Below the pieces are notes generated by a model, which had not been told where the DNA came from, searched no databases, and saw nothing but the letters and a program-made list of their open reading frames with translations. This document shows positions 1 to 64,000 of a DNA stretch of 64,000 nucleotides, piece by piece. The stretch is from positions 28,108-92,107 of the IMG/VR virus record IMGVR_UViG_3300028416_000009; one strand, 5' to 3'. The position numbers and the translations under genes were made by a program. This DNA comes from a virus (lineage: Duplodnaviria > Caudoviricetes). The first letter of the stretch is position 1; every line of letters starts with the position of its first letter.

Positions 1-214
<214 letters not shown>

Positions 215-365
215 TTAGACGTTTGTAGTCATACCAAAAGTAAATAATCTTTTTAAAAGATTCAACAAACGTTTTGATTTATTTAATATGTTATGTTTTG
301 GTTGATTAAACTATAATACATATCTTTGTGGTTCCTTAGGTCAAAAAAAATACCGAATAGGGATT

Positions 366-406
366 AACTGACAAAGTGTCAGTTGTAATCTAATAATACT
401 GACAAA
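366..406. promoter_or_regulatory. Palindrome AACTGACA-aag-TGTCAGTT plus extra half-site between dnaK and clpC; putative operator
   Basis: Perfect 8-bp inverted repeat in the divergent intergenic region; second ACTGACAAA at 398-406. Confidence 0.45.
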
Positions 407-439
407 TAGTAATTCTATTGTTTTTTAGATAAAATGTAG

Positions 440-447
440 TATATTTG
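440..447 (+). promoter_or_regulatory. Bacteroidota-type sigma-A -7 element (TAnnTTTG)
   Basis: TATATTTG upstream of clpC; the same motif recurs upstream of many + strand genes. Confidence 0.6.
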
Positions 448-479
448 TAGAGTCAAAAACAAAAAAAAAGTTTTTATAT

Positions 480-2510
480 ATGGATACAGAATTCGAAGAA
501 CAAGGAGGAGGTAGAAGACTTCCAATGAAGAAAAGTAAAAACGATTCGAGAACACCCGTGTTGGATAATTTCTCTCGTGATTTAATTAAATTAGCAGAGC
601 AAGGAAAACTTGACCCTGTAATTGGTAGAGAGAAAGAGATTAATAGAATCGCACAGATTTTATCTCGTCGTAAAAAGAATAACCCGATTGTTATTGGTGA
701 ACCTGGTTCAGGTAAAACCGCAATCGTGGAAGGGTTAGCAATAAAAATACACCAAGGAGACTGTCCTAAGAACTTAGCGGATAAACGTATAGTTTCATTA
801 GACTTAACTTCTGTTGTTGCGGGTACTAAATACCGTGGACAGTTTGAGGAGAGACTTAAGGCTATTTTAGAAGAGTTGGTTGATAATGATAATGTAGTGG
901 TCTTTATTGATGAGATACATACCATCATTGGAACTGGTAACTCTTCAGGTTCATTAGATGCTTCGAACATCATTAAACCCGCACTGTCTCGTGGTGAAAT
1001 ACAATGTATTGGTGCCACTACGTTAGACGAGTATCGTGAGAATATTGAAAAAGACGGAGCATTAGAAAGACGTTTCCAAAAAGTATTGGTTGACCCTGCG
1101 ACAACTGAGGAAACAATGATTATCCTTTCTAATATCAAATCTAAATACGAGAATCATCATAAGGTTAAGTATAGCGAAGAATCATTAGAGGCTTGTGTTA
1201 CCTTATCGGACAGATACATTACTGACCGTGAATTACCTGACAAGGCTATCGATATCTTAGATGAGGTAGGTGCAAAGGCGCAAATCGATGTTAAATTACC
1301 TGAATTTATCGAAGACCTTAAATTACAAGTTGCTGAGATTAAGAGAAAGAAATTGGATGTGGTTAAGACACAAAACTATGAAATAGCTGCTGAACTAAGA
1401 GACCAAGAAAAGAAGTTAATTAATAAGTTAACAACTGAGAAAGAGGAGTGGGAACAAAAACAAAACGAAAACAGAACTTTAATTACTGAAGACGATGTTT
1501 ATAAAATTGTTTCAGATATGACTAATATTCCTGTAACTCGTTTAGACAGTGACGAAGCTAAGTCATTACTTAATTTAGAAAAAACCTTAAAGGCTAACGT
1601 AATCGGACAAGATGACGCAGTTACTAAGATTTCTAAAGCAATTCGTAGAAATCGTGTAGGTATTAAGGAACCAAACAGACCAATCGGTTCTTTCATATTC
1701 TTAGGTTCGACAGGTGTAGGTAAAACACACTTAGCTAAAACATTAGCACGTGAAATCTTTGGTGATGAATCGGCAATGATTCGTGTGGACATGTCAGAGT
1801 TAATGGAAAAACACTCAGTATCAAGATTAGTAGGGTCTCCTCCAGGATACGTAGGACACGACGAAGGTGGTCAATTAACCGAACAAGTTAAAAACAAACC
1901 TTACTCTGTAATACTTTTCGATGAGATTGAGAAAGCGCATAGAGATGTCTTTAATATCTTACTTCAAGTATTAGATGAGGGTCACTTAACAGATGGTTTA
2001 GGTCGTAAGATTAACTTTAAAAATACTTTAATTATTATGACTTCTAATGTTGGAGCAAGAAAACTACAAGACTTCGGAACGGGGTTAGGATTTAGTACAG
2101 ACTCTACAGTTTCACAACACGAAGAACTCACTAAAGGTGTAATTCAAAAAGCACTAAAGGCAGAATTCTCACCTGAATTCCTAAACCGTTTAGATGATAT
2201 TGTCGTATTCAAAGCTTTAGAGAAAGAAAACATTGGTAAAATCGTAAAGATTGAAATGAATAAACTCTCAAAGAGAATTGTAGAAAGAGGTTACAACATT
2301 AGTTTTGGACCATCAATCATCGACTTTATCGCAGACAAAGGGTTTGACGCCAAATACGGAGCAAGACCAATACGTAGAGCGATTCAGGAATACATAGAAG
2401 ACTTTATCGCTGAGGAAGTATTAGGTAAAGGTATTGTTGAGGGGAAGAGTTACTCCCTTAAAATAAATAAGGATTCTGAAAAAATTTCAGTAACAGAAAA
2501 AAAATCATAA
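480..2510 (+). CDS. clpC: ClpC-type AAA+ unfoldase lacking the N-terminal Clp-repeat domain
   Basis: Two Walker A motifs (GEPGSGKT, GSTGVGKT), pore loops KYRG/GYVG, UVR-like M-domain QNYEIAAELRDQE, ClpP-docking-like GLGF. Confidence 0.92.
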   Translation: MDTEFEEQGGGRRLPMKKSKNDSRTPVLDNFSRDLIKLAEQGKLDPVIGREKEINRIAQILSRRKKNNPIVIGEPGSGKTAIVEGLAIKIHQGDCPKNLADKRIVSLDLTSVVAGTKYRGQFEERLKAILEELVDNDNVVVFIDEIHTIIGTGNSSGSLDASNIIKPALSRGEIQCIGATTLDEYRENIEKDGALERRFQKVLVDPATTEETMIILSNIKSKYENHHKVKYSEESLEACVTLSDRYITDRELPDKAIDILDEVGAKAQIDVKLPEFIEDLKLQVAEIKRKKLDVVKTQNYEIAAELRDQEKKLINKLTTEKEEWEQKQNENRTLITEDDVYKIVSDMTNIPVTRLDSDEAKSLLNLEKTLKANVIGQDDAVTKISKAIRRNRVGIKEPNRPIGSFIFLGSTGVGKTHLAKTLAREIFGDESAMIRVDMSELMEKHSVSRLVGSPPGYVGHDEGGQLTEQVKNKPYSVILFDEIEKAHRDVFNILLQVLDEGHLTDGLGRKINFKNTLIIMTSNVGARKLQDFGTGLGFSTDSTVSQHEELTKGVIQKALKAEFSPEFLNRLDDIVVFKALEKENIGKIVKIEMNKLSKRIVERGYNISFGPSIIDFIADKGFDAKYGARPIRRAIQEYIEDFIAEEVLGKGIVEGKSYSLKINKDSEKISVTEKKS

Positions 2511-2564
2511 TCTTTTTGGTTACTTAAATAATAAAGAGTATATTTGTACTCAAATTAATAAACG

Positions 2565-3614
2565 ATGAACGAACAAAGGTTAAATAGGTTTAAAAAACTA
2601 CTTTCAGTACCAAGTAAGTCAAGAAATGAGTCTCAGATGGTTAACTTCATCTGTACTCAACTTGACAATATGATTGACAGTGGGGTTAATCTCGATTACT
2701 ACTTAGACGAACTTAGTAACATTTATGTGACTAAAGGAGAGTCTGAATCGTACCCGTGTTTTATCTCACACACTGACACGGTACACGAAATAGACTCCAT
2801 CAACGTAGTTGAAGGGATTAAAACTAAACCTAACACTTTCGGTAAGTCATTTGGTAACGAAGAATTCGATGTTCTTTACGCAGTTAACGACCAAGGAAAT
2901 CCTACGGGTATTGGTGGTGACGACAAATCAGGGATTTTTATTTGTTTAGAAATCCTTCGTAACGTCCAAGAGTGTAAATTAGCTTTCTTTGTTTCTGAAG
3001 AAATTGGTTGTATAGGGTCATCAAACGCAGATGTCGAGTTTTTTAACGATGTAACATTTGTTTGTGAGTATGACGCACCTGGAGACCACTTAATTACCGA
3101 GATTTGTTCGGGAGTTCGTTTGTATGAAGTAAACGGTGAATTTATCAACACAATGAAACCAATCATCGAAAATTCCTTTGGTAACCCGATGATTGAACAA
3201 TCACACCCTTTTACCGACGTGATGCAACTTAAAAACAAGTTACCTGTGTCGTGTATCAATATCTCATGTGGATATTATAACATGCACAGTGTGAATGAAT
3301 TTATTGCACTGGTAGACGTAGAAAAAGCGATTGACTGTGGTATTAGTATGACTATGTATGGTTTACAGGATAAATATTACTATGAAAATGACACACCTAA
3401 ATATTTTAACGATTCTAAAGAGGATGTTTACGAATCTGAAAACTCTAAATGGTTAAGTGAAGGTGTTGTAATATTTGATGAGGATTCATCGGGAATTACG
3501 ATTGAGGAATACGAAACAGGAAACTGTGTCTACCTAACAGAGAAAGAATGTAAGAAATTATATGAAACTCTAAAGTCGAAATTCACACCCTCGTCACAGT
3601 ACCGTTTATTTTAA
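2565..3614 (+). CDS. M20/M28-family zinc peptidase-like protein
   Basis: SHTDTV, GGDDKSG, SEEIG and YYNMH motifs. Confidence 0.75.
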   Translation: MNEQRLNRFKKLLSVPSKSRNESQMVNFICTQLDNMIDSGVNLDYYLDELSNIYVTKGESESYPCFISHTDTVHEIDSINVVEGIKTKPNTFGKSFGNEEFDVLYAVNDQGNPTGIGGDDKSGIFICLEILRNVQECKLAFFVSEEIGCIGSSNADVEFFNDVTFVCEYDAPGDHLITEICSGVRLYEVNGEFINTMKPIIENSFGNPMIEQSHPFTDVMQLKNKLPVSCINISCGYYNMHSVNEFIALVDVEKAIDCGISMTMYGLQDKYYYENDTPKYFNDSKEDVYESENSKWLSEGVVIFDEDSSGITIEEYETGNCVYLTEKECKKLYETLKSKFTPSSQYRLF

Positions 3615-3626
3615 ACACAAAAAAAG

Positions 3627-3650
3627 AAACACCCAATAGGGTGTTTTTTT
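3627..3650. terminator. Bidirectional intrinsic terminator
   Basis: aaacaccc-aata-gggtgttt with A/T tracts between convergent genes. Confidence 0.7.
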
Positions 3651-6445
3651 TATTTAAGGAATAATTTAGATTCCCTTTGTCTTCTTGAGATTAACCCCTT
3701 ACTAAATTTACCATTAATCATTGTACTGTCTTTCGGCAAGATATTAGCAGCGGATTTATATTTTTTTTGTTTAACTAATTTAATGAAATTAGATTTTCTT
3801 AAACCTTGGCAACCCGCGTTAAATACCAACGATACTAATACGTCAAACATATTTTGAGTAATCATATGGTTATTTTTTGTAGTATCATCTGACTTCCACT
3901 CGTTTAGAAAACGTCTAACACAATTTGCCGATTCAGTGGCATCGTTCTGTAAGTATTTTTGCGCTTGTTCTTTAGTTATTACATCACCAACTTTAGGGGT
4001 TGGTTCAGAAAGTGCTCCTGTGTGTCCCCATCCAATTGTGACTCTACCATCACCTAATTTATATGCTTTCAATACGGGTTCTCCTTTTTGTTTTACACTA
4101 CCCTCATCGGTTTTTATTGTGTTCCAAAAATTTTGAGATGCCTTTAGTTTAGTGCCGTCTACGTAATTTTCATTAGTGACTACTTTTGTTTCTTTTTTCG
4201 TTGGGGGTGTTTTAGGTATTCTATTGGTAATTAGTTTTATTGATGGGTAAACAACACCTTGACGATTAGTCGAATAATCCTCTATTTTTACTATTTCTTT
4301 TTTACCTTTGGTGGTAAAGACTAACGTTTCACCTTTTAATCTAATGTTATTACCACGAATAACTATTTTGGCTGGAGAACCAATTAAATCGACATTACCC
4401 TCTCCATAATATTTAACTAAATCACTCATCATAGCATAGTATAACGACATTGTTTCTTCGTCTTGTTCAAACAAACTTCTCTTAATTATGTGAGGTGATT
4501 CTTTTAATTTTAAACTGGTTTGAGTTAATAAGGTTATTATATCGTCAGATTCGACTTGTCTTATATATGACCTTCCGTAATCCACATCATTATTTGTATT
4601 GACAATACTAATTCTATGGTATCCTGTATCTATAGAATACCCCAAATATATAAACTCTTCACCGTTAGCAGTTTTGTATTTATGATTATCATACGTTGAA
4701 CGTTGAAGGTCCCATGTTGAAAGATATCTATAATTATCATAAGCTGCAGCGGGGGATTTAAGAATATCGAGACCATATTTAAGTAATTTTACACGGTCTT
4801 CCTTAAACTCATCAACCTCAAGTTCATACTCATCATTAATTTTATCGATTAACGATGCCACCCAATCCTTTTTAAATTCTGTAAATGCTGGACCTCTTTC
4901 TGAGTCATCAAAATATTCGTATTTGGCGTCTGACATATTAAATAAATCGGATTGCGAACCAACACCACGCCTCAAGTGTTTAGACTTTTCGATTGTGTCT
5001 TGAATATTATAACCCCTATGTGATGGTCTAATTAAATATTTAAAAAGTCCTGATACTTGTATTTCGTATTCTCGTAATTCATCTCTTTCTATTAACCCGA
5101 TAGTTTTAAACCCGTATTCCAGCCAATCATTATGTACTTTTTCCATTTCCTTTGAAAATCCTTCAGCATAACAACGTGTGCTGAATTCTTGGTATTCTTC
5201 CGCTAGTCTCCTCTCATCTTTATTAAACATCGATTTTAAAGTATCCGCGATATACTCGTCAAGTTCAAAATCATCGGCGCGTCCTTCAATTTTTTCTCTC
5301 TTTGCTATTAATCCTTTTTCAATAAGAACGTTATATAATTTTTTTAAGTCATCATTATCAATATCTCGTATATGATAACTTTCAGAGTCAACATCGTCCC
5401 AAGCCCCATCTGAATAATATTCATAATCAGGTTGTCGGTATCTAACATTCCATAACTCATAATTGTCGGTCTGACCATCGGCAAAAAATTGTGAAAAATC
5501 GTCATCATCTTCAAACTCAACGGAAAAATAACCTTTACGTCCGTCAACAACAAGGTCAATGGACCTTAGTTCTACTTCATTGTCGATATGTTTTTCTAAC
5601 ATATCATCTTCGTATAACCCACTTAAAACAATATAACATAAGTTATACAAATCAGGGGTTTCATTAAAGGCGTCGATTAATCTTTGTTGTGATGGGGAGT
5701 AGGTCTTTTCTTCGGTATCTTCTTTTAATCTTTTAGATTTACCGGTTCTACTGTATTGTTTAACTTCATATTTGTTTTCTTCAACCCACTTCATAACTTC
5801 ATGGATAGAATCGCCTATTCTAAAAGGGATATTTAACCCATTGTTTTTTAAGGGTTCTGATGAGACATACTTACCACCTTTCGTATAGTATATCATAGAC
5901 GATTTTGATAACATTGCGAAACCACCCTTCTTATGAATAACCATTCGGTTACACAACGGTTTAATCGACTCTATCGATAGGTCTTCATTAATTTTTTCAG
6001 GTCTATTCATCATAAATCCAATACTATTTTCTTGGTAGTGTTTATTATAAATATCAATAATTTTGATACCGTCTGAATCTCTATCTGCTTTATCAAACTC
6101 ATTTTTTAAATATTTAATACCATTTAGGTGTTCATTGTTTAGTTCGTCATAAACTATTAAGTCTTTTAGTTCATAACCATTACCCCTATATAGTCCATAT
6201 TTTTGTGAAGACATTTGATTGTGAATGGTTGGGTTTTTAATGATTAGATATGCTAACACACCCATTGTGATGTGTTCGTCAAAATCACTATCGTCGTCTC
6301 TTTTTGTTGTACACCATTTTGTGTTTGCACCATACTTACACGATGCCGTGTGTGTTAATGGTACAACCAATAAATAATTTTCGTCGTCGTAAATCTTTTT
6401 ATATTCAGACTTATCAACTTTAAACCCCTCGTTAATTTTAGACAT
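3650..6445 (-). CDS. Multidomain putative virion protein with C-terminal GH24 phage lysozyme
   Basis: C-terminal EG...AYKLGDGRVTIGWGH...FDVLVSLVFNAG...GLISRRQRESKLF; N-terminal ASCKYGANTKWC domain. Confidence 0.8.
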   Translation of the reverse strand: MSKINEGFKVDKSEYKKIYDDENYLLVVPLTHTASCKYGANTKWCTTKRDDDSDFDEHITMGVLAYLIIKNPTIHNQMSSQKYGLYRGNGYELKDLIVYDELNNEHLNGIKYLKNEFDKADRDSDGIKIIDIYNKHYQENSIGFMMNRPEKINEDLSIESIKPLCNRMVIHKKGGFAMLSKSSMIYYTKGGKYVSSEPLKNNGLNIPFRIGDSIHEVMKWVEENKYEVKQYSRTGKSKRLKEDTEEKTYSPSQQRLIDAFNETPDLYNLCYIVLSGLYEDDMLEKHIDNEVELRSIDLVVDGRKGYFSVEFEDDDDFSQFFADGQTDNYELWNVRYRQPDYEYYSDGAWDDVDSESYHIRDIDNDDLKKLYNVLIEKGLIAKREKIEGRADDFELDEYIADTLKSMFNKDERRLAEEYQEFSTRCYAEGFSKEMEKVHNDWLEYGFKTIGLIERDELREYEIQVSGLFKYLIRPSHRGYNIQDTIEKSKHLRRGVGSQSDLFNMSDAKYEYFDDSERGPAFTEFKKDWVASLIDKINDEYELEVDEFKEDRVKLLKYGLDILKSPAAAYDNYRYLSTWDLQRSTYDNHKYKTANGEEFIYLGYSIDTGYHRISIVNTNNDVDYGRSYIRQVESDDIITLLTQTSLKLKESPHIIKRSLFEQDEETMSLYYAMMSDLVKYYGEGNVDLIGSPAKIVIRGNNIRLKGETLVFTTKGKKEIVKIEDYSTNRQGVVYPSIKLITNRIPKTPPTKKETKVVTNENYVDGTKLKASQNFWNTIKTDEGSVKQKGEPVLKAYKLGDGRVTIGWGHTGALSEPTPKVGDVITKEQAQKYLQNDATESANCVRRFLNEWKSDDTTKNNHMITQNMFDVLVSLVFNAGCQGLRKSNFIKLVKQKKYKSAANILPKDSTMINGKFSKGLISRRQRESKLFLK

Positions 6446-6530
6446 AATCTATATTATTAATATAAATATATCCTTAAAGGGATATTTATCAATACAGTAG
6501 AGTAGAATCTATATGTATTAAATTTATTTA

Positions 6531-6571
6531 AAGCCTCAGGTCTACAGTTGTACAGACTTGAGGTTTTTTTT
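6531..6571 (+). terminator. Intrinsic terminator
   Basis: aagcctcaggtct...agacttgaggtttt hairpin with T-tract. Confidence 0.6.
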
Positions 6572-6691
6572 ATGATAACACTTTACTAATATTTTTTTAC
6601 ACTTACTAGTTCTAGCATCCCAGCACTTTTAACAAAAAATATTTAAAAATCAAATAAATTATACTATTTATATCATATATAAAGTGCGCAT

Positions 6692-7471
6692 ATGGTAAAT
6701 TTTGATTTATTGAACGAAGAAATAAGTCCCTTCGATGAAAGAGACATACAAGTTGAAGGATTACTCAATCCTGATTTACAACTACCTAAAAAAATTGACT
6801 ACCGAAAAGAACTTCCAGGGGCATGGAATCAAGGTATTGATGGTCCGTGTTCCGCATATGCTGCGGCAGCAATGAAACAATGGCAAGAACTTAAAGACTA
6901 CGGACTAAAAAAAACCCTTTCTAAACATTTCATTTATAATCTTAGGTCTAATAAACCACAAAGAGGAATGTACGCACGAAATACGATGCAAATACTACAA
7001 AAATATGGGTTACCGTATGATAAGTCATTCAGAAAAAAATGGAAAGACATTGAAGACATACCTTCTGAGGTATTTAAAGAAGCTTTAAACCACACGATTG
7101 TTGGATATGCGAAAGTTAATACGATAGATGGGTTGAAGAAGTCGTTATATAAAAACGGTCCGTGTTATGCGACATTCCCTGTTTATTCTAACGAACCTGA
7201 ATTTTGGGTACCCTCGTTTGGAAATAATAGAATTAAAGGTGGACATGCCGTTTGTATTGTTGGTTATGATAAACACGGTTTTATTATAAGAAATTCGTGG
7301 GGATGGGATTGGGCCGATAACGGACATTCCACATACTATTACGAGCAATGGGGTTCACATATGGAAATTTGGACAACAATCGATGACACCACTTCTGAGT
7401 TAGTCATTCCTTACAAAAGAAAGAGAAAAACAATCAAAGAATTTTTTAAGAACATTTTTGGTAAAAAATAG
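6692..7471 (+). CDS. Papain-like C1 cysteine peptidase
   Basis: NQG..GPCSAYA, GGHAVCIVGY, IRNSWGWDW motifs. Confidence 0.9.
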   Translation: MVNFDLLNEEISPFDERDIQVEGLLNPDLQLPKKIDYRKELPGAWNQGIDGPCSAYAAAAMKQWQELKDYGLKKTLSKHFIYNLRSNKPQRGMYARNTMQILQKYGLPYDKSFRKKWKDIEDIPSEVFKEALNHTIVGYAKVNTIDGLKKSLYKNGPCYATFPVYSNEPEFWVPSFGNNRIKGGHAVCIVGYDKHGFIIRNSWGWDWADNGHSTYYYEQWGSHMEIWTTIDDTTSELVIPYKRKRKTIKEFFKNIFGKK

Positions 7472-7517
7472 AAGAAAGTACGGTCTTTTATTATTATCTT
7501 TGTATATATATGTTCAC

Positions 7518-7590
7518 GCCTCTTTAGCTCAGTTGGTAGAGCAGCTGATTTGTAATCAGCAGGTCGTCAGTTCAAGTCTGGCAAGAGGCT
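7518..7590 (+). tRNA. tRNA-Thr(UGU)
   Basis: Cloverleaf; anticodon arm gctga-tTTGTAa-tcagc. Confidence 0.95.
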
Positions 7591-7606
7591 CAATAAAAAG
7601 ATAATA

Positions 7607-7756
7607 ATGACAATGGAATCAAATCAACAATCGAACGGTAACACACAATTAAATAGTGTCCGAGAAACATTCAACAGTAAAGTATCAAGACTAAGAATGT
7701 TAGGGAGCACGAAAAAAGTGGCTTGGGACAATCGCAGACGAAACAGAGCAATTTAA
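7607..7756 (+). CDS. Small basic hypothetical protein (49 aa)
   Basis: Manual ORF MTMESNQQ...RRRNRAI, below the track cutoff. Confidence 0.5.
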   Translation: MTMESNQQSNGNTQLNSVRETFNSKVSRLRMLGSTKKVAWDNRRRNRAI

Positions 7757-7757
7757 T

Positions 7758-7877
7758 ATGGTTACTAAAATTCCATTAACTTCAGAAAATAGAATGTTAC
7801 GAATTGGGTTTGGTAAGAATAAGGGTAATTGGTTTATACGAGTAGACCTTTGGTATGTCGGGTATCGAATATCTTAA
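7758..7877 (+). CDS. Small hypothetical protein (39 aa)
   Basis: Manual [11 protein letters not shown]...YRIS filling the gap before tRNA-Ser. Confidence 0.5.
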
Positions 7878-7879
7878 TA

Positions 7880-7965
<86 letters not shown>

Positions 7966-8033
7966 ATAGATTAAAGAGGGTAACCTCTTTTTTTTATGCA
8001 ATATTTTTTATATTATTATAAAAACATCTCATT

Positions 8034-8717
8034 ATGGCAGTGACATTTAACAAAGGAAACCAAGAAGGACAACCAAACCCAAACAATATTATTAAAAAAT
8101 TAGTGGAGGTTATTCAGAAATTGGAACAAGAAATAATTGACAATAAAAGAACAATTAACTCTAAAGTTAATGGTAATACTTTTTCGTTAACCGAAAAACT
8201 TAGAAGTTTCGACGATGTTGTTGAAAGTATTAACGTTAGAGTATCAACAATTGGAGAAAGAACCCCTGAAGAATTAACCACAGAACCTGTTAAGAGTTTA
8301 ATTGTGGATGGATATAATTCTATTCAAATAAAATGTTCCGCAGAGATTTTAAATAAATCGACCGAACTAACATCTGTAGACCACTCGTTATCGACTAGAA
8401 TTAATGAGGAAAAGGTTTTAAGAGAGAAAGACGTATTATCATTAGCGACTAACTTAGTCAGCTTTGATGAAAGAAATAATATTGTTGTTTCCGAGTTAAA
8501 AAGTAGATTTGATGGTATAAACCCAACAAACCCTTCTTCAGACTCTTTAATGGGGTTATCACAAAAAATAGAAAATCTAACAACAGAAGTCACTAACTTA
8601 CGTAATAATATTAATGTTGTTAGTGCCAAATTAGATAAGGAAGTGTTTACAGAAATGAATAGTCGAATCAACTCTATTAAATCTATTGAGACAAGATTGT
8701 TAATGTTAGGTGGTTAA
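8034..8717 (+). CDS. Coiled-coil hypothetical protein
   Basis: Heptad-like composition; long ORF. Confidence 0.6.
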   Translation: MAVTFNKGNQEGQPNPNNIIKKLVEVIQKLEQEIIDNKRTINSKVNGNTFSLTEKLRSFDDVVESINVRVSTIGERTPEELTTEPVKSLIVDGYNSIQIKCSAEILNKSTELTSVDHSLSTRINEEKVLREKDVLSLATNLVSFDERNNIVVSELKSRFDGINPTNPSSDSLMGLSQKIENLTTEVTNLRNNINVVSAKLDKEVFTEMNSRINSIKSIETRLLMLGG

Positions 8718-9008
8718 TTCTTTTTTTTTATTGAGATTAAAATCATCCCATAAACGTAACCTATCATTTGTGATAATATCAAAATTTTAAAAATACTATT
8801 AACACCATAAAGTGTTTTCATAGTTAAATTACTGTGTTCTACTAAGAGAACCATAACTACTGAATTGATTTTACTTAAAAAAATAAGACCTAAAAACCCT
8901 CCACAAATAAAAGAGGTATATGGGTATTTTTTTTTATTCATGGATTTTTCTTTTATATAAATATTAAATTTACTATCTTTGTCTCCTAATTATAAAATAT
9001 AAATAACT

Positions 9009-9860
9009 ATGAAGGATTATAGTAAAACTTTTCTTAAACTTTCGATAATATACTTATCGATAATGTTTTTTTTATTGTCTTGTGAGCAAGAACCATATTT
9101 ACGATTTGATGAAATCGACTCGATAGAGACTGAATCAAATATAGAGGAATATATTGAACATTATTTCGATATTGCCAGTGATTCATATACACAACCAGAC
9201 GGTGAAGATTATTTTCTAAAACCTCATAGATGGAAGTATGGTGGGTTTAACGGTACTGAAAAAATTGATGTTTATTTTGATGAGTCATTTGACAATATTA
9301 ATGCTAAAAATAACTTAATCAGTTTCTTTTCAGTCCTCGATAATATTATCGAAGATGAACTCATCAAATTTAATGTAGTTGATAATATTAACGATGCCGA
9401 TATAGTAATTGTATTTGGACATAATAACTTTCAGTCGATATTTGGTGGGGATGTTAACGATAATTGGTTAGGACAAGCGGTTACGGTAAATGAGCAAGAA
9501 TATAAGCAAGAATATAATAATGATAACATAGTTAACCCTGACATATGTTCTATCGTTGAAGGTAGATTTTGGGTTGATACTTATGACGAGTTATTAATTA
9601 AACATGAATTTCTACACGTGTTAGGTTTTATACATACAAATAAAAATAATTCAATAATGAATCATTATACAAGTCTGATGTCTAATTTAAAGGATGTTGA
9701 TGAAAAAGCGATTTACTTAAAGTATAATAATGATTTAGTTCAGGAGGTTATTGCCGTTCCTGGAGCAACTGGCTTTCCTAATTGGCTTTTCACTAATGAA
9801 GAATATGAAATTCATTTGGATAATGTTAGGTTAACTCTTGAAAATAGATTTAACTTATAG
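9009..9860 (+). CDS. Lipoprotein zinc metalloprotease (metzincin/M10-like)
   Basis: LLSC lipobox; HEFLHVLGFIH followed by SIM Met-turn. Confidence 0.8.
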   Translation: MKDYSKTFLKLSIIYLSIMFFLLSCEQEPYLRFDEIDSIETESNIEEYIEHYFDIASDSYTQPDGEDYFLKPHRWKYGGFNGTEKIDVYFDESFDNINAKNNLISFFSVLDNIIEDELIKFNVVDNINDADIVIVFGHNNFQSIFGGDVNDNWLGQAVTVNEQEYKQEYNNDNIVNPDICSIVEGRFWVDTYDELLIKHEFLHVLGFIHTNKNNSIMNHYTSLMSNLKDVDEKAIYLKYNNDLVQEVIAVPGATGFPNWLFTNEEYEIHLDNVRLTLENRFNL

Positions 9861-9994
9861 TATTATTAATATACAATAGACTTGTTTAAAACTAGTCGAC
9901 CCAAAGGTCTCAAACCTTATAAAAAAGTTGATGGTGGAGCACAATAAAATAAAAACCCTTTCTACTGAGAGGGTTTTTTTAAAACTTATTACTT

Positions 9995-10231
9995 ATGAAA
10001 ACAGTTAAAAACAATGAAGGTACGGTTAAAAGAGTTGATGACTCAACCGCAAATATGTTAGTTAATAGTGGTTCTTGGTTTTTTTGTCCAAAATCTGAAT
10101 ATAGAAAAACTAAAAAGGTTAAGAAGTCAAAGGACTCTTCCGAAACGGTTAATATAGAAAACAGGGGGTTATCCGATAAGAAACTAAGAAAAGAGAGAAA
10201 ACTTGCAAAGTCAAAGAGAAATAAAAATTAA
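9995..10231 (+). CDS. Small basic hypothetical protein
   Basis: ORF track; Lys-rich. Confidence 0.6.
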   Translation: MKTVKNNEGTVKRVDDSTANMLVNSGSWFFCPKSEYRKTKKVKKSKDSSETVNIENRGLSDKKLRKERKLAKSKRNKN

Positions 10232-10389
10232 TATCGAAGGATTTGATATTGAATTGACTGAAGGTGTTTATACTATCTCTAAAAATGGGATAGTATTAAA
10301 AGGGGATTTATATGAGTTACCCACCCCTCAGAAAACATGGTTAATTAACGCACATTCTTGCTCACAATCTTTAGTAAGAAGTTTAAATT

Positions 10390-11757
10390 TTGATAATAGT
10401 CTTGGGATTTAAAATTACTATTTTACATATATCGACACATATTCCTAACATATTCTTAGAAAGAAGAATGAGGGAGTTTACTCAATTTTATTTAAATCGT
10501 TTATCACAAAACAAACATCACGTTTTAAATGTTATAGATTGTAAAACCATCGATGATGGTCTAAGTCAACTCACCGATACTGATTATGTGTTTATTATTT
10601 CATCAGGTAATCGTATATATCGCTCTAACCTATTTTTAGATAAGGTTTTACAACCTTTTATGGATGACCCATCTTTAGGGTTAATGGGTCATATATTAGA
10701 CCGTAAAGACCAATGGTTTGAATTACACCCTCAGTTTGTTGTTTTTGATTATAAGAAATGGGTCGATATTGGTCGCCCAACATATGGTAATAAAGAGGAC
10801 AGTTCAGAGTCTATTGTTAGTATTGTTAGGTCAGAAAGTAACATACATGATGATTACACACCGCACTGGGTAAGATTAGAGAAACCAATTCAATATAATG
10901 AATACGATATTTTAGATAGGGGATGGGATTTTATTAATAGTTTTTTACTAAACGATTATAATATTAGTCCTTTTAATGATGATATACGTGGGTTAAAAGC
11001 GTATTGTTATCCTGAATATAATTCAGATAAGTTTTTTGAACTAATCGATAACAAGCGATATAGTGATGAGATTGATTATACTAAAAGAATTTTATTACAT
11101 TCATTATTAAACTCACCCGACAAGACATGGTTATTTAACACAGAGGAGATGTGTATTATGAAAGAAAAAACTGACATAACATACGATGTGGTTGCTTTAC
11201 CGTGTGCTGGTTTTAAATTTTTAGATTTATTACATAGCGATTTAATACATGAGAAAAGTAAAATCGTATTTTTTGACTTTAGTGAAAGTAGTGTTGAATG
11301 GATTAATTACGTTATTAACTCTGAAGAGTTAACCATAACAGACTTAGTATTAAACAAACCCGAAGAGGTCAAATTAATAGGTAAGACAATCGAAAAACTA
11401 AGTGTCGATGGGATTCCTTCAAATGATTTGATACGTCTCTCAGAAGAAGTTTATTCGTTTTATGGGGGTATTAATAATTTTATGAGGTTACTGAAAAAGT
11501 TTAGAACGTTAAACATAGAAATCATTAATACAGATATCATTAATGACCCACTAAATTGTTTACATCGGTTAAACGGTGATAATAATTTAATTAATATATC
11601 TAATATCTTTTCAACAGACTACTTTAATTTGTTTTACTCTGAAAAAGAACGAACAGATAAGTTTGAAAGATTTATTAAAACTTTAAATCGTAGTACAACT
11701 GTTGTTGGTCGAGGTGTAGATACTTATTATAGTGAAAAATCATACAATAATGGATAA
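10390..11757 (+). CDS. Hypothetical protein (possibly glycosyltransferase-like N-terminus)
   Basis: Long ORF; no decisive motif. Confidence 0.5.
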   Translation: MIIVLGFKITILHISTHIPNIFLERRMREFTQFYLNRLSQNKHHVLNVIDCKTIDDGLSQLTDTDYVFIISSGNRIYRSNLFLDKVLQPFMDDPSLGLMGHILDRKDQWFELHPQFVVFDYKKWVDIGRPTYGNKEDSSESIVSIVRSESNIHDDYTPHWVRLEKPIQYNEYDILDRGWDFINSFLLNDYNISPFNDDIRGLKAYCYPEYNSDKFFELIDNKRYSDEIDYTKRILLHSLLNSPDKTWLFNTEEMCIMKEKTDITYDVVALPCAGFKFLDLLHSDLIHEKSKIVFFDFSESSVEWINYVINSEELTITDLVLNKPEEVKLIGKTIEKLSVDGIPSNDLIRLSEEVYSFYGGINNFMRLLKKFRTLNIEIINTDIINDPLNCLHRLNGDNNLINISNIFSTDYFNLFYSEKERTDKFERFIKTLNRSTTVVGRGVDTYYSEKSYNNG

Positions 11758-11992
11758 TATTAGTGTTATTGAAGTCATGGGTCTATATGACGAAATGATT
11801 AAAATACAAGACGAGGATATCGATTTTGCCAAATCCAAAAAAAGTATCCCTGAATTTGATAATGATTTGGTTCTATATTACTATATTTGTGACTCATTAT
11901 TAAAGGACCTTACAATATTAGAAGAATACGAGTTATGTTCTAAGATTAAAACACTTAAAGAAAAAATAGAATATTCACTTGACGAAGATTAG
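11732..11992 (+). CDS. Small protein with UVR-like E-x-YE-x-C motif
   Basis: LEEYELCSKIKTL; true start probably ~11750. Confidence 0.6.
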   Translation: MKNHTIMDNISVIEVMGLYDEMIKIQDEDIDFAKSKKSIPEFDNDLVLYYYICDSLLKDLTILEEYELCSKIKTLKEKIEYSLDED

Positions 11993-12070
11993 ATTTTAAG
12001 AAATTTTTGACTTATCTTTACAGTGTAACAAAAACAAACGTTATTTACTTAATGGAAAATTAGTACTGAT

Positions 12071-12156
12071 GCCGTTGTGGTGGAATTGGTAGACACGTTG
12101 GACTTAAAATCCAATGGACAGTAATGTCCGTGGCGGTTCGAGCCCGCCCAGCGGTA
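12071..12156 (+). tRNA. tRNA-Leu(UAA)
   Basis: Cloverleaf with variable arm; ttgga-ctTAAaa-tccaa. Confidence 0.95.
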
Positions 12157-12158
12157 CT

Positions 12159-12249
12159 AAAGAGAGGTAGTGAAGCTACAATGATATAGAAAAAGGTAAG
12201 GGTTAACCTCTATATCGTAGTAACCCCGAAAGACCCGAAACTTCTCTTT
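12159..12249 (+). ncRNA. Unnamed structured RNA between tRNAs
   Basis: Nested stems aaagagagg/cttctcttt, gctac/gtagt, gatataga/tctatatc. Confidence 0.55.
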
Positions 12250-12253
12250 TTAT

Positions 12254-12327
12254 GGACTCGTAGCTCAGCTGGATAGAGCATCTCCCTTCTAAGGAGACGG
12301 TCATAGGTTCGAATCCTATCGGGTTCA
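12254..12327 (+). tRNA. tRNA-Arg(UCU)
   Basis: Cloverleaf; tctcc-ctTCTaa-ggaga. Confidence 0.95.
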
Positions 12328-12348
12328 CAAATTCTTAAAAAGAAACAA

Positions 12349-12537
12349 ATGGGGAAAAACAAACCAAACATCTTCAAGGGAAGAACAAAAGAATGGGATA
12401 TGGAGAAAGGTAAATTCAGACAGTATCGAAGTAATCAGGGTAGAAGTCCTGAACGAATGGAATCGTCATATAAAATTATGGGGATAGCTATTGTGGGGTT
12501 AGTGCTGATTTTCTTATTTCTACTTATATCTCAATAA
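12349..12537 (+). CDS. Small membrane protein
   Basis: C-terminal hydrophobic helix. Confidence 0.6.
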   Translation: MGKNKPNIFKGRTKEWDMEKGKFRQYRSNQGRSPERMESSYKIMGIAIVGLVLIFLFLLISQ

Positions 12538-12544
12538 CCAATAT

Positions 12545-12660
12545 GTAGAGTTAGTCAAATGGTACGACGCTCCAACCTTAAGACCGAAATCATCATACTA
12601 GTTACACGATGCGATTAAGTTGGTTAGGCAGAAGTAGGGGTTCGACCCCCCTACTCTACA
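12545..12660 (+). ncRNA. tRNA-like RNA with an expanded (~40 nt longer) anticodon region
   Basis: Acceptor GTAGAGT/ACTCTAC, D-arm GTC-aaatggtac-GAC, T-arm AGGGG-ttcgacc-CCCCT; no canonical anticodon loop. Confidence 0.7.
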
Positions 12661-12675
12661 GACTTCATAATATTA

Positions 12676-12749
12676 GGACTTTTAGCTCAGTTGGTTAGAG
12701 CACCGCACTCATAATGCGTAGGTCGAAGGTTCGAGTCCTTCAAGGTCCA
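12676..12749 (+). tRNA. tRNA with CAU anticodon (Ile2 or elongator Met)
   Basis: Cloverleaf; cgca-ctCATaa-tgcg; G1-C72 pair so not initiator. Confidence 0.9.
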
Positions 12750-12791
12750 CAAGTGAGTTCTTTGACATAACAATTAAATAAAACAGAAATT

Positions 12792-13127
12792 ATGGAAATA
12801 ACATCATTTATTTTAGGTGTATGTACAGTCATTGTATTAGTAATGGTTGTGGGTACGTTTGTGAACTACATGACAACAAAGTCCTTAAAAGAGGAAATAA
12901 ACCGACTGAATCGAGAAAACGAAATTCAGTATAACGAATCTGAAAAGATTAAAAAAGAACTAATTGATTATGTGGACAGTCTACATAATGTTAGTGAAAA
13001 TAACATGAACGAAGTCTACCGTCATATTGACAGTAGAGTCGATAAAACTGTGAATAATGTGAGCGAACACGTTGCAGAAATTTACAGACAATTAGATAGT
13101 AACAAAAAATCCGTAGTTAACGGATAA
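12792..13127 (+). CDS. Membrane-anchored coiled-coil protein
   Basis: N-terminal TM helix then coiled coil. Confidence 0.65.
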   Translation: MEITSFILGVCTVIVLVMVVGTFVNYMTTKSLKEEINRLNRENEIQYNESEKIKKELIDYVDSLHNVSENNMNEVYRHIDSRVDKTVNNVSEHVAEIYRQLDSNKKSVVNG

Positions 13128-13214
13128 TAAATAAAACGTTAAAGAACTCACTTTTTTTAATAAAAACCTCGGTCAATAGTTGTTAATACTTATTATTATT
13201 ACTAATTTTACATT

Positions 13215-13439
13215 ATGAAAGAACTACACGAATTACATATTGCAATGTTAAATACTTATGATATATTAGCTGAAAACATGACTGTTGAAGATGTTATGGT
13301 GAGTACTGAAAGTTTTATGTTGTTTGACCCTACTGAGGGTATAAACTCAGACACCTGTGATACCCTTTTAGAACATTTTGAAGACTTAGAGGAGTATGAG
13401 AAGTGTAAGACAATATTAGAGTATAAAAAGACGCTATAA
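13215..13439 (+). CDS. Small protein with UVR-like motif
   Basis: FEDLEEYEKCKTILEY. Confidence 0.65.
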   Translation: MKELHELHIAMLNTYDILAENMTVEDVMVSTESFMLFDPTEGINSDTCDTLLEHFEDLEEYEKCKTILEYKKTL

Positions 13440-14092
13440 TGGATACTGTATATCATGACAAAAGGGGTTATGAAAATATTATAGTAACCTTTTCAAGTGG
13501 GGTTAATAGGGTTTTAGGTGAAACCCCTAAAGAATTCAGTAAAATAATTACAAAATATAATTGTGATATTTTATACATTTATGACGACCTTCTTTCTTGG
13601 TATGTAAACGGAGTTAAAGGATATGAGTCGGTTAAATTACTTTCAGAGCACATTACAACTATAATTAGTGGATATAAAAATTCAGGATTTTTAGGGTCTA
13701 GTATGGGTGGTTACGCGGCCATATTATACTCGATATTTTGTAACCCAAATAAATGTTTGTCCTTCTGTCCTCAAACATTATTACAACATAAAAAAAGAGA
13801 CCTATTCAACGACTTTAGATTTCCAATTTTAGAAAAAAATGGAATAATGAGTAACTACTATTTAGACTTAAAACCTTTTTTATTTAAAAATGATTTTAAC
13901 ACGATAATATCTATCATCTATAGCGGAGACAATAAATTTGACCTTAAACATGCGGAATGGGTGTCATCGTCTGACAATATCACTCTTTATCCTCAAGACA
14001 GTGATTTACATAATATTTGTGGAGTATTAAAACATAGAGGACAACTTTATAGTACTATCGAAAATACTTTTAATTTTTTATCTATAAACTAA
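13439..14092 (+). CDS. Alpha/beta hydrolase-fold protein
   Basis: GSSMGG nucleophile elbow; downstream D and H. Confidence 0.75.
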   Translation: MDTVYHDKRGYENIIVTFSSGVNRVLGETPKEFSKIITKYNCDILYIYDDLLSWYVNGVKGYESVKLLSEHITTIISGYKNSGFLGSSMGGYAAILYSIFCNPNKCLSFCPQTLLQHKKRDLFNDFRFPILEKNGIMSNYYLDLKPFLFKNDFNTIISIIYSGDNKFDLKHAEWVSSSDNITLYPQDSDLHNICGVLKHRGQLYSTIENTFNFLSIN

Positions 14093-14137
14093 ATAAAAGG
14101 CTTATCTTTGTAGTGAACAGAAAAACAGATAAAGGTT

Positions 14138-14377
14138 ATGTCAACAGAACTAAAAACACTTAAAGGACAGTTTCATAGTCAAAAGACTAATGAGATGGAG
14201 AACACTGAAATGTCATTAACACGATTCAGTGGTGGTAAAGAAGGGATGAAACTTCAATTAACAATGAGAGAGCAAGGAGACTTCTTTACTCATATCACCC
14301 TTAATACCGATGAGATAAAAAAACTAATTAAGGAACTACAAGATAATTTTAATTTAAAAGAAGAAACTGATGTCTGA
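14138..14377 (+). CDS. Hypothetical protein
   Basis: ORF with TATCTTTG promoter at ~14103. Confidence 0.6.
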   Translation: MSTELKTLKGQFHSQKTNEMENTEMSLTRFSGGKEGMKLQLTMREQGDFFTHITLNTDEIKKLIKELQDNFNLKEETDV

Positions 14378-14624
14378 TTATTATGATAATAGTGACGATA
14401 CGTTTGACAATAGTTTATTAGATGACTATATTACAACAACGTTAGATGAGATACAGAGTCAATACGTAATACCTAATGGTACTAAAGATATTGAAGTTGT
14501 TGATGAAATTGAAGTTATTGGTGATACCAAAATACTTTATACTAAATCAGGTAAGTCATTTGCCGAACATCAAGTGGAGAATATCGGAGTAGTGTATGAA
14601 TACGTTACTAAAGATAGTGAGTAA
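14370..14624 (+). CDS. Acidic hypothetical protein
   Basis: ORF track; overlaps upstream stop. Confidence 0.55.
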
Positions 14625-14628
14625 AATA

Positions 14629-14714
<86 letters not shown>

Positions 14715-14717
14715 AAC

Positions 14718-14791
14718 GGTCTGGTAGTTCAGTTGGTTAGAATACATGCCTGTCACGCATGGGGTCGCGAGTTCGAATCTCGTCCAGACCG
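14718..14791 (+). tRNA. tRNA-Asp(GUC)
   Basis: Cloverleaf; catgc-ctGTCac-gcatg. Confidence 0.95.
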
Positions 14792-14801
14792 CTAAAAGAA
14801 G

Positions 14802-15242
14802 ATGAAGATGAAGGGGAGAATATTGTTATTGACATTATTTTTAAGTAGTATGGTGTGGTCACAGAATTGTTCACCATATTATAAAGTTAAAAATTGGGAC
14901 GTGAATCAGGATGTATTTGCAACTGTTTCATTAATTAGTTGTTTTCACGCATACGGTGTCGCAACATCAATAGATTGGTATGACTACTCTGTAGGATTAC
15001 ATATGATGAGTAAAGGACATAACGGTACAGTGTATGGTTTTGTTAGTTACCAATACAGACCAATCAGGAAGGTTAAATTATCTGCAGGTCCATTATATCG
15101 TATAAACAACGATAGTGGTTTATTGTTAGGGCAGTATGGTGGTGATGTTTATATCTACAAACGAGTTTGGTTAACAGGTAGAGTTTTACAAATAAGGAGA
15201 GGTTTAAATTATCTTAATGTAGGACTAAAAGTGGTGATATAG
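14802..15242 (+). CDS. Secreted/outer-membrane beta-barrel-like protein
   Basis: Signal peptide; alternating beta-strand pattern. Confidence 0.5.
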
Positions 15243-15252
15243 TAAGTATCAT

Positions 15253-15324
15253 GGCCCGTTCGTCTATCGGCTAGGACGCCAGGTTTTCATCCTGGTAAGA
15301 GGGGTTCGATTCCCCTACGGGCTA
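15253..15324 (+). tRNA. tRNA-Glu(UUC)
   Basis: Cloverleaf; ccagg-ttTTCat-cctgg. Confidence 0.95.
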
Positions 15325-16012
15325 CTTAATGGAAGAGAGGAAATCGGGATTCAGAAATGAGTCCCTTTTTTTATCGTTATCTTTAAATTATTTTGTATAT
15401 TTACCACGTTAAATAATATAAAATATGACACGAACAATAATTGATGGGGTTAGATACCTGAAAAGAAAAACAACAACAGAGCTTACTGCGGATGAGAAAA
15501 AGAAACTTCTAAATGGAGAAATCGTTATGTCTCATTACGCCACAGATTACTTTTTTTATAAAATAATTAAATAGAAATATGATAACAGAATTTGAAGTAC
15601 TAAACACTTACAGTAAACTTAAAAACGGGCATTACGGAGAAATAGGTAGTTTCGCTCACCATAAGACGTGTAGTCTAATATGTGTTGGTTCACTATTAAC
15701 TGATGAAATGGATGAATTTAGAAAAAACTTTAAAGATGAATTATGGGATTGGTTTTTACAATCTAAAGATTATTACTATAATTCATTACATAAGAACCTT
15801 TAAATAAATAAAAATGTGTCTTCGTCTTCGTGGGTGTAGTAATCTTCGAAACCGTCGATAGTTGTAATGATGATTTCATTACTATCAATAGTCCCCTTAA
15901 ATACATTATTTGATTTATCGGGCATTGGTAAAAGGTTAATAAATGTTGGTTTTTATGTAGTAGAGACCTACATTTTATAAATAGTGAAAAAAAAACGAAT
16001 CTCAGGTTAAAT

Positions 16013-17701
16013 ATGAAAATATTATCAATAAATTTTGGATTTAATGGAAGTTTTTCTCTTCTCGTTGATGGTAAGATTATAAAACACACTTCATTCCATA
16101 AAATTAATTATGGAAATGACCGAAACATCATAAAAGATACGAGTCTTTCTTCTTTTATGTGGGGTGCGGATGTTACATTAGATGAAATCGATTGGGTCGT
16201 ACTTGTTGGGTATAAAGAATCTGACTTCAACTTCGATAGAGTTGCCTTTGTTCCCGAGAGCGAATACGAAATTAGTCCTCACTACACTCGAAAAGATTTT
16301 AGATTGGATTCAAAACAAGTTACCGACTTAGGGTCGTTAAATCCTCCATTCACTAAAAAACCATATGACTATATTAAGGGGCACTTTATATATAAAGACT
16401 TTGTTATTAAGTCGTATATCATTTCTCCTGATTTGTCTTACAATGCTTATGGATACCTAACGTCTAACTTCACAAATTCAATTAACATAACCGTTAGTAG
16501 TTTTGATGAGACACCTGTAGATGGGTCTGTTGTTTCAGTAAGTAAGGGTAATAACATTTCTATAGTGAATAGACCGATGATATCCGTAGGTAAACTCTAT
16601 CCTAAAATAACCGAATTATTAGGTTTTGGTTTGGGGTATTTAAATAGGAGTACGTTGTGTGATATGTCCACCAGATATAATATACCTGAGAACTTAAAAG
16701 ACATAATCGACGAGGGGGTTAACAACCCACTTAGTAAGATAAAAGACAATTACGAATTAAACTTTTTCTTTCAACACAGTACGTCTCAATACAAACAAGA
16801 CGAAAAAAGACATAAACAAATACCTTTTTCTTCGTTTAATGTGGACGATATTAATAGTAAATACGCACTTAAAACTGCGGCTATCACACAAAGAGTTATT
16901 GAAAATACTGTGATAAAACTAATAACTGAAAGTGTTAATAATTATTCAGGTAACTTTACTCATAACATAACACTTAGTGGTAGTGTGTTTGAAAACCGAA
17001 GACTTAATACTAAAATATTACAGACCTTTCCAGAATTAAACATTCATATTTCACCATTTAATAGTGAAGAAGTAACATCATTAGGAGGGGCATTATACGT
17101 TAATATGATAGAAGGAACTCGAAGAATCTATAATAGAGACTTTATTTTATCAACTTCCCCGTATTATGGTTCGTACGAAAATTTAGGTGACGAAATTAAC
17201 TATTCCGACTTGTCGTTAAAATTAAAAACTGACCTGATTGGGTATAAAACTAATAACCCTGAGTGTACAGAAAAGAGTTATGGCTATACCGGGATACTAT
17301 TTGATGTTAACTCTAAGGGATTTATAAATACTAAATCATTAATGATTAAAAACCCTTTTGAGAAACCTGTTGTCCTAATAAGTGAAGAATTTTATGTTAA
17401 ACATTTTAATAATGTTAAATACACATACAATAACAATACATTGTCAAAACCTAAAAAACCACATCTATTTAAGGAGTTTATTCATGATGATGGTTATGTT
17501 AATTTGTTTGTTGTTAATGAAACTGTTACACCATTCTTACACCGTATATTAAAAAATACTAATAATGAATATTTGGGTCATTATGACTTTACTAGTGTGA
17601 AAAATAAACATATTAATTATATTCAGACTTTATTTGAAATATCGGACGATTTAGATATTAAAACTTTAATTATTGATAATAAAATACACCACATAGAATG
17701 A
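16013..17701 (+). CDS. Divergent carbamoyltransferase (NodU/CmcH)-like protein
   Basis: MKILSINFG..SLLVDG start, SVGKLY, LSGSVFEN..LN, SLGGA; ~560 aa two-domain length. Confidence 0.65.
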   Translation: MKILSINFGFNGSFSLLVDGKIIKHTSFHKINYGNDRNIIKDTSLSSFMWGADVTLDEIDWVVLVGYKESDFNFDRVAFVPESEYEISPHYTRKDFRLDSKQVTDLGSLNPPFTKKPYDYIKGHFIYKDFVIKSYIISPDLSYNAYGYLTSNFTNSINITVSSFDETPVDGSVVSVSKGNNISIVNRPMISVGKLYPKITELLGFGLGYLNRSTLCDMSTRYNIPENLKDIIDEGVNNPLSKIKDNYELNFFFQHSTSQYKQDEKRHKQIPFSSFNVDDINSKYALKTAAITQRVIENTVIKLITESVNNYSGNFTHNITLSGSVFENRRLNTKILQTFPELNIHISPFNSEEVTSLGGALYVNMIEGTRRIYNRDFILSTSPYYGSYENLGDEINYSDLSLKLKTDLIGYKTNNPECTEKSYGYTGILFDVNSKGFINTKSLMIKNPFEKPVVLISEEFYVKHFNNVKYTYNNNTLSKPKKPHLFKEFIHDDGYVNLFVVNETVTPFLHRILKNTNNEYLGHYDFTSVKNKHINYIQTLFEISDDLDIKTLIIDNKIHHIE

Positions 17702-18330
17702 TAGGAGAAAACCCAACCACCAAAAATGAATTAAATGAAATTTTATCATCAAACACTTTTAGAACGAAAGAGTTTAATCAGGTGTATAGTTTTTCTAACT
17801 CATTTGATGAATCTGAAATCCAACACATTATTGATTACTGCTCAACACTACCAGCGGTAAACGCCGAAATTGGTAGTGATATGGAATCAGAAGATATAAA
17901 TGAAGGGGTTAGAAGTTCTATTGTTAGGTGGGTTCCAATGAACGAAGAGACCAAATATATTTACGAACGACTAATCAATATGGCATTAGAAGCTAATAAT
18001 GAGTTATGGGGGTTTGACGTAAATAGTATTATAGAGGAAATACAATATACCGAATATTATGGAACTAACGACGGTCATTACGATTGGCATTTAGACATTG
18101 GAGATGAAATCGACTATCGTAAAATATCAATTACAGTACAACTCTCTGATAAGGACGAATATGAAGGAGGTCACTTAGAAATGAAAACAGGTCCTATAGA
18201 TTTAATCACACCCAAAGAAAAGGGATTATCAACAATATTTCCTTCTTTTATGTTACATCGGGTGAATAAAGTAAAAACAGGGCTTCGTCGTTCTTTAGTG
18301 TTATGGATTAGTGGTCCACCCCTTAGGTAA
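17698..18330 (+). CDS. 2OG-Fe(II) oxygenase
   Basis: YDWHLD...RKISITVQLS...FPSFMLHRV..V..G.RRSLV.W. Confidence 0.9.
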   Translation: MIGENPTTKNELNEILSSNTFRTKEFNQVYSFSNSFDESEIQHIIDYCSTLPAVNAEIGSDMESEDINEGVRSSIVRWVPMNEETKYIYERLINMALEANNELWGFDVNSIIEEIQYTEYYGTNDGHYDWHLDIGDEIDYRKISITVQLSDKDEYEGGHLEMKTGPIDLITPKEKGLSTIFPSFMLHRVNKVKTGLRRSLVLWISGPPLR

Positions 18331-18543
18331 TGGTTTTAAACATAATACTTTACATATCGTTTGTAACCTGTTTAGTTATCTTAGTAATTCGTATAGCAGA
18401 AAGATTCCCTAACGCCTTAGATGTTGATATTACAGACCCATTAAGTGTCTTAGACGAAGAAGAACCCGTTAGTGATATATGTGTTGTTTGCGCAAGAAAA
18501 AAGGGGTCTGAACCCCTTTTAACCTGTAGTGATGAAAAATGTA

Positions 18544-18978
18544 TTAACAATAGTGATACACACTAAATTCCATTTCTCGATATTCTATATTAAACTTACC
18601 TTGTTTTTTTCCTTCTTCAACAACTAATTTAAACTCCTCTCTATTAATTGTATTGTATTTCTTTTCACCTACTTTAAAACTTGATATCCCCAATCTTTCC
18701 GACTCATCATTCAAAGACAACCATTTTTGGTATTCTTCGTTTTGTCTATTAACGGTTTGTTCTTGTTTATGTAAATGTATTAAATCCTTTAGTTCCGATT
18801 TTGTTAACTCTCTAACTATGTGTTTTGAAAAACTATATGAGTTTCCATCATACAAAAAGTTAGAGGGTTTAGGTGTTTGGTTTTGTAAATCGTATAGTTC
18901 TTTACCATCAATGTGAACAGGTATTACCTCTTCACATTTATTGCTTAATTCTGGTGTAACAATACAATATCTAACCAC
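18544..18978 (-). CDS. Hypothetical protein
   Basis: ORF in a minus-strand gene run. Confidence 0.55.
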   Translation of the reverse strand: MVRYCIVTPELSNKCEEVIPVHIDGKELYDLQNQTPKPSNFLYDGNSYSFSKHIVRELTKSELKDLIHLHKQEQTVNRQNEEYQKWLSLNDESERLGISSFKVGEKKYNTINREEFKLVVEEGKKQGKFNIEYREMEFSVYHYC

Positions 18979-19205
18979 TAAACTAGAACTATTTCTCCGT
19001 TAACTAATTGATGTGTCTCTGGTGAAAAATTCTCAGGCAATGAGCTAACCTCTATTATTGTGTGTGTTGTGTTATTAAACTCATCGAAAGTAACTACAGT
19101 GTCTTCGTGTTGACATACTAATACTCCGTCACTTAATTGTGAGTTTTCTGATAACCATGCTAATTCGATTTCACTTGAACCTATTTTTGTTACAATTGTA
19201 TACAT
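18978..19205 (-). CDS. Hypothetical protein
   Basis: ORF track; overlaps next gene. Confidence 0.55.
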   Translation of the reverse strand: MYTIVTKIGSSEIELAWLSENSQLSDGVLVCQHEDTVVTFDEFNNTTHTIIEVSSLPENFSPETHQLVNGEIVLV

Positions 19206-19226
19206 TTATATTATTTTTTAAAATTA

Positions 19227-19670
19227 TTATTCTTCAGTTGAATCTTCTTCTGACGATTCTTCTAATGCTTCTTCAGTTTCATCCATGATTTTGTTAACCA
19301 TAGCAGAACCTGCACCTGCCGCTGCTGCTCTACCTAAAGACATTAAAGCCGGATTTTCATTCAATTCCTCTTCAGTCATCCACCCTTCTTTAAGTGAAGT
19401 TTCTTTACATTTTTCACCGTATGATTCTACCATTTCGTTTAATGATTCACACATCTTACCGTATGATTCCATACACGTACCTTCGTTTGCACATGCTATT
19501 TCGTACATCATAGAACCACATTTTTCCATTAGTTCGTTTAATACGTTTAACTTTTCTTCAGATTCGTTTATCGTAAACTCAAATCTTGAAAAGTCTAATT
19601 TTTTAGTTGCTGATTCGTGAAGACCTTGTATTCTTTCAATCTCTTCTTGAATTAAGTTAAAATTTTTCAT
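19227..19670 (-). CDS. Acidic Glu-rich putative head/scaffold-like protein
   Basis: Repeated INE/LNE/LKE motifs; TATTTATA upstream. Confidence 0.55.
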   Translation of the reverse strand: MKNFNLIQEEIERIQGLHESATKKLDFSRFEFTINESEEKLNVLNELMEKCGSMMYEIACANEGTCMESYGKMCESLNEMVESYGEKCKETSLKEGWMTEEELNENPALMSLGRAAAAGAGSAMVNKIMDETEEALEESSEEDSTEE

Positions 19671-19703
19671 ATCTGTTTTTGTTTATATATAAATACCATT
19701 AAG

Positions 19704-20288
19704 TTATGGTTTCTCCTTAATTTGTGTTTGCCACTCTTTAAAGTTGGTTCTTTTATTTTTAGGTACCCATTTCCAATGTTCGGACAAAGAAGAGTGTTCA
19801 ATTTCGATATAATTAGGAATCAACTCTTTTTGATATTTCTCCCATAGTGTGTAAGTAACTTCTTCTAACCCATCGTCTTCAATACTTAGACTTAAATGAG
19901 ACCCTTCGTTATTTATAAATTCTTCATATATAGGATATTCATACACATTAATTGACTGTATTATATTATTACGTTCTCGGTAATTCTTAATTTCCTCAAT
20001 ATCTTTATACATAAAGATTACTAATACATCTTTTAACTCATCAATCGACTTGTGAAGTAGACCTGAACATGAAGGACAAAACGCAACGTAATTGTCTGAA
20101 GAATTAAGTTTGTCTTTAAATGTTTCGTCATTATAAATAATTTCTTCCCATCTCTCATGGATTAAGTTATCATAATCAGAGTCTATTATATATGCGGTGA
20201 TTTTATTACCAGCACCGTGAGGTCCTGTCACAATAACTTTACTGTATTTGTCTATTATCTCTTTATGGTCAAAATAATTTTTACTCAT
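19704..20288 (-). CDS. P-loop/sulfotransferase-like protein
   Basis: VIVTGPHGAGN N-terminal loop; VLVIFMYKD. Confidence 0.5.
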   Translation of the reverse strand: MSKNYFDHKEIIDKYSKVIVTGPHGAGNKITAYIIDSDYDNLIHERWEEIIYNDETFKDKLNSSDNYVAFCPSCSGLLHKSIDELKDVLVIFMYKDIEEIKNYRERNNIIQSINVYEYPIYEEFINNEGSHLSLSIEDDGLEEVTYTLWEKYQKELIPNYIEIEHSSLSEHWKWVPKNKRTNFKEWQTQIKEKP

Positions 20289-20341
20289 TTTCTATAAATT
20301 ATAAGCAAATATAAGATATATATAAGAATATGTAAACGATT

Positions 20342-20623
20342 ATGTACTATGAAGATTATGTGGTGATGACAAATACTGGTATGACAAATAAGTCTACCTT
20401 ATTAGACACGTTAAAGAGTTACGAACTGTATAAACAGATGACGTATAGAGAATGGGAATCCACTATAACTTTCTCAACAGTGGATGGGTTTGATAATAAT
20501 ATGGAGGCTCTAATTTATTATGGTGGTATAACCTTAGAGAGATTAGAATATTATGAAAAGTACGAAGAATGTAAAAAATTAAATAACATTTTGAAACTTT
20601 ACGAACCGATAATCAGAAAATAA
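20342..20623 (+). CDS. Small protein with UVR-like motif
   Basis: LEYYEKYEECKKLNNI. Confidence 0.6.
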   Translation: MYYEDYVVMTNTGMTNKSTLLDTLKSYELYKQMTYREWESTITFSTVDGFDNNMEALIYYGGITLERLEYYEKYEECKKLNNILKLYEPIIRK

Positions 20624-20688
20624 CCCAAAAATGTTTTGGTAATACAAACTTAATTCTTATCTTTGTTGAACATTAAAAGATAACAATT

Positions 20689-21105
20689 ATGACCGTACAC
20701 GAAAAATCTCAAGAGCAAAACCAATCTTCACTTAAAAAAGGAAAAATCATTTCCTCATTAACTAAGGGTAAGACCCGTGTTTATGAAGTTGAACTTCAAG
20801 GACGTGATTATTGGAGAACGTATACTGTTGAGTTTTTAATAGAAAATGTTTATTTTTTTAACAGTAGATTAGTATCTTTGGATTTAAAAATGACTAAAAT
20901 CGCAAGTGGTAGTATGGATTTGACACGTTTCGAAACGGCTAAAGAGGATGTTGAAGTGTTCAAATCTCACAAAACCAAAGGAGAGTTAAGTCGATTAGTG
21001 GTTGATTTTTCAAGTAAAGCAAAGTCACAACTTCTAAAAGATAGTGTATTCAAAGCGGCGTGTTACGGAGTAAAACATCTACATATAAATAAAGTGGTAA
21101 TATAA
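20689..21105 (+). CDS. Hypothetical protein
   Basis: ORF with TATCTTTG promoter upstream. Confidence 0.6.
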   Translation: MTVHEKSQEQNQSSLKKGKIISSLTKGKTRVYEVELQGRDYWRTYTVEFLIENVYFFNSRLVSLDLKMTKIASGSMDLTRFETAKEDVEVFKSHKTKGELSRLVVDFSSKAKSQLLKDSVFKAACYGVKHLHINKVVI

Positions 21106-21110
21106 TAATT

Positions 21111-21632
21111 ATGAAAAGTAGTTTTAATCAATTCATACAAAAAACCTACGATGGTAGAGTAATAGACCCATCATATGTTCGATTCAGAGGTATGAAATCA
21201 ATAGTAATAAATGTGGCATCAGAATGTGGGTACACGGATACTAACTATAAAGATATTTTTGAATTCGCAACCAAAATGAAAGACAAGGTATCGATATACC
21301 TATACCCTTCGAATGACTTTGGAGGTCAAGAACCTAAAAGTGAAGAAGAAATCGCTAAGTTCTGTGATAAGTATGGAGTCTTAGATTTATATCCTACGGT
21401 TAAACTAATGAATAAAATATCGGTTAAAGATAGTGAGTTATTTCAATACTTACAATATGACAACAACTTAACACAAGAAGGGGTTAATTGTGAAGTAACA
21501 TGGAATTTTCAAAAGTTTTTAATTAATACTGACGGTAGTTTGTGGGGATATTTATACCCTGAAGAATCATTAACAAACCAAAAAAACATTGAGGAATGGT
21601 GTAATAATATGGAAATAATTAAAGATTATTAA
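21111..21632 (+). CDS. Glutathione peroxidase family (Cys-type)
   Basis: NVASECGYT, PSNDFGGQEP, WNFQKFLI. Confidence 0.92.
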   Translation: MKSSFNQFIQKTYDGRVIDPSYVRFRGMKSIVINVASECGYTDTNYKDIFEFATKMKDKVSIYLYPSNDFGGQEPKSEEEIAKFCDKYGVLDLYPTVKLMNKISVKDSELFQYLQYDNNLTQEGVNCEVTWNFQKFLINTDGSLWGYLYPEESLTNQKNIEEWCNNMEIIKDY

Positions 21633-21997
21633 TATGTTGATAGAACCTAAAGAAAAGAATATTGAGAAAATGCCAAATCAAAAATGGCATCAAATCATAT
21701 CGTTTATTAAATCAGGAATTCGTATATTTGGGTATTGTTTAATCCCGTTCGATTTAATTTCTGCGACTATAGTGTTAGTCATTTCAGAAATTATTGGAAT
21801 AGTAGAAGAATTAGTGTAATGGAAAATATGTTTTTTGAATCCTTAAAAAAAGAATACTTTGTTTTAGTCGAATCTCGTGAAGAGGCACTATTTTTAGGTG
21901 ACCACGATAAAATTAAAACAGTTGAAAGAATTATGGGTCATATATGGTCTTTGTTAAAAGAAGATTATTATAAAGACCCGGAGATAGTTTAATTAAT

Positions 21998-22414
21998 GGG
22001 GGTGACTTGGAATTGATTGGCAGGGTCAGTTATACGGGGCACGTAGTGAGATGTTTCCTATCACTTTAATCTACGGTGACAATTTTTTTAGACGGCAACG
22101 TTTACAACGAGATGGCAATGTTCGGCTTAGTGGCTGACGAAGCTATCGTTAACGCATAGTTAGACTACGTGTTAACAGTAACCCACTCTAAGAGTCGGTT
22201 ACATGGGGTCGGTCAGGACACATAACCTAGCAACAGAAGTCCGCAGTGTGGTAGAGTACGATTAAACCCTAAATTGAATCGTTCATTGGGTGTTGGTTGC
22301 AATGATAAATAATAACCAACAAATTTCGGAGTATTAGAAAATACTGACCTAAACGTGTAGTCCTTTATAGGTGGACTGAACAAGACCCGGGTTCGAAACC
22401 CGGCACCTCCACCA
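21998..22414 (+). ncRNA. ssrA: tmRNA
   Basis: 5' GGGGGTGA...GAATTGA; 3' T-arm ccggGTTCGAAAcccgg, CACCTCCACCA with G3-U70; internal tag ORF 22094-22159. Confidence 0.93.
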
Positions 22415-22420
22415 TTAGAT

Positions 22421-22450
22421 AAACCACTCCTTAATCGGGGTGGTTTTTTT
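22421..22450 (+). terminator. Intrinsic terminator after tmRNA
   Basis: aaaccactcc...ggggtggttt followed by T-tract. Confidence 0.8.
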
Positions 22451-22497
22451 ATTATAGAACGTCTATACTTTACGGTTAGGTTTTGTATTATTAAATT

Positions 22498-23268
22498 ATG
22501 AGAATTATATATAGTTTTAATACGAGTGTTGGGGATGACGACTATTTTAAAGGAGTTAATTTAGAACATAACTTTTTGTTCTATGAATTATCTATTAGGT
22601 TGTGTCGACAATATTATCCGGTGACGTTATATACTGATGAATACGGAGCAGAACGTTTAGGTCATTTAGTGGATGAGGTTAAAATGTTAAAAAAAGACCC
22701 TGAGAACTACATATGGAGTGAACCAAAGTTTGAGGCCATAAGTAATGAGACAGGAGACTTTTTACACGTTGATGGGGATTTGTTTATTACTAAACCTTTC
22801 ACATTAAATGATTCTGATGTGTATTATGACCACACTGAAGTTACACTACACGAGTATTACTACAAAGAAAATTTAAAAAACTTTACAGATTATGGTATTG
22901 GTGAAGTATTCCCTGAATGGAGCAACAAATATTTGGGGGCGTTTAATATTGGTATTATGGGTTTTAGAACCGATGAAATAAAAAACATCTACTTAGATAG
23001 ATATTTTAAGATGAAAGATTGGTTTTACAATGTGTTTCCACATGAAAAAGTCGAAGCTATAATACCAAGTATGACATTAGGGGAACATAGTTTAGCTTGT
23101 TTGTCTGAATATTATAATTGGAAATCCACTCCCTTATACGATGAAAACCAATATTTACATATGTATGGTGGACGTAAACATTTAGATATGTTTTATCAAT
23201 TTGCTAAGTCATATTTAGAAAATAGGGAATTTAAAACATATAAAGACAATGGAAATATTATCACATAA
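22498..23268 (+). CDS. Glycosyltransferase-like protein (GT-A, DxD)
   Basis: LYTD...FLHVDGDLF...FNIGIMG. Confidence 0.6.
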   Translation: MRIIYSFNTSVGDDDYFKGVNLEHNFLFYELSIRLCRQYYPVTLYTDEYGAERLGHLVDEVKMLKKDPENYIWSEPKFEAISNETGDFLHVDGDLFITKPFTLNDSDVYYDHTEVTLHEYYYKENLKNFTDYGIGEVFPEWSNKYLGAFNIGIMGFRTDEIKNIYLDRYFKMKDWFYNVFPHEKVEAIIPSMTLGEHSLACLSEYYNWKSTPLYDENQYLHMYGGRKHLDMFYQFAKSYLENREFKTYKDNGNIIT

Positions 23269-23734
23269 TCACAAACAAATAATAATCGATTTAAATAAAA
23301 TCACAGATAATAAAATTAGTGTCGGAGGTAGTATTGAAGATTATTTATTACTCGGAACGGCGGATAAACCTATTGGGGATATTGATTTTATTATTGATGA
23401 TAACGAAACCTTTGAAAAAATAAAAAATCACTTTGATTTACCAGAACGTAAACCTTCATACTATAGTCGTTTATGTGACTTTGAATTTAGAGATAAGTAT
23501 ACAATAACGATTAATGGGGTTACGGTAGATTTCTTGGTTAACACAGGGGAAAGTGTAGTTTGTAGTGAATTAACCGAAACAGTATATGACGACATACCTA
23601 TTAAACATGGTACCCTTAAATGTAAAATAATTTTATTAGAAAATTGGATTAGAAATTCAATCCCTAATGATGTGTGGGCGCATGAAAAATTTAGTAAAAT
23701 ATTAAAAAAATATGAGGGTCTTAATAATATGTAA
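23249..23734 (+). CDS. Nucleotidyltransferase-fold protein
   Basis: VGGS...GDIDF...VDF (Pol-beta NTase motif). Confidence 0.7.
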   Translation: MEILSHNHKQIIIDLNKITDNKISVGGSIEDYLLLGTADKPIGDIDFIIDDNETFEKIKNHFDLPERKPSYYSRLCDFEFRDKYTITINGVTVDFLVNTGESVVCSELTETVYDDIPIKHGTLKCKIILLENWIRNSIPNDVWAHEKFSKILKKYEGLNNM

Positions 23735-24239
23735 TTCAAGATGTGGTTCAACAAATTTGATGAAATCAATCTCTTCATACTATAATATCCCTTCATTGTT
23801 TGAGCCTTTCAACACACAAAAAGAAATTCCTTTAAATGACCATGTGGTAGTAAAGACTTTGATTAATCATAACACCTTATCTGAATATATTAAACTTTCT
23901 AAGTATTTTGATAAAGTAATCTTACTTAGTCGTAGAGATATTATTGCCATGTCTGAATCGCTTTATTGGGTCTCTAAGACGTGGAGAGAAGATGGTTTTA
24001 AAACTGACACTAACTATCATCTATCCGAATATGAATATAACGAACAGATTGATGTTACTGAAAAAGAATTGCACCGTAAAGTAATTGATAGAGTTGAAAT
24101 GATGAACAATTTATCTAAGGAGTTAAACATTCCTTTAGATTACTATGAAGACGTGTTTTATAAAAATAAACGTTTAAACGATAATGAAATTGGTTTGGAC
24201 TTGAAGTTCTTAGATAATACCCTTAAACTTAGAAAGTAA
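23712..24239 (+). CDS. Sulfotransferase-like protein
   Basis: SRCGST 5'-PSB-like loop; FEPF; LSRRD..AMSES; YYED. Confidence 0.65.
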   Translation: MRVLIICNSRCGSTNLMKSISSYYNIPSLFEPFNTQKEIPLNDHVVVKTLINHNTLSEYIKLSKYFDKVILLSRRDIIAMSESLYWVSKTWREDGFKTDTNYHLSEYEYNEQIDVTEKELHRKVIDRVEMMNNLSKELNIPLDYYEDVFYKNKRLNDNEIGLDLKFLDNTLKLRK

Positions 24240-24417
24240 TGTTTGTTAAAAACAAAAGAGGACGGACTGTCCTCTTTTGGTAGATAATTTAACCCCCTTT
24301 TCTATTTAAGATTATGGTACGAAACCACTTGAATCTTAGTTGATTCATTTAATAAATATCTCGCATTATAATAAAGGCAAGGTCCTTATTTAAAAAAAAC
24401 AATGACGTAAAAAAAGT

Positions 24418-24870
24418 ATGATATTTAAAAAATTAAGTGACCACAAAAAAATTGACGTTGGGGAGTACGTAACCAACTATTTATTTGAAAATCCCGGCAC
24501 CGACTTATACGTTGGGTGTGATTCACAAAATACTAAAAATTTTACAATTTACGCAACTGTTGTTGTTCTACATAAGAATAATAAAGGTGGTCATGTCTTA
24601 TATTGTAAAGAATCCGTACCAAAAATACTAAACAACTTTAGTAAATTATGGGGTGAAGTGGACCGAAGTATCATACTAGCGAGTAAGTTAAATCACGAAT
24701 TTGGTATTCCAATTAAATATGTAGATTTAGATTTAAACCCTGACCCGAAGTATCGGTCAAGTCAAGTATTAAGAGCGGCAGTTGGTTATGTTGAGTCTAT
24801 GGGGTTTACTCCAAGAGTTAAACCTCAAGAATTATGGGCGATATCTGCTGCCGATTCTATATGTAAATAG
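24418..24870 (+). CDS. RNase H-like YkuK family protein
   Basis: YVGCDSQ, LWGEV, VDLDLN, AAD motifs. Confidence 0.8.
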   Translation: MIFKKLSDHKKIDVGEYVTNYLFENPGTDLYVGCDSQNTKNFTIYATVVVLHKNNKGGHVLYCKESVPKILNNFSKLWGEVDRSIILASKLNHEFGIPIKYVDLDLNPDPKYRSSQVLRAAVGYVESMGFTPRVKPQELWAISAADSICK

Positions 24871-24881
24871 TATTTATTAAT

Positions 24882-25685
24882 ATGAGTAAGATTAAAAACA
24901 TAAAAATAACAGAAGAACAATTAAGACTTATCACTAAAGATTCTATTTTAGAAGGTGATAAAGTTAAGGCATTGATTAAACAATATGAGGTTATTAAAAA
25001 TGATAACAAAAACTTACAAACCATAAAAGATTATTCGTCGGACTTTTTTGAGTTCTTAGATGATGTAAGAGAGAGTGGTGTGGTTAATATGTTTCAAGCT
25101 TCTGACTTATTATGGTCAGGTTCTGAGTTTATAGAAAAATACGCATATATTAAAGCCCCACATCTTAGTGATGATTTAGATGATGATGGAGATTTTTCAG
25201 AACATAAGGAGGCTTTTGATAGAGTCCTTTCAAATGCTGACGACATTAGGGACAAAATAATCTCAGTAACTATTGGTAGTGATGAGAATGGTGATATAAA
25301 CAGACAAGTTAAATCATTATCGTCTAAAGTGTTGACAATGTGGATGAGACACTATGGTACCAAAAAAGGTAGAATGAAGACGGATGTGGATGAAATCGCT
25401 AGGACGTTGTCTAAGGCTAGAAGACACGGAAATGGTAATAGGTTTCCACAGTCAGCGGTTAAGGCGAATCCTAATCGTTTTAGACCCGCTAAGAGAGTGA
25501 ATGAACACTTCTTTTTTGGAAATGAATCACCAGACGTACATTGTGATAACTGTGGACATTCTTGGGAAATAAGACCTGAAGATAAAGACCCACACTTATG
25601 TCATATGTGTGCTTACGACCAATCAACAGAAACATACGATTTAGATAAAGTAATTGACTTTTGGACAAATAAAAAAGAGAACTAA
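24882..25685 (+). CDS. Putative virion protein with KITEEQL leader and C-terminal Zn finger
   Basis: RESGVVNMF motif; CDNC...CHMC; TATTTATT upstream. Confidence 0.55.
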   Translation: MSKIKNIKITEEQLRLITKDSILEGDKVKALIKQYEVIKNDNKNLQTIKDYSSDFFEFLDDVRESGVVNMFQASDLLWSGSEFIEKYAYIKAPHLSDDLDDDGDFSEHKEAFDRVLSNADDIRDKIISVTIGSDENGDINRQVKSLSSKVLTMWMRHYGTKKGRMKTDVDEIARTLSKARRHGNGNRFPQSAVKANPNRFRPAKRVNEHFFFGNESPDVHCDNCGHSWEIRPEDKDPHLCHMCAYDQSTETYDLDKVIDFWTNKKEN

Positions 25686-25725
25686 TTTAGTTCTCTTTTT
25701 TTATATTAATATTTTTCACTTCTTA

Positions 25726-26373
25726 CTATGCGAATGAAAAGTCTAAATCCATATCTGATAACTTATCCTTTAAGTTTGATGTTTTAGAACATACCACATC
25801 GTCTACCATATCGGTAAGTTTGTTGATTAACGAACTATCCTCAATAAATGACTTATCTAATTGTTGTCTTATGTTATCCATAATAACACTATCAAATGAT
25901 AAGTTTGTTAACATCTTATCTAACATAAATTCAAACATACCTAAAATAAGTAATTTAGTCATTTTAGAACAATTGGTTATAGTTGAAACTATTTGTGTAA
26001 ATGGCATGTCTGCGAAAGTTACCTGAACATACTTCTTGATGTTTTCATACATAGCACCATCTTCACCACCAATCTTTCCTAAGAATGGTTTTACAAACCA
26101 GTCCATTGCCTTACCGATAACCCATTCTTTAAGTTGTTCTTCAACGTTTCCACCAAAGTTTTTAAATAAACCACCAAAGAAATCAAATAGACCTTCATTA
26201 AGATTATTATCGTTATTAAACGATTCACGTAACATAAAATAACCTAACGGTTCTATGTGTTGTTCTGTGATTACAACATCACCAAACATTTTTTTATACC
26301 TTTCTTCTACGGTACTTGTTTTACTGTCATAAAGTTTAACTAAACTTTTATGTATTGATTCTTTTAATTCCAT
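25726..26373 (-). CDS. Putative virion/internal head protein
   Basis: LKES, ITEQ, LNEG motifs. Confidence 0.5.
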   Translation of the reverse strand: MELKESIHKSLVKLYDSKTSTVEERYKKMFGDVVITEQHIEPLGYFMLRESFNNDNNLNEGLFDFFGGLFKNFGGNVEEQLKEWVIGKAMDWFVKPFLGKIGGEDGAMYENIKKYVQVTFADMPFTQIVSTITNCSKMTKLLILGMFEFMLDKMLTNLSFDSVIMDNIRQQLDKSFIEDSSLINKLTDMVDDVVCSKTSNLKDKLSDMDLDFSFA

Positions 26374-26374
26374 T

Positions 26375-28219
26375 TTATTGTTCTTTTTTTGTAAATATGT
26401 ATATTTTATTTGATGAGAATAGTCTATTTCTAGATTTATCTAACATCCAATCACCTCCAAATACTTGTTCTAATTCACCTTCAATATTACTTAAAATATC
26501 GGTAATATCTTCAGTGGCGATATAAATAACTTTAGATTCGTTTGATGTTACTCTAACATTTTTTATACGATTTTTATCGAAACTTAATTTATTATTTGTT
26601 TTAGCGACTGCGTCGTCTCCAATTTCTTCTATCTTTTTAAGTTCTAATGGTGTCGGGTTTGAAATCTTACTGGTTGCATCAATGATTCTTTCTTCTTCCT
26701 TTTCATCTTTTTCATCCTCGTCATACTTCTTTATAACGAATGACCCATTATTTAATTTTTCGATGACTTTCTGTGCGTAAACAGTTTCTTCATCTTTAAG
26801 ATATTCTTCAGAGGATACCTCCGAACCTAATGCCACAGACCCAATACTTGCTCGAGTACTGTCTTTTTCATAATGTTCTCTTGGGTTACCACCTTTCTCT
26901 ACTAATATATCAATCAGTTTTTCAATATTAGTTTTTTCAGGGTCTACTACCGGTGGTGTTTCTACTCCTGAATCTGATTTACTAGAAACCTCTTTATCTG
27001 TAGTTGTATCTTCTGGTGAAGATTTAGAATCTTCAGGAGATGACTTAGTGTCGTCAGAAGGTGCTTCAATATTATTGGCTTTTCTATAAAGAGATAACAT
27101 ATGGTTATAAGCCTTTCTATTCACACCTACTCTGATATCTCCTATCATCACATCCTCAACGTCTTCTTGTTCGTTTAAAAGGTTTTTACTTAATGAATAA
27201 CTCAATGTCTCATTAAGACCCTGTACGTTACGTACAACAGTCCCACGACTACCACAATCAATGTCTGTTGTTATAGCAACTGGTTGTGAATTAACTTTTT
27301 TATAGTATATGTTGGCAGTTAATACTCCTGATTTATTATAATAGAATATTGTTATCCAATTTTTTTCTGTCCTAATAGCTGCGTTATCGACTTCAGAACC
27401 ACCTATTTTAGCGAATTTCAATCCACCTGTTGTATAACATGAGATATCACCTGAAAGTTTAGTTTCAAACTCACTTTGTATTTTACCTTCATATTTTGAC
27501 ATGTCGATTGAGTTTATTAGTAATGGTATCTCAGAAGTATCCCAGTCACCGTCTAACCTATCAAAATTATTAGTAAATAAAGAATTATTAAATTCGTGGG
27601 TTTCTTGCCCTGATTTAAAAAATTTAGGGTACCAATCCTTAATATTTTGAGCAGTACCACCAATACTTAATTCCATTATTGCTCCTTCAACGTAACCAAT
27701 AACACTATTAGAAAAGACATCAATTTTGTCACTTTCTATTTTCTCCCAAAACTTTTCATAGGTAAATTCTTGGTTTCTTGACGCGAAATATACCCCAACT
27801 GTAAAGGCTTCTAATACTTCCCAAACTTTAAAATCTAAACCTTTCTTATCTACAATACTATTTGACTCCGCACCTGAAACTAAATTCTGTAAAATAACTA
27901 AAGAGTTATATAATTCGGTATTACTATCGATTCTACTACTAAGTTGATTAACAAATAATTTAGACGCTGAATTGATTACGGTGTCTAATTTACCAGAAAA
28001 AGGTTTTAGTTGTAATAACTTAACCCCTTTAGTTTTATCGACTAAATATGGTATTGATTTATTTACAACATCCTTAGCTCCGTCATATAAACCACTTACG
28101 GCACCAGTAGCGATATCCCATAAACCACCAACAAGACCGGGGTCTCCCTGTTCTGTTATGACAAAGTTTTTAGTTTCTACTTTGTTGATAAGACTTTTAA
28201 TTCTGTTTAATTCTTTCAT
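26375..28219 (-). CDS. Large putative virion/internal protein
   Basis: ELNRIKSL leader, ITEQ and LLNEQ motifs. Confidence 0.55.
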   Translation of the reverse strand: MKELNRIKSLINKVETKNFVITEQGDPGLVGGLWDIATGAVSGLYDGAKDVVNKSIPYLVDKTKGVKLLQLKPFSGKLDTVINSASKLFVNQLSSRIDSNTELYNSLVILQNLVSGAESNSIVDKKGLDFKVWEVLEAFTVGVYFASRNQEFTYEKFWEKIESDKIDVFSNSVIGYVEGAIMELSIGGTAQNIKDWYPKFFKSGQETHEFNNSLFTNNFDRLDGDWDTSEIPLLINSIDMSKYEGKIQSEFETKLSGDISCYTTGGLKFAKIGGSEVDNAAIRTEKNWITIFYYNKSGVLTANIYYKKVNSQPVAITTDIDCGSRGTVVRNVQGLNETLSYSLSKNLLNEQEDVEDVMIGDIRVGVNRKAYNHMLSLYRKANNIEAPSDDTKSSPEDSKSSPEDTTTDKEVSSKSDSGVETPPVVDPEKTNIEKLIDILVEKGGNPREHYEKDSTRASIGSVALGSEVSSEEYLKDEETVYAQKVIEKLNNGSFVIKKYDEDEKDEKEEERIIDATSKISNPTPLELKKIEEIGDDAVAKTNNKLSFDKNRIKNVRVTSNESKVIYIATEDITDILSNIEGELEQVFGGDWMLDKSRNRLFSSNKIYIFTKKEQ

Positions 28220-28221
28220 AT

Positions 28222-29520
28222 CTACATTTCTCTTTTTTGTCCGTAATGTGAACCTTTTTTGTTTTTATCAGAACTTTGCTTCTTATACATATCTTTTTCG
28301 TCTTGTTTAATATAATCAGACTTTGATTGATATTCGGTCCCAAGTGTTCCTAATCCAGCCTTTAACATGGTCTTTCTAAGTTGACCCCAATTTGTGGTTG
28401 CATCCATAATCACCTTTCGGTCTGTAATGGTTTTAATGAATACAGAGAATCTTTGACTTGCGTCTGAAGAATTTAAGTAGTCTTTAAATATTTTAGGATT
28501 ATTAAGTATTGTTAAGTTAGTAAATTCTCTCGTTAACTTATCACCTAATTTAGTTCTTAACATATATTGAGACACCGATTCTCCACTCTTCATTGCGGGT
28601 CCTGATATATTTTTTATCGATTGTTTAAAGATTGCGTTTTGAGATTCTTTACTTAGTAATGATGTTCCCGATTTCTGTAAATATTTACTAAACATATCTT
28701 GAGATGCGTAAAATATTCTTTTCCCCCCTATAGTTCCAAATCCAAAACCTTTAGCCACTAAACGACCTCTTTTAGTTAAAAGTTTAACAGGTACCTCAGC
28801 AACGGATAAACCCAATTTAGTCGCTGACTTAGTCGCTGCTTTACCACCTGATTTAGACAATTTTATTAGAAACTTTTCTAATTTAACTATTAAAGCAACA
28901 CCAGCGGCTGCTAATTTATCATCTAATTTGGTTAATGGAATTATCGCTAACCCTTTAAATATGTTTTTAATAATACGAGTACCCTTAAGTACCGCATCTA
29001 TATTCTTGATTAATATGTCTTTGAATTTATTAAACGCATTTAAGGCTTTTGGGTTTGACTTAACCGACTTCTCAAGTAAAGTAGCCGCCCCTTCACCAGT
29101 ACCTTTTGTAAGTTCTTTAATTATCTTTGTTGCTGAAGCAACAGGAATAAACTTAAATATCATTTTAAATGGAATCGCAATTACCGAACCAACAACAGGT
29201 ATTATCGCGATTACACTAATAATACCATTTAAACCATGGGGCATAAATTTTCCTTGTACACTTGCTCTTGTAAATGAAATTAATGCGTTAATAATATCAA
29301 TCGCGTCTCCATACACAGGTACTAAACCCGCCCAATCAAATACTGTTTGAACATTGTCTAACCATTTTTGTTCGTTAATTTGAGTTTTGTTTGTGTTATC
29401 ACCACTATTTTCTTTATAATCAAAGGTTAACAGGTTAAGTTGTCTTTGATTTTCTTCTAATAGAGTTTTAAGTTCTTTAATTTCTTTATCCTCAAATAGA
29501 TTGTTAGTCTTTTCTATCAT
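28222..29520 (-). CDS. Protein with pre-toxin-TG-like helical region
   Basis: VFDWAGLVPVYGDAIDIINA...SVIAIIPVVG after INEQ. Confidence 0.55.
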   Translation of the reverse strand: MIEKTNNLFEDKEIKELKTLLEENQRQLNLLTFDYKENSGDNTNKTQINEQKWLDNVQTVFDWAGLVPVYGDAIDIINALISFTRASVQGKFMPHGLNGIISVIAIIPVVGSVIAIPFKMIFKFIPVASATKIIKELTKGTGEGAATLLEKSVKSNPKALNAFNKFKDILIKNIDAVLKGTRIIKNIFKGLAIIPLTKLDDKLAAAGVALIVKLEKFLIKLSKSGGKAATKSATKLGLSVAEVPVKLLTKRGRLVAKGFGFGTIGGKRIFYASQDMFSKYLQKSGTSLLSKESQNAIFKQSIKNISGPAMKSGESVSQYMLRTKLGDKLTREFTNLTILNNPKIFKDYLNSSDASQRFSVFIKTITDRKVIMDATTNWGQLRKTMLKAGLGTLGTEYQSKSDYIKQDEKDMYKKQSSDKNKKGSHYGQKREM

Positions 29521-29524
29521 AATA

Positions 29525-29740
29525 TTACGGTATTGGATTTGCTTTACCTCTCGTTAATTGTACGATATCAGACCATTTTGTTACATCAATATTATTGGCA
29601 GGACCTCTTTGTATTCCTGTCTCCCATTTAGGGTATGATGTAGTCCCTTCTCCACCTTCAACGTCATCTTGCTCTCCAATATCCGATTGTGGGGTTAGGT
29701 TTAATTTACTATATTGTTCTTTGGTTACTAATACCTTCAT
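29525..29740 (-). CDS. Small putative virion protein
   Basis: MKVLVTKEQY leader; duplicated W..RG(P/K)AN motif. Confidence 0.55.
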   Translation of the reverse strand: MKVLVTKEQYSKLNLTPQSDIGEQDDVEGGEGTTSYPKWETGIQRGPANNIDVTKWSDIVQLTRGKANPIP

Positions 29741-29807
29741 CTATATAAATATTTGTATTATAGAAAAAAGGTAATATAATACCTTAGAATGTAAATATAA
29801 GTATGTA

Positions 29808-30266
29808 TTATTGATTGTTACGGATTTTTTGGAAATACTTAAACCTCATAGTATCCCAATTCTTTTCGTATTCTTCTTTTAGTAATAGGTTAATGTTTGG
29901 AGTCATTATTGTGTAACCCTCTGATACTGAATCGTGTTCTAATTCGAAGATACAATGACCCATTTCATGATAGGCAATGAATTTAAGTAGAAACTTATCA
30001 GTAATCTCATTATTTAAATATACATTACGATACTTGTATATTAAATTCTCATCGGTAATACATATACCAACAGTTTCTTCTGTCATAGACTTCAATTTCA
30101 AATTACTTAATTTAGGATAACTGCTCATATCTATTCCATGATTTTTGCAATCGTCTAAAAATTCTGTATAGACAGTGTATAACTCTTTATCTACATTAGT
30201 CCCTTTATGTCTTGGGGTGCATGTGGATAAGGTTGATATCAGTAGTATAATTAGTAGTTTCTTCAT
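29808..30266 (-). CDS. Secreted/lipoprotein zinc metalloprotease
   Basis: Signal peptide; HEMGHCIFELEH plus TIM Met-turn. Confidence 0.75.
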   Translation of the reverse strand: MKKLLIILLISTLSTCTPRHKGTNVDKELYTVYTEFLDDCKNHGIDMSSYPKLSNLKLKSMTEETVGICITDENLIYKYRNVYLNNEITDKFLLKFIAYHEMGHCIFELEHDSVSEGYTIMTPNINLLLKEEYEKNWDTMRFKYFQKIRNNQ

Positions 30267-30570
30267 GTATGTGGTTTAACCTATAATAAATATCATTTAA
30301 CCTTTGTTAGTATAAAAATAAATGTTATATTTGTATTATCAAAAATTAACTAAGCATGAGTAAAATAAAAGAATTTTATCTAAACAACTTAACGGAAGAG
30401 GAAATGAATCAAATACCACACCAAGGTATGGTTGATGACGGGGAATATAAAGATTATTTCATTAAAAGATTAAGAACTTTGATTATTGAGTTAAAAATGT
30501 CTGATAAAGACAATAAACTAAAAATTCAAAAACTACAACAGGACTTGGATAAAGTAACAAATGACATTTA

Positions 30571-30939
30571 ATGGTAAAAAACAAAACAATATTTTGTGAT
30601 ATAGACGGAACTATATTTCATTATCGTAAGTTCGAAACTTATACAACATCAGAACCAACACCAATTGTAGATGTAATAGAAAAATTAAAAGAGTGGTATA
30701 ATAATGGTGAACACATTATATTAACAACGGCAAGACCTGAGTATTTAAGATACCAAACTCAAAAAGAATTAACAAAACACGATATACCATATAACACGTT
30801 ACTTATGGGTATCGGAAGGGGAGGGAGATATGTCATTAACGATATGGACCCAAACAAACCAGGAGAACGTGCAACAGGAATAAACTTAAAAAGAAATGAA
30901 GGATTTAAAGACATCGATTTATCGAATTTTAACTTGTAG
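30571..30939 (+). CDS. HAD-family phosphatase-like protein
   Basis: FCDIDGT, LTTAR, VIND motifs. Confidence 0.8.
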   Translation: MVKNKTIFCDIDGTIFHYRKFETYTTSEPTPIVDVIEKLKEWYNNGEHIILTTARPEYLRYQTQKELTKHDIPYNTLLMGIGRGGRYVINDMDPNKPGERATGINLKRNEGFKDIDLSNFNL

Positions 30940-31423
30940 TGTATTAGTATTATCATTGTTTAGTTGTGAGGCTGAATTTGATTTACCTGCAACACCAACA
31001 CTAAGTGGAACGTATAAAGTAGAATTTATATCAGCAACAGGACAAAACTTAATCACAGGTCAAGTCATCGATACTATGATTGTTGCAGGAACCTTTTCAA
31101 TGAAAGACCCGATAGAGCCATTAGATGTTTTAGATATTGGTGAGAGAATTCACTTCACATATGCTAAGGTATATGGAGGATACTATCTTTCTAATTTGGG
31201 CGATGAATGGGAATATGATTTTAATTACTACACGTATCAAGATTTAGCAACGGGAGAATATAGAAGAATTGAAATTGATTATTTCAACACTAAAAGAGTT
31301 TTCACTATTGTTGCGGATGGGATTGATTATCTAATACTATCGAGTTCAGGTCAGTGGGAAGATGGTTCTCCTGAAAAAACATTTACGAAATTTACAATGC
31401 ACTTAGAACGTATCGGACCTTAA
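30896..31423 (+). CDS. Lipocalin-like lipoprotein
   Basis: LFSC lipobox, LSGTY; beta-rich. Confidence 0.55.
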   Translation: MKDLKTSIYRILTCSVLVLSLFSCEAEFDLPATPTLSGTYKVEFISATGQNLITGQVIDTMIVAGTFSMKDPIEPLDVLDIGERIHFTYAKVYGGYYLSNLGDEWEYDFNYYTYQDLATGEYRRIEIDYFNTKRVFTIVADGIDYLILSSSGQWEDGSPEKTFTKFTMHLERIGP

Positions 31424-31848
31424 AGGGTTTCGTCTTCAGACTTAGGGTAGATATCATTACCCATTTGAGCGAATTTTTTAACTAATTCACCAGCTTTAGC
31501 GTTTGCTTCGTCTTCAATAGGTCCACCAACATCGGCAGGTTTTTCATCTAACTTACCTGTCTCATATTGCATGTGATGAGTCATTTCATGAGCGATTGAA
31601 CGTAATACATCAATTAACTGTCTATCTCTACAGTATACTTTGATTGTTGATTTTTCACCACCACCATAATTGTAGACTGCGGTAGTTTTAATTCCGTTCT
31701 TATCGTTTTGTAAGATAACGTCAATATCTTCTTTAATTGATAGTTCTTTCTTAATAAACGTGACAAACTCCTCCACCATTTTCTTATCTGAACTTTCAAA
31801 TTGAACTTTGTATTGAATCGATTCTTTTAATATGTTAATTAACTTCAT
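31420..31848 (-). CDS. HExxH metallopeptidase-like protein with LKES leader
   Basis: IAHEMTHHMQ...EDEANAKAG. Confidence 0.7.
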   Translation of the reverse strand: MKLINILKESIQYKVQFESSDKKMVEEFVTFIKKELSIKEDIDVILQNDKNGIKTTAVYNYGGGEKSTIKVYCRDRQLIDVLRSIAHEMTHHMQYETGKLDEKPADVGGPIEDEANAKAGELVKKFAQMGNDIYPKSEDETL

Positions 31849-31859
31849 AATAATAAATA

Positions 31860-32126
31860 CTATAAAAATTCTTCTTTTGGTACTTCGTCAGAATAAATAT
31901 CTAAATAATTTTCAATTATCTCTTCAATTATAGTGATGTCTTCCATTAATTCATCAACATCAAATTCCTCTAATATTGTTGGGTTACTTAATAGTGGTAT
32001 TATCTCAATTAAGTTAAGGTTAATTAACCGATATGAATTATCGGAATCGTTATATAAGGTAAACTCAACTTCCAATGTTTCAATTAGTTGGTCGTATTGG
32101 AATTGGTATATTTCTTTTAATTTCAT
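31860..32126 (-). CDS. Acidic hypothetical protein
   Basis: ORF track; resembles divergent neighbour. Confidence 0.55.
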   Translation of the reverse strand: MKLKEIYQFQYDQLIETLEVEFTLYNDSDNSYRLINLNLIEIIPLLSNPTILEEFDVDELMEDITIIEEIIENYLDIYSDEVPKEEFL

Positions 32127-32169
32127 AGTTAGGTATACTTTTTAAAAATAAACTTCTACATTAAATATA

Positions 32170-32517
32170 ATGAAAGTACCAAAAATCCGAAGTATTAATG
32201 ATTGGTTTGAACATGAAGATGATATTCATGTAGATTTTATGTTAGATATTGACTATCATGACATAAAATTTACGGATGAGCACTCCAGATATTATACGAT
32301 ACCATTAGACGAAATTGAATCGTATTGTATCGATACAGATTTATTAATTGATTTTACTGACGAATGGGATTACGCAAGTGAGACAGTCACACAAAGATAT
32401 GTGATGATACCGTTTGGTAATTGGATGGATGATTATTTTGATGACGACTTTCTAAGAGACTATTTAGTTCATAGAATGACTGAAGTAGGATTGCCTGATG
32501 TGGTTATTTTAGAATAA
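32170..32517 (+). CDS. Acidic hypothetical protein
   Basis: ORF track. Confidence 0.6.
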   Translation: MKVPKIRSINDWFEHEDDIHVDFMLDIDYHDIKFTDEHSRYYTIPLDEIESYCIDTDLLIDFTDEWDYASETVTQRYVMIPFGNWMDDYFDDDFLRDYLVHRMTEVGLPDVVILE

Positions 32518-33340
32518 TACTATCCATTAAACTTTTCAGTTGAGTTTCTGACAAATACGTGTCACCTAACTGTGTGGATTGAGTACCACCTTTAGGAGCC
32601 GTATAATCTTCAAGATAGTCGGCCATTTCTTTTTCAGAACCAAACGTAAGTCTATCCCCCTTACCTTTTTTATTTTCGTAAGTTACTCTGTCTTTAGATT
32701 GTTTAATTAATCCGTATTCTTTTTCTCCGTATTTAAATTCTTTAGGCCATTTAACCTTAGGACCAATTTTAGGTTCTTTTTCAAACTCTTTAGTGAACTT
32801 AGTTATGAACTGTTCTAAGAACAAAGACCCTTTAAAAGTAATACCTAATATTACGTAGTTAAACATATTGTCAATGTTAAAATCTGAGTTACGACCCATA
32901 AGTTCTGATATCCCCATCATAAGTGGTTGTAAAACAAATGCAAACCCTAATATCCCCGACATAGTACCGACACTATAACCCATATCTTTTAATATGTCAG
33001 AACCAATCTTAAGTAATTTTGTTAGTTGTGTTTTTGTCTCCTCAACTTTAACCTCTAAATCTCTAGATTCTAAATATGACTTAAGTTCTTTACCTTGTTT
33101 TATTCTATCATAGGATTTAAAAATAAATGAACATGTAGCGGCCAATGCGATAGAAGTGATATCATCAGAAGTTAAAGTCGGATACTCCCCAACTAAAAAT
33201 TGGTGTATTGGTTGATACGTCGCCTCAATCATTAAAGAGAATGTAGGGACTAATTTTAGATTAAATAACACTGACTTTATTGTGTCATCGTTAGTTGATT
33301 TAATTAACTCTTCTAATTTTTCCGATTTATATTTACTCAT
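32504..33340 (-). CDS. Hypothetical protein with hydrophobic segments
   Basis: ORF track; LSETQLK motif near C-terminus. Confidence 0.55.
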   Translation of the reverse strand: MSKYKSEKLEELIKSTNDDTIKSVLFNLKLVPTFSLMIEATYQPIHQFLVGEYPTLTSDDITSIALAATCSFIFKSYDRIKQGKELKSYLESRDLEVKVEETKTQLTKLLKIGSDILKDMGYSVGTMSGILGFAFVLQPLMMGISELMGRNSDFNIDNMFNYVILGITFKGSLFLEQFITKFTKEFEKEPKIGPKVKWPKEFKYGEKEYGLIKQSKDRVTYENKKGKGDRLTFGSEKEMADYLEDYTAPKGGTQSTQLGDTYLSETQLKSLMDSIILK

Positions 33341-33566
33341 AACATTTCTTTAATTCTCTTAGGTAAATCATTTCTATTTTTATTCCAATGAATCTGAAGT
33401 TTAAAACTTCTTCTTAGCCTATCATCTTCTTCGTCAGTGATTATATTACCGTTAGTATATACTTTGTACATTAATAAATCTAAAAACTTTGTTGTCGTCT
33501 CTTTATTGTTTTTCATTTATTTAATATCTTTATACTATAAATATAAATACTTACACAGAAGAATAA

Positions 33567-34175
33567 ATGGAAGTTAACGTTATAATTATTGATAATTTTT
33601 ATCAAGACCCTGATGAAGTTAGGGAATTTGCTCTTAGCCAAGAGTTTGGTGTTAGAGGTAATTACCCTGGTAATAGAACAGAATCGTTTCTAAATGATGA
33701 GTTAAAACATTACATTAATAGTATTATTGAACCACACGATGGTAAGATAACATACTGGGGGGCTAACGATGGTCAGGATATGTATACGGGGGCGTTTCAA
33801 ATAACCACATCGTCTGACAGGACTTGGATACACTCTGATAGTACCACAGGTTGGGCTGGTGTATGTTACTTATCACCAAACGCACCACATACGGGAGGTA
33901 CAGGATTGTTTAGACATAAAGAGACCGGTGTGTATAGAGTACCTAGAGATGTTAATGGTGAAAGAGCCTCATTCAATGAAGAACCCTTATCGTTAATGGA
34001 AAACGATTACCAAGATTATACTAAATGGGAATTAGTGGATACTGTTGGTAACGTATATAATAGATTAGTGTTATACAGAGGAGACATTTTTCATGCGTCA
34101 TTAGATTACTTTGGTCATGATAATGAGAGTGGTAGGTTATTTCAAACGTTTTTCTTCAGTACAGAAAATACTTAA
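33567..34175 (+). CDS. 2OG-Fe(II) oxygenase-like protein (DUF6445-like)
   Basis: IIDNFY..PD, WIHSD, YNRLVLY..FHAS, RLFQTFF. Confidence 0.8.
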   Translation: MEVNVIIIDNFYQDPDEVREFALSQEFGVRGNYPGNRTESFLNDELKHYINSIIEPHDGKITYWGANDGQDMYTGAFQITTSSDRTWIHSDSTTGWAGVCYLSPNAPHTGGTGLFRHKETGVYRVPRDVNGERASFNEEPLSLMENDYQDYTKWELVDTVGNVYNRLVLYRGDIFHASLDYFGHDNESGRLFQTFFFSTENT

Positions 34176-34229
34176 AAATAAAAAAGAGGACCTAAGTCCT
34201 CTTTTTTTATGTATGTTTGTTAAATTTGT

Positions 34230-34925
34230 TTAACCCATTAAAGCCGTTATGGTTTTAGGTCCAACAATACCATCAGGTTTTAAGTTGTTCATCGATTGAA
34301 ATGCCGTTACTAATGCTGCGGTTTTAGGTCCGTAATTACCTAAATCTGATTGTTCAAAATCTATAGTAACACCAATAGTGTCCATCTTAGAAATTAAAAG
34401 TTCCTGAACGCTAACGACAGTATCTGAAGTTTCGTTACCTTGACCTTTCTTTAAGAACTGTTCTCCTGATTTAATTTTTTCAATGTCAAACGGGTCTGAA
34501 GACACTTCTTCTTCATTTTCTTCAGTATAACCTGGAAGTTCAACACCTATAGTCTTAAGGTGTGATAAAACTTCAGTTTCCTCTGTAGAACCGTTACCCA
34601 ACTCATCAGATACGAAGTATTCAAAACCTTGTGTTTCGTCACCAAAGTCTGTTGCTTTTAATAATTCATCAACTTGGTTAAATTCTTCTTTAGATTTAAT
34701 GTCTTTAACCGCAGAAATAAATTTAACGTTCTTTGTTCCTATACCATCAGCTGCGTCATATATTTTATTAGCAATTGCTTCGACACCACTAACGGTCTCT
34801 TCTTGCTCTTCTAATTCTATACTATCTTCTATTGAGTATTGAGATTCGTTAACTAATAACCCTCTACTTCTATCATAAGACATAATTTGTCTTAACCTGT
34901 TAATATTTTCGTTTATATTTTTCAT
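34230..34925 (-). CDS. Annexin-like repeat plus peptidoglycan-binding domain protein
   Basis: ANKIYDAADGIGT...SDELG; C-terminal GNYGPKT...FQ..NNLKPDGIVGPKT. Confidence 0.7.
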   Translation of the reverse strand: MKNINENINRLRQIMSYDRSRGLLVNESQYSIEDSIELEEQEETVSGVEAIANKIYDAADGIGTKNVKFISAVKDIKSKEEFNQVDELLKATDFGDETQGFEYFVSDELGNGSTEETEVLSHLKTIGVELPGYTEENEEEVSSDPFDIEKIKSGEQFLKKGQGNETSDTVVSVQELLISKMDTIGVTIDFEQSDLGNYGPKTAALVTAFQSMNNLKPDGIVGPKTITALMG

Positions 34926-34958
34926 TTTAATATTGTTTTATCACTATAAATAGTCTTT

Positions 34959-35321
34959 TTATTTAAATAACCTATAAATCCAATTATATTTTTTTCTATT
35001 ATTTATATATTTGTAGTCGTATTCGTTACTGTAAGCTTCACGCTCAAATGAAATATTGTAATATGCGTCCTTACCATAGAAGAAAAGTTTTATGAACCAC
35101 TCTGTGACGTATATCACATAAAAAGGTATCACTAAAAGTTCTTCCTGTTGTTTAATATGGATAGATTCGTGATTAACAATTCGTTTACCGTAATCAGCGT
35201 TTGGTACATTATATCGTTCTCTAAGTATAATAAATGGCCATAATGTGATACCACCTATTTTCATAAACCAACTTAATCTGTCTAATGTTTTATCGTTATA
35301 CTTTATAATTGGTGTTTTCAT
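34959..35321 (-). CDS. Small HExxH membrane-associated protein
   Basis: GITLWPFI, NHESIHIKQQ, ISFEREAY. Confidence 0.7.
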   Translation of the reverse strand: MKTPIIKYNDKTLDRLSWFMKIGGITLWPFIILRERYNVPNADYGKRIVNHESIHIKQQEELLVIPFYVIYVTEWFIKLFFYGKDAYYNISFEREAYSNEYDYKYINNRKKYNWIYRLFK

Positions 35322-35325
35322 CTAA

Positions 35326-37710
35326 TTAAAGATTTTTCAACTCTGGTGGTAACATACTAACAGGTATGCCGAATTTCTTCTTTTCAGGACCGCCTTTAAA
35401 ATTAAATCCATCAATTGATGTCTCATATCCATTAACACTTGCCCATGTCTTATGACCAGCATTTAGAACTTGTCCGACAACGAATGGGAATCTAATGTTA
35501 TATTTGTTTATAATGTCCACAATCTGACCGTTAGGGTGTTTCTCCACAGTAATAGTCACTTTAGGGTTAACTATTTTTCTAAACACAACCTTATCGACTC
35601 TTCTTCTCATAAATGAGTTATCTTCATTTAAATCTTGAATCTCATCAACAGTGGTTACTACTTCAGGGTAAATCATACCTAAATTTTTATCGTCTTTACC
35701 TTCGTAATCTACTTTATTTAGAACTGTTCTAATTGAGTTAAGTGCTCCCGCTCTTTTATCGTTTGTGTCTACAACTGACCATGGAATTACCTCGGCAGTT
35801 TGTTTCAATGCCTTTTCTTTGTATTCAGTATAGTCGTCCCACTTATCAATAGAAGCCTCATCGTTAGGTGAGAATTTCCAATACTTAAGTGGTGAGTTCT
35901 TTCTCATATCAAAACGTTTCCTTTGTGTGTCTTGTGTTATAGATAACCAAAACTTAAAGACATCGTATCCTTTGGATAAAAGTGAACTTTCAAAACTACC
36001 CACATTCTCCATAAAGTCAGAATATTCTTCCATTGTTGAGTATCCCATAACTGGTTCCACAATACCTCTATTATACCAACTTCTGTCAAAGAATATGATT
36101 TTACCTGATTCGATTTCTCTTTCGTATCTATCAAACCAATTCTTTTTTTCTTCGGGGGTTGGTATTCCTAAAGCAACTACCTTATAGTATTGTGGTTGTA
36201 GGTATTCTATAAATTTTTTAATTGTTGACCCTTTACCTGCCGAATCCCTACCTTCAAATACAATAACAACAGATTTACCTGTTTTCTTAACGTGTTCCTG
36301 TAATTTCAATAGTTCTACCTGTAAAGGTCTTAGTTCTTTTATAAATGATTTTCTACCGATTTTAGATTTTTCTTGTTCCTCATCATCATCAACGAAATAA
36401 CTATCTTCGTGTTCAGGTTCAGGAGAAACTCTATCGGTAAGTGATTTCTTATATTTTTCGATATATTTTATGACATTATCTTCTACGTTACCAGACTTAA
36501 GTGATTTTCTATCTAAATTACGTAAAAAATCTTTGGTAACATCTTCATCTGTTAATCCAACAATAAGGTCATCGTATTTGGATGGTTCGATATCTAACTC
36601 ATAAAATTTAGTTAGTAAGTCCACTACCGATTCATTGAGTGAATAAAGTTTTGTTGCAAACTGTTCTTTATTATTATACAAATATTGTAAAACCTCAGGT
36701 CTTAGATATGCTTTTAAATCATCAGTAAATAACGAGTAAACTCTATCTATTGGTTTATTACCATCTTCATTTGGTAAATATGAATCGACCTCATCTTTGG
36801 TTACGAACGGGAATTTTAATTGGTATTCCTCTAAACCCTCTTTGGGTTTTATACCTATTGAGTGGTATTTAGTACCTCCGGACATTAATTCTCCACGATT
36901 AAGTATTCTATCGATTAAACCATATTCACCCAATAATGGGCACATACTGTAGTATATAGACCTTTCTTCTTTAACTAAACGTGCAAAAATAAATGTAATA
37001 TTAGTATCCTTAAAACAAGTCATTAAAAACTCTGACTTATCTTCTTTACTATAATCATCACTCCTTAAGAAAGTCATTACGTTTTTTAGTGATTCATCAT
37101 TTTCGTTGTCCTTATATTTAACCCTCTTATACTTATCGAATACCCCCTTATAAGAACCTAGTTTAAAACGTTCTGTACGTTTAATACCATCTGAAACGAT
37201 TTTTAAAGAATAATGATTACCCTTAATTATAATGTCCGCTTTTGGGTTCTTTTCATTGTTTGACGGGTCTTCATAATTTAATTTTGCGGTTGTTTCACCA
37301 CCAAATAATCCTGCGAATATTCCTTCAAACGAGAAACCTCTACCATCGGTAGTTCCTGAAAATCTGTTCCAATACTCGTGAAATCTAATCCTATCTTTTA
37401 CCTTTAATGCCTTATCAGGGTTTTCATAATTAACACCTAATTTAAGTCTCATTGCATTCCCTTCATCTCCTTTCATGATACCTTTTACCATATCCGAAGA
37501 TGCTATGTTGTCCATGTGTATACCGCCTAACAACTTAATTGCCTTAATTATATGGTCTTCAGACGATTCATTAAGAATATTGACTATCTGTTTATTTGTG
37601 AATTTTATCTTCATTGTTTTAACGTTATGTATATAAATATTAAATAATTCACTAATTATGTCTATAGTATAATATAAAACATAATTAACTCTACTTTTGG
37701 TTTTAACCAA
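35326..37710 (-). CDS. ppk2: Multidomain protein containing polyphosphate kinase 2 (likely start ~37614, MKIKF)
   Basis: FEGRDSAGKG Walker A, FDRSWYNR, PLKYWKFSPND; N-terminal FE...ADI...YSLK nuclease-like region. Confidence 0.85.
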   Translation of the reverse strand: MVKTKSRVNYVLYYTIDIISELFNIYIHNVKTMKIKFTNKQIVNILNESSEDHIIKAIKLLGGIHMDNIASSDMVKGIMKGDEGNAMRLKLGVNYENPDKALKVKDRIRFHEYWNRFSGTTDGRGFSFEGIFAGLFGGETTAKLNYEDPSNNEKNPKADIIIKGNHYSLKIVSDGIKRTERFKLGSYKGVFDKYKRVKYKDNENDESLKNVMTFLRSDDYSKEDKSEFLMTCFKDTNITFIFARLVKEERSIYYSMCPLLGEYGLIDRILNRGELMSGGTKYHSIGIKPKEGLEEYQLKFPFVTKDEVDSYLPNEDGNKPIDRVYSLFTDDLKAYLRPEVLQYLYNNKEQFATKLYSLNESVVDLLTKFYELDIEPSKYDDLIVGLTDEDVTKDFLRNLDRKSLKSGNVEDNVIKYIEKYKKSLTDRVSPEPEHEDSYFVDDDEEQEKSKIGRKSFIKELRPLQVELLKLQEHVKKTGKSVVIVFEGRDSAGKGSTIKKFIEYLQPQYYKVVALGIPTPEEKKNWFDRYEREIESGKIIFFDRSWYNRGIVEPVMGYSTMEEYSDFMENVGSFESSLLSKGYDVFKFWLSITQDTQRKRFDMRKNSPLKYWKFSPNDEASIDKWDDYTEYKEKALKQTAEVIPWSVVDTNDKRAGALNSIRTVLNKVDYEGKDDKNLGMIYPEVVTTVDEIQDLNEDNSFMRRRVDKVVFRKIVNPKVTITVEKHPNGQIVDIINKYNIRFPFVVGQVLNAGHKTWASVNGYETSIDGFNFKGGPEKKKFGIPVSMLPPELKNL

Positions 37711-38387
37711 ATCTATTTATATATTTACAGAATAATCTAATTAATATAATAACAAATGGGGAAGTATACTAAAATGATTGTTTCGGATATCATGTTTGTG
37801 GAGACTAAGAACACTGATTATGTCGTTAAAGATGACGGAGTAGTATTTAATGACGGGGTTAGTTTCTTTAAGGGAGATAATATTTCATTTGGTTATGATA
37901 CTTTGATTATTAAAACAGTCCCTGAATTAGTGTTACAAGGTTCTGGTAATTGGGTAAAAGTGACGTTTAAAGTATAATACTCGAAAAAAAAATCAGATTA
38001 AGTCTGTAGTTTTTATAGAAATTAACTATTTATTAGTATACTCGTAATAATGATGTGTCTTAAAATTAGTTAATTGGCAGATATTTCATATTAACATACC
38101 TTATTAAAATAATAAATTAGGACCTCTACTGAGGTTCTTTTTTTTTCTCTCATATTGATTTTACGTTTGATTGTGTCTATACTTAAGGTATGGATAAAAA
38201 AGACCTTTGTGTACTTTGTGGGGCTCAGACACCATACACCTTTAACACTTCAATATATCAACGAATTGGTTATATTGAGGGTGCCGGTCAAGGGTGTTAC
38301 ATTAAACCGTTTTCAACGAATAATAAAGTTGAGGAATGTCCTGAAGGTAAAAACAATCGTAATAAACAAATCCATTTAAAATAACAT

Positions 38388-38843
38388 ATGATATATTGGT
38401 TTACAGGCCAACCTGGCCACGGAAAAACTGTCTTAGCTAAGACATTAAAAGAGTATTTAGAGGTTAACTATCCACATAAAAAGACTATATTTCATGTAGA
38501 TGGTGATGACCTAAGAGAATTAACCGCAAATAAAGATTACTCTAAAAAGGGTAGGGAGGCTAATATTGAGAGAGCACAAAACATATCTCAATACCTAAAT
38601 AACAAAGGAAATGATGTCGTTGTTTCTTTAGTGGCACCTTACGAAAATATGAGACAATCTTTCAAAGACCGATTAGGTGATGAGGTTAAAGAATTCTTTG
38701 TTCACACAACAGAGATAAGAGGAAGAGAGCATTTTCATAGTGATGAATATGTACAACCTAAAAAAGATTTCTTAGATGTTGATACAACAGATGTACCTGT
38801 TGAATCTTCATTAGTTGAAATAATAAACTATTTAAACATTTAA
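38388..38843 (+). CDS. cysC: Adenylyl-sulfate kinase
   Basis: WFTGQPGHGKT, VDGDDLR, DYSKKGREANI, SLVAPY. Confidence 0.9.
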   Translation: MIYWFTGQPGHGKTVLAKTLKEYLEVNYPHKKTIFHVDGDDLRELTANKDYSKKGREANIERAQNISQYLNNKGNDVVVSLVAPYENMRQSFKDRLGDEVKEFFVHTTEIRGREHFHSDEYVQPKKDFLDVDTTDVPVESSLVEIINYLNI

Positions 38844-39051
38844 AAAAATGGAAGAAGGATTAAACGCAACACCAACAAACTTGGCAGAAAACGCTATCAT
38901 ATTTAACGTTACAGGTTTAGATGTTCCAGTTTTAGAATTAAGACAAAACGGGGATATTATGGTAAAAGGTAATTTAGTAGAAAATGATACTGAATTAGTT
39001 GACGCATTAAGAGAGTTTATCTCAGCAGAATAAATTAAAAACAAATGAACT

Positions 39052-39453
39052 ATGGCAGAATTTAAAGCGAAAGCAGATAAAGAGTCATCCACATCAGATG
39101 TTAAATACTCATTCTTCGCAGGAAGATGGCAACCATTACACAAAGGTCACCTTTGGTTAATCAATGAAAGACTAAAGGAGGGTTATAATGTGTGGTTAGG
39201 TATTAGAGATGTGAAACCAGATGAAAAAAATCCTTGGACGGCAGAACAAATCTTAGAGATGGTAAAGGAAGGGGAGTTAAAAGACTTAATAAACGAAGGA
39301 AAGGTATTACCAACAATTATTCCTGACATTGAATCTATCAACTATGGTAGAGGTGTTGGTTATGATATTATTGAACACGTACCACCAACAGAGATTGGAG
39401 ATATTTCAGCAACCTCTATTAGAGAGCAAATGAAAGTTGACGGTAAGTTATGA
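39052..39453 (+). CDS. HIGH-superfamily nucleotidyltransferase
   Basis: GRWQPLHKGH, YGRGVGY, ISATSIR. Confidence 0.85.
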   Translation: MAEFKAKADKESSTSDVKYSFFAGRWQPLHKGHLWLINERLKEGYNVWLGIRDVKPDEKNPWTAEQILEMVKEGELKDLINEGKVLPTIIPDIESINYGRGVGYDIIEHVPPTEIGDISATSIREQMKVDGKL

Positions 39454-39671
39454 CTAAGAAGACTAAAGTCACTCTTAAGCGTCACTTTTTAAAGACGTTA
39501 ACTTGGAGACTTGTTGGTACTGTTGATACCATTTTATTAAGTTGGTATATTAGTGGTGACCCACTAATTGGATTGAGTATTGGTGGGGCGGAAGTCGTAA
39601 CCAAAATGATATTGTATTTTGTACATGAAAGAATTTGGTATAAATATACTGATATAGGGGTTAAAAGATAA
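39450..39671 (+). CDS. DUF2061-like small membrane protein
   Basis: KTLTWRLVGTVDT...LYFVHERIW. Confidence 0.85.
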   Translation: MTKKTKVTLKRHFLKTLTWRLVGTVDTILLSWYISGDPLIGLSIGGAEVVTKMILYFVHERIWYKYTDIGVKR

Positions 39672-39676
39672 TATAT

Positions 39677-40021
39677 ATGGACAATGTTTTTGATTGGGGT
39701 AAGGTAATAGATGAATACCCTCTTTCTTTTAAATTTTTTAAGGAGACGGTTTTTCCAAACACACCAATCGTTAATAGGTCAATATTATCTCTATACCATA
39801 TAAGGAGTCTTTATTATTTTTTTGACTCTATAGGTATCATTTTAAGTGTTGAATGTTTTAATGAATCTCAATGGGTTGGTCATATACAACTACGTAGTGG
39901 TTTTTCATTCTCAATTAAAGGGTATCACTCAAGTAGGTCTGAATTAGAAAACAGTGCGTTTATAGATTGTTTCGAACAATTAGAAGTTAGACTTAATAAT
40001 TTAAAAAATAAAAACTATTGA
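39677..40021 (+). CDS. Hypothetical phage protein
   Basis: RSLYYFFD..GI; SRSELE..AF. Confidence 0.6.
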   Translation: MDNVFDWGKVIDEYPLSFKFFKETVFPNTPIVNRSILSLYHIRSLYYFFDSIGIILSVECFNESQWVGHIQLRSGFSFSIKGYHSSRSELENSAFIDCFEQLEVRLNNLKNKNY

Positions 40022-40055
40022 ATTTAAGATAGTAAAACACTATATTAATGTTATT

Positions 40056-40790
40056 ATGATTAACAAAGACTTAAACATACGAGAGTTAAAATATCAATTT
40101 TTAAAAAACGGTATTGTTACAATTAATGATTGGTTAGATGAAGAATACGCAGAAAAACTGTGGAATCATTTAAATTCAATGCCTCAAGATTGGTGGAATG
40201 TTTCGTCCAGACCGTCTAAAGACCAAGACATGCACATTACAAGATGGACAGAAGATAATCTAGATTATATTAAAACATCTGATGAAACTGCTAGAAAGGC
40301 TTTTAGTGAAGACAAATTTTCTTATAGTTTTAGAAGGACAAACGATGACCACGTAGATGGTTGTTGGTGTGAGGAATGTCAATTCAGACATGACGTACTG
40401 TCAGAAGAGGTAGTATCTTTTTTAGATTATTTAACAGGATATAAAGTAACAAAAATTAATGAGTTATTTGCTTCGTGGTATACGGATAGAGATTTCTTAT
40501 CTCCTCATAGTGACGGACCAAACGGGGTGTTAGGGTTTGTATATAACTTAAGTAAAGATTGGAAACCTCAATATGGTGGTAACTTACATTTTCAAGATAA
40601 AATGAACGAAAACTTGATTGAGAAAATAAATGTTCCTAAATTTAATACACTAACGATGTTTGATTTAGCTACGAGTATGGGTCATATGCACTACGTATCC
40701 GAAGTTGTACCAAATGTAAAGGCAAAAAGATTAGCCATGGCCGGTTGGTGGGGACAAGAAACAGGTAATAAAAATACATTAAACTATTAA
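40056..40790 (+). CDS. 2OG-Fe(II) oxygenase (prolyl-hydroxylase-like)
   Basis: LSPHSD, WKPQYGGNL, HYVSEV, RLAMAGW. Confidence 0.88.
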   Translation: MINKDLNIRELKYQFLKNGIVTINDWLDEEYAEKLWNHLNSMPQDWWNVSSRPSKDQDMHITRWTEDNLDYIKTSDETARKAFSEDKFSYSFRRTNDDHVDGCWCEECQFRHDVLSEEVVSFLDYLTGYKVTKINELFASWYTDRDFLSPHSDGPNGVLGFVYNLSKDWKPQYGGNLHFQDKMNENLIEKINVPKFNTLTMFDLATSMGHMHYVSEVVPNVKAKRLAMAGWWGQETGNKNTLNY

Positions 40791-40791
40791 A

Positions 40792-41424
40792 ATGGAATTA
40801 AAAAACACAATAGGTCACTTTGAAGGAGCATTTACTCGTGAAGAGTGTGACTTAATTTTAGAAAGATTCGAAAGAGCAAAAACATTAAAATTAGCATATC
40901 AGGGACAATCAGGTTCAGGAGTGAACGATACAATAAAATCATCGATTGATTTTGATATTCTTTCGTCACCAGTAGAAGACGATGTATTATTTGGTTATGG
41001 TGTAATTGAAAAATTTAATGAAATTGTTGTAAACCAATATTTAGGTAGTTTCCCTCACCAAGACGAGACTAAACCAGGTGAGGATTTATTCTTGGCACCT
41101 ACTTTCTATGAACTACTACAGGTTCAAGAATATCCTAAATCTACAGGTCACTATAACGCATGGCACGCAGAGACAGGAACCTTCGAAATGAGTAGAAGAT
41201 TATTTTCTTTCTTACTTTACTTAGACGACGTAGAAGAAGGTGGAGAAACCGATTTTATATATGCCAATGGCGAAGATGGTAAAATGTTATCATTCAAACC
41301 GAAAAAGGGTACATTATTAATTCATCCAGCGTCTTTCCCTTATATACATAGAGGAAGAACCCCAATGTCTTCAAATAAAACAATATTAACCACGTGGCTA
41401 TCATATGAACCTGAATACGAATAA
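40792..41424 (+). CDS. 2OG-Fe(II) oxygenase
   Basis: WHAE, YLDDVEEGGET, YIHRG..P. Confidence 0.88.
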   Translation: MELKNTIGHFEGAFTREECDLILERFERAKTLKLAYQGQSGSGVNDTIKSSIDFDILSSPVEDDVLFGYGVIEKFNEIVVNQYLGSFPHQDETKPGEDLFLAPTFYELLQVQEYPKSTGHYNAWHAETGTFEMSRRLFSFLLYLDDVEEGGETDFIYANGEDGKMLSFKPKKGTLLIHPASFPYIHRGRTPMSSNKTILTTWLSYEPEYE

Positions 41425-42019
41425 TATTAATCAGAAAACATTATCAAAAGCTTTTTATGAGGTGATGACTGACTTAGCAAAATCTGAAGACGACCCTATA
41501 CTATTAGGGTGGAGAGACAGAGACAGTCAAACCGATAGGTTTAATGTATTCTTAGATTATGTCCAAAATGGGGATAGAGTTTTGGATTTTGGTTCTGGTT
41601 TATCTGACCTTTATGGTCATTTAAAATTGAATGATATTACTGTAGATTACACAGGGGTAGACATCATGCCTGATTTCATAAAAATAGCAAAAGAAAGGTA
41701 TGGTGATGAAATTAGAGTGTTGAATACTAACATTCTATATTTCTTAGAAAAGTTTGAATGGACTTACGCAAGTGGGGTATTTTCAATAGGGTTTGATGAA
41801 AAAGAATTGATAGAACATATTTCACATTTCTTATCTATTAGTAATGTGGGTATTTGTTTAAACCTATTAGATAAAGAACATTTTATAGGTGAAGTTCAAG
41901 TGTCTTTTAATAAGAAAGAATTGGTCAAGAAATTAACCAACGAATTTAAAGATGTTGAGATAACATTAATTGATGACTATTCAGTAGATGATTTTTCACT
42001 GATTTTAGTTAAAAAATAA
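41405..42019 (+). CDS. Class I SAM-dependent methyltransferase
   Basis: VLDFGSG, YTGVDI, ASGVF. Confidence 0.85.
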   Translation: MNLNTNNINQKTLSKAFYEVMTDLAKSEDDPILLGWRDRDSQTDRFNVFLDYVQNGDRVLDFGSGLSDLYGHLKLNDITVDYTGVDIMPDFIKIAKERYGDEIRVLNTNILYFLEKFEWTYASGVFSIGFDEKELIEHISHFLSISNVGICLNLLDKEHFIGEVQVSFNKKELVKKLTNEFKDVEITLIDDYSVDDFSLILVKK

Positions 42020-42095
42020 AAATTTTTATATTTTGCTTTATTTATAATAGAAATAAATGTAAACTTACAATAGTAAAAACACAATAAAATAGTAT

Positions 42096-42983
42096 ATGTC
42101 TAATACACAATTAAGTACAATTGCCACCCTCGTCTCTAGTAAGATGAATAACATCATAGGGAAGGTAAACGAACATACAAACCAAAAAGCTGATATTGAT
42201 AGTCCGTCATTTACAGGTGATGTTTCTATTCAAAACTTAGGAAGTGATTTAGTACCGTCTAATAACGGATTATATAATTTAGGTTCTTCAACTAAGAGGT
42301 ATGGGAAAACATACACTGAAGAATTATATGTGTCAGATATTTTAAAAGTCACTAAAGAATCGAATAGCGTTATTTTTAGATTTACTTCGAGTGATACTAC
42401 AATTACAGATAGTATTGCAATTACTGACGGAGGAAAAGTAAAAATTAGTGATTCATATTCATTACCGTCATCTGATGGTACATTAGGACAAGTAATGGCA
42501 ACCGATGGTAATGGTAACGTCATCTTTAAGACAATTGAAAATGAATCGGCAGATTTCGCACAATACATACTAAGTACTGATTTTACTTCTGATGGTTCTA
42601 CAACATCATATACAGTAGAGGCGACAACATTAAATAAAGTTCTTTATGTGGAGTTAAATGGTCTTATACAGAAGAAGGGTACTGACTATACTGTTAGTGG
42701 TAAGGTTATTACATTCGCTGAAGCTCCACAGTCGGGGATGTCAGGTACTATCATGTTTTGGGGTAATGATATTACGTCAGCAGTTTCTACTACAGATATC
42801 ATAGGAAATGGTTCTACATCTAACTACACTACGACGGATACTTTAAATAAGGCTATATTAGTCGAAGTTAACGGACTCATCCAAAAGAAAGGTGTGAACT
42901 ATACTGTAAATGTCGTTAATAGTCGAATAGAATTTACTGACCCACTTCCATCAGGTTCTACAGGTACAATAGTCCACGTATAA
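42096..42983 (+). CDS. Tail/baseplate structural protein with two repeated beta domains
   Basis: KADIDSPSFTG, LPSSDGTLGQVMATDGNG; two copies of GST..YT...VE.NGLIQKKG..YTV. Confidence 0.7.
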   Translation: MSNTQLSTIATLVSSKMNNIIGKVNEHTNQKADIDSPSFTGDVSIQNLGSDLVPSNNGLYNLGSSTKRYGKTYTEELYVSDILKVTKESNSVIFRFTSSDTTITDSIAITDGGKVKISDSYSLPSSDGTLGQVMATDGNGNVIFKTIENESADFAQYILSTDFTSDGSTTSYTVEATTLNKVLYVELNGLIQKKGTDYTVSGKVITFAEAPQSGMSGTIMFWGNDITSAVSTTDIIGNGSTSNYTTTDTLNKAILVEVNGLIQKKGVNYTVNVVNSRIEFTDPLPSGSTGTIVHV

Positions 42984-42984
42984 T

Positions 42985-43248
42985 CGACGAAGTCGTTTCC
43001 GGCGTACGAAAGACACTACAAAGTTAATTAAACTCATCAGAAACGATGGGTTTTCTTTTTTATAGACAATCTCAACAATCCGACGAAGTCGTTTCCGGCG
43101 CATGAAAGGGACTACAAAGTTAATTAAATCGATGGTTTTACGAGGGAAATCGTCAATAATTTAAAAAGACCCCCATTCAGACATTTCTTCAACAAAACCA
43201 CCAACCGACGAAGGTCGTTACCGGCGTATGAAAGACACTACAAAGTTA
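42985..43248. repeat. Three ~43-48 bp direct repeats with unique 48 and 77 bp spacers
   Basis: CGACGAAG(G)TCGTT(T/A)CCGGCG(T/C)A(C/T)GAAAG(AC/GG)ACTACAAAGTTA at 42985, 43081, 43206. Confidence 0.9.
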
Positions 43249-43352
43249 GTTTTAGACTTCTAATTTATATCTCTTAAGAATATTACAAAATACATCAGTA
43301 ATTCGTTAACCCACTCCCATTCGGTCGTGGCAAACACGATTTACAGATTTAC

Positions 43353-44183
43353 TTATAATGAGTGAGAAGGATATTCAGAGGAAGAAGTGTTTAGTTCTAT
43401 ACCTAATAACTCATTAAATAATGGGTTTATATGTTTAGCAACTGAAGGGAGTAAGGGTAATGTGAACTCATACGAAGGGTGTGTATAAATTTCAATGTCT
43501 CCGACATTAATGTTCATGGGACACATTTTTATTAGTTCCTTCTGATACTCCATTACAGAATCACATAAAACCTGTGATAAGGAATCATCTTCCATATACT
43601 CAGTAAACTGATGTACAATGTGAGGATGATGTTTATCTAAAAGGTATTTACTATAATCATCTTCATCAGGGTACGGAAGGAGGATATCCTTAAGATAATC
43701 TTCTTCAGTTATGTTTAATCCGTAGTTATCATCTATTACGTTTAATTTAAGGAATATCTCTCTTAGTATACAGTATTCTAATATCATTATATTAGGAACA
43801 TCATCTAAGTGATTATTATCCAAGATATCCTTATAGGTTTCAAATAAAAGGTATCTCATATCATTCGTTACAGAGACTTCAATTAAACGTACAAAGTGTT
43901 TATCCATAGGGTTACTCACATTATAGTTTATAAGTTTACTATCACATTTAAGTATTAGTTCTCTTAATGTAAGTATTTCTTGAATATATCTTTCATTATC
44001 CTTATACTTAGTAAGGATACCATGTACTACATCATATACAGGTATTTTGAATCTATTATCCCATATACTTTCTTTAAGAATCTTATATGTTGATAAATTT
44101 ACTTTCATTACTATGATATTAATATTTGGAAAGATTATATTTGTATTACTTAGAAAGTAATCAAAGGTCCGCGGCCTTACCAC
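43353..44183 (-). CDS. Hypothetical protein adjacent to repeat array (start may be ~44108)
   Basis: Long ORF; no recognised motif. Confidence 0.55.
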   Translation of the reverse strand: MVRPRTFDYFLSNTNIIFPNINIIVMKVNLSTYKILKESIWDNRFKIPVYDVVHGILTKYKDNERYIQEILTLRELILKCDSKLINYNVSNPMDKHFVRLIEVSVTNDMRYLLFETYKDILDNNHLDDVPNIMILEYCILREIFLKLNVIDDNYGLNITEEDYLKDILLPYPDEDDYSKYLLDKHHPHIVHQFTEYMEDDSLSQVLCDSVMEYQKELIKMCPMNINVGDIEIYTHPSYEFTLPLLPSVAKHINPLFNELLGIELNTSSSEYPSHSL

Positions 44184-44498
44184 ATAAAATAATATATATA
44201 GAGAAAAAAAAGTATAGTGTTACAGAGGGAAGAGATAGAACGTATAGAAAAACAAAGGTATAGAATCGTAGAAACTAAGATTCGTAATATAGTCTCTTAT
44301 GTGGTAGAATATAGAACCTTTAATTATATCATCTTTAAAACATGGAAACCCATAGTGATGTGTAATACCTTCGATGAATGTGTGAAAAAGATAGACCGTT
44401 TAGTTAGTTTAAAAATAAGTGAATTTTAATTTGTCTTTTACGAATAAATAGATTAATATAATTATATGGGTTCATAAATTAATACCCTTAATAGAATT

Positions 44499-44840
44499 AT
44501 GTCAGAAAATAATAACAAAAACAATGTTAGTGGTAGTCCAAAACCTAAGAAAAGGAGATACTACCATAACAATAACAATAAGAAGAAGAAAGAGACTTCA
44601 GGTCCTAAAATACAACCTAAAAGTTATACCCCTAAAACAAAACAAATAGACACCTTTACTGAGTTACAATACTCCGATAAGGTTATATATGTGTTAGGTG
44701 GGGTTACGTTAATTGCGTCAATCGCTATGTGGTTCATGGGTCATAGAGAAGAAGCTACCTATATTGGTGTTTGGGTACCTGGTATCTTTAGTGCTGGTAC
44801 CTTCATAAGATTTTCATTAACAAGAGCTAAGAGAAGATAA
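44499..44840 (+). CDS. Small membrane protein
   Basis: Two C-terminal TM segments; YIGVWVPGI. Confidence 0.6.
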   Translation: MSENNNKNNVSGSPKPKKRRYYHNNNNKKKKETSGPKIQPKSYTPKTKQIDTFTELQYSDKVIYVLGGVTLIASIAMWFMGHREEATYIGVWVPGIFSAGTFIRFSLTRAKRR

Positions 44841-45100
44841 AATGGATAACTACATAGTATTATATGGTATAGTTGTTTTTGTCGTGTTTATTAAATACGC
44901 ATGGATAGAATATATTGTAATGAGAAAGAATCCTTCTAAATATAGAAAGGACTTTGTCAGTAATACAACACGTAGAGAAATTATCTTTGAAATACTTCAC
45001 AAATTATATACACACCCTACCTTTACTAAAGGAAATAAATCTTCTGTGACCGATAATATAACAACGATTAGGTCGGTCGTTAAACAATACCTTAAAGATA

Positions 45101-45730
45101 GTGAGTCTAATGATGAGAACCCCAAAGATAGAAAGAATAAAGGTAGGTGATTACTACGTTTATACTACGGAATTTCAAAAAATAAAAGATTTAGACGACG
45201 ATAAGTTAATTAAAGATATATGGTCTGATGATTATTTAGGTACTAATAAGAATGAAGATGGTGTTATAGTAGACCAAGGACCTGGGGTACATTTTTCATT
45301 GGATGTTGATAACTTACCTTACTTCGCAAATGACCCTTATTGGTTTGCATTGACATTCGCTCGTTCACTCAGAAGTTTAGAGGGTAAAAATTTAGACTTA
45401 CTTAATTCTACATTATGGATTATTGCCGCACAGGACGAACATACACCATATTGGCATACACATCGTAAAAATATCGCAGACCCAAGAATTGAAGGTGATG
45501 ATAATCAGGTCGATTCGACTTATTCGTTTTCCTTTTACTTAAACACTTTAGAGTGTGGTTCCCCATATTCTGATTTATTATTTGCACACAAAGAAGACGT
45601 ATACTCAATGCCGGTTACTAAAGGTAAGATGTGTTTCTTTGATGGTGATGTATTTCATAAACCAAAGTTAGTACCTAAAGAATTTGGTTGGAGGTATTGT
45701 ATTGCGGGTGACTTACTATTTCATGAATAG
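45101..45730 (+). CDS. 2OG-Fe(II) oxygenase-like protein
   Basis: WHTH...FYL...FDGDVFH.P...RYCIAGD. Confidence 0.65.
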   Translation: MSLMMRTPKIERIKVGDYYVYTTEFQKIKDLDDDKLIKDIWSDDYLGTNKNEDGVIVDQGPGVHFSLDVDNLPYFANDPYWFALTFARSLRSLEGKNLDLLNSTLWIIAAQDEHTPYWHTHRKNIADPRIEGDDNQVDSTYSFSFYLNTLECGSPYSDLLFAHKEDVYSMPVTKGKMCFFDGDVFHKPKLVPKEFGWRYCIAGDLLFHE

Positions 45731-45732
45731 AT

Positions 45733-46872
45733 ATGTTAGATAACCTACTAAGTAAATTAAAGGATAGTGTGGATGGTAACACGTTCAGTAAGGTAAGAAC
45801 GTTACTAAGTTTAGAACCGACTGTTTATGATAAGTCATATGATTTCCCAAATCGAGGTGGTGATATTGCCGTTGTATGGTATCTATTTGGTTTAAAACCT
45901 GAGTATATATATTTGGGATATTATTCCGTAGTATCTTTCTTACGTAGAACCGATTTAAAAGATTTTGACAGATACATATGTGTTCCTGAAGACTATGCGT
46001 TTATGGAATATATGCCGTTGTTTGAAGAGTTAGGTTTTAAAATACATACATCGTCATATCATTTCAAAGCACTTAAACCTGATTCATCTCTAATCGATAA
46101 CTATGATTACTTAATCACGTTAGACACTGACATATATTCTTTTGATGTTAGTGGGAATAGATACCCTTATTTTGAAGGTATTGAAGAGTTAGTTAAGTCC
46201 TACCGTAAGATTGGTGTTCGTCTTCCTTTTATGTGTGCCTCTTTAAACACAGGGTTTGGTCATCACATTAATAGACTTTCCGATATTATTTCAATTATTT
46301 CAGATGAGCCTGAGAAAACTAGAATAAATAAATACATATGGGAGTCAGAACATTATGATGGTGAAACTGCGTTTGATAATATTATAACTACGGATAAGTC
46401 TGACGATATACTATTCATTTTAAACTCAGTTGTTGATTACCTATCGATACCGTTCACTAGTGAAGAGGATAAGAAAAATTTGGTTGAAAATGCTTATAAT
46501 AAGTTCTTATGTCATCCGTGGCCAGTTAATGAGATATTTTCGTATCCGACCGAAATATTTAAAAAACACGGTATTCATGAGATTATAAACAAATTCCAAT
46601 CAGTACAACGATGGTTTTGGGACGATGAATTAGTGTATAAATTATATTATACATTGTATGTTATGGACGACACCTTTTCGTTTACTCAACTAATGGGTTA
46701 TAATCATTTTGATAATACAACTAATCGTGTATATGCAAATGATAAAGACGAGGATTTAAAACCAAATACTTTATACTTCACACATCCGTTTAACGAGATT
46801 AATGTCGATGATGTGGTATCAGTGAACACATTATTAAAAAGAATCGGTTACATCCCGTCTACTAAGTCGTAG
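45733..46872 (+). CDS. Glycosyltransferase-like protein
   Basis: YLITLDTDIY DxD motif; WDDE. Confidence 0.5.
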   Translation: MLDNLLSKLKDSVDGNTFSKVRTLLSLEPTVYDKSYDFPNRGGDIAVVWYLFGLKPEYIYLGYYSVVSFLRRTDLKDFDRYICVPEDYAFMEYMPLFEELGFKIHTSSYHFKALKPDSSLIDNYDYLITLDTDIYSFDVSGNRYPYFEGIEELVKSYRKIGVRLPFMCASLNTGFGHHINRLSDIISIISDEPEKTRINKYIWESEHYDGETAFDNIITTDKSDDILFILNSVVDYLSIPFTSEEDKKNLVENAYNKFLCHPWPVNEIFSYPTEIFKKHGIHEIINKFQSVQRWFWDDELVYKLYYTLYVMDDTFSFTQLMGYNHFDNTTNRVYANDKDEDLKPNTLYFTHPFNEINVDDVVSVNTLLKRIGYIPSTKS

Positions 46873-48245
46873 AGAGTATTAATCTTAGTGATTAATGTTG
46901 TTTTTTCCGTCTGTGTTAAGAATCCTTTGTTTTCAACAAACATCTTTAGACTTGGATTACCATCATCGTTTTTTAAGTACCCTAACGTAACCTGAATTCC
47001 TTCATTAGTTAAAAGTGTAAAGTCACTGTTGTTATTCGCACCGTCAATAAGAAAGTCTAACCCAAATTTTACTGATTCGTAAAACATATCGTCACTAGTT
47101 ATGTAACCCATAGTAAAAACATCATCATACATACGTTGACTGTTAGGTGAACGGTTAACAATACTTTTAAGGATAACTAACGATGCTAAGTCTTCTTCGC
47201 CGAAGTCTTTAAGAGCCGTACCGATGTATTGTGACTCGTTAGAGTTACGTTTACCGTAATTAGTTAACCAACCCAAGTACAACCACTGAACCTCGTTTAG
47301 AAGTCGGTTATCGACCTCATCACCATTACCTACATTAGACCCGTTATCTTGACTTCTACGAGCAATGTTACCCACATCCCAAATTCCATCAGAGATAGAA
47401 AAATTCCCTAAATCGTAACCACTTAATTCTTCACCAAACTCTAAATCACTATTTGGTTTTATTACGTGTTGCATGTATAGAGTTGCCATCCAACGTTGGT
47501 AATCAAAAGATTTGTCGAAGTTGTTAAATCCGTGTTCACCTGGATTACGTTCACCCTCACTTAACTTATAGTGTGAATGAATTAGTAGAGTTTTTAAGTT
47601 TTCTTTAGTTGGGTTATCGATGTAGTTGAGGTACTCATCATCATATTCAATACCTTTTTCAGTTAATAGGTCGGTTTCAGGTAACCAATCTAAATTATCG
47701 TCATACATTGTGTTAGTCTCATCGCCCTTAAACCAACGAGGAAATTCAAAATCATATGATATCCCATCACGGAAATCCCAATTGTTAATTTCGTTGACTG
47801 TTAATGAGGTAGTTCCGTCCCAAACCTGAGATGGTTCGACACCGTTAGAGTTGTCAATACCAATCATAGTGGATAGCGACCCATTGTTGTTTGGTTGTGC
47901 GTTTAATGTTTTTAAATATGCCGCAATATGATATGACTCTTCTAATGTGATATGACCTGTAGCTCTTTTAACTACAATAGAATCTTGTTGTCTAATATCT
48001 ATTTTACCGAATTGTACGATATCGATACCTGTTGGTGATAAATGACAACTAACGCAAGAACGACCATCACTATCTTTTGAATTGAGGTATAAGTTTAACC
48101 CTAATGAAGAATCTCCGTATAAGTCAACTGAGTCGGAAATGTTGTTAGAAATTTCAATATCAACTGGTGGTACTTCAATGTATATTTCGTCTTTTTCACA
48201 AGACATTACAGTAAGTACAAAAACAAGTAGGATTAATTTTTTCAT
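46848..48245 (-). CDS. Lipoprotein with c-type heme-binding motif
   Basis: VMSC lipobox; GLNLY...SCVSCH...IAAYLKTL mono-heme cytochrome c pattern. Confidence 0.7.
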   Translation of the reverse strand: MKKLILLVFVLTVMSCEKDEIYIEVPPVDIEISNNISDSVDLYGDSSLGLNLYLNSKDSDGRSCVSCHLSPTGIDIVQFGKIDIRQQDSIVVKRATGHITLEESYHIAAYLKTLNAQPNNNGSLSTMIGIDNSNGVEPSQVWDGTTSLTVNEINNWDFRDGISYDFEFPRWFKGDETNTMYDDNLDWLPETDLLTEKGIEYDDEYLNYIDNPTKENLKTLLIHSHYKLSEGERNPGEHGFNNFDKSFDYQRWMATLYMQHVIKPNSDLEFGEELSGYDLGNFSISDGIWDVGNIARRSQDNGSNVGNGDEVDNRLLNEVQWLYLGWLTNYGKRNSNESQYIGTALKDFGEEDLASLVILKSIVNRSPNSQRMYDDVFTMGYITSDDMFYESVKFGLDFLIDGANNNSDFTLLTNEGIQVTLGYLKNDDGNPSLKMFVENKGFLTQTEKTTLITKINTLYDLVDGM

Positions 48246-48306
48246 CGGTTATCTTTTTAGATTAGATAACAAAGATAGTAAATTAAGTTTGAATTACAAA
48301 ATGTTA

Positions 48307-49233
48307 TTAGAACATCTCATCAAGAATATCATCAATTACCGAACTATCAGGAGATTCAAAACCACTATTAACTAATATTTTATGGTCCTTTTTTTCAAAT
48401 CTAAGTCCTTGATGTTCCACTTCAAACTTCCAATCGGTCGATTCATATTCACTCTTAAGATATGCAGTGTGACTACGGAAAAAACTATATTCGATTGGTG
48501 GGTCGTAATTATCACATATTTTTTCAAATTGACTTAATGTTTCCTGACCCTCTTCTAATTCCGTCACAAATTCCTTAACTCTGTCATCAATTACAACATA
48601 AGAATCGACTTCAAATTCTAATTCATAATTTTCAAATGACGTGTCTGTACCACACTCTTCACAATCAACGTTACCGTATCCCGCACATTCAGGACAATCT
48701 ATTGAATAATCACCATCACATTCTTCACAGGCAGTTAAACCAGTACCGTTACAATGTCTACAGTCATCATCATCTCCATCACAGTGTTCACATTCGACCG
48801 AACCCTCATCACATTCTTGACAGTCTACCTCAGCATAACCATCACAGATAACACAAACTATCGTCCCTTCCCCTTCACACTCTCCACAGTCATTTCTTTG
48901 TAATGATTCGTGACCCATGAAATCGATGTAATAAATAATATTTTCTTTCTTTAATACTCTTAAATATGCCTCCTCAAATAACATACCTTTAATATCCATT
49001 AGATACGCAATAAACCCAACACAATCTCTTTCAAAGGTGATAGGTACGTCTAAATTAAATTTAGAGGTCTTAATTATTTTATTAACCATTTTTTTTTCTA
49101 AAACTCTGGTGTACCACTGTAATGTAGGTTTATCAGTTTCAAACTTATGTTTATTAAGTTTAGTCACCATTAAAGCCACATTGACTAATTGTTTTATATT
49201 GTTTTTAAATGGTATTTCATCGTACTTAGACAT
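48307..49233 (-). CDS. Protein with DnaJ-like CxxCxGxG zinc-finger repeats
   Basis: Eight CxxC units, most followed by xGxG-like residues; no J-domain HPD. Confidence 0.75.
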   Translation of the reverse strand: MSKYDEIPFKNNIKQLVNVALMVTKLNKHKFETDKPTLQWYTRVLEKKMVNKIIKTSKFNLDVPITFERDCVGFIAYLMDIKGMLFEEAYLRVLKKENIIYYIDFMGHESLQRNDCGECEGEGTIVCVICDGYAEVDCQECDEGSVECEHCDGDDDDCRHCNGTGLTACEECDGDYSIDCPECAGYGNVDCEECGTDTSFENYELEFEVDSYVVIDDRVKEFVTELEEGQETLSQFEKICDNYDPPIEYSFFRSHTAYLKSEYESTDWKFEVEHQGLRFEKKDHKILVNSGFESPDSSVIDDILDEMF

Positions 49234-49332
49234 ACTTTTGTTGTTTGTGTGTTATTGACTATAAATATAAATATATATAGTTATCCGTTAATAATCTATT
49301 GACGATTATAAATAAATACTATATTTTTAGGT

Positions 49333-49497
49333 ATGAACTTGAAGTCTGATGTTTGGAATCTAATTTTAGAAACGGTTAGGAAATATCCTAATGATATGGA
49401 GTTAGGTGAATACGTTCGTCGGAAAACACTTTCATACGAAAGAAGACAACAAAGAAATAAAAATACACACTTAAAAGATAAGAATGATAGTAATTGA
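49333..49497 (+). CDS. Small hypothetical protein (54 aa)
   Basis: Manual ORF MNLKSDV...YPNDMELGEYVR. Confidence 0.55.
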   Translation: MNLKSDVWNLILETVRKYPNDMELGEYVRRKTLSYERRQQRNKNTHLKDKNDSN

Positions 49498-50104
49498 TAA
49501 TTTTGTCCAAGATGAAAATCTACTAAAAAGAATAAGAGAGTCCTTAACTCAAGAGAACTCAGAATTTTGGGGTAGTCACGGAAACTACGCTTGGTATGAA
49601 GGTTGGTGGAATAGAAAACCTGAGACATTAAGGGAAGAATTAATTGAATATATTTGGGGGACTCATTGTCCGTTAAAGGAAGATTTAAAAGTCGAAGGGT
49701 TTGAACATTGGACGGGTATTCAATCCGCTTCTGACCAAACAAAAGAGGACCATTTAAAACAACACTTTGATAAAGACGAAGACCTGTGGCATTTTACAGG
49801 AGAAGTTAAAAGACCCGTAATCGGCACCGTTTACTACCCAATAGAACACGATATTGATGGTGGTGCATTACAAGTTTGGAACACCTACGAATTAGATTAT
49901 GATGCCGGATATGAACAAATACACCCAAAACCAAATAGACTTATCATATTCGATGCAGGTCAATTACATAGAGTACAACAAGTAACGAGAGGGACTAGAT
50001 ACGCAATTGCAATCAATCTATGGGATTACAAACCATTAACTATTGAAAATATAGAATCAAAGAAAGGTACGTTCTACGAACAACAAGACCAAGGACTTAT
50101 TTAA
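49484..50104 (+). CDS. 2OG-Fe(II) oxygenase
   Basis: HFDKDE, GGAL, NRLIIFD..LHRV, RYAIAINLW. Confidence 0.85.
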   Translation: MIVIDNFVQDENLLKRIRESLTQENSEFWGSHGNYAWYEGWWNRKPETLREELIEYIWGTHCPLKEDLKVEGFEHWTGIQSASDQTKEDHLKQHFDKDEDLWHFTGEVKRPVIGTVYYPIEHDIDGGALQVWNTYELDYDAGYEQIHPKPNRLIIFDAGQLHRVQQVTRGTRYAIAINLWDYKPLTIENIESKKGTFYEQQDQGLI

Positions 50105-50302
50105 TAGAAAAAACCCTCATCAGAGGGTTTTTTTATTTATTGTCATTAATGTTGGTTTTTGGTTTAGACTTTGGTTTGTCTTCGACTTCGACCTTATTTT
50201 CTTTATCTTCTATAGGTTCATCCCAATATAAGAATTTCCATTCATCCTTTTTAACCATTTCTTGATTTTTACGTTTTATATATTTAAATTTAAATAAAAG
50301 AA

Positions 50303-50749
50303 ATGGTGGATTCAAGAAAAACCTTTATTAATATTGCATTAATTTTATCTAAACACAGTAAGTGTGTTGGGGCTCAAGTTGGTGCAGTTATAGTTAAAGA
50401 CGATAGGATACTCTCCACGGGGTATAATGGAACACCTAAAGGGTATTCTAACTGTTGTGATGTTTGGGACCATCAAATAACTCCTGAACATTATGAGTGG
50501 AGTAAAAAATATGAGATTCACGCAGAACAAAACGCAATTATATGGGCGGCTCGTAAAGGTATAGAGATTGAAGGTTCGGATATCTATACAACAATGAGGC
50601 CTTGTTCTCAGTGTACTAAACTAATTATCGGTTCAGGGATAAAAAATATTTACTATAATACGGATTACTCTAAAGAGTCTTACTTAAATAGTGAATTAGA
50701 ATCGTTCATAAACGATAATGATGTAAATCTTATACAAATCAATGTATAG
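50303..50749 (+). CDS. dCMP deaminase
   Basis: STGYNG, HAEQNA, PCSQC. Confidence 0.93.
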   Translation: MVDSRKTFINIALILSKHSKCVGAQVGAVIVKDDRILSTGYNGTPKGYSNCCDVWDHQITPEHYEWSKKYEIHAEQNAIIWAARKGIEIEGSDIYTTMRPCSQCTKLIIGSGIKNIYYNTDYSKESYLNSELESFINDNDVNLIQINV

Positions 50750-51317
50750 TTATACTATTGAAATAATCGGATTAGGGTGTGAGGTCGTAGCCTGTGAGTT
50801 AGACGGTAATGAGATGCGTAGTCTAAAAGACTACATGAAAAATAATAACATACCTTTAGAAGACATATTCAAAGAAGAGCAACACTTAAATAACATTGAT
50901 TTGGGAGTTAATTCTTGGTTTGAATTAGACGATATATGTCACGTATACGGGGCATATCCTAATAATTGTAGGGTTAAGGTTAAAGGGATTTGTAACGATA
51001 GCGTCAACATATTAACCACAACAACAATAAAAACATTCATAGACGACTATTATTCTTTAGTGGAGTTCGATAGTATACATTCAATTATGGATGAAAAAGG
51101 AGTGTTAGTCAAATCTACTCTAAAAACTAAAGAACCATTCAACCAAGATTTACTTACGTTATTAGTCACTAAAATTGAGACGTTAAAAAATCCCTTATAT
51201 TTAGTAACAGGTTTTATGTATGGGGATGAGTATCTTAAATTGGAAACTGTCATTGCTGAAGAATTACGTCTTAAAACTTATATCAATAAAACCACAGATA
51301 ATTTAATAATTTTATAG
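50742..51317 (+). CDS. Hypothetical protein, probable paralog of 58736-59347
   Basis: Similar layout and EKG motif. Confidence 0.55.
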   Translation: MYSYTIEIIGLGCEVVACELDGNEMRSLKDYMKNNNIPLEDIFKEEQHLNNIDLGVNSWFELDDICHVYGAYPNNCRVKVKGICNDSVNILTTTTIKTFIDDYYSLVEFDSIHSIMDEKGVLVKSTLKTKEPFNQDLLTLLVTKIETLKNPLYLVTGFMYGDEYLKLETVIAEELRLKTYINKTTDNLIIL

Positions 51318-51351
51318 AGTTTGGATTATTTATTATAATAATCTTTACTAT

Positions 51352-51672
51352 ATGAACGAAATTAGAAATATATCCGTTATTCAAGAGAATCTTTTACTAT
51401 GTTACGATTTAGCCAAATTAGAAGATGGTATTCGTAATATTGATTATATCTATATCAGTAGATTTTTATCGTCGTTAAGTTCAGAAGAATTAATGTCTTT
51501 ATGGACTAATTCCATTACCCCTGATTATGTTTCAGATTTAGATTTAGTGTATGACTTATGTAAATGGATAATACCTAAATTAGAAGAATTAGAATGGTAT
51601 GAGTCTTGTCATAACGTTTTAAAAGTCACTGACGATTGTGAATTGTATTTGGCAAACTTCCCTAATATTTAA
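51352..51672 (+). CDS. Small protein with UVR-like motif
   Basis: LEELEWYESCHNVLKV. Confidence 0.6.
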   Translation: MNEIRNISVIQENLLLCYDLAKLEDGIRNIDYIYISRFLSSLSSEELMSLWTNSITPDYVSDLDLVYDLCKWIIPKLEELEWYESCHNVLKVTDDCELYLANFPNI

Positions 51673-51724
51673 TTGGCACAAAAAAAACCCACTTATGTGG
51701 GTTTTATAATGTTTTCTTAGTCCT

Positions 51725-52048
51725 TTAGTTGGAAGAACCTCCACCGGCACCTGAACCTCGTACGGCTCTGCCTCCACCACCTCTGTTGTTTGATGAACTA
51801 CTTCCACCACCACCTCGTGTTGTTGTTGTTGTTGTCCCTGAACTACTTCCACCACCTCCTTGTGTTGTTGTTGTTGTTCCTGAACCATTTCCTGAACCAT
51901 TTGATGAGCTACTTCCACCACCTCCTTGTGTTGTACTAGTAGTTACATTACTGGTTGTCGTATTAGTTGTTGTTCCTGATGATTTTTTATTTTTGTAAAT
52001 CACGAACCCTACAATTACTACCGCTAAAATAATTAAAACTGTTGTCAT
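51725..52048 (-). CDS. Membrane-anchored Gly/Ser/Thr-rich low-complexity protein
   Basis: N-terminal TM helix; repeats of TTTTQGGGGSSS. Confidence 0.7.
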   Translation of the reverse strand: MTTVLIILAVVIVGFVIYKNKKSSGTTTNTTTSNVTTSTTQGGGGSSSSNGSGNGSGTTTTTQGGGGSSSGTTTTTTRGGGGSSSSNNRGGGGRAVRGSGAGGGSSN

Positions 52049-52065
52049 AATAATATATTTTTGTT

Positions 52066-52713
52066 TTACTGTTTATGTATTTTCCCAACACAAAATCGGT
52101 CAATACCCATGTTATTAAGAATGTAGTTAATTCCTTTTTCAATGTCAAATAATTTTTCACTATATTCGGAAGGAATCTCCTCTTCAAGTAAATCAATACT
52201 TGGTAATGTGTTATCTATTAGGTCTACTATTATAATATGTTCCCCACTTATTGATAATCCTTTTATATTATATTTCTCGGATAATTTTCTTCGAGCCTCA
52301 TCTATTATAAATAGTAATTTTCTATCCATTTGTTCAACCATATCACAATCTAACTCTAAATCTGTAGGTTTAGGTTTATTAGATATTGATATTATTTTAA
52401 ACTTTCTAAGTATACTACCTAACATAATTACGTCTAAAGTTGCGTATATGTCTTGATACACCCAACCAAAATCATTTACGATTGTTTCATAAAAATATTC
52501 TACGTAGAACTCTTCATTTGGTTTTAGACTGTCAACGTCAAACCACTTATCCCCATCAAAACTTACTTTACCTTTTAACCCCCAAGCTGATAGGTATAAC
52601 GTACCTCCACACATAACAGGTTTATTAAAGATAAATGTAAAATCCGCGTACGGATGTTTGATGTTAATTTCCTTACCGTTTAAAAAGTCGATGGTTTCTT
52701 CAATGTTCTTCAT
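52066..52713 (-). CDS. Hypothetical protein
   Basis: ORF with TATTTATA upstream. Confidence 0.55.
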   Translation of the reverse strand: MKNIEETIDFLNGKEINIKHPYADFTFIFNKPVMCGGTLYLSAWGLKGKVSFDGDKWFDVDSLKPNEEFYVEYFYETIVNDFGWVYQDIYATLDVIMLGSILRKFKIISISNKPKPTDLELDCDMVEQMDRKLLFIIDEARRKLSEKYNIKGLSISGEHIIIVDLIDNTLPSIDLLEEEIPSEYSEKLFDIEKGINYILNNMGIDRFCVGKIHKQ

Positions 52714-52766
52714 ATTATATAAATATTTAACTTTATTTATTTTTAACCTTTGGTATCATTTAAGAG

Positions 52767-53009
52767 ATGAGAAACTTAATAATAGATTGGTACGATGAAA
52801 TGATTTCGATAAATGAGGAACGTGAAAACTACGAGGCTTGTTCGTATTTTAAAACGTCTAAAGACGCGTACCTTAATTTCGAAAACGAAGGTACGGTATT
52901 ATTTAGAGGTAAACGTTATAACTCCGAAGAAATTATAGAATTAATAAAAAACGAAAAAGGTCCTATTGGTGAAATATTACAATCAAATAAAGGGGCTAAA
53001 AGTAGTTAA
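52767..53009 (+). CDS. Small protein with N-terminal UVR-like motif
   Basis: NEERENYEACSYFK. Confidence 0.6.
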   Translation: MRNLIIDWYDEMISINEERENYEACSYFKTSKDAYLNFENEGTVLFRGKRYNSEEIIELIKNEKGPIGEILQSNKGAKSS

Positions 53010-53015
53010 AATAAC

Positions 53016-53100
53016 AGTGTGGTTTGAAGACCACTCTTAGGACCGTCTATAGTTATGGGCGATAGAGACCAGAAGTTCGCTACTTTCTGGTCTCGTTTTT
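53016..53100 (+). ncRNA. Candidate three-hairpin structured RNA
   Basis: gtggt/accac, cgtctat/atgggcg, gagaccagaa/ttctggtctc stems then T-tract. Confidence 0.5.
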
Positions 53101-53423
53101 TATAAAACAAATGTATTTATTAATATGGACAAAAAAGAAAAACTATATAACTACTTAGTTATTAAGGGATACGAAAAGACCTGGGGTGATATATATCGTC
53201 AAATTAGAGAGGAATTAAAATCTTTAGGTGTTACTGACCCAACTAGGGTTAATAAAATTTCGGCTAGACTTATGAGTCTTAAAGGTCAGATTATGGATGT
53301 TAACGATAAGATGAAACGAGAATGTAAGTTTTTCGGGTTTGATATGGAAACTGAAGTGGATAGTATGATTATTGAGTTCTTACAACCAATATCGGACGAA
53401 ATCGATAACGATATTCCTTTATC

Positions 53424-53768
53424 TTAACAATCTTTTTTATCACAATCTTTACAATCGTCATCTCCTTCGGCTGCGTCGATTAGTTCTCTCTCAACCTGAT
53501 TGTCTTTTTGAAACCAAAAATCTATTATTTTACCATAAGACGCGATGAACGCACCTAATACCAACAAAAGTATTTCTTTCCATTCTTGGTCTATCGGATT
53601 GGTATCACCTAAAAGAGCCATTCCAATACCACCCATAATAAGTAAAAAGGTTAATAACACAACCGTTGTAATTATAAGTCTATTTCTACTAGCGTTTTTA
53701 ATTAAACTTAAAAACTCACGCTCTTTTAATCTGTCTCTTTCTTTTTGATTCATATATATAAATATCAC
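53424..53768 (-). CDS. Two-TM membrane protein (holin-like)
   Basis: Two hydrophobic helices; LLLVLGAFI..YGKIIDFWF. Confidence 0.55.
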   Translation of the reverse strand: MIFIYMNQKERDRLKEREFLSLIKNASRNRLIITTVVLLTFLLIMGGIGMALLGDTNPIDQEWKEILLLVLGAFIASYGKIIDFWFQKDNQVERELIDAAEGDDDCKDCDKKDC

Positions 53769-53806
53769 AATATTGTTATATTTATATTAAAGACAAGTTA
53801 ATTAAT

Positions 53807-54475
53807 ATGGAAATAAGTAAAATGGAAAAGTCGTTTGATTCATTATTTAGGTCATTATATGGTGAGACCTTTTTAGTTGGGAATGCAATTACCTTAAAAT
53901 ACACAGGTTTGGGTGAGACACTTATTATCGCATCAGGTAGACCAACAATCAATCCTTTATTTGATTTTATATCCACTAGAAAAAGTTTTTCCTATGAGTA
54001 TTTAATGGGTGAAGTATGTGGTAGGATAAATAAAGTTCTTAAATACTTAAGTTATCATGAAGATATGTTCAATGTCAGTTTCAATGTTCCTGATATCTAT
54101 TTAACAGAGGAGGATACTAAACGTATGGACAATGCTTTAAATTCTCTAAAAAAGTTATCATTTTATGAAACACCTGAAATGGGTGATGTTGTTGGTGAAA
54201 TAGAAATTTTACCCTTAGACACTTCTAAATTATGGACTAAACAAATTGGTAATGAGATTATATTCAGACATACTATTTTTTTAGAAAGTGGGTGGGTTAA
54301 ATTAGGTGATGATTCTATCGTTGATTTACCGACTAATAGTACATACCATTCACTAATTTTCCATCGATTAGAAAATGATTATTATTGTCCTCAAATTAAT
54401 GACTTAACATTATCTTTAGACAAACCATTATTTTCAGACTCGACAGTAGTACAGAGAATTCTTACTGTGGTTTAG
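53807..54475 (+). CDS. Hypothetical protein
   Basis: ORF with TATTTATA upstream. Confidence 0.55.
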   Translation: MEISKMEKSFDSLFRSLYGETFLVGNAITLKYTGLGETLIIASGRPTINPLFDFISTRKSFSYEYLMGEVCGRINKVLKYLSYHEDMFNVSFNVPDIYLTEEDTKRMDNALNSLKKLSFYETPEMGDVVGEIEILPLDTSKLWTKQIGNEIIFRHTIFLESGWVKLGDDSIVDLPTNSTYHSLIFHRLENDYYCPQINDLTLSLDKPLFSDSTVVQRILTVV

Positions 54476-54524
54476 TCTTTAAAATAATTAAAAATATACT
54501 ATTTTTGTATAAACCAATTAAGTT

Positions 54525-55076
54525 ATGAAATTCAGAAAAACATTTATTGAGGGACCTGTAGAGTTTACCCCTATACAACATAAGGACGAAAGAGGAGTTT
54601 TCTCGGAAACTTATAGTCAGATACTATTAGAGAAAAATGGATTCAATTATAAGTTTATCCAAGAAAATCAAACAACATCAAAAAAAGGTGTCTTTAGAGG
54701 AATACACTGTCAATTACCACCATATACTCAAGGTAAGTTAGTGAGAGTTGTTAAGGGTAAAGTTGTTGATTTTGCAATAGACCTTAGAAGAACTTCAGAT
54801 ACTTACGGACAATGGGAATCAGTAATCTTAGACGGAGATGTAGGAAACCAATTTTGGGTACCACCTGGATTTGGACATGCGTTTTACACGTTAGAAGATG
54901 ATACCATTGTCACCTATAAATGTACTAATCTTTACGATAAAGAACACGAAGTCTGTATCGACTACACAGACGAAGATATCAACTTACCACTTAAAGACCT
55001 GAAAGACCTTATCATATCTGACAAAGATAAGAATGGTGTTTCTTTTATGGATTTTAACAAAAAAAATCCTTGGTAG
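54525..55076 (+). CDS. rfbC: dTDP-4-dehydrorhamnose 3,5-epimerase
   Basis: DERGVFSE, RGIH.Q, QGKLVRV, PPGFGHAF, YKC..Y. Confidence 0.95.
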   Translation: MKFRKTFIEGPVEFTPIQHKDERGVFSETYSQILLEKNGFNYKFIQENQTTSKKGVFRGIHCQLPPYTQGKLVRVVKGKVVDFAIDLRRTSDTYGQWESVILDGDVGNQFWVPPGFGHAFYTLEDDTIVTYKCTNLYDKEHEVCIDYTDEDINLPLKDLKDLIISDKDKNGVSFMDFNKKNPW

Positions 55077-55121
55077 TATCCTTTTTTTGTTTATCTTTGT
55101 AGTATCAAAATAAGACAAGAT

Positions 55122-55454
55122 ATGGCAAGAGAAAAATTATGGCGTAACAATTTAGGGGAGTATAACTACCAATTCAATTGGATTGATGAAAATGGGGATA
55201 CTTGTGGTTTCAATGATGTATGGGCACCTAACAAACCTGAAGCGGTTAAAAGAGCGAAGAAAATGGAGTCTAAAGCGCATTGGGCTCTTTGGGATGAAGA
55301 CAAACGTGAATACGTAACTGTACCTAACAAAGTAGAAGGTAAAGGTCATTGCTTTCGTATGAAGGGTATGTATGCTGATACTAAGTCAATGTATAAGGCG
55401 AAATATAGTGAAGCGGAAAAGATGAACAGATTAGGTTGGATGATGTCGAATTAG
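55122..55454 (+). CDS. Hypothetical early protein
   Basis: TATCTTTG promoter at ~55092. Confidence 0.6.
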   Translation: MAREKLWRNNLGEYNYQFNWIDENGDTCGFNDVWAPNKPEAVKRAKKMESKAHWALWDEDKREYVTVPNKVEGKGHCFRMKGMYADTKSMYKAKYSEAEKMNRLGWMMSN

Positions 55455-55486
55455 ACATCATTTAACTTTGTTGTATCAATTTAATT

Positions 55487-56125
55487 TTGTATCTTTATAG
55501 TCTAATAAAAAACATCATGAAAAAAATAAAAAATATCTTAGTATTATTATCCGTATTAGTTTTAACACACTCTTGTGCTCAACCAACCTACACCCCTGAA
55601 AATGGTGATGTGATATTTCACACTTCAAAATCCAGACAAAGTAAAATGATTTCTGAGGTTACCGGCTCAAAGTTAACTCACGTGGGTATGGTATTCATTA
55701 ATGAAGGTAATACATACGTTTATGAGGCAGTACAACCTGTAAAACTAACCCCTATAGACCAATGGGTTAAAAGAGGAGTGGACTCAAAATACGTAGTTCT
55801 AAGAAGTAAGAACACTCTTAGCGGTGAAGAACTACTAAAGATGAAAAACTATGGTTTAAATCAAATAGGAAAAGATTATGACCTTAAATTTCAATGGTCT
55901 GACAGTAAGATGTATTGTTCTGAATTGATTTACAAAGTATTTGAGAGTGTAGGTATTGTTTTATCTGAAAAACATACATTCAAAGATTATGATTTAAAAA
56001 GTGAATCAGCTCAAATCGCCATTAAAAAACGTTACGGTAATAGTATTAACCTTAATGAACTTGTGGTTACACCGGTTGATTTACGTAAAAGTAATAAACT
56101 AAGAGTGGTGTTTAATAATTACTAA
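55487..56125 (+). CDS. Permuted papain-like amidase (YiiX/YebB family) lipoprotein; start probably ~55517
   Basis: GDVIF, THVG, YD..F.W, YCSELI; HSC lipobox. Confidence 0.88.
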   Translation: MYLYSLIKNIMKKIKNILVLLSVLVLTHSCAQPTYTPENGDVIFHTSKSRQSKMISEVTGSKLTHVGMVFINEGNTYVYEAVQPVKLTPIDQWVKRGVDSKYVVLRSKNTLSGEELLKMKNYGLNQIGKDYDLKFQWSDSKMYCSELIYKVFESVGIVLSEKHTFKDYDLKSESAQIAIKKRYGNSINLNELVVTPVDLRKSNKLRVVFNNY

Positions 56126-57300
56126 ACCACAACTGAATCAACTGAGTACTTATTAAATTGTTTAATAACACCTGTTGGGTTTGGAAAACAAAAATCCCCC
56201 ATTGGTACTCCACCCGCTTTCGCTATTTCGATAGTGTATGTTCCGCAATTAGCATCATCATCACTTGTTGAACCATCAAAAGCTTCATATTTTTTAGTTG
56301 TGACTTTAGTTGCTTGACTTATTGAATCATTAACGTTAGTAACAGGTATCAAACGACAATCCATTTTCTGTGTTGGACCCTCACCCTGACTATTTGATTT
56401 AATTTTAGTACAAATATCTTTAAAGTTATTCACAATACCATCATTGATTTCAGCGATTTTACCTAAACCTTTACTTTTAGTAATTCCATAACCTTTATCT
56501 GCTCCTGAATATCTACCAAACTCAAAAATACTAACTTGTCCATTAGGTTCCACAGTCGCAATACCCATATGACCTAATTTACCATATGTGTCATCACTAC
56601 TTCCACCTGTTACATATTTTAGGATTGGAGTAAACCATGAACTTCCACCCTTTTCAATTTTAGGTTCATACTCTGGAAAAACAAATGGTATTAGAAAGTG
56701 ACCTATTGTTGTATCGTAGTCACCTTTAACCACTGAATCGTATAGTCCACCACTAAACTTAGATATCTTACTCGACATCGAATTAGAATCATCATAAAAA
56801 CTTTCCCATAACTCAAATAATTGTACTGTTTGACCTTCCTTGAAAGAATAAAGGTCTTTTTTCATTACAACATTAACAACGGCAACTTTCATAATGTACG
56901 AATTATCATGTTTACCTGTCTTATCTAAACTATACTTTTTAGCTATTTTAGGAAACGTTTTATTAACGTATTTTCTAAATGAATTTCCCTCTTCTTCGTT
57001 TTTAAATGAAGGGGTGTTACTATCCTTTACTTGATTATTATCGGATTTTGAATCGTCTGGATTACCTGTTGTGGTTGCGTTAGGGTACTTTTTATTAAGC
57101 TTATAAATAGATTTAGGATATTTATTAAGTGAAAACCATTTGGATTCTCCTTTTTTAGTCGCCATCCACTTATTGTTAACGACTTTATAATCGTACTTAC
57201 CGTCGTAGTCAGTATATATCTTTTCTTTTTGTTCCTTTAGTATGTTGCTTACAATAAGCTTAAGGTCTGCTTCTGTTAATTTAATTACCTTAGACGCCAT
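56122..57300 (-). CDS. Putative virion protein with KLTEADL leader and C-terminal permuted papain-like (His..Cys) domain
   Basis: GHMGIA..FEFGRY...NCGTY. Confidence 0.6.
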   Translation of the reverse strand: MASKVIKLTEADLKLIVSNILKEQKEKIYTDYDGKYDYKVVNNKWMATKKGESKWFSLNKYPKSIYKLNKKYPNATTTGNPDDSKSDNNQVKDSNTPSFKNEEEGNSFRKYVNKTFPKIAKKYSLDKTGKHDNSYIMKVAVVNVVMKKDLYSFKEGQTVQLFELWESFYDDSNSMSSKISKFSGGLYDSVVKGDYDTTIGHFLIPFVFPEYEPKIEKGGSSWFTPILKYVTGGSSDDTYGKLGHMGIATVEPNGQVSIFEFGRYSGADKGYGITKSKGLGKIAEINDGIVNNFKDICTKIKSNSQGEGPTQKMDCRLIPVTNVNDSISQATKVTTKKYEAFDGSTSDDDANCGTYTIEIAKAGGVPMGDFCFPNPTGVIKQFNKYSVDSVVV

Positions 57301-58321
57301 ATTAATCCGATTCTTTAATTGTCTTTATTATACTATAAATATAAACGCAAATGGAAATTGGCCATAAACCTATGATTTTAACCCTATCAACGTTAGAAAA
57401 TTTAATGGGTTCTTCATCAGACCACTCTTCCATGTCTTTTAATGAATAGTCTAAGTACGCCATAAATATGGTTCCAATAATCAAATATAAACTAATCCAA
57501 ACCATCTATTTATCTTTTTCGTAGTAGTAATCAGTCTTACCACACTTAGTACATGTCCAACATTTATTATGGTCTGAACTACCAATTACAATCATTGGCG
57601 TTTTACATAGACATACTTTAGTCATTATTAGGTTTTACTAACTTATCACCTAAAGTCTTAAAAAGATATAGACCTAATCCGATTAATGCTAAGTTACCCG
57701 CTTTCTTAGTGAAAGACTTTTTCTTCTTATCTTTATTCATCTTTATTTTGTTTTGTTGTGATTAACGCCAATAGTGCAGATGCTCTTTCTAAAACTTCTG
57801 ACATAATGACTGATTCTGCTATAGAGAATGAACCGTTCTTATTTGAGGTTTCTAAAATACTCACTAAGAATTGTATAATCACAGGTCCGTCTCCATTTCT
57901 TATATACTCTTTTAACTCTACAGGGTCGTCAAATTTTACTTTGTCCTGAAACATTGAAAATTGTGTTTTGTTATCTTCCATATTATAATATATTAATTTC
58001 TTGGTTTTTATCAAGGTTCCTAACAATCTCTAAAAGTTTGGACAATTCATTTGAATTATATGTCTTATTTATTTCGACAAAATTAGAAGTTAGGTATTGG
58101 TCTTTAGGACCTATAACTTCAGGTTTGACTCTTGTTGGTACCGCAACACTATGACTACGGACATATTTAAAACTTACACGGTATCCGTTATCAAACTCAA
58201 ATATGATACTATCGTTCCATTCTCTAATCATTACTTTAATCTTTTTACAAATATATGGTTTTTTAAAGAAATAAACAATATTACTATTGAAAGAATCTCG
58301 TCTTTGTAGTATATTTGTTCA

Positions 58322-58711
58322 ATGGAATTAATATCAACACACCCCGTTAAGAAATCAGACTTAGGATTTCACGGAAACTTATTTGGAGGTAAATTATTGG
58401 CATGGGTAGATGCTGCAGGAGCTGCATTCGCATCTCAAATATGTGATACACCAAGAATGGTCACAGTTCTTATTGATGAATGTGTGTTTAAGAAACCAGC
58501 AAAAGAAGGGCATCTACTTAAAATTTATGGTGATGTAGGACAAATTGGTCGAACTTCGGTAACACTGAAGGTTGAGGCTAGAAGTCACAACGTATACGAT
58601 GGGAGACAAGCAATTATCTTAGCTACTAATATTAAGTTTGTTAGGATAGATGAGCAAGGTGAAGCAATACCTATCAGTCAACGAGTTAAAGAAAAATACA
58701 ATTTAAAATAG
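58322..58711 (+). CDS. Hotdog-fold acyl-CoA thioesterase (YciA-like)
   Basis: HGNLFGGKLLAWVD, FKKP, GRTS, FVRID. Confidence 0.9.
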   Translation: MELISTHPVKKSDLGFHGNLFGGKLLAWVDAAGAAFASQICDTPRMVTVLIDECVFKKPAKEGHLLKIYGDVGQIGRTSVTLKVEARSHNVYDGRQAIILATNIKFVRIDEQGEAIPISQRVKEKYNLK

Positions 58712-58735
58712 GGAGTATTAATATTTTAACTATAT

Positions 58736-59347
58736 TTGTTTAATAAAATAAAACACACACAGATGGAATACAGAGTTAAGGTTTATGGTAGAGAGATAAC
58801 TTCGTCAGCTCATAGTTTGACTGATGATGAGGTTGATACTATCTATGAATATATGGATGAAATGGAAATTGACGATATTAACACCATAGGGGATAATATA
58901 GAGGATGTGTTAGGAATTGATTATACACATAGAGAACTATGGTCCGTATCTAAACCTTTAGATTATGAGACTAAGACTAATTTTACTGTATTCACTCCTG
59001 AGGGAGTTGAAATTCTTAACTTTGACGTTTCTGACTTAGAAGATGTTGATGATATCTATAATGACTCAAATAACTTCACAGGGTTTCCTAACGATATTAA
59101 TGAAAATGTGTTAGTATTATTTGAAGAAAAAAAGGGGTTCATTCACGAGTTTAATATTATATCCAATGATGAGCCAAAAATATCGGACTTCACATACACA
59201 TTATCTACGATTGGGACTCCTGAAAGTGAATGGGATTTAATACAAGAAGTTCAATTTAAGGGAATTGATTTAAATCCATCATACGATGAAAAATGGGTTC
59301 GTAGAATTAACTATGAAATTGAACTACACGTAGATAGTGGGTTTTAA
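58736..59347 (+). CDS. Acidic hypothetical protein
   Basis: ORF with TATATTTG upstream. Confidence 0.6.
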   Translation: MFNKIKHTQMEYRVKVYGREITSSAHSLTDDEVDTIYEYMDEMEIDDINTIGDNIEDVLGIDYTHRELWSVSKPLDYETKTNFTVFTPEGVEILNFDVSDLEDVDDIYNDSNNFTGFPNDINENVLVLFEEKKGFIHEFNIISNDEPKISDFTYTLSTIGTPESEWDLIQEVQFKGIDLNPSYDEKWVRRINYEIELHVDSGF

Positions 59348-60459
59348 TTATTTTCGTCAATCCAATCAACTAATAAACTCATTAGTAATATCTCTTCGGC
59401 CTCACCAGTTGAATCAGGATAATAACTTAAATGGTTTGTTATCGATTCGTTTTTAAAAAATACGTTAGTTTGTATTCTAACATATGAATCATCTATGTGT
59501 TGTATTTCTGATTGCATGTTATCTGATACAGTAGACAATCCAGGTAATACATCATCTATACTGTATGACTCATCACCATAAAAATAAAGAAGTATTTCCA
59601 ATAGTTGTTGAGACAGAGGGGATAAATTTTTAAGTTTAAGTGGTGTGTTAGATGGGACTAACCCTCCTAAGTTCTTGGTCGATTCTATGAGGTCATCCAT
59701 TGCATTAAACGCCTCCGTTACGTTAGAGAATTCTTTAATCTCTTTTACGTATTGTATAATTCTTTCATTTTCTTCTTCTCCGTTATCCTTTTCTTGAATA
59801 TACGATACAAACTCAAGTTCTGAAATATACACATCAATAGAAAAACATAGTTTTGAATCTTCCACATATGTCCATGTATCATTCATGGTGCTTAAATTAC
59901 TTAGACGGTTTGTATGTCTAGGAAGAGCCTTATCATACTTTTCAATCCAATATTCTATTCTACCATCACCCATTTCTGATTGTCCCTGACCGCTAAAGTT
60001 TTTTAAAATATTTTCGTTTTTGGTACCAATCATTATGTCTAATGGTGTTTCATAATGCTGAGCTTTATTGGGTGGAGGTACTTGTATGTCAGAATACCCT
60101 TCTCTTTTAATAAGTAATTTAGGATTCAATAAAACCTTTGACCCATAAACCATTTTACCCCACCTTTTAAGTTTTGATGATATATTGTCTAATACGTCTA
60201 TCGTAATAAATGGTTCTCTAACATCCTTAACAGTCACCGTATAGTGACAGTCAATAAATAGGGTCGCATTTAATAGAGGATGTTTTTCAAACCTAACCCA
60301 ACCAGGTAACGTATCGTGTCGGTCCTTTTTGTTTGTGTTTTCGTTTTCGTAGGTATCTGTACTTATATGTGTAAATACTATCTCAGCCCCGTTATAACCA
60401 ACAGGTACCGTTTTAAGAAGTTTTCTAATTGCGTCGTATTTTATAGTAGTATTGTCCAT
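59344..60459 (-). CDS. Hypothetical protein
   Basis: Long ORF; TATTTATT upstream. Confidence 0.6.
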   Translation of the reverse strand: MDNTTIKYDAIRKLLKTVPVGYNGAEIVFTHISTDTYENENTNKKDRHDTLPGWVRFEKHPLLNATLFIDCHYTVTVKDVREPFITIDVLDNISSKLKRWGKMVYGSKVLLNPKLLIKREGYSDIQVPPPNKAQHYETPLDIMIGTKNENILKNFSGQGQSEMGDGRIEYWIEKYDKALPRHTNRLSNLSTMNDTWTYVEDSKLCFSIDVYISELEFVSYIQEKDNGEEENERIIQYVKEIKEFSNVTEAFNAMDDLIESTKNLGGLVPSNTPLKLKNLSPLSQQLLEILLYFYGDESYSIDDVLPGLSTVSDNMQSEIQHIDDSYVRIQTNVFFKNESITNHLSYYPDSTGEAEEILLMSLLVDWIDENN

Positions 60460-60578
60460 TAATTTTAGATGTCTTTATAATAAATATCTTAAATAACTAT
60501 AATTCTTTATAATCCCGTGAGAAAACGACCCGAAGGGTCGGTAAGGGTTGCCCGAGACATAAGAAAGGTATTTATTAG

Positions 60579-61205
60579 TTGTTTTTTATGTGTTATATTA
60601 GTATATTTGTATGTGTAATACGTAATTTTATGAAGAAAACAAAAATTATCAACCTTTACGGAGGTGCTGGTGTGGGTAAGTCTACGACTGCAGCTAAAAT
60701 ATATAATGAATTACAGATGAACGGATATGAATGTGACCTTCCATATGAGTTCCCAAAACAAGTAGCATGGGAAAATAATAGGTCTCAAATATCCGACCAG
60801 TTGTTCATATTCGCTGGACAACATAGAAACATCGTTCGTAGTTATGGTAAGGTGGACTATATCATATTAGATAGTCCAATACTATTATCCTTAGTTTATA
60901 AGAATCTGTATAATGAAGGGTTTCCTGCGAGTCTCTACGGAAACAATTTTGACAGAATGGCTTTGGATGTTTATAGAGGATATGATAATATTAATTTCTT
61001 TATACAACGTAATGTGGAGACTTACGTAGACGAGGGTAGGTTACAAACACATAAAGAATCTATTATGGTAGATAATGAAATAGAAAAACTACTTTTAAAA
61101 CACGACATAGATTATATAGGTGTCCCACAAACTAAAGACATCGGGGATAAAATATCTCAACACATAATGATTACAAACAAAATAGGAGAAACAAATGATG
61201 GATGA
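60579..61205 (+). CDS. NadR/Ttd14-like P-loop kinase/ATPase (start probably 60630)
   Basis: INLYGGAGVGKST, ILDSPILLS, GRLQT. Confidence 0.8.
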   Translation: MFFMCYISIFVCVIRNFMKKTKIINLYGGAGVGKSTTAAKIYNELQMNGYECDLPYEFPKQVAWENNRSQISDQLFIFAGQHRNIVRSYGKVDYIILDSPILLSLVYKNLYNEGFPASLYGNNFDRMALDVYRGYDNINFFIQRNVETYVDEGRLQTHKESIMVDNEIEKLLLKHDIDYIGVPQTKDIGDKISQHIMITNKIGETNDG

Positions 61206-61647
61206 AATGACAGGTTTAGAGTACGAACCAAGTAGTATAAAATCTAAAATAGTAAAAGGTGTTATTGCGGGTAACTTTGATGTTCTACATCCTGGTTATA
61301 TTAAAATGTTTAATGATGCTTCAGAACAATGTGATTGTCTTATAGTATTATTACATACGGACCCTTCCATTGAAAGACCTGAAAAATTAAAACCGATACT
61401 TTCAGTTGAAGAGAGAAAGGAAATGTTATCATCATTACGTAGTATATGTGGTGTTCATATCTATACCTATGAAGAACAACTATTAGACTTACTTAAAATG
61501 GGTGAGTTTGATGTAAGGTTTTTAGGAGACGATTACAAAGGTCGGCCGTTTACAGGGGATAATCTTAATATAGAAATAAAATATATTAATAGAGACCACG
61601 GGTGGAGTACTACCAAATTTAAAAACCTTATTAGTAAAACAGTATGA
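61195..61647 (+). CDS. Cytidylyltransferase-family protein (TagD/RfaE-like)
   Basis: GNFDVLHPGY, ERKEML, GDDY, STT. Confidence 0.85.
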   Translation: MMDEMTGLEYEPSSIKSKIVKGVIAGNFDVLHPGYIKMFNDASEQCDCLIVLLHTDPSIERPEKLKPILSVEERKEMLSSLRSICGVHIYTYEEQLLDLLKMGEFDVRFLGDDYKGRPFTGDNLNIEIKYINRDHGWSTTKFKNLISKTV

Positions 61648-61988
61648 AAAATTTAATTATAGGAGCGTTTCTTTTTGTTGTCGCCCAATCATTAATATGG
61701 ATACAGACAAATGGTCAATTTGTTTGGCCGTGGTTTAAAAAGAACCCTGTGATACTTTCAGTTGTGGGTGGTAGTATTATATCATATATCTTTATTAAAG
61801 CAACTGCGTTGGTTGCCGTACACTTTGACGGGTTATTATGGCCAGGTAGATTCCTAACACAAGGGATAGGGATACTGGTGTTCTTTCTAATGACACTTCT
61901 ACTGATGAATGAAGGTGTTAACACAAAGACCTTAATATCGTTAGGGTTAGCGGTTATTTTAATTAGTGTACAAATATTTTGGAAATAG
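61644..61988 (+). CDS. Four-TM small membrane protein
   Basis: Four hydrophobic helices. Confidence 0.65.
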   Translation: MKNLIIGAFLFVVAQSLIWIQTNGQFVWPWFKKNPVILSVVGGSIISYIFIKATALVAVHFDGLLWPGRFLTQGIGILVFFLMTLLLMNEGVNTKTLISLGLAVILISVQIFWK

Positions 61989-62847
61989 ATTTATTGTTGT
62001 ATTTATAGGTATGAACGATGTAACAAAATACAAATCATTTTTTAAATTTCTTAATCAGGCTAAATCTGAATATATGGGTTTATCTTTTAAGTATGAATAC
62101 GATATAATGTCCACGATAGATGTGGACTTAGAGGTCGAAGGTGATTTTCCGTTACCTATGTATACTAAAGAAATGTTCGAACATTACTTAGCTAATGTCT
62201 ATTACGACAATAAAAAGTATTTTGGTCTTACAAGTAGTAAAAGAGTCAGACTTAACACTATAGAACTAAACGGTGTACGAGTAGGTAATGATTTAACTAT
62301 TGGTGAAGAGTTTAGTGAGACTTTGGTTGAGATAGATAAAGAACTATCTAAAGATTTTAAGTGTCAAATAAACAACAACGCATACTTTAAATCTGTTGAT
62401 AACGATGTAAAGACGTGGTTGGATTTAATGGATAGTGATGTCATCTGTTATTCGGTGTGGCTTAAAACCCCTAAGATGTTATATTACAATGATAATCCGT
62501 TTAATAAGAATACTATCATAGACTTCTTAGAGTCTGTTTCGGGGTTAAGTGTTTCAAGTCCTGATGGAATGTTTGAAATAATATCAAATAATATTTGGGA
62601 GTGGTCAATTGAAGGAGATAATTGGGAAAACGGAATAACTTCTTTTTGGAACTCTTTAAATGAAAACGGTATGGATTACTCTAATTTTTTCATGAAAGAC
62701 TTTGGTGTTGTCGCTAAGATTACCCTTGATGATTATGATGGAATGATTAATGATAATTCAGAGAACTATAACACTGAAAAAATGAATGACGAATTATCTA
62801 TGTTCATTGGGTGGTTAGAAAGTAATAAGGGTAAGTATAAACTTTAA
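61966..62847 (+). CDS. Hypothetical protein (start probably ~62011)
   Basis: Long ORF; TATTTATAG just upstream of MNDVTKY. Confidence 0.6.
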   Translation: MYKYFGNRFIVVFIGMNDVTKYKSFFKFLNQAKSEYMGLSFKYEYDIMSTIDVDLEVEGDFPLPMYTKEMFEHYLANVYYDNKKYFGLTSSKRVRLNTIELNGVRVGNDLTIGEEFSETLVEIDKELSKDFKCQINNNAYFKSVDNDVKTWLDLMDSDVICYSVWLKTPKMLYYNDNPFNKNTIIDFLESVSGLSVSSPDGMFEIISNNIWEWSIEGDNWENGITSFWNSLNENGMDYSNFFMKDFGVVAKITLDDYDGMINDNSENYNTEKMNDELSMFIGWLESNKGKYKL

Positions 62848-63140
62848 TTTACTTTATTCTCTATATTCATACTTTTGTGTATGAAATACCCTATCTTTGA
62901 TATGTTTTTTGATGTAGTATCTATAGAAGAATATTGGGTACCTGCTGGCGACACATTTTGTCGTGGTTCAATACGTCTTAAACCAAAACCCATAAGTGGA
63001 GTAAATGAAGAGTTTGATGTTTTCTTTTATCTAAAGGAAGATAAAACAGAGATTGATAGTCTGGGTAGTAAATTTAAAAATAACCTATGTAAGTGGTGTG
63101 GGGTTAACTCATACGAACTACATTATATTATAGAACAAGA

Positions 63141-63320
63141 ATGGAAGGAAAGAAAAAGTACAGTAAACGAAAATGTCTAACTTGTAGTGAAGTTATGGAC
63201 ATTATCAAAACAGACACACAGAGATATCACTATTGTGAACCATGTGATAAAAAAGATTTTTTTATTAAAGTTTGTTGCGATAACGATTGTAGAGTATGTA
63301 TGGGCACTGTTGAGTTATAG
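63141..63320 (+). CDS. Small Cys-rich zinc-finger protein (59 aa)
   Basis: Manual ORF MEGKKKYSKRKCLTC...CEPC...CCDNDCRVC. Confidence 0.6.
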   Translation: MEGKKKYSKRKCLTCSEVMDIIKTDTQRYHYCEPCDKKDFFIKVCCDNDCRVCMGTVEL

Positions 63321-63393
63321 TTTAGTTGCCCATAAACGTAAAATAAAAACCCCCTCATTTCTGAAGGGGTTTTATCATTTTATAAATGTTATT

Positions 63394-64000
63394 TTAGTTT
63401 TGGGTATCACCGTCACAGTCAGTAAAACCAACGTCACTTACCGCTCCACCTATAACCTTTATCCATCTAACTGGTGACATGTCCGTTGAATTAATAATTT
63501 CTCCGTTCACCACATAGAACCCATCCATTACAGGGTTAGTTAACTCTGCGTTTCTAAATATAGGTTTACCTAATAAATTTGGTATTGAATATCCCGTCTC
63601 ATCAACCCAAAATGGTGATGTTACTTCATAACCTGGTTCTTCACAAACATTGTTATTTATCTCCGCTAATACCGTAGATTTAAAATACTGATACGATGGT
63701 GGAAGAGAGTATGTTGTTGTTGTCGTTATATTCTCTGTCGTTGTCGTAGTAGTCACATCTTCTGTAGTAGTAGTTGTAGTCACATCTTCTGTAGTAGTAG
63801 TTGTAGTCACATCTTCTGTAGTAGTAGTTGTAGTCACATCTTCTGTAGTAGTAGTTGTAGTTACATCTTCTGTGGTAGTAGTTGTAGTTACATCTTCAGT
63901 TGTCGTTGTAGTTGTTACATCTTCTGTAGTAGTTGTTGTCGTTACATCTTCAGTAGTCGTTGTAGTTGTTGACGGAATCACCGTTATCTGAACATTGTAT
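63394..64000 (-). CDS. Thr-rich repeat protein, C-terminal part (open to window edge)
   Basis: Frame stays open upstream of 63981; mucin-like linker. Confidence 0.75.
   Translation of the reverse strand, partial: YNVQITVIPSTTTTTTEDVTTTTTTEDVTTTTTTEDVTTTTTTEDVTTTTTTEDVTTTTTTEDVTTTTTTEDVTTTTTTEDVTTTTTTENITTTTTYSLPPSYQYFKSTVLAEINNNVCEEPGYEVTSPFWVDETGYSIPNLLGKPIFRNAELTNPVMDGFYVVNGEIINSTDMSPVRWIKVIGGAVSDVGFTDCDGDTQN
63712..63970 (-). repeat. 27-bp coding tandem repeat (TTTTTTEDV, about 9 copies)
   Basis: tagtagtagttgtagtcacatcttctg units. Confidence 0.9.

Follow-up and report, generated by a model that had tools for sequence, protein, structure and literature searches.

Modelling suggests docking of a phage mini-protein signature on the regulatory tip of ClpC

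In ClpC of S. aureus the residues F436, R443 and D444 at the tip of the M-domain form a head-to-head contact that represses the unfoldase. The Firmicute adaptor MecA, which needs F436, contacts the tip at this residue and breaks the head-to-head resting state (both PMC5699869). MecA needs the N-domain of ClpC as well (PMC12583610). An engineered S. aureus ClpC from which the N-domain has been deleted is still repressed via the M-domain tip: activity requires that the tip contact is lost too, as in F436A mutants, and the enzyme is then fully active (PMC12583610). A phage protein acting on ClpC is also described: Gp53 is produced early, binds ClpC and modulates ClpCP (PMC6873191).

The window analysed here, i.e. 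the whole stretch of 64,000 nucleotides from a virus of the Caudoviricetes, encodes a natural counterpart of the N-deleted S. aureus enzyme and, in addition, five small proteins with an E-x-YE-x-C motif. Similar to MecA, a mini-protein of this kind is predicted to sit on the equivalent tip residues of ClpC. The mini-proteins have one third of the size of MecA or less, and the phage ClpC lacks the N-domain, unlike the ClpC that MecA targets. They also differ from Gp53, which has 25 kDa and comes from a phage of Firmicutes. The original prediction held that the small proteins are adaptors or regulators that dock on phage or host ClpC through its M-domain. Overall, this interpretation is partly supported.

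The phage ClpC and five small proteins

The gene at 480-2510 (+ strand) encodes a ClpC-type double-ring AAA+ unfoldase of 676 aa, in which the Pfam domains AAA, AAA_lid_9, UVR, AAA_2 and ClpB_D2-small were found. No Pfam match to Clp_N was obtained in this product or anywhere in the 92-kb record. The protein covers positions 162-760 of the phrog_4871 profile (764 positions), and 5' of position 480 there is only the start of a divergent gene (2-193, minus strand), which is probably DnaK-like, judging by the N-terminal signature in its translation. The UVR motif of the M-domain (1326-1418, + strand, residues 283-313) matched PF02151 with 23.2 bits at a cut-off of 21.5, and with 28.8 bits in a second run. 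It includes the tip QNYEIAAELRD (1371-1403, + strand, residues 298-308). A ClpC that lacks the N-domain and keeps the M-domain motif, as originally described, was thus confirmed. The GTGLGF loop in D2 (2076-2093, + strand, residues 533-538), as read from the sequence, is likely the ClpP-docking loop, which presumes that (I/L)GF loops dock ClpP.

Full-length ClpC proteins from five Bacteroidota MAGs (843-875 aa) share 56-59% identity with the phage ClpC, whose clade, unlike S. aureus ClpC, is related to the enzymes of this phylum. Among the best 80 viral ClpC relatives 76 of the 79 complete frames were N-less too, and the 15 commonest viral tip strings, which cover 64 of the 80 ClpC loci, all fit Q.YE.AA.LRD. 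ClpP is encoded by all five large relatives, so that phages can have a complete ClpCP of their own.

When all six frames of the 92,107-base record were scanned, the pattern E.[YFW]E.C occurred five times, all of them on the + strand within the five small ORFs of the original prediction, whose coordinates and motif strings were exact, and none in other frames. From the residue composition 0.08 occurrences are expected; 300 shuffles gave a mean of 0.10 and a maximum of 2. Mini-protein 1 (11732-11992) has 86 aa when read from GTG and carries EEYELC at 11921-11938. Its start is most likely the ATG at 11750, giving 80 aa, because its three close relatives (82-96% identity) have this length. Mini-protein 2 (13215-13439, 74 aa) carries EEYEKC at 13389-13406, mini-protein 3 (20342-20623, 93 aa) EKYEEC at 20555-20572 and mini-protein 4 (51352-51672, 106 aa) EWYESC at 51592-51609. 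These four proteins carry the motif at a distance of 14-26 residues from the C-end. Mini-protein 5 (52767-53009, 80 aa) carries ENYEAC at 52824-52841, near the N-end at residue 20 of 80. The description of the five as otherwise dissimilar was nearly right: pairwise blastp gave short motif-centred matches alone (E 3e-4 to 2), while all five are acidic with a pI of 4.1-4.8.

An unannotated family of small phage proteins

The motif forms the centre of a helical hairpin at the C-end, and this hairpin defines a large family of small, acidic and so far unannotated phage proteins, to which no Pfam or PHROG family is assigned. The conserved part comprises about 35 residues that form a C-terminal helix-turn-helix with the consensus ..aI.YFE..EEYEKCA.LkkI.... 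A DNA pattern for EEYEKC was found at a minimum of 120 viral loci. In 107 of the 120 loci listed an ORF with 57-234 aa contained the motif in its reading frame (ATG present, 5' end intact, motif at most 50 residues from the C-end), and 96 of these 107 ORFs fall into one blastp cluster. A profile search returned 1434 cluster representatives at E<=1e-3, of which 168 also reach E<=1e-10; the 150 representatives listed are proteins of 61-289 aa that carry the domain at their C-end. In cellular genome contigs the DNA pattern provided 8 true members (28 bits or more) among 120 matches listed. Four of the five titles shown for them name Bacteroidota (Bacteroidales twice, Bacteroidetes, Crocinitomix) and the fifth names Salinivirgaceae, a family of Bacteroidota. 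One of the 150 representatives listed is a fusion with the polyvalent-protein domain LPD38, and among 104 members weak Pfam hints were seen for Phage_Gp168 (3/104, E 0.011) and YqaH (2/104).

Family membership was graded among the five proteins of the record. Mini-protein 2 is a clear member (family HMM E 3e-12), and mini-protein 1 is a member with E 7e-4, improving to 2e-5 after iteration. For mini-protein 4 the family HMM gave E 0.2 and the HMM of the ClpC-linked subfamily E 0.013 (rank 2). Mini-protein 3 was absent among the family-HMM matches listed at E<=10 and obtained E 0.36 with the subfamily HMM (rank 6 of about 1600 ORFs); judged by eye from column counts it agrees with the hydrophobic pattern of the family around the motif, and mini-protein 4 fits the pattern as well. 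The membership of mini-protein 5 appears doubtful: the family HMM gave E 0.17, the upstream aromatic pair is, as read by eye, shifted by 8 residues with respect to the family, and only the motif is in common. That no HMM reached significance for three of the five ORFs would agree with a coincidence, due to chance or composition, among small ORFs that are unrelated. We consider such a coincidence extremely improbable, given five occurrences versus 0.1 expected, all in small ORFs of one orientation, and a motif that defines a family with 1434 representatives.

Predicted hairpin and complex with the M-domain

AlphaFold2 predicted a helical hairpin for both proteins that were modelled, in agreement with what had been anticipated for the structure. 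For mini-protein 2 (mean pLDDT 84) the helices span residues 45-57 and 61-73, with blocks at pLDDT 88-96; for mini-protein 4 (mean pLDDT 65) they span residues 62-79 and 83-102, with blocks at 78-84. In both models the motif occupies the turn and the beginning of the second helix. The family has in common with UVR (PF02151; UvrB/UvrC, ClpC M-domain, McsA) a helix-turn-helix hairpin of about 35 residues in which small residues come after an acidic-aromatic-acidic turn, E-x-[YF]-E-x-[A/C]-A-x-[LI]. Unlike UVR it has an invariant Cys in place of the first Ala, K/N instead of the R-D pair after the motif and the next hydrophobic residue one position earlier, and it is confined to small phage proteins.

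The claim that the motif forms a UVR hairpin held for the hairpin and its position but not for the match to UVR: at E<=10 PF02151 matched none of the five ORFs, none of four huge-phage members and none of ten wider members, and it was not among the 25 Pfam families listed for 104 aligned members. Searching PDB sequences with the family profile found no UvrB, ClpC or McsA. In hhalign EEYEKCA was placed onto QxYExAA of UVR in the expected register with a probability of 2.6% (P 0.017). The nearest named Atlas clusters from two independent queries (scores 0.83 and 0.87) had UVR as their sole Pfam family, present in 12-13% of the members. Foldseek gave no match at E<=0.001. In the VIA fold search, with a best Z of 3.9, UvrB (2nmv_B) had rank 20 with Z 3.2 (36 residues superposed at rmsd 3.2) and McsA (8wtb_B) had rank 26 with Z 3.1 (46 residues at rmsd 7.0). 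Both tie with unrelated hairpins, and the fold searches are non-discriminating. Profile and fold comparisons with UVR are weak, and membership of the mini-proteins in UVR is not supported.

The complex prediction covered one of the five proteins, mini-protein 2, and one fragment of ClpC (residues 200-355). It provided an ipSAE of 0.62 (runs 0.61-0.63), compared to 0.10 for the best of three controls, none of which were helical hairpins. The same-contact agreement between the runs was 100% and the partner pLDDT at least 88. The applied pass mark is reached by 58 of 80 solved complexes and by 2 of 110 mismatched pairs, where these figures are only approximate because our own alignment was the input. 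The pass may also reflect a memory of the model for solved UVR-UVR or M-domain contacts. The predicted interface comprises V295, Q298, Y300, E301, A303, A304 and R307 of ClpC and L52, E56, E59, Y61, E62, C64, K65 and L68 of mini-protein 2, i.e. the conserved motif. From an alignment of Q-x-[YF]-E-x-A-A-x-L-R-D, the site Y300/A303/A304/R307 corresponds to F436 and R443 of S. aureus ClpC. The original idea of docking on the M-domain is in agreement with this single predicted complex; specificity to phages with ClpC was not borne out (see below).

The invariant Cys could instead be the functional centre, forming a metal-bridged or redox-sensitive dimer or supporting covalent chemistry, with the resemblance to UVR being that of a generic hairpin. 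The Cys is found in all 150 representatives listed and in all 8 matches that vary elsewhere in the motif, an invariance that is partly ascertainment because the profiles used for the search reward Cys. UVR has Ala at this position, and the mini-proteins are not matched by Pfam UVR. According to column counts there is a single conserved Cys and no second conserved ligand, which argues against such a centre, and in the model the Cys packs against Q298, Y300 and A303 of ClpC as the UVR alanine would. We regard a Cys-centred function as improbable.

Distribution of the family and of ClpC

Only 3 of the 48 family-bearing records of at least 30 kb encode a Clp ATPase (AAA_2 gene) while 45 do not, and among the five family-bearing records that are at least 90% complete there is one. 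Of the 27 ClpC-bearing records searched, 7 had a family profile match at E<=0.001. The relative G056 (297 kb, 99% complete) encodes an N-less ClpC that is 69% identical, and 57 of the 114 ORFs (>=120 aa) of the 92-kb record are matched in it. In G056 none of the small ORFs carries the motif, none of the five proteins has a homologue, and the HMM gave no match at E<0.09. Co-occurrence across related phages had been proposed as a check, and equal occurrence in phages without ClpC had been named as evidence against the original prediction; as regards phage ClpC this is largely what is found, given the 3/48 and 1/5 counts and a G056 without mini-protein. Within 12 ClpC-bearing records that hold a member, 7 have one on the strand of ClpC and 0.9-3.6 kb downstream of it, a signal that stems from related phages. 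What immediately precedes this member is mostly an RNA-repair set (AAA_33 kinase, RNA ligase, cREC_REC) rather than ClpC.

The five proteins might be adaptors dedicated to the N-less ClpC of the phage itself, with the variable part of each bringing in a different set of substrates. Five paralogues in 92 kb beside such a ClpC, the complex predicted with its tip, the nearby member in one subclade and the full ClpCP would fit. Co-occurrence speaks against a dedicated partnership with phage ClpC, in the counts with Clp ATPase and ClpC records as well as in the closest complete relative, G056. The link to phage-encoded ClpC is not obligatory, and we think dedicated adaptors unlikely.

A possible reading, though on the doubtful side, is that the hairpin docks or oligomerises with a partner other than ClpC, such that the ClpC model is a look-alike artefact. 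Candidate partners are the hairpin itself, UvrB/UvrC, bifunctional-nuclease-plus-UVR proteins of related huge phages or some host protein. In UvrB and UvrC one UVR hairpin pairs with another, the family resides mostly in phages without Clp ATPase, and G056 has the N-less ClpC but no member; the Phage_Gp168 and YqaH hints and the LPD38 fusion also point in this direction. Related huge phages encode small proteins with a genuine UVR as well as DUF151-like proteins whose UVR is C-terminal, and these could be alternative partners. Against a non-ClpC partner, the predicted ClpC interface uses exactly the invariant motif residues and passes the three controls, and a full-length ClpC with the same tip was found in all five member-carrying MAGs searched (8 have a true member). 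This makes host ClpC a possible target.

Our preferred reading, plausible though not quite probable, is that the five ORFs are members of this very large family or patterned on it, and that its hairpin docks on the M-domain tip of ClpC. The hairpin would be a UVR-like tip and meet the M-domain of ClpC-type unfoldases tip-to-tip, contacting Y300/A303/A304/R307 in the phage enzyme. Its target would be ClpC of the Bacteroidota host and, where present, the N-domain-less ClpC of the phage itself. That the mini-proteins bind ClpC in the cell, activate it or have any role as adaptors is our inference: capping of the tip would release ClpC from the repressed head-to-head resting state into active hexamers, and the variable N-terminal parts might bring substrates or other contacts. 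Gp53 is a precedent for phages targeting ClpC, and the model suggests that the mini-protein signature may do so at the regulatory tip.

The phage ClpC and its viral clade

The original prediction described a ClpC that lacks the N-domain and keeps the M-domain motif QNYEIAAELRD, and both parts of this description held up. According to Pfam, the ORF at 480–2510 (+ strand, 676 aa) encodes a ClpC of the class I Hsp100 type with a short M-domain. Both AAA+ modules are present (AAA, E = 8e-24; AAA_2, 5.5e-68; AAA_lid_9, 3.8e-28; ClpB_D2-small, 1e-23). The UVR-type M-domain was detected with PF02151 at residues 283–313 with 23.2 bits (cut-off 21.5), with the tip QNYEIAAELRD at residues 298–308. Clp_N had no Pfam match in this ORF or in any frame of the 92-kb record. 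Reading the sequence, we found a GLGF loop at residues 535–538, which we take to be the putative ClpP-docking loop of the phage protein. The gene starts directly beyond a divergent DnaK-like gene, the start of which lies at 2–193 (− strand). The phage thus appears to pair an Hsp70 with an Hsp100, the DnaK assignment being based on an N-terminal signature only.

The best ClpC matches in GenBank, at 59% identity, come from uncultured huge phages, one of 642 kb and one of 635 kb. The ClpC of G056, a 297-kb viral record that is 99% complete, is 69% identical. Between G056 and the window's record the gene order around ClpC is kept, and 57 of the 114 record ORFs of at least 120 aa have a G056 match (median identity 50%). 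Full-length ClpC of 843–875 aa with a typical N-domain was found in each of five Bacteroidota MAGs. These proteins are 56–59% identical to the phage protein over residues 5–672, carry the tip pattern Q-x-[YF]-E-x-A-A-x-x-R-D as it does, and are longer at the N-terminus by about 170 residues. Given this identity and the shared tip, the phage ClpC looks like a host-type ClpC after loss of these N-terminal residues.

ClpC relatives are encoded by 589 tblastn-confirmed stretches in viral contigs of IMG/VR. Among the best 80 of these matches, 76 of the 79 complete frames fall between 671 and about 760 aa, and three are longer (830–872 aa). The 15 commonest tip strings, which cover 64 of the best 80 loci (L267–L346), all fit Q.YE.AA.LRD. 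Judged from these sequences, phage ClpC without an N-domain forms a large viral clade and is more than one phage's quirk. It usually comes with a phage ClpP: one to three genes of the ClpP family (frames of 196–248 aa) were present in all five large phages with such a ClpC (G056, G012, G068 and the GenBank huge phages LR756502.1 and LR745206.1), so that these phages apparently carry their own ClpCP. No ClpP was found in the window's record, which is 28% complete (CheckV) and has no end repeats.

The five small ORFs and the EEYEKC-hairpin family

Five small ORFs, starting at 11732, 13215, 20342, 51352 and 52767, had been predicted to share an E-x-YE-x-C motif. A search for E.[YFW]E.C in six frames of the 92-kb record returned five matches, which were exactly these ORFs and all lie on the + strand. 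The number expected from composition is 0.08, and 300 shuffles gave 0.10 on average with a maximum of 2; the motif is real and non-random. The five proteins are acidic (pI 4.1–4.8) and resemble each other only in the surroundings of the motif. A TPR-like reading of the motif was dropped by eye and by reasoning, as the hydrophobic residues are spaced one position differently and there is a single hairpin.

The window itself, which spans bases 28108–92107 of the 92,107-base IMG/VR record, is AT-rich (29–34% G+C). The ORFs at 11732 and 13215 sit among the small ORFs of a tRNA cluster at 7518–15325, where eight tRNA genes (Thr, Ser x2, Leu, Arg, Met, Asp, Glu) are interspersed with such ORFs. Elsewhere, the − strand carries two low-complexity ORFs, one of 107 aa that is rich in Gly, Ser and Thr and has an N-terminal hydrophobic stretch (51725–52048), the other with at least nine tandem TTTTTEDV repeats (63394–63981). 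The same strand carries a 794-aa ORF (35326–37710, from translation), whose C-terminal half we presume, by eye, to resemble polyphosphate kinase 2.

A profile built from the five sequences found two members in each of the two GenBank huge phages. The DNA pattern for EEYEKC occurred at at least 120 viral loci in IMG/VR; other versions of the motif escape this pattern, and the family alignment is therefore biased to the EEYEKC string. At 107 of the 120 listed viral loci the motif lay in frame, at most 50 residues from the C-end of an ORF of 57–234 aa, counting ORFs with an ATG and an uncut 5' end. The flanks share the consensus ..aI.YFE..EEYEKCA.LkkI.., and a single blastp cluster unites 96 of the 107 ORFs. 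For cellular contigs the same pattern gave mostly chance matches, with true members (at least 28 bits) making up 8 of 120 among the matches listed. Four of the five titled cellular members name Bacteroidota in their titles; the fifth names Salinivirgaceae, which we place in Bacteroidota.

A profile of 104 members, searched against 1.84 billion sequences, matched 1434 representatives at E ≤ 1e-3, of which 168 reached E ≤ 1e-10. Those listed, 150 in number, are 61–289 aa long (median 138) and carry the domain at the C-end. The cysteine is kept in all 150, an invariance that is partly due to ascertainment because the search profile rewards Cys. One representative, P0006 (289 aa), joins an N-terminal LPD38 domain (E = 2.5e-30) to the EEYEKC domain, possibly as a gene-calling artefact. 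Ten wider members had no match in PHROGs at E ≤ 0.01, a 145-aa member had no tblastn match among GenBank phages, and the string EEYEKC was not found in a literature search. A literature search for huge phages with ClpC gave nothing relevant as judged by titles and the starts of abstracts. The EEYEKC-hairpin family, which no Pfam or PHROG family matches, stands as a finding independent of any reading that involves ClpC.

The five ORFs relate to this family to different degrees. By its HMM score (E = 3e-12) the 13215 protein is clearly a member, and 11732 probably belongs too (E = 7e-4, and 2e-5 after iteration). The ORFs at 51352 and 52767 rank next with E of about 0.2, and 20342 is absent from the listed matches. 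With an HMM of the ClpC-linked subfamily, four of the five ranked sixth or better among about 1600 ORFs (E = 0.002–0.36), and the window holds no convincing orthologue of this subfamily of 108–116 aa (best E = 0.002). Compared by eye against column counts, the hydrophobic spacing of the family is kept in 20342 and 51352 and lost in 52767. Homologues of 11732 were confined to 3 near-identical clusters, and tblastn of 13215 against GenBank phages gave one match, a hypothetical protein of an uncultured virus. PHROGs searched with the five ORFs at E ≤ 1 returned weak unnamed matches only (best E = 0.0023).

Hairpin structure and distribution relative to ClpC

AlphaFold2 modelled the 13215 protein with a mean pLDDT of 84 and a C-terminal helical hairpin (residues 45–57 and 61–73, blocks at pLDDT 88–96), in which the motif covers the turn and the start of the second helix. 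The model of 51352 is weaker (mean pLDDT 65) and has the same geometry (residues 62–79 and 83–102, blocks at 78–84). The models thus support the predicted hairpin that resembles an M-domain tip with the motif at its turn. Compared with the UVR signature [YF]-E-x-A-A-x-[LI]-R-D, the family keeps Y-E-x-C-(A), with Cys in place of the first Ala and without the R-D pair.

Membership in the UVR family, as originally claimed, was not borne out. None of the window's five ORFs was matched by PF02151 at E ≤ 10, and neither were 4 members from huge phages or 10 wider members; the filters of HMMER lose most matches above E = 0.1. The six-frame search of the record with PF02151 found ClpC only, and UVR is absent from the 25 Pfam families listed for 104 members. 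Aligning the family with a small UVR profile of 11 phage segments by hhalign placed EEYEKCA on QxYExAA, the register of the original prediction, with P = 0.017 and a probability of 2.6%. The family profile run against PDB sequences retrieved no UVR protein and nothing else relevant. Foldseek found nothing in the PDB at E ≤ 0.001, and a wide VIA alignment gave no Z ≥ 5 (best 3.9), so that the nameable fold is at most a helical hairpin. The C-terminal hairpin of UvrB (2nmv_B; Z = 3.2, rmsd 3.2, 36 residues) and McsA (8wtb_B; Z = 3.1, rmsd 7.0, 46 residues) both ranked among many unrelated hairpins. For two queries in the ESM Atlas, UVR was the sole Pfam family on a nearby named cluster (12–13% of its members), at neighbour scores of 0.83 and 0.87, under the 0.9 line. 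On the Pfam, profile and fold results together we call the hairpin UVR-like, in shape and in turn chemistry, and not a demonstrated UVR member.

Bona fide small UVR proteins occur in the huge-phage relatives LR756502.1, LR745206.1 and G012 (loci L135, L136, L139, L140 and L146), with PF02151 scores of 25.7–39.6 bits. One class comprises proteins of about 200 aa with a C-terminal YE.AA..RD, which we assume to be possibly bifunctional-nuclease-like; the second measures 130–154 aa and ends in FE[ED]AA.[IL]RD. The window's record contained none of these proteins.

Read as a dedicated phage system of ClpC adaptors, the original prediction proved too narrow, as the family resides mostly in phages without a Clp ATPase. 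Sampling 48 records of 30 kb or more that carry the family, we found AAA_2 in 3; of the 5 with a completeness of 90% or higher, 1 had it. A family member without any Clp ATPase was seen in four complete phages of 59–94 kb. Conversely, we searched 27 records of 40 kb or more that carry ClpC, L316, L324 and L345 not being among them, and a profile match (E ≤ 0.001) was present in 7. G056, with its ClpC, has no homologue of any of the five ORFs, no match to the family HMM and no UVR beyond that ClpC; its one match to the motif is unrelated and lies in a 232-aa protein. This sparse co-occurrence indicates that the family extends far beyond phage ClpC. Should ClpC be the target, it would mainly be the ClpC of the host, which has the same tip.

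Linkage to ClpC was seen in part of the phages. All five ClpC phages of one set have 1–4 members each. For 7 of 12 ClpC-bearing records with a member, one member is encoded on the strand of ClpC, 0.9–3.6 kb downstream of it, these phages being related to one another. The member usually follows genes for an AAA_33 kinase, an RNA ligase and cREC_REC rather than ClpC directly, and ClpC is flanked on its other side by Hsp20 and KTSC genes. One subclade (L347–L352; G068, G071–G075) has a conserved module of KTSC, Hsp20, ClpC, often an AAA_33 kinase, a T4-type RNA ligase and cREC_REC, and then the motif protein, such that an RNA-repair set adjoins a chaperone set.

Predicted docking on the M-domain tip

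The complex of ClpC residues 200–355 (D1 small subdomain and M-domain) with the 13215 protein was predicted from a 104-row alignment. The ipSAE was 0.62 (0.61–0.63 in three runs) compared to 0.10 for the best control; the partner pLDDT was at least 88 and the contacts agreed to 100% between runs. In calibration, 58 of 80 solved complexes reached the pass mark, as did 2 of 110 mismatched pairs; these counts apply only roughly here because we supplied our own alignment. V295, Q298, Y300, E301, A303, A304 and R307 of ClpC face L52, E56, E59, Y61, E62, C64, K65 and L68 of the mini-protein, i.e. the predicted contact is motif on motif, tip to tip. The prediction covers one mini-protein and one ClpC fragment with non-hairpin controls, and its passing score may stem from solved UVR-UVR or M-M contacts that the model has memorised. 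As to the original claim of docking through the M-domain, the predicted complex on the phage ClpC tip speaks for it, while the co-occurrence data speak against a dedicated partnership with phage ClpC. Weighing both, we tentatively favour a widespread family of phage mini-proteins whose invariant hairpin docks on M-domain tips of the ClpC type, which is quite possible though far from assured. The main rival, in which the hairpin serves another partner or self-association, is only a little less likely.

By the shared motif, the S. aureus counterparts of Y300 and R307 of the phage ClpC are F436 and R443. According to one report, the inactive resting state is formed by head-to-head contacts of F436, R443 and D444, F436 is required by MecA too, and the tip-to-tip contacts of the M-domains hold ClpC off, with unrepressed ClpC being toxic (PMC5699869). 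In a second study, N-deleted S. aureus ClpC had no proteolytic activity alone, and with an additional F436 mutation its activity equalled that of MecA-stimulated ClpC (PMC12583610). A phage protein acting on ClpC has a precedent in Gp53 of SPO1 (PMC6873191).

If docking takes place, a mini-protein capping the M-domain tip would release ClpC: its hairpin would mimic the tip of the neighbouring M-domain and break the repressed head-to-head state, the invariant cysteine belonging to the tip contact. The tip would be the sole known brake of an N-less ClpC. Switched on would be either the host ClpCP or the phage's N-less ClpC-ClpP, the latter otherwise insulated from N-domain adaptors. That mini-proteins across many phages act in this way, as natural tip caps that activate either protease, we consider rather unlikely as it stands. 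Whatever the outcome for docking, the unannotated mini-protein family and the clade of N-less phage ClpC both remain findings. If true, the mini-proteins would be the first natural ClpC regulators to work through the M-domain alone. Natural tip caps would then constitute a new phage route to the takeover of proteolysis, and tip-capping proteins could provide a template for ClpC activators.

Follow-up and report, generated by a model that had tools for sequence, protein, structure and literature searches.

In an uncultured giant marine phage, the 369 nt between two converging genes hold three direct repeats, each with a small hairpin and a promoter-like box, and the three repeats, both spacers and the tail are kept in all five relatives that we recovered. 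The element is real, ancient for its lineage, non-coding and under constraint. We tentatively read it as three tandem promoter-plus-leader modules on the minus strand that would make small or antisense RNAs, although our confidence in that reading falls somewhat short of even.

The window analysed here is a 64,000-nt stretch that forms the right-hand part of a viral record of 92,107 bp with 32% GC. The record's estimated completeness is 28%, which implies that the phage genome is very large. The window carries a tmRNA gene, 8–9 tRNA genes and numerous auxiliary metabolic genes. The tmRNA is full-length (21998-22414; Rfam, 82.5 bits), and ARAGORN places eight tRNA genes in 7518-15325; a 116-nt tRNA-like Rfam match at 12545-12660, possibly an interrupted or atypical tRNA, has no ARAGORN counterpart. 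Regions 17698-18330, 40056-41424, 45101-45730 and 49484-50104 belong to a set of genes that could serve nucleotide or DNA modification: 2OG-Fe(II) oxygenase-like genes, five or more in number, together with a methyltransferase, an APS-kinase-like, two cytidylyltransferase-like, a carbamoyltransferase-like and a dCMP deaminase gene. The tetranucleotide CCGG occurs 32 times across the 92-kb record against 63.7 expected from base frequencies, and one of these sites lies in each repeat (3 of 32).

All five relatives (L018, L019, L020, L021 and L022) came from one repeat-pattern scan of metagenome contigs, which also returned two further loci that proved to be chance matches. Identity to the window is 94–99% for L018, L020 and L022, 89.6% for L019 and 80.6% for L021, the most distant; L022 is part of a 235,874-bp contig. 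A repeat-pattern scan of IMG/VR gave seven loci, each a single chance match within unrelated sequence, and protein-based scans of IMG/VR with the 251-aa gene, a 465-aa gene and a nine-sequence alignment yielded no relatives, while the tail-fibre-like gene found only short matches of 28–32 residues. Among GenBank phages, neither blastn with 2.4 kb nor tblastn of the 251-aa gene and of a 614-aa gene produced a match, and the phage's ClpB-like ATPase matches 201 GenBank phage records that single out no one lineage. The record ends (window position 64000) 21.0 kb to the right of the array and the contig of L022 ends about 19.6 kb away on the same side; that two independent assemblies stop so close together hints at a possible physical end of the genome or at a terminal repeat.

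A repeat search of the window returned a single family of three direct 48-nt copies, the other two having 92% and 77% ungapped identity to the first; once a loop longer by 1 nt is allowed, the third copy starts at 43206 (Table 1). A 28-nt core, with up to three mismatches, matches three times in the window and never in 100 shuffles. Across the whole record, a search that the initial annotation had proposed along with one of the relatives, the core finds the same three matches only, and no sub-motif of the repeat was found elsewhere in the 92 kb. That annotation had described three repeats with 48- and 77-bp spacers and a CGAC-GAA(G)-GTCG hairpin in each, and both points hold: the copies are direct, 48–49 nt long, and their hairpins read CGAC-GAA-GTCG in R1 and R2 and CGAC-GAAG-GTCG in R3. 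Start-to-start spacings are 96 and 126 nt, repeat GC is 0.42–0.44 versus 0.32 for the genome, and on the minus strand each copy reads TAACTTTGTAG. The spacers (43033-43080 and 43129-43205) have the lengths first given, but they are not wholly unrelated as had been claimed: both begin with CGATGG(G)TTTT-like words and finish with TCAACAA-like words, which implies that more than 48 nt were duplicated originally. The end first assigned to the feature, 43340, runs beyond the repeats into a separate long hairpin. Compared with the rest of the 92 kb for similarity or complementarity, the gap scores 28.2 bits at best, against a mean of 27.3 and a maximum of 32.2 for shuffles.

Table 1. Features of the repeat-bearing gap and its flanking genes (window coordinates).
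Feature	Position	Strand	Description
Upstream gene	42096..42983	+	295 aa; weak tail-fibre-like match (PHROG tail fibre, E 2.9e-9)
Non-coding gap	42984..43352		369 nt between the two converging genes; contains all array parts
Repeat R1	42985..43032	-	Within the 3′ untranslated end of the + gene, 2 nt past its stop codon
CGAC-GAA-GTCG hairpin of R1	42985..42995		Equivalents at 43081-43091 (R2) and 43206-43217 (R3)
TAACTTTG -7-type box in R1	43019..43026	-	Motif
Intrinsic terminator of + gene	43030..43063	+	9-bp stem (43030-43053), then T-run
Repeat R2	43081..43128	-	48 nt
TAACTTTG box in R2	43115..43122	-	Motif
Repeat R3	43206..43254	-	49 nt; hairpin loop longer by one base
TAACTTTG box in R3	43241..43248	-	Motif
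AT-rich conserved stretch	43255..43293		39 nt, from R3 to the long hairpin
Long conserved hairpin	43294..43348	-	Directly past the stop codon of the minus-strand gene
Converging gene	43353..44108	-	251 aa, conserved hypothetical protein

Against L022, L019 and L021, respectively, the gap is 98.6, 93.2 and 91.6% identical, the + gene 95.5, 89.1 and 77.5%, and the minus-strand gene 98.7, 93.7 and 79.0%. The lead of the gap over both flanking genes in L021 argues that the entire non-coding region is under constraint; this contrast depends mainly on that one distant relative, and in L019 the gap is no better kept than the minus-strand gene. The gap differs at 8.4% of positions from L021 and 6.8% from L019, whereas third codon positions of the flanking genes differ at 35–44% and 13–25% (for L021, 44% in the + gene and 35% in the minus-strand gene), and the differences within the gap show no codon-position bias. 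In a sliding window the gap is among the best-kept stretches in 8 kb; other nearby gaps (42020-42095 and 44430-44498) have 64–70% identity to L021. Conservation is as strong in the spacers and the AT-rich stretch as in the repeats. Differences among R1, R2 and R3 are mostly preserved in each copy's orthologues, which places the triplication before the split of the lineages and indicates that each copy has been maintained separately. The initial annotation had made the element depend on conservation in related phages, and the array is indeed kept in five of them. Its view that the locus is non-coding also stands. ATG-led frames of 11–20 codons exist in R2 and R3, but the R2 frame is shifted by a 1-nt indel between close strains (the window versus L018 and L022) and the R3 frame is shortened by a new stop in L021, so neither is coding.

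Both flanking genes are real, as their differences to the relatives are concentrated at third codon positions (45/25/130 differences to L021 at positions 1/2/3 in the + gene and 53/19/87 in the minus-strand gene). The initial annotation had called the minus-strand frame an orphan ORF at 43353-44183: a gene is there, but its start is the ATG at 44108, giving 251 aa. Eight homologues of its product, 243–251 aa in length, were found with identity down to 48%; P0003-P0008, one of them on a contig of 129,592 bp, lie at 48–59%. The protein matched no Pfam or PHROG family. Structure prediction, suggested at the outset as a check, gave a low-confidence AlphaFold2 model (mean pLDDT 62.7) for which Foldseek found nothing in the PDB at E <= 0.001; a wide VIA-align comparison reached a best Z of 6.3, to helical repeats, and was uninformative. 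This gene is exchangeable as a cassette: up to 43359, L018 shares 97% identity with the window, after which unrelated sequence replaces the 251-aa gene (one case), and the conserved block likewise ends near 43359, a few bases beyond the stop codon of the minus-strand gene. The replacing sequence (L018:2042-2247) contains a + frame rich in cysteines. A second strongly conserved gap, 44109-44216 (93.5% identity to L021), contains a TATATTTGTAT promoter box on the + strand (at 44136) and a near-palindrome rich in GC, AAGGTCCGCGGCCTT; the 251-aa gene and the downstream + operon are probably controlled divergently from this gap.

Each gene is followed by a terminator or a likely one. In each of the four lineages, the intrinsic terminator of the + gene is more stable on the + strand (-7.0 to -10.3 kcal/mol) than on the minus strand (-2.1 to -5.9), and in L022 a C-to-U change preserves a U-G pair. 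At the other end, the long hairpin, which folds at -20 to -23.9 kcal/mol when read on the minus strand and at about -15 on the other, probably terminates the 251-aa gene. Its stems do not vary, the three changes in L021 all being confined to the apical loop. R1 thus lies in the 3′ end of the + transcript, and R2, R3 and the AT-rich stretch lie between the two terminators.

The box in the repeats is of a known type: TAnnTTTG is the -7 box of Bacteroidota promoters, according to the available text of PMC10309648. Within the window, 35 of 103 TAnnTTTG sites are intergenic, although intergenic sequence makes up 13.9%; many of the intergenic sites stand 17–33 nt ahead of an ATG and one stands 16 nt ahead of tRNA-Thr. 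By this placement, TAnnTTTG appears to be the working promoter box of the phage. A TAnnTTTG(TAG)-type motif had been noticed in each repeat on the minus strand, and TAnnTTTGTA is kept there in 18 of 18 repeat copies (six sequences), the sole change inside the box being a C to G in R1 of L021, at a free 'n' position. The longer TAnnTTTGTAG has nine sites in the record, five of them on the + strand and three of those 30–40 nt ahead of an ORF. Apart from those in the repeats, the TAnnTTTGTAG boxes at window 35006 (+) and record 14310 (+) have no same-strand gene downstream and face the 3′ ends of minus-strand genes, one of which is a PPK2-domain gene (35326-37710); promoters of this orphan, antisense-facing kind may recur in the phage.

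The surroundings of the repeat boxes are more equivocal. A matrix built from 17 gene-proximal promoters of the phage scores their flanks at -2.2 to -4.5; real promoters have a leave-one-out median of 4.7 (quartiles -2.9 and 8.5), and 111 sites inside genes have a median of -13.6 (75th percentile -8.4, 95th percentile 0.4). The repeats thus fall among the lower-scoring real promoters and outscore three-quarters or more of the sites in coding regions. As first reported, there is no clear -33 box: the TTG present in the phage's gene-proximal promoters is absent from all repeat copies. None of the repeat boxes has a downstream gene, and, a few boxes at terminators aside, no other intergenic box in the window lacks a same-strand gene within 5 kb. 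The + strand of the gap contains no TAnnTTTG, so that if the gap is transcribed from within, its centre is transcribed on the minus strand. Judging from sequence, the repeat boxes look like plausible but not strong promoters.

Beyond the two terminators, RNA structure is supported only for the 4-bp CGAC/GTCG hairpins; sequence is conserved, not pairing. These small hairpins fold at about -2.3 to -3.2 kcal/mol on either strand, and their stems are intact in 17 of 18 copies, the exception (R1 of L020) being a G-U pair on the + strand only. The fold energies of the units do not differ from those of shuffles (z -0.75 to +0.81), and RNAalifold detects almost no covariation, with one or two compensated pairs on either strand. 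The larger stem of the leader (GTCTTTC/GAAACGAC) is broken without compensation in R2, in R3 and in R1 of L021. A minus-strand stem after R3 (H3) shows a G-C to A-U change and is very weak (-2.3 to -0.1 kcal/mol). In the lineage of the window, a 9-bp hairpin after R2 reaches -7.9 kcal/mol on the + strand and -2.5 on the minus strand, but it is lost in L019 and L021 (-2.8 kcal/mol). We found no convincing terminator after R2 or R3, the candidate hairpins there being weak or unkept. A long-range pairing of spacer 2 on the minus strand (-17.6 kcal/mol) occurs in the window's lineage only, with other pairings in L019 and L021, and was discounted as a conserved structure. Rfam has nothing at gathering score at the locus; its best match in E-value mode (E 1.4) falls well short of that threshold.

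Parts of the region occur in eighteen RNA runs, of which four seawater metatranscriptome runs (X1, X2, X3 and X7) were compared as assembled contigs, which carry no strand, start or end information. Contigs over the + gene end at 43016, 43014, 43006 and 42992, the first three in three runs from three studies. A minus-strand transcript from R1 would presumably start near 43012-43015, if we assume the usual box-to-start distance of Bacteroidota promoters; the first three contig ends fit that start and the 3′ end of the + mRNA equally and are a weak hint at most. One contig (X2, 43296-43517) comprises the 3′ end of the minus-strand gene plus the hairpin. Although both flanking genes are covered in the four runs, 43037-43295 is not; contigs drop rare and short RNAs, so the missing cover says nothing firm about expression.

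In the arrangement that we tentatively favour, each repeat would present a host-type (Bacteroidota sigma-A) -7 box, TAACTTTGTA, followed by about 32 conserved transcribed bases that end in the small CGAC/GTCG hairpin. R3 and R2 would each give rise to a short non-coding RNA, about 80 nt long if transcription stopped close to the following module. The RNA from R1 would be antisense to the tail-fibre-like gene at its 3′ end, and all three would be sibling RNAs with the same 5′ end. Short non-coding RNAs are the likely products because the modules sit between the terminators of converging genes with no gene downstream. The difference in hairpin loop, 3 nt in R1 and R2 versus 4 nt in R3, would be tolerable for a single-strand hairpin, but not for a dimer site in duplex DNA. 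That the boxes fire, where the transcripts would start and stop, and that RNA rather than DNA would be the functional product are points that we infer from sequence. Several findings count against promoter-plus-leader modules. Besides the missing -33 TTG, the want of a convincing terminator after R2 and R3, the shuffle-like fold energies, the near-absence of covariation and the uncompensated breaks in the larger leader stem, the wobble changes (in the terminator, in the small hairpin of L020 and in the post-R2 hairpin) favour the + strand, and promoters alone leave the conservation of the spacers and the AT-rich stretch unexplained.

A bolder version strikes us as improbable. It would make the array a new phage family of sibling RNAs from repeat-embedded promoters, with a common 5′ scaffold of about 32 nt (a protein handle or seed) and differing tails that serve as Cas-free decoys or guides against a host factor; in a variant, the same promoters would prime a transcription-dependent origin of a giant Bacteroidota phage. 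The guide or decoy RNAs with variable 3′ parts proposed in the initial annotation fare poorly: conservation of the spacers between lineages is close to that of the repeats, the supposedly variable part after R1 is simply the terminator of the upstream gene, and no target complementarity was found within the phage record.

The gap could instead act as DNA, the repeats being iterons bound by a phage or host protein at an origin (possibly transcription-activated), a packaging signal or a multi-operator region; we regard such an assembly site as unlikely on balance, if a serious contender. Its strongest support is that the 369 nt are conserved fairly evenly, including parts without predicted RNA structure, which suits a nucleoprotein site better than isolated promoters. 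Conservation of primary sequence rather than pairing points the same way, as do the retention of the repeats in L018 despite the loss of the neighbouring gene and the presence of three direct repeats next to an AT-rich 39-nt stretch, the last being weak evidence for an iteron origin in a genome that is 68% AT. The GC-skew analysis that had been recommended shows no origin-like turn at the locus: cumulative skew tracks gene direction only. Nor is any replication, partition, terminase or recognisable DNA-binding gene nearby (by Pfam, the 94 window ORFs have auxiliary metabolic functions), and the 251-aa neighbour shows no DNA-binding fold, though its model is poor. The spacing of the repeats moreover shifts by 1 bp between close strains (96/126, 96/125 and 97/125), which, together with the differing palindrome spacing between copies, speaks against strict helical phasing. 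A reading that we consider less probable still reverses the functional strand, treating the repeats as a triplicated 3′-end module (hairpin, conserved sequence, stem-loop) that acts on the mRNA of the tail-fibre-like operon through stability, processing or regulated read-through, with the box incidental. The position of R1, with the strong + terminator next to it, fits this. So does the + strand preference of the 9-bp hairpin after R2, and since spacers 1 and 2 open with the same word, a stem-loop arm would lie within the duplicated unit. G-U pairs are kept on the + strand only in three of four changes in the post-R2 hairpin, in the terminator change and in the L020 hairpin change. Against this stand the loss of the post-R2 hairpin in L019 and L021 and the position of R2 and R3 beyond a good terminator, where only read-through could reach them. 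An incidental TAnnTTTGTA is also unlikely to survive in every copy with a change only at a free position; we estimate that about 6% of random 48-mers of this composition would carry the six fixed bases on either strand.

Two further readings carry much less weight. A neutral leftover of local tandem duplication, with no function of its own, would account for the single locus without another copy in 92 kb and for spacer ends that betray a larger duplicated unit, but we consider it very improbable, as the gap changes 2–5 times more slowly than the neighbours' third codon positions, the nearby gaps fall far lower in L021, and copy-specific differences are preserved across lineages. The other takes the repeats for a mini-CRISPR array of the phage, or for a set of solitary repeat units, RNA anti-CRISPR mimics directed at a host CRISPR system. 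As far as the available text of the two sources goes, flavobacterial type II-C arrays have repeats of 46–47 nt, each with an embedded promoter (PMC10309648), which the 48-nt length and in-repeat promoter element recall, and phage-borne CRISPR repeat mimics exist (PMC10651486) and offer a precedent. We nevertheless consider this reading largely refuted and give it next to no credence, in line with the original verdict that the array is not CRISPR-like. The spacers are unequal (48 and 77 nt) and conserved between lineages 20% apart overall, being kept in L019, L021 and L022 about as well as the repeats, and spacer 1 is a terminator. Pfam shows no Cas, TnpB or IscB family among the 94 window ORFs (13 + 81), and no Rfam family, CRISPR-DR included, could be assigned even at E up to 10. 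The core pattern, with 19 exact bases required, gave two single chance matches in 185,579 genomes, and BLAST of the array against 401 Bacteroidota genomes gave one marginal hit, to the AT-rich part. Of the same genomes, 69 are Cas9-positive, and Cas9-linked arrays were collected from 40 of these: the 40 loci (L058-L097) gave 36 usable consensus repeats, type II only, the others being two masked N runs and two loci with no usable array. One of the 36 outscored every one of 200 shuffles and three exceeded the 95th percentile, with an alignment score of 11 for the best common stretch; these Bacteroidota and type II sets may not include the repeats of the phage's host. By length, the Cas9-linked repeats form two classes, 36 nt (period 63–66 nt) and 44–47 nt (period 74–77 nt). 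Their periods, 63–77 nt overall, differ from the 96 and 126 nt of the phage.

To our knowledge, the non-coding control elements of uncultured giant marine phages are almost entirely undescribed. This gap is sharply bounded, older than the split of lineages that are 20% divergent and better kept than the surrounding genes, so it clearly has some role. Should the promoters carried by the repeats be active, the phage would make several related RNAs, small or antisense, next to a tail-fibre-like gene; should they be silent, the site becomes a candidate for an origin or a packaging signal. Either outcome provides a first handle on regulation in this phage group.

Among known systems, sibling small-RNA genes occur in multiple copies, often in tandem, as in PrrF1/PrrF2, LhrC1-5 and OmrA/OmrB. 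The promoter-plus-leader modules proposed here would resemble them in consisting of adjacent intergenic copies, each with its own promoter element and a common segment plus a copy-specific remainder. They differ in that the phage array is known from sequence, no clear terminator follows R2 or R3, neither a target nor a stable conserved fold was found, and the carrier is a lytic-type giant phage. Promoters can also serve replication: the primary origin of phage T7 combines two promoters with an AT-rich stretch, and oriF and oriG of T4 are promoters with such a role. Closely spaced intergenic promoter copies by an AT-rich stretch, with no obvious coding target, are common to these origins and, with its putative promoters, the array, but in our phage the AT-rich stretch is upstream of those promoters, not downstream, and there is no skew signal.

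The type II-C arrays of Flavobacterium, with 46-bp repeats, match the array in having a repeat of about 46–48 nt with an inner promoter element, as far as the available text describes them (PMC10309648), but the phage spacers are lineage-conserved, cas genes are absent from the window and the repeats show no likeness to the 36 Cas9-linked ones. Repeats of 48 nt with an inner promoter in a Bacteroidota phage thus need not be CRISPR-related. The nearest published concept, within what the available text of the sources covers, is the PeSL, a composite early-promoter/stem-loop cassette of T4-type phages (PMC4122927, PMC2839356); PeSLs form series of elements within variable regions and are implicated in indels (PMC4122927). 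In contrast to PeSLs as described there, our array has three tandem copies at one locus and none elsewhere in 92 kb, and its boxes point against the upstream gene with no gene downstream. Like them, it is built from a short conserved unit of predicted promoter and stem-loop, here TAACTTTGTA and the CGAC/GTCG hairpin, in a variable accessory-gene region of a large phage, and it marks a point of gene exchange: just beyond its stop codon, the 251-aa gene gives way to unrelated sequence in L018.
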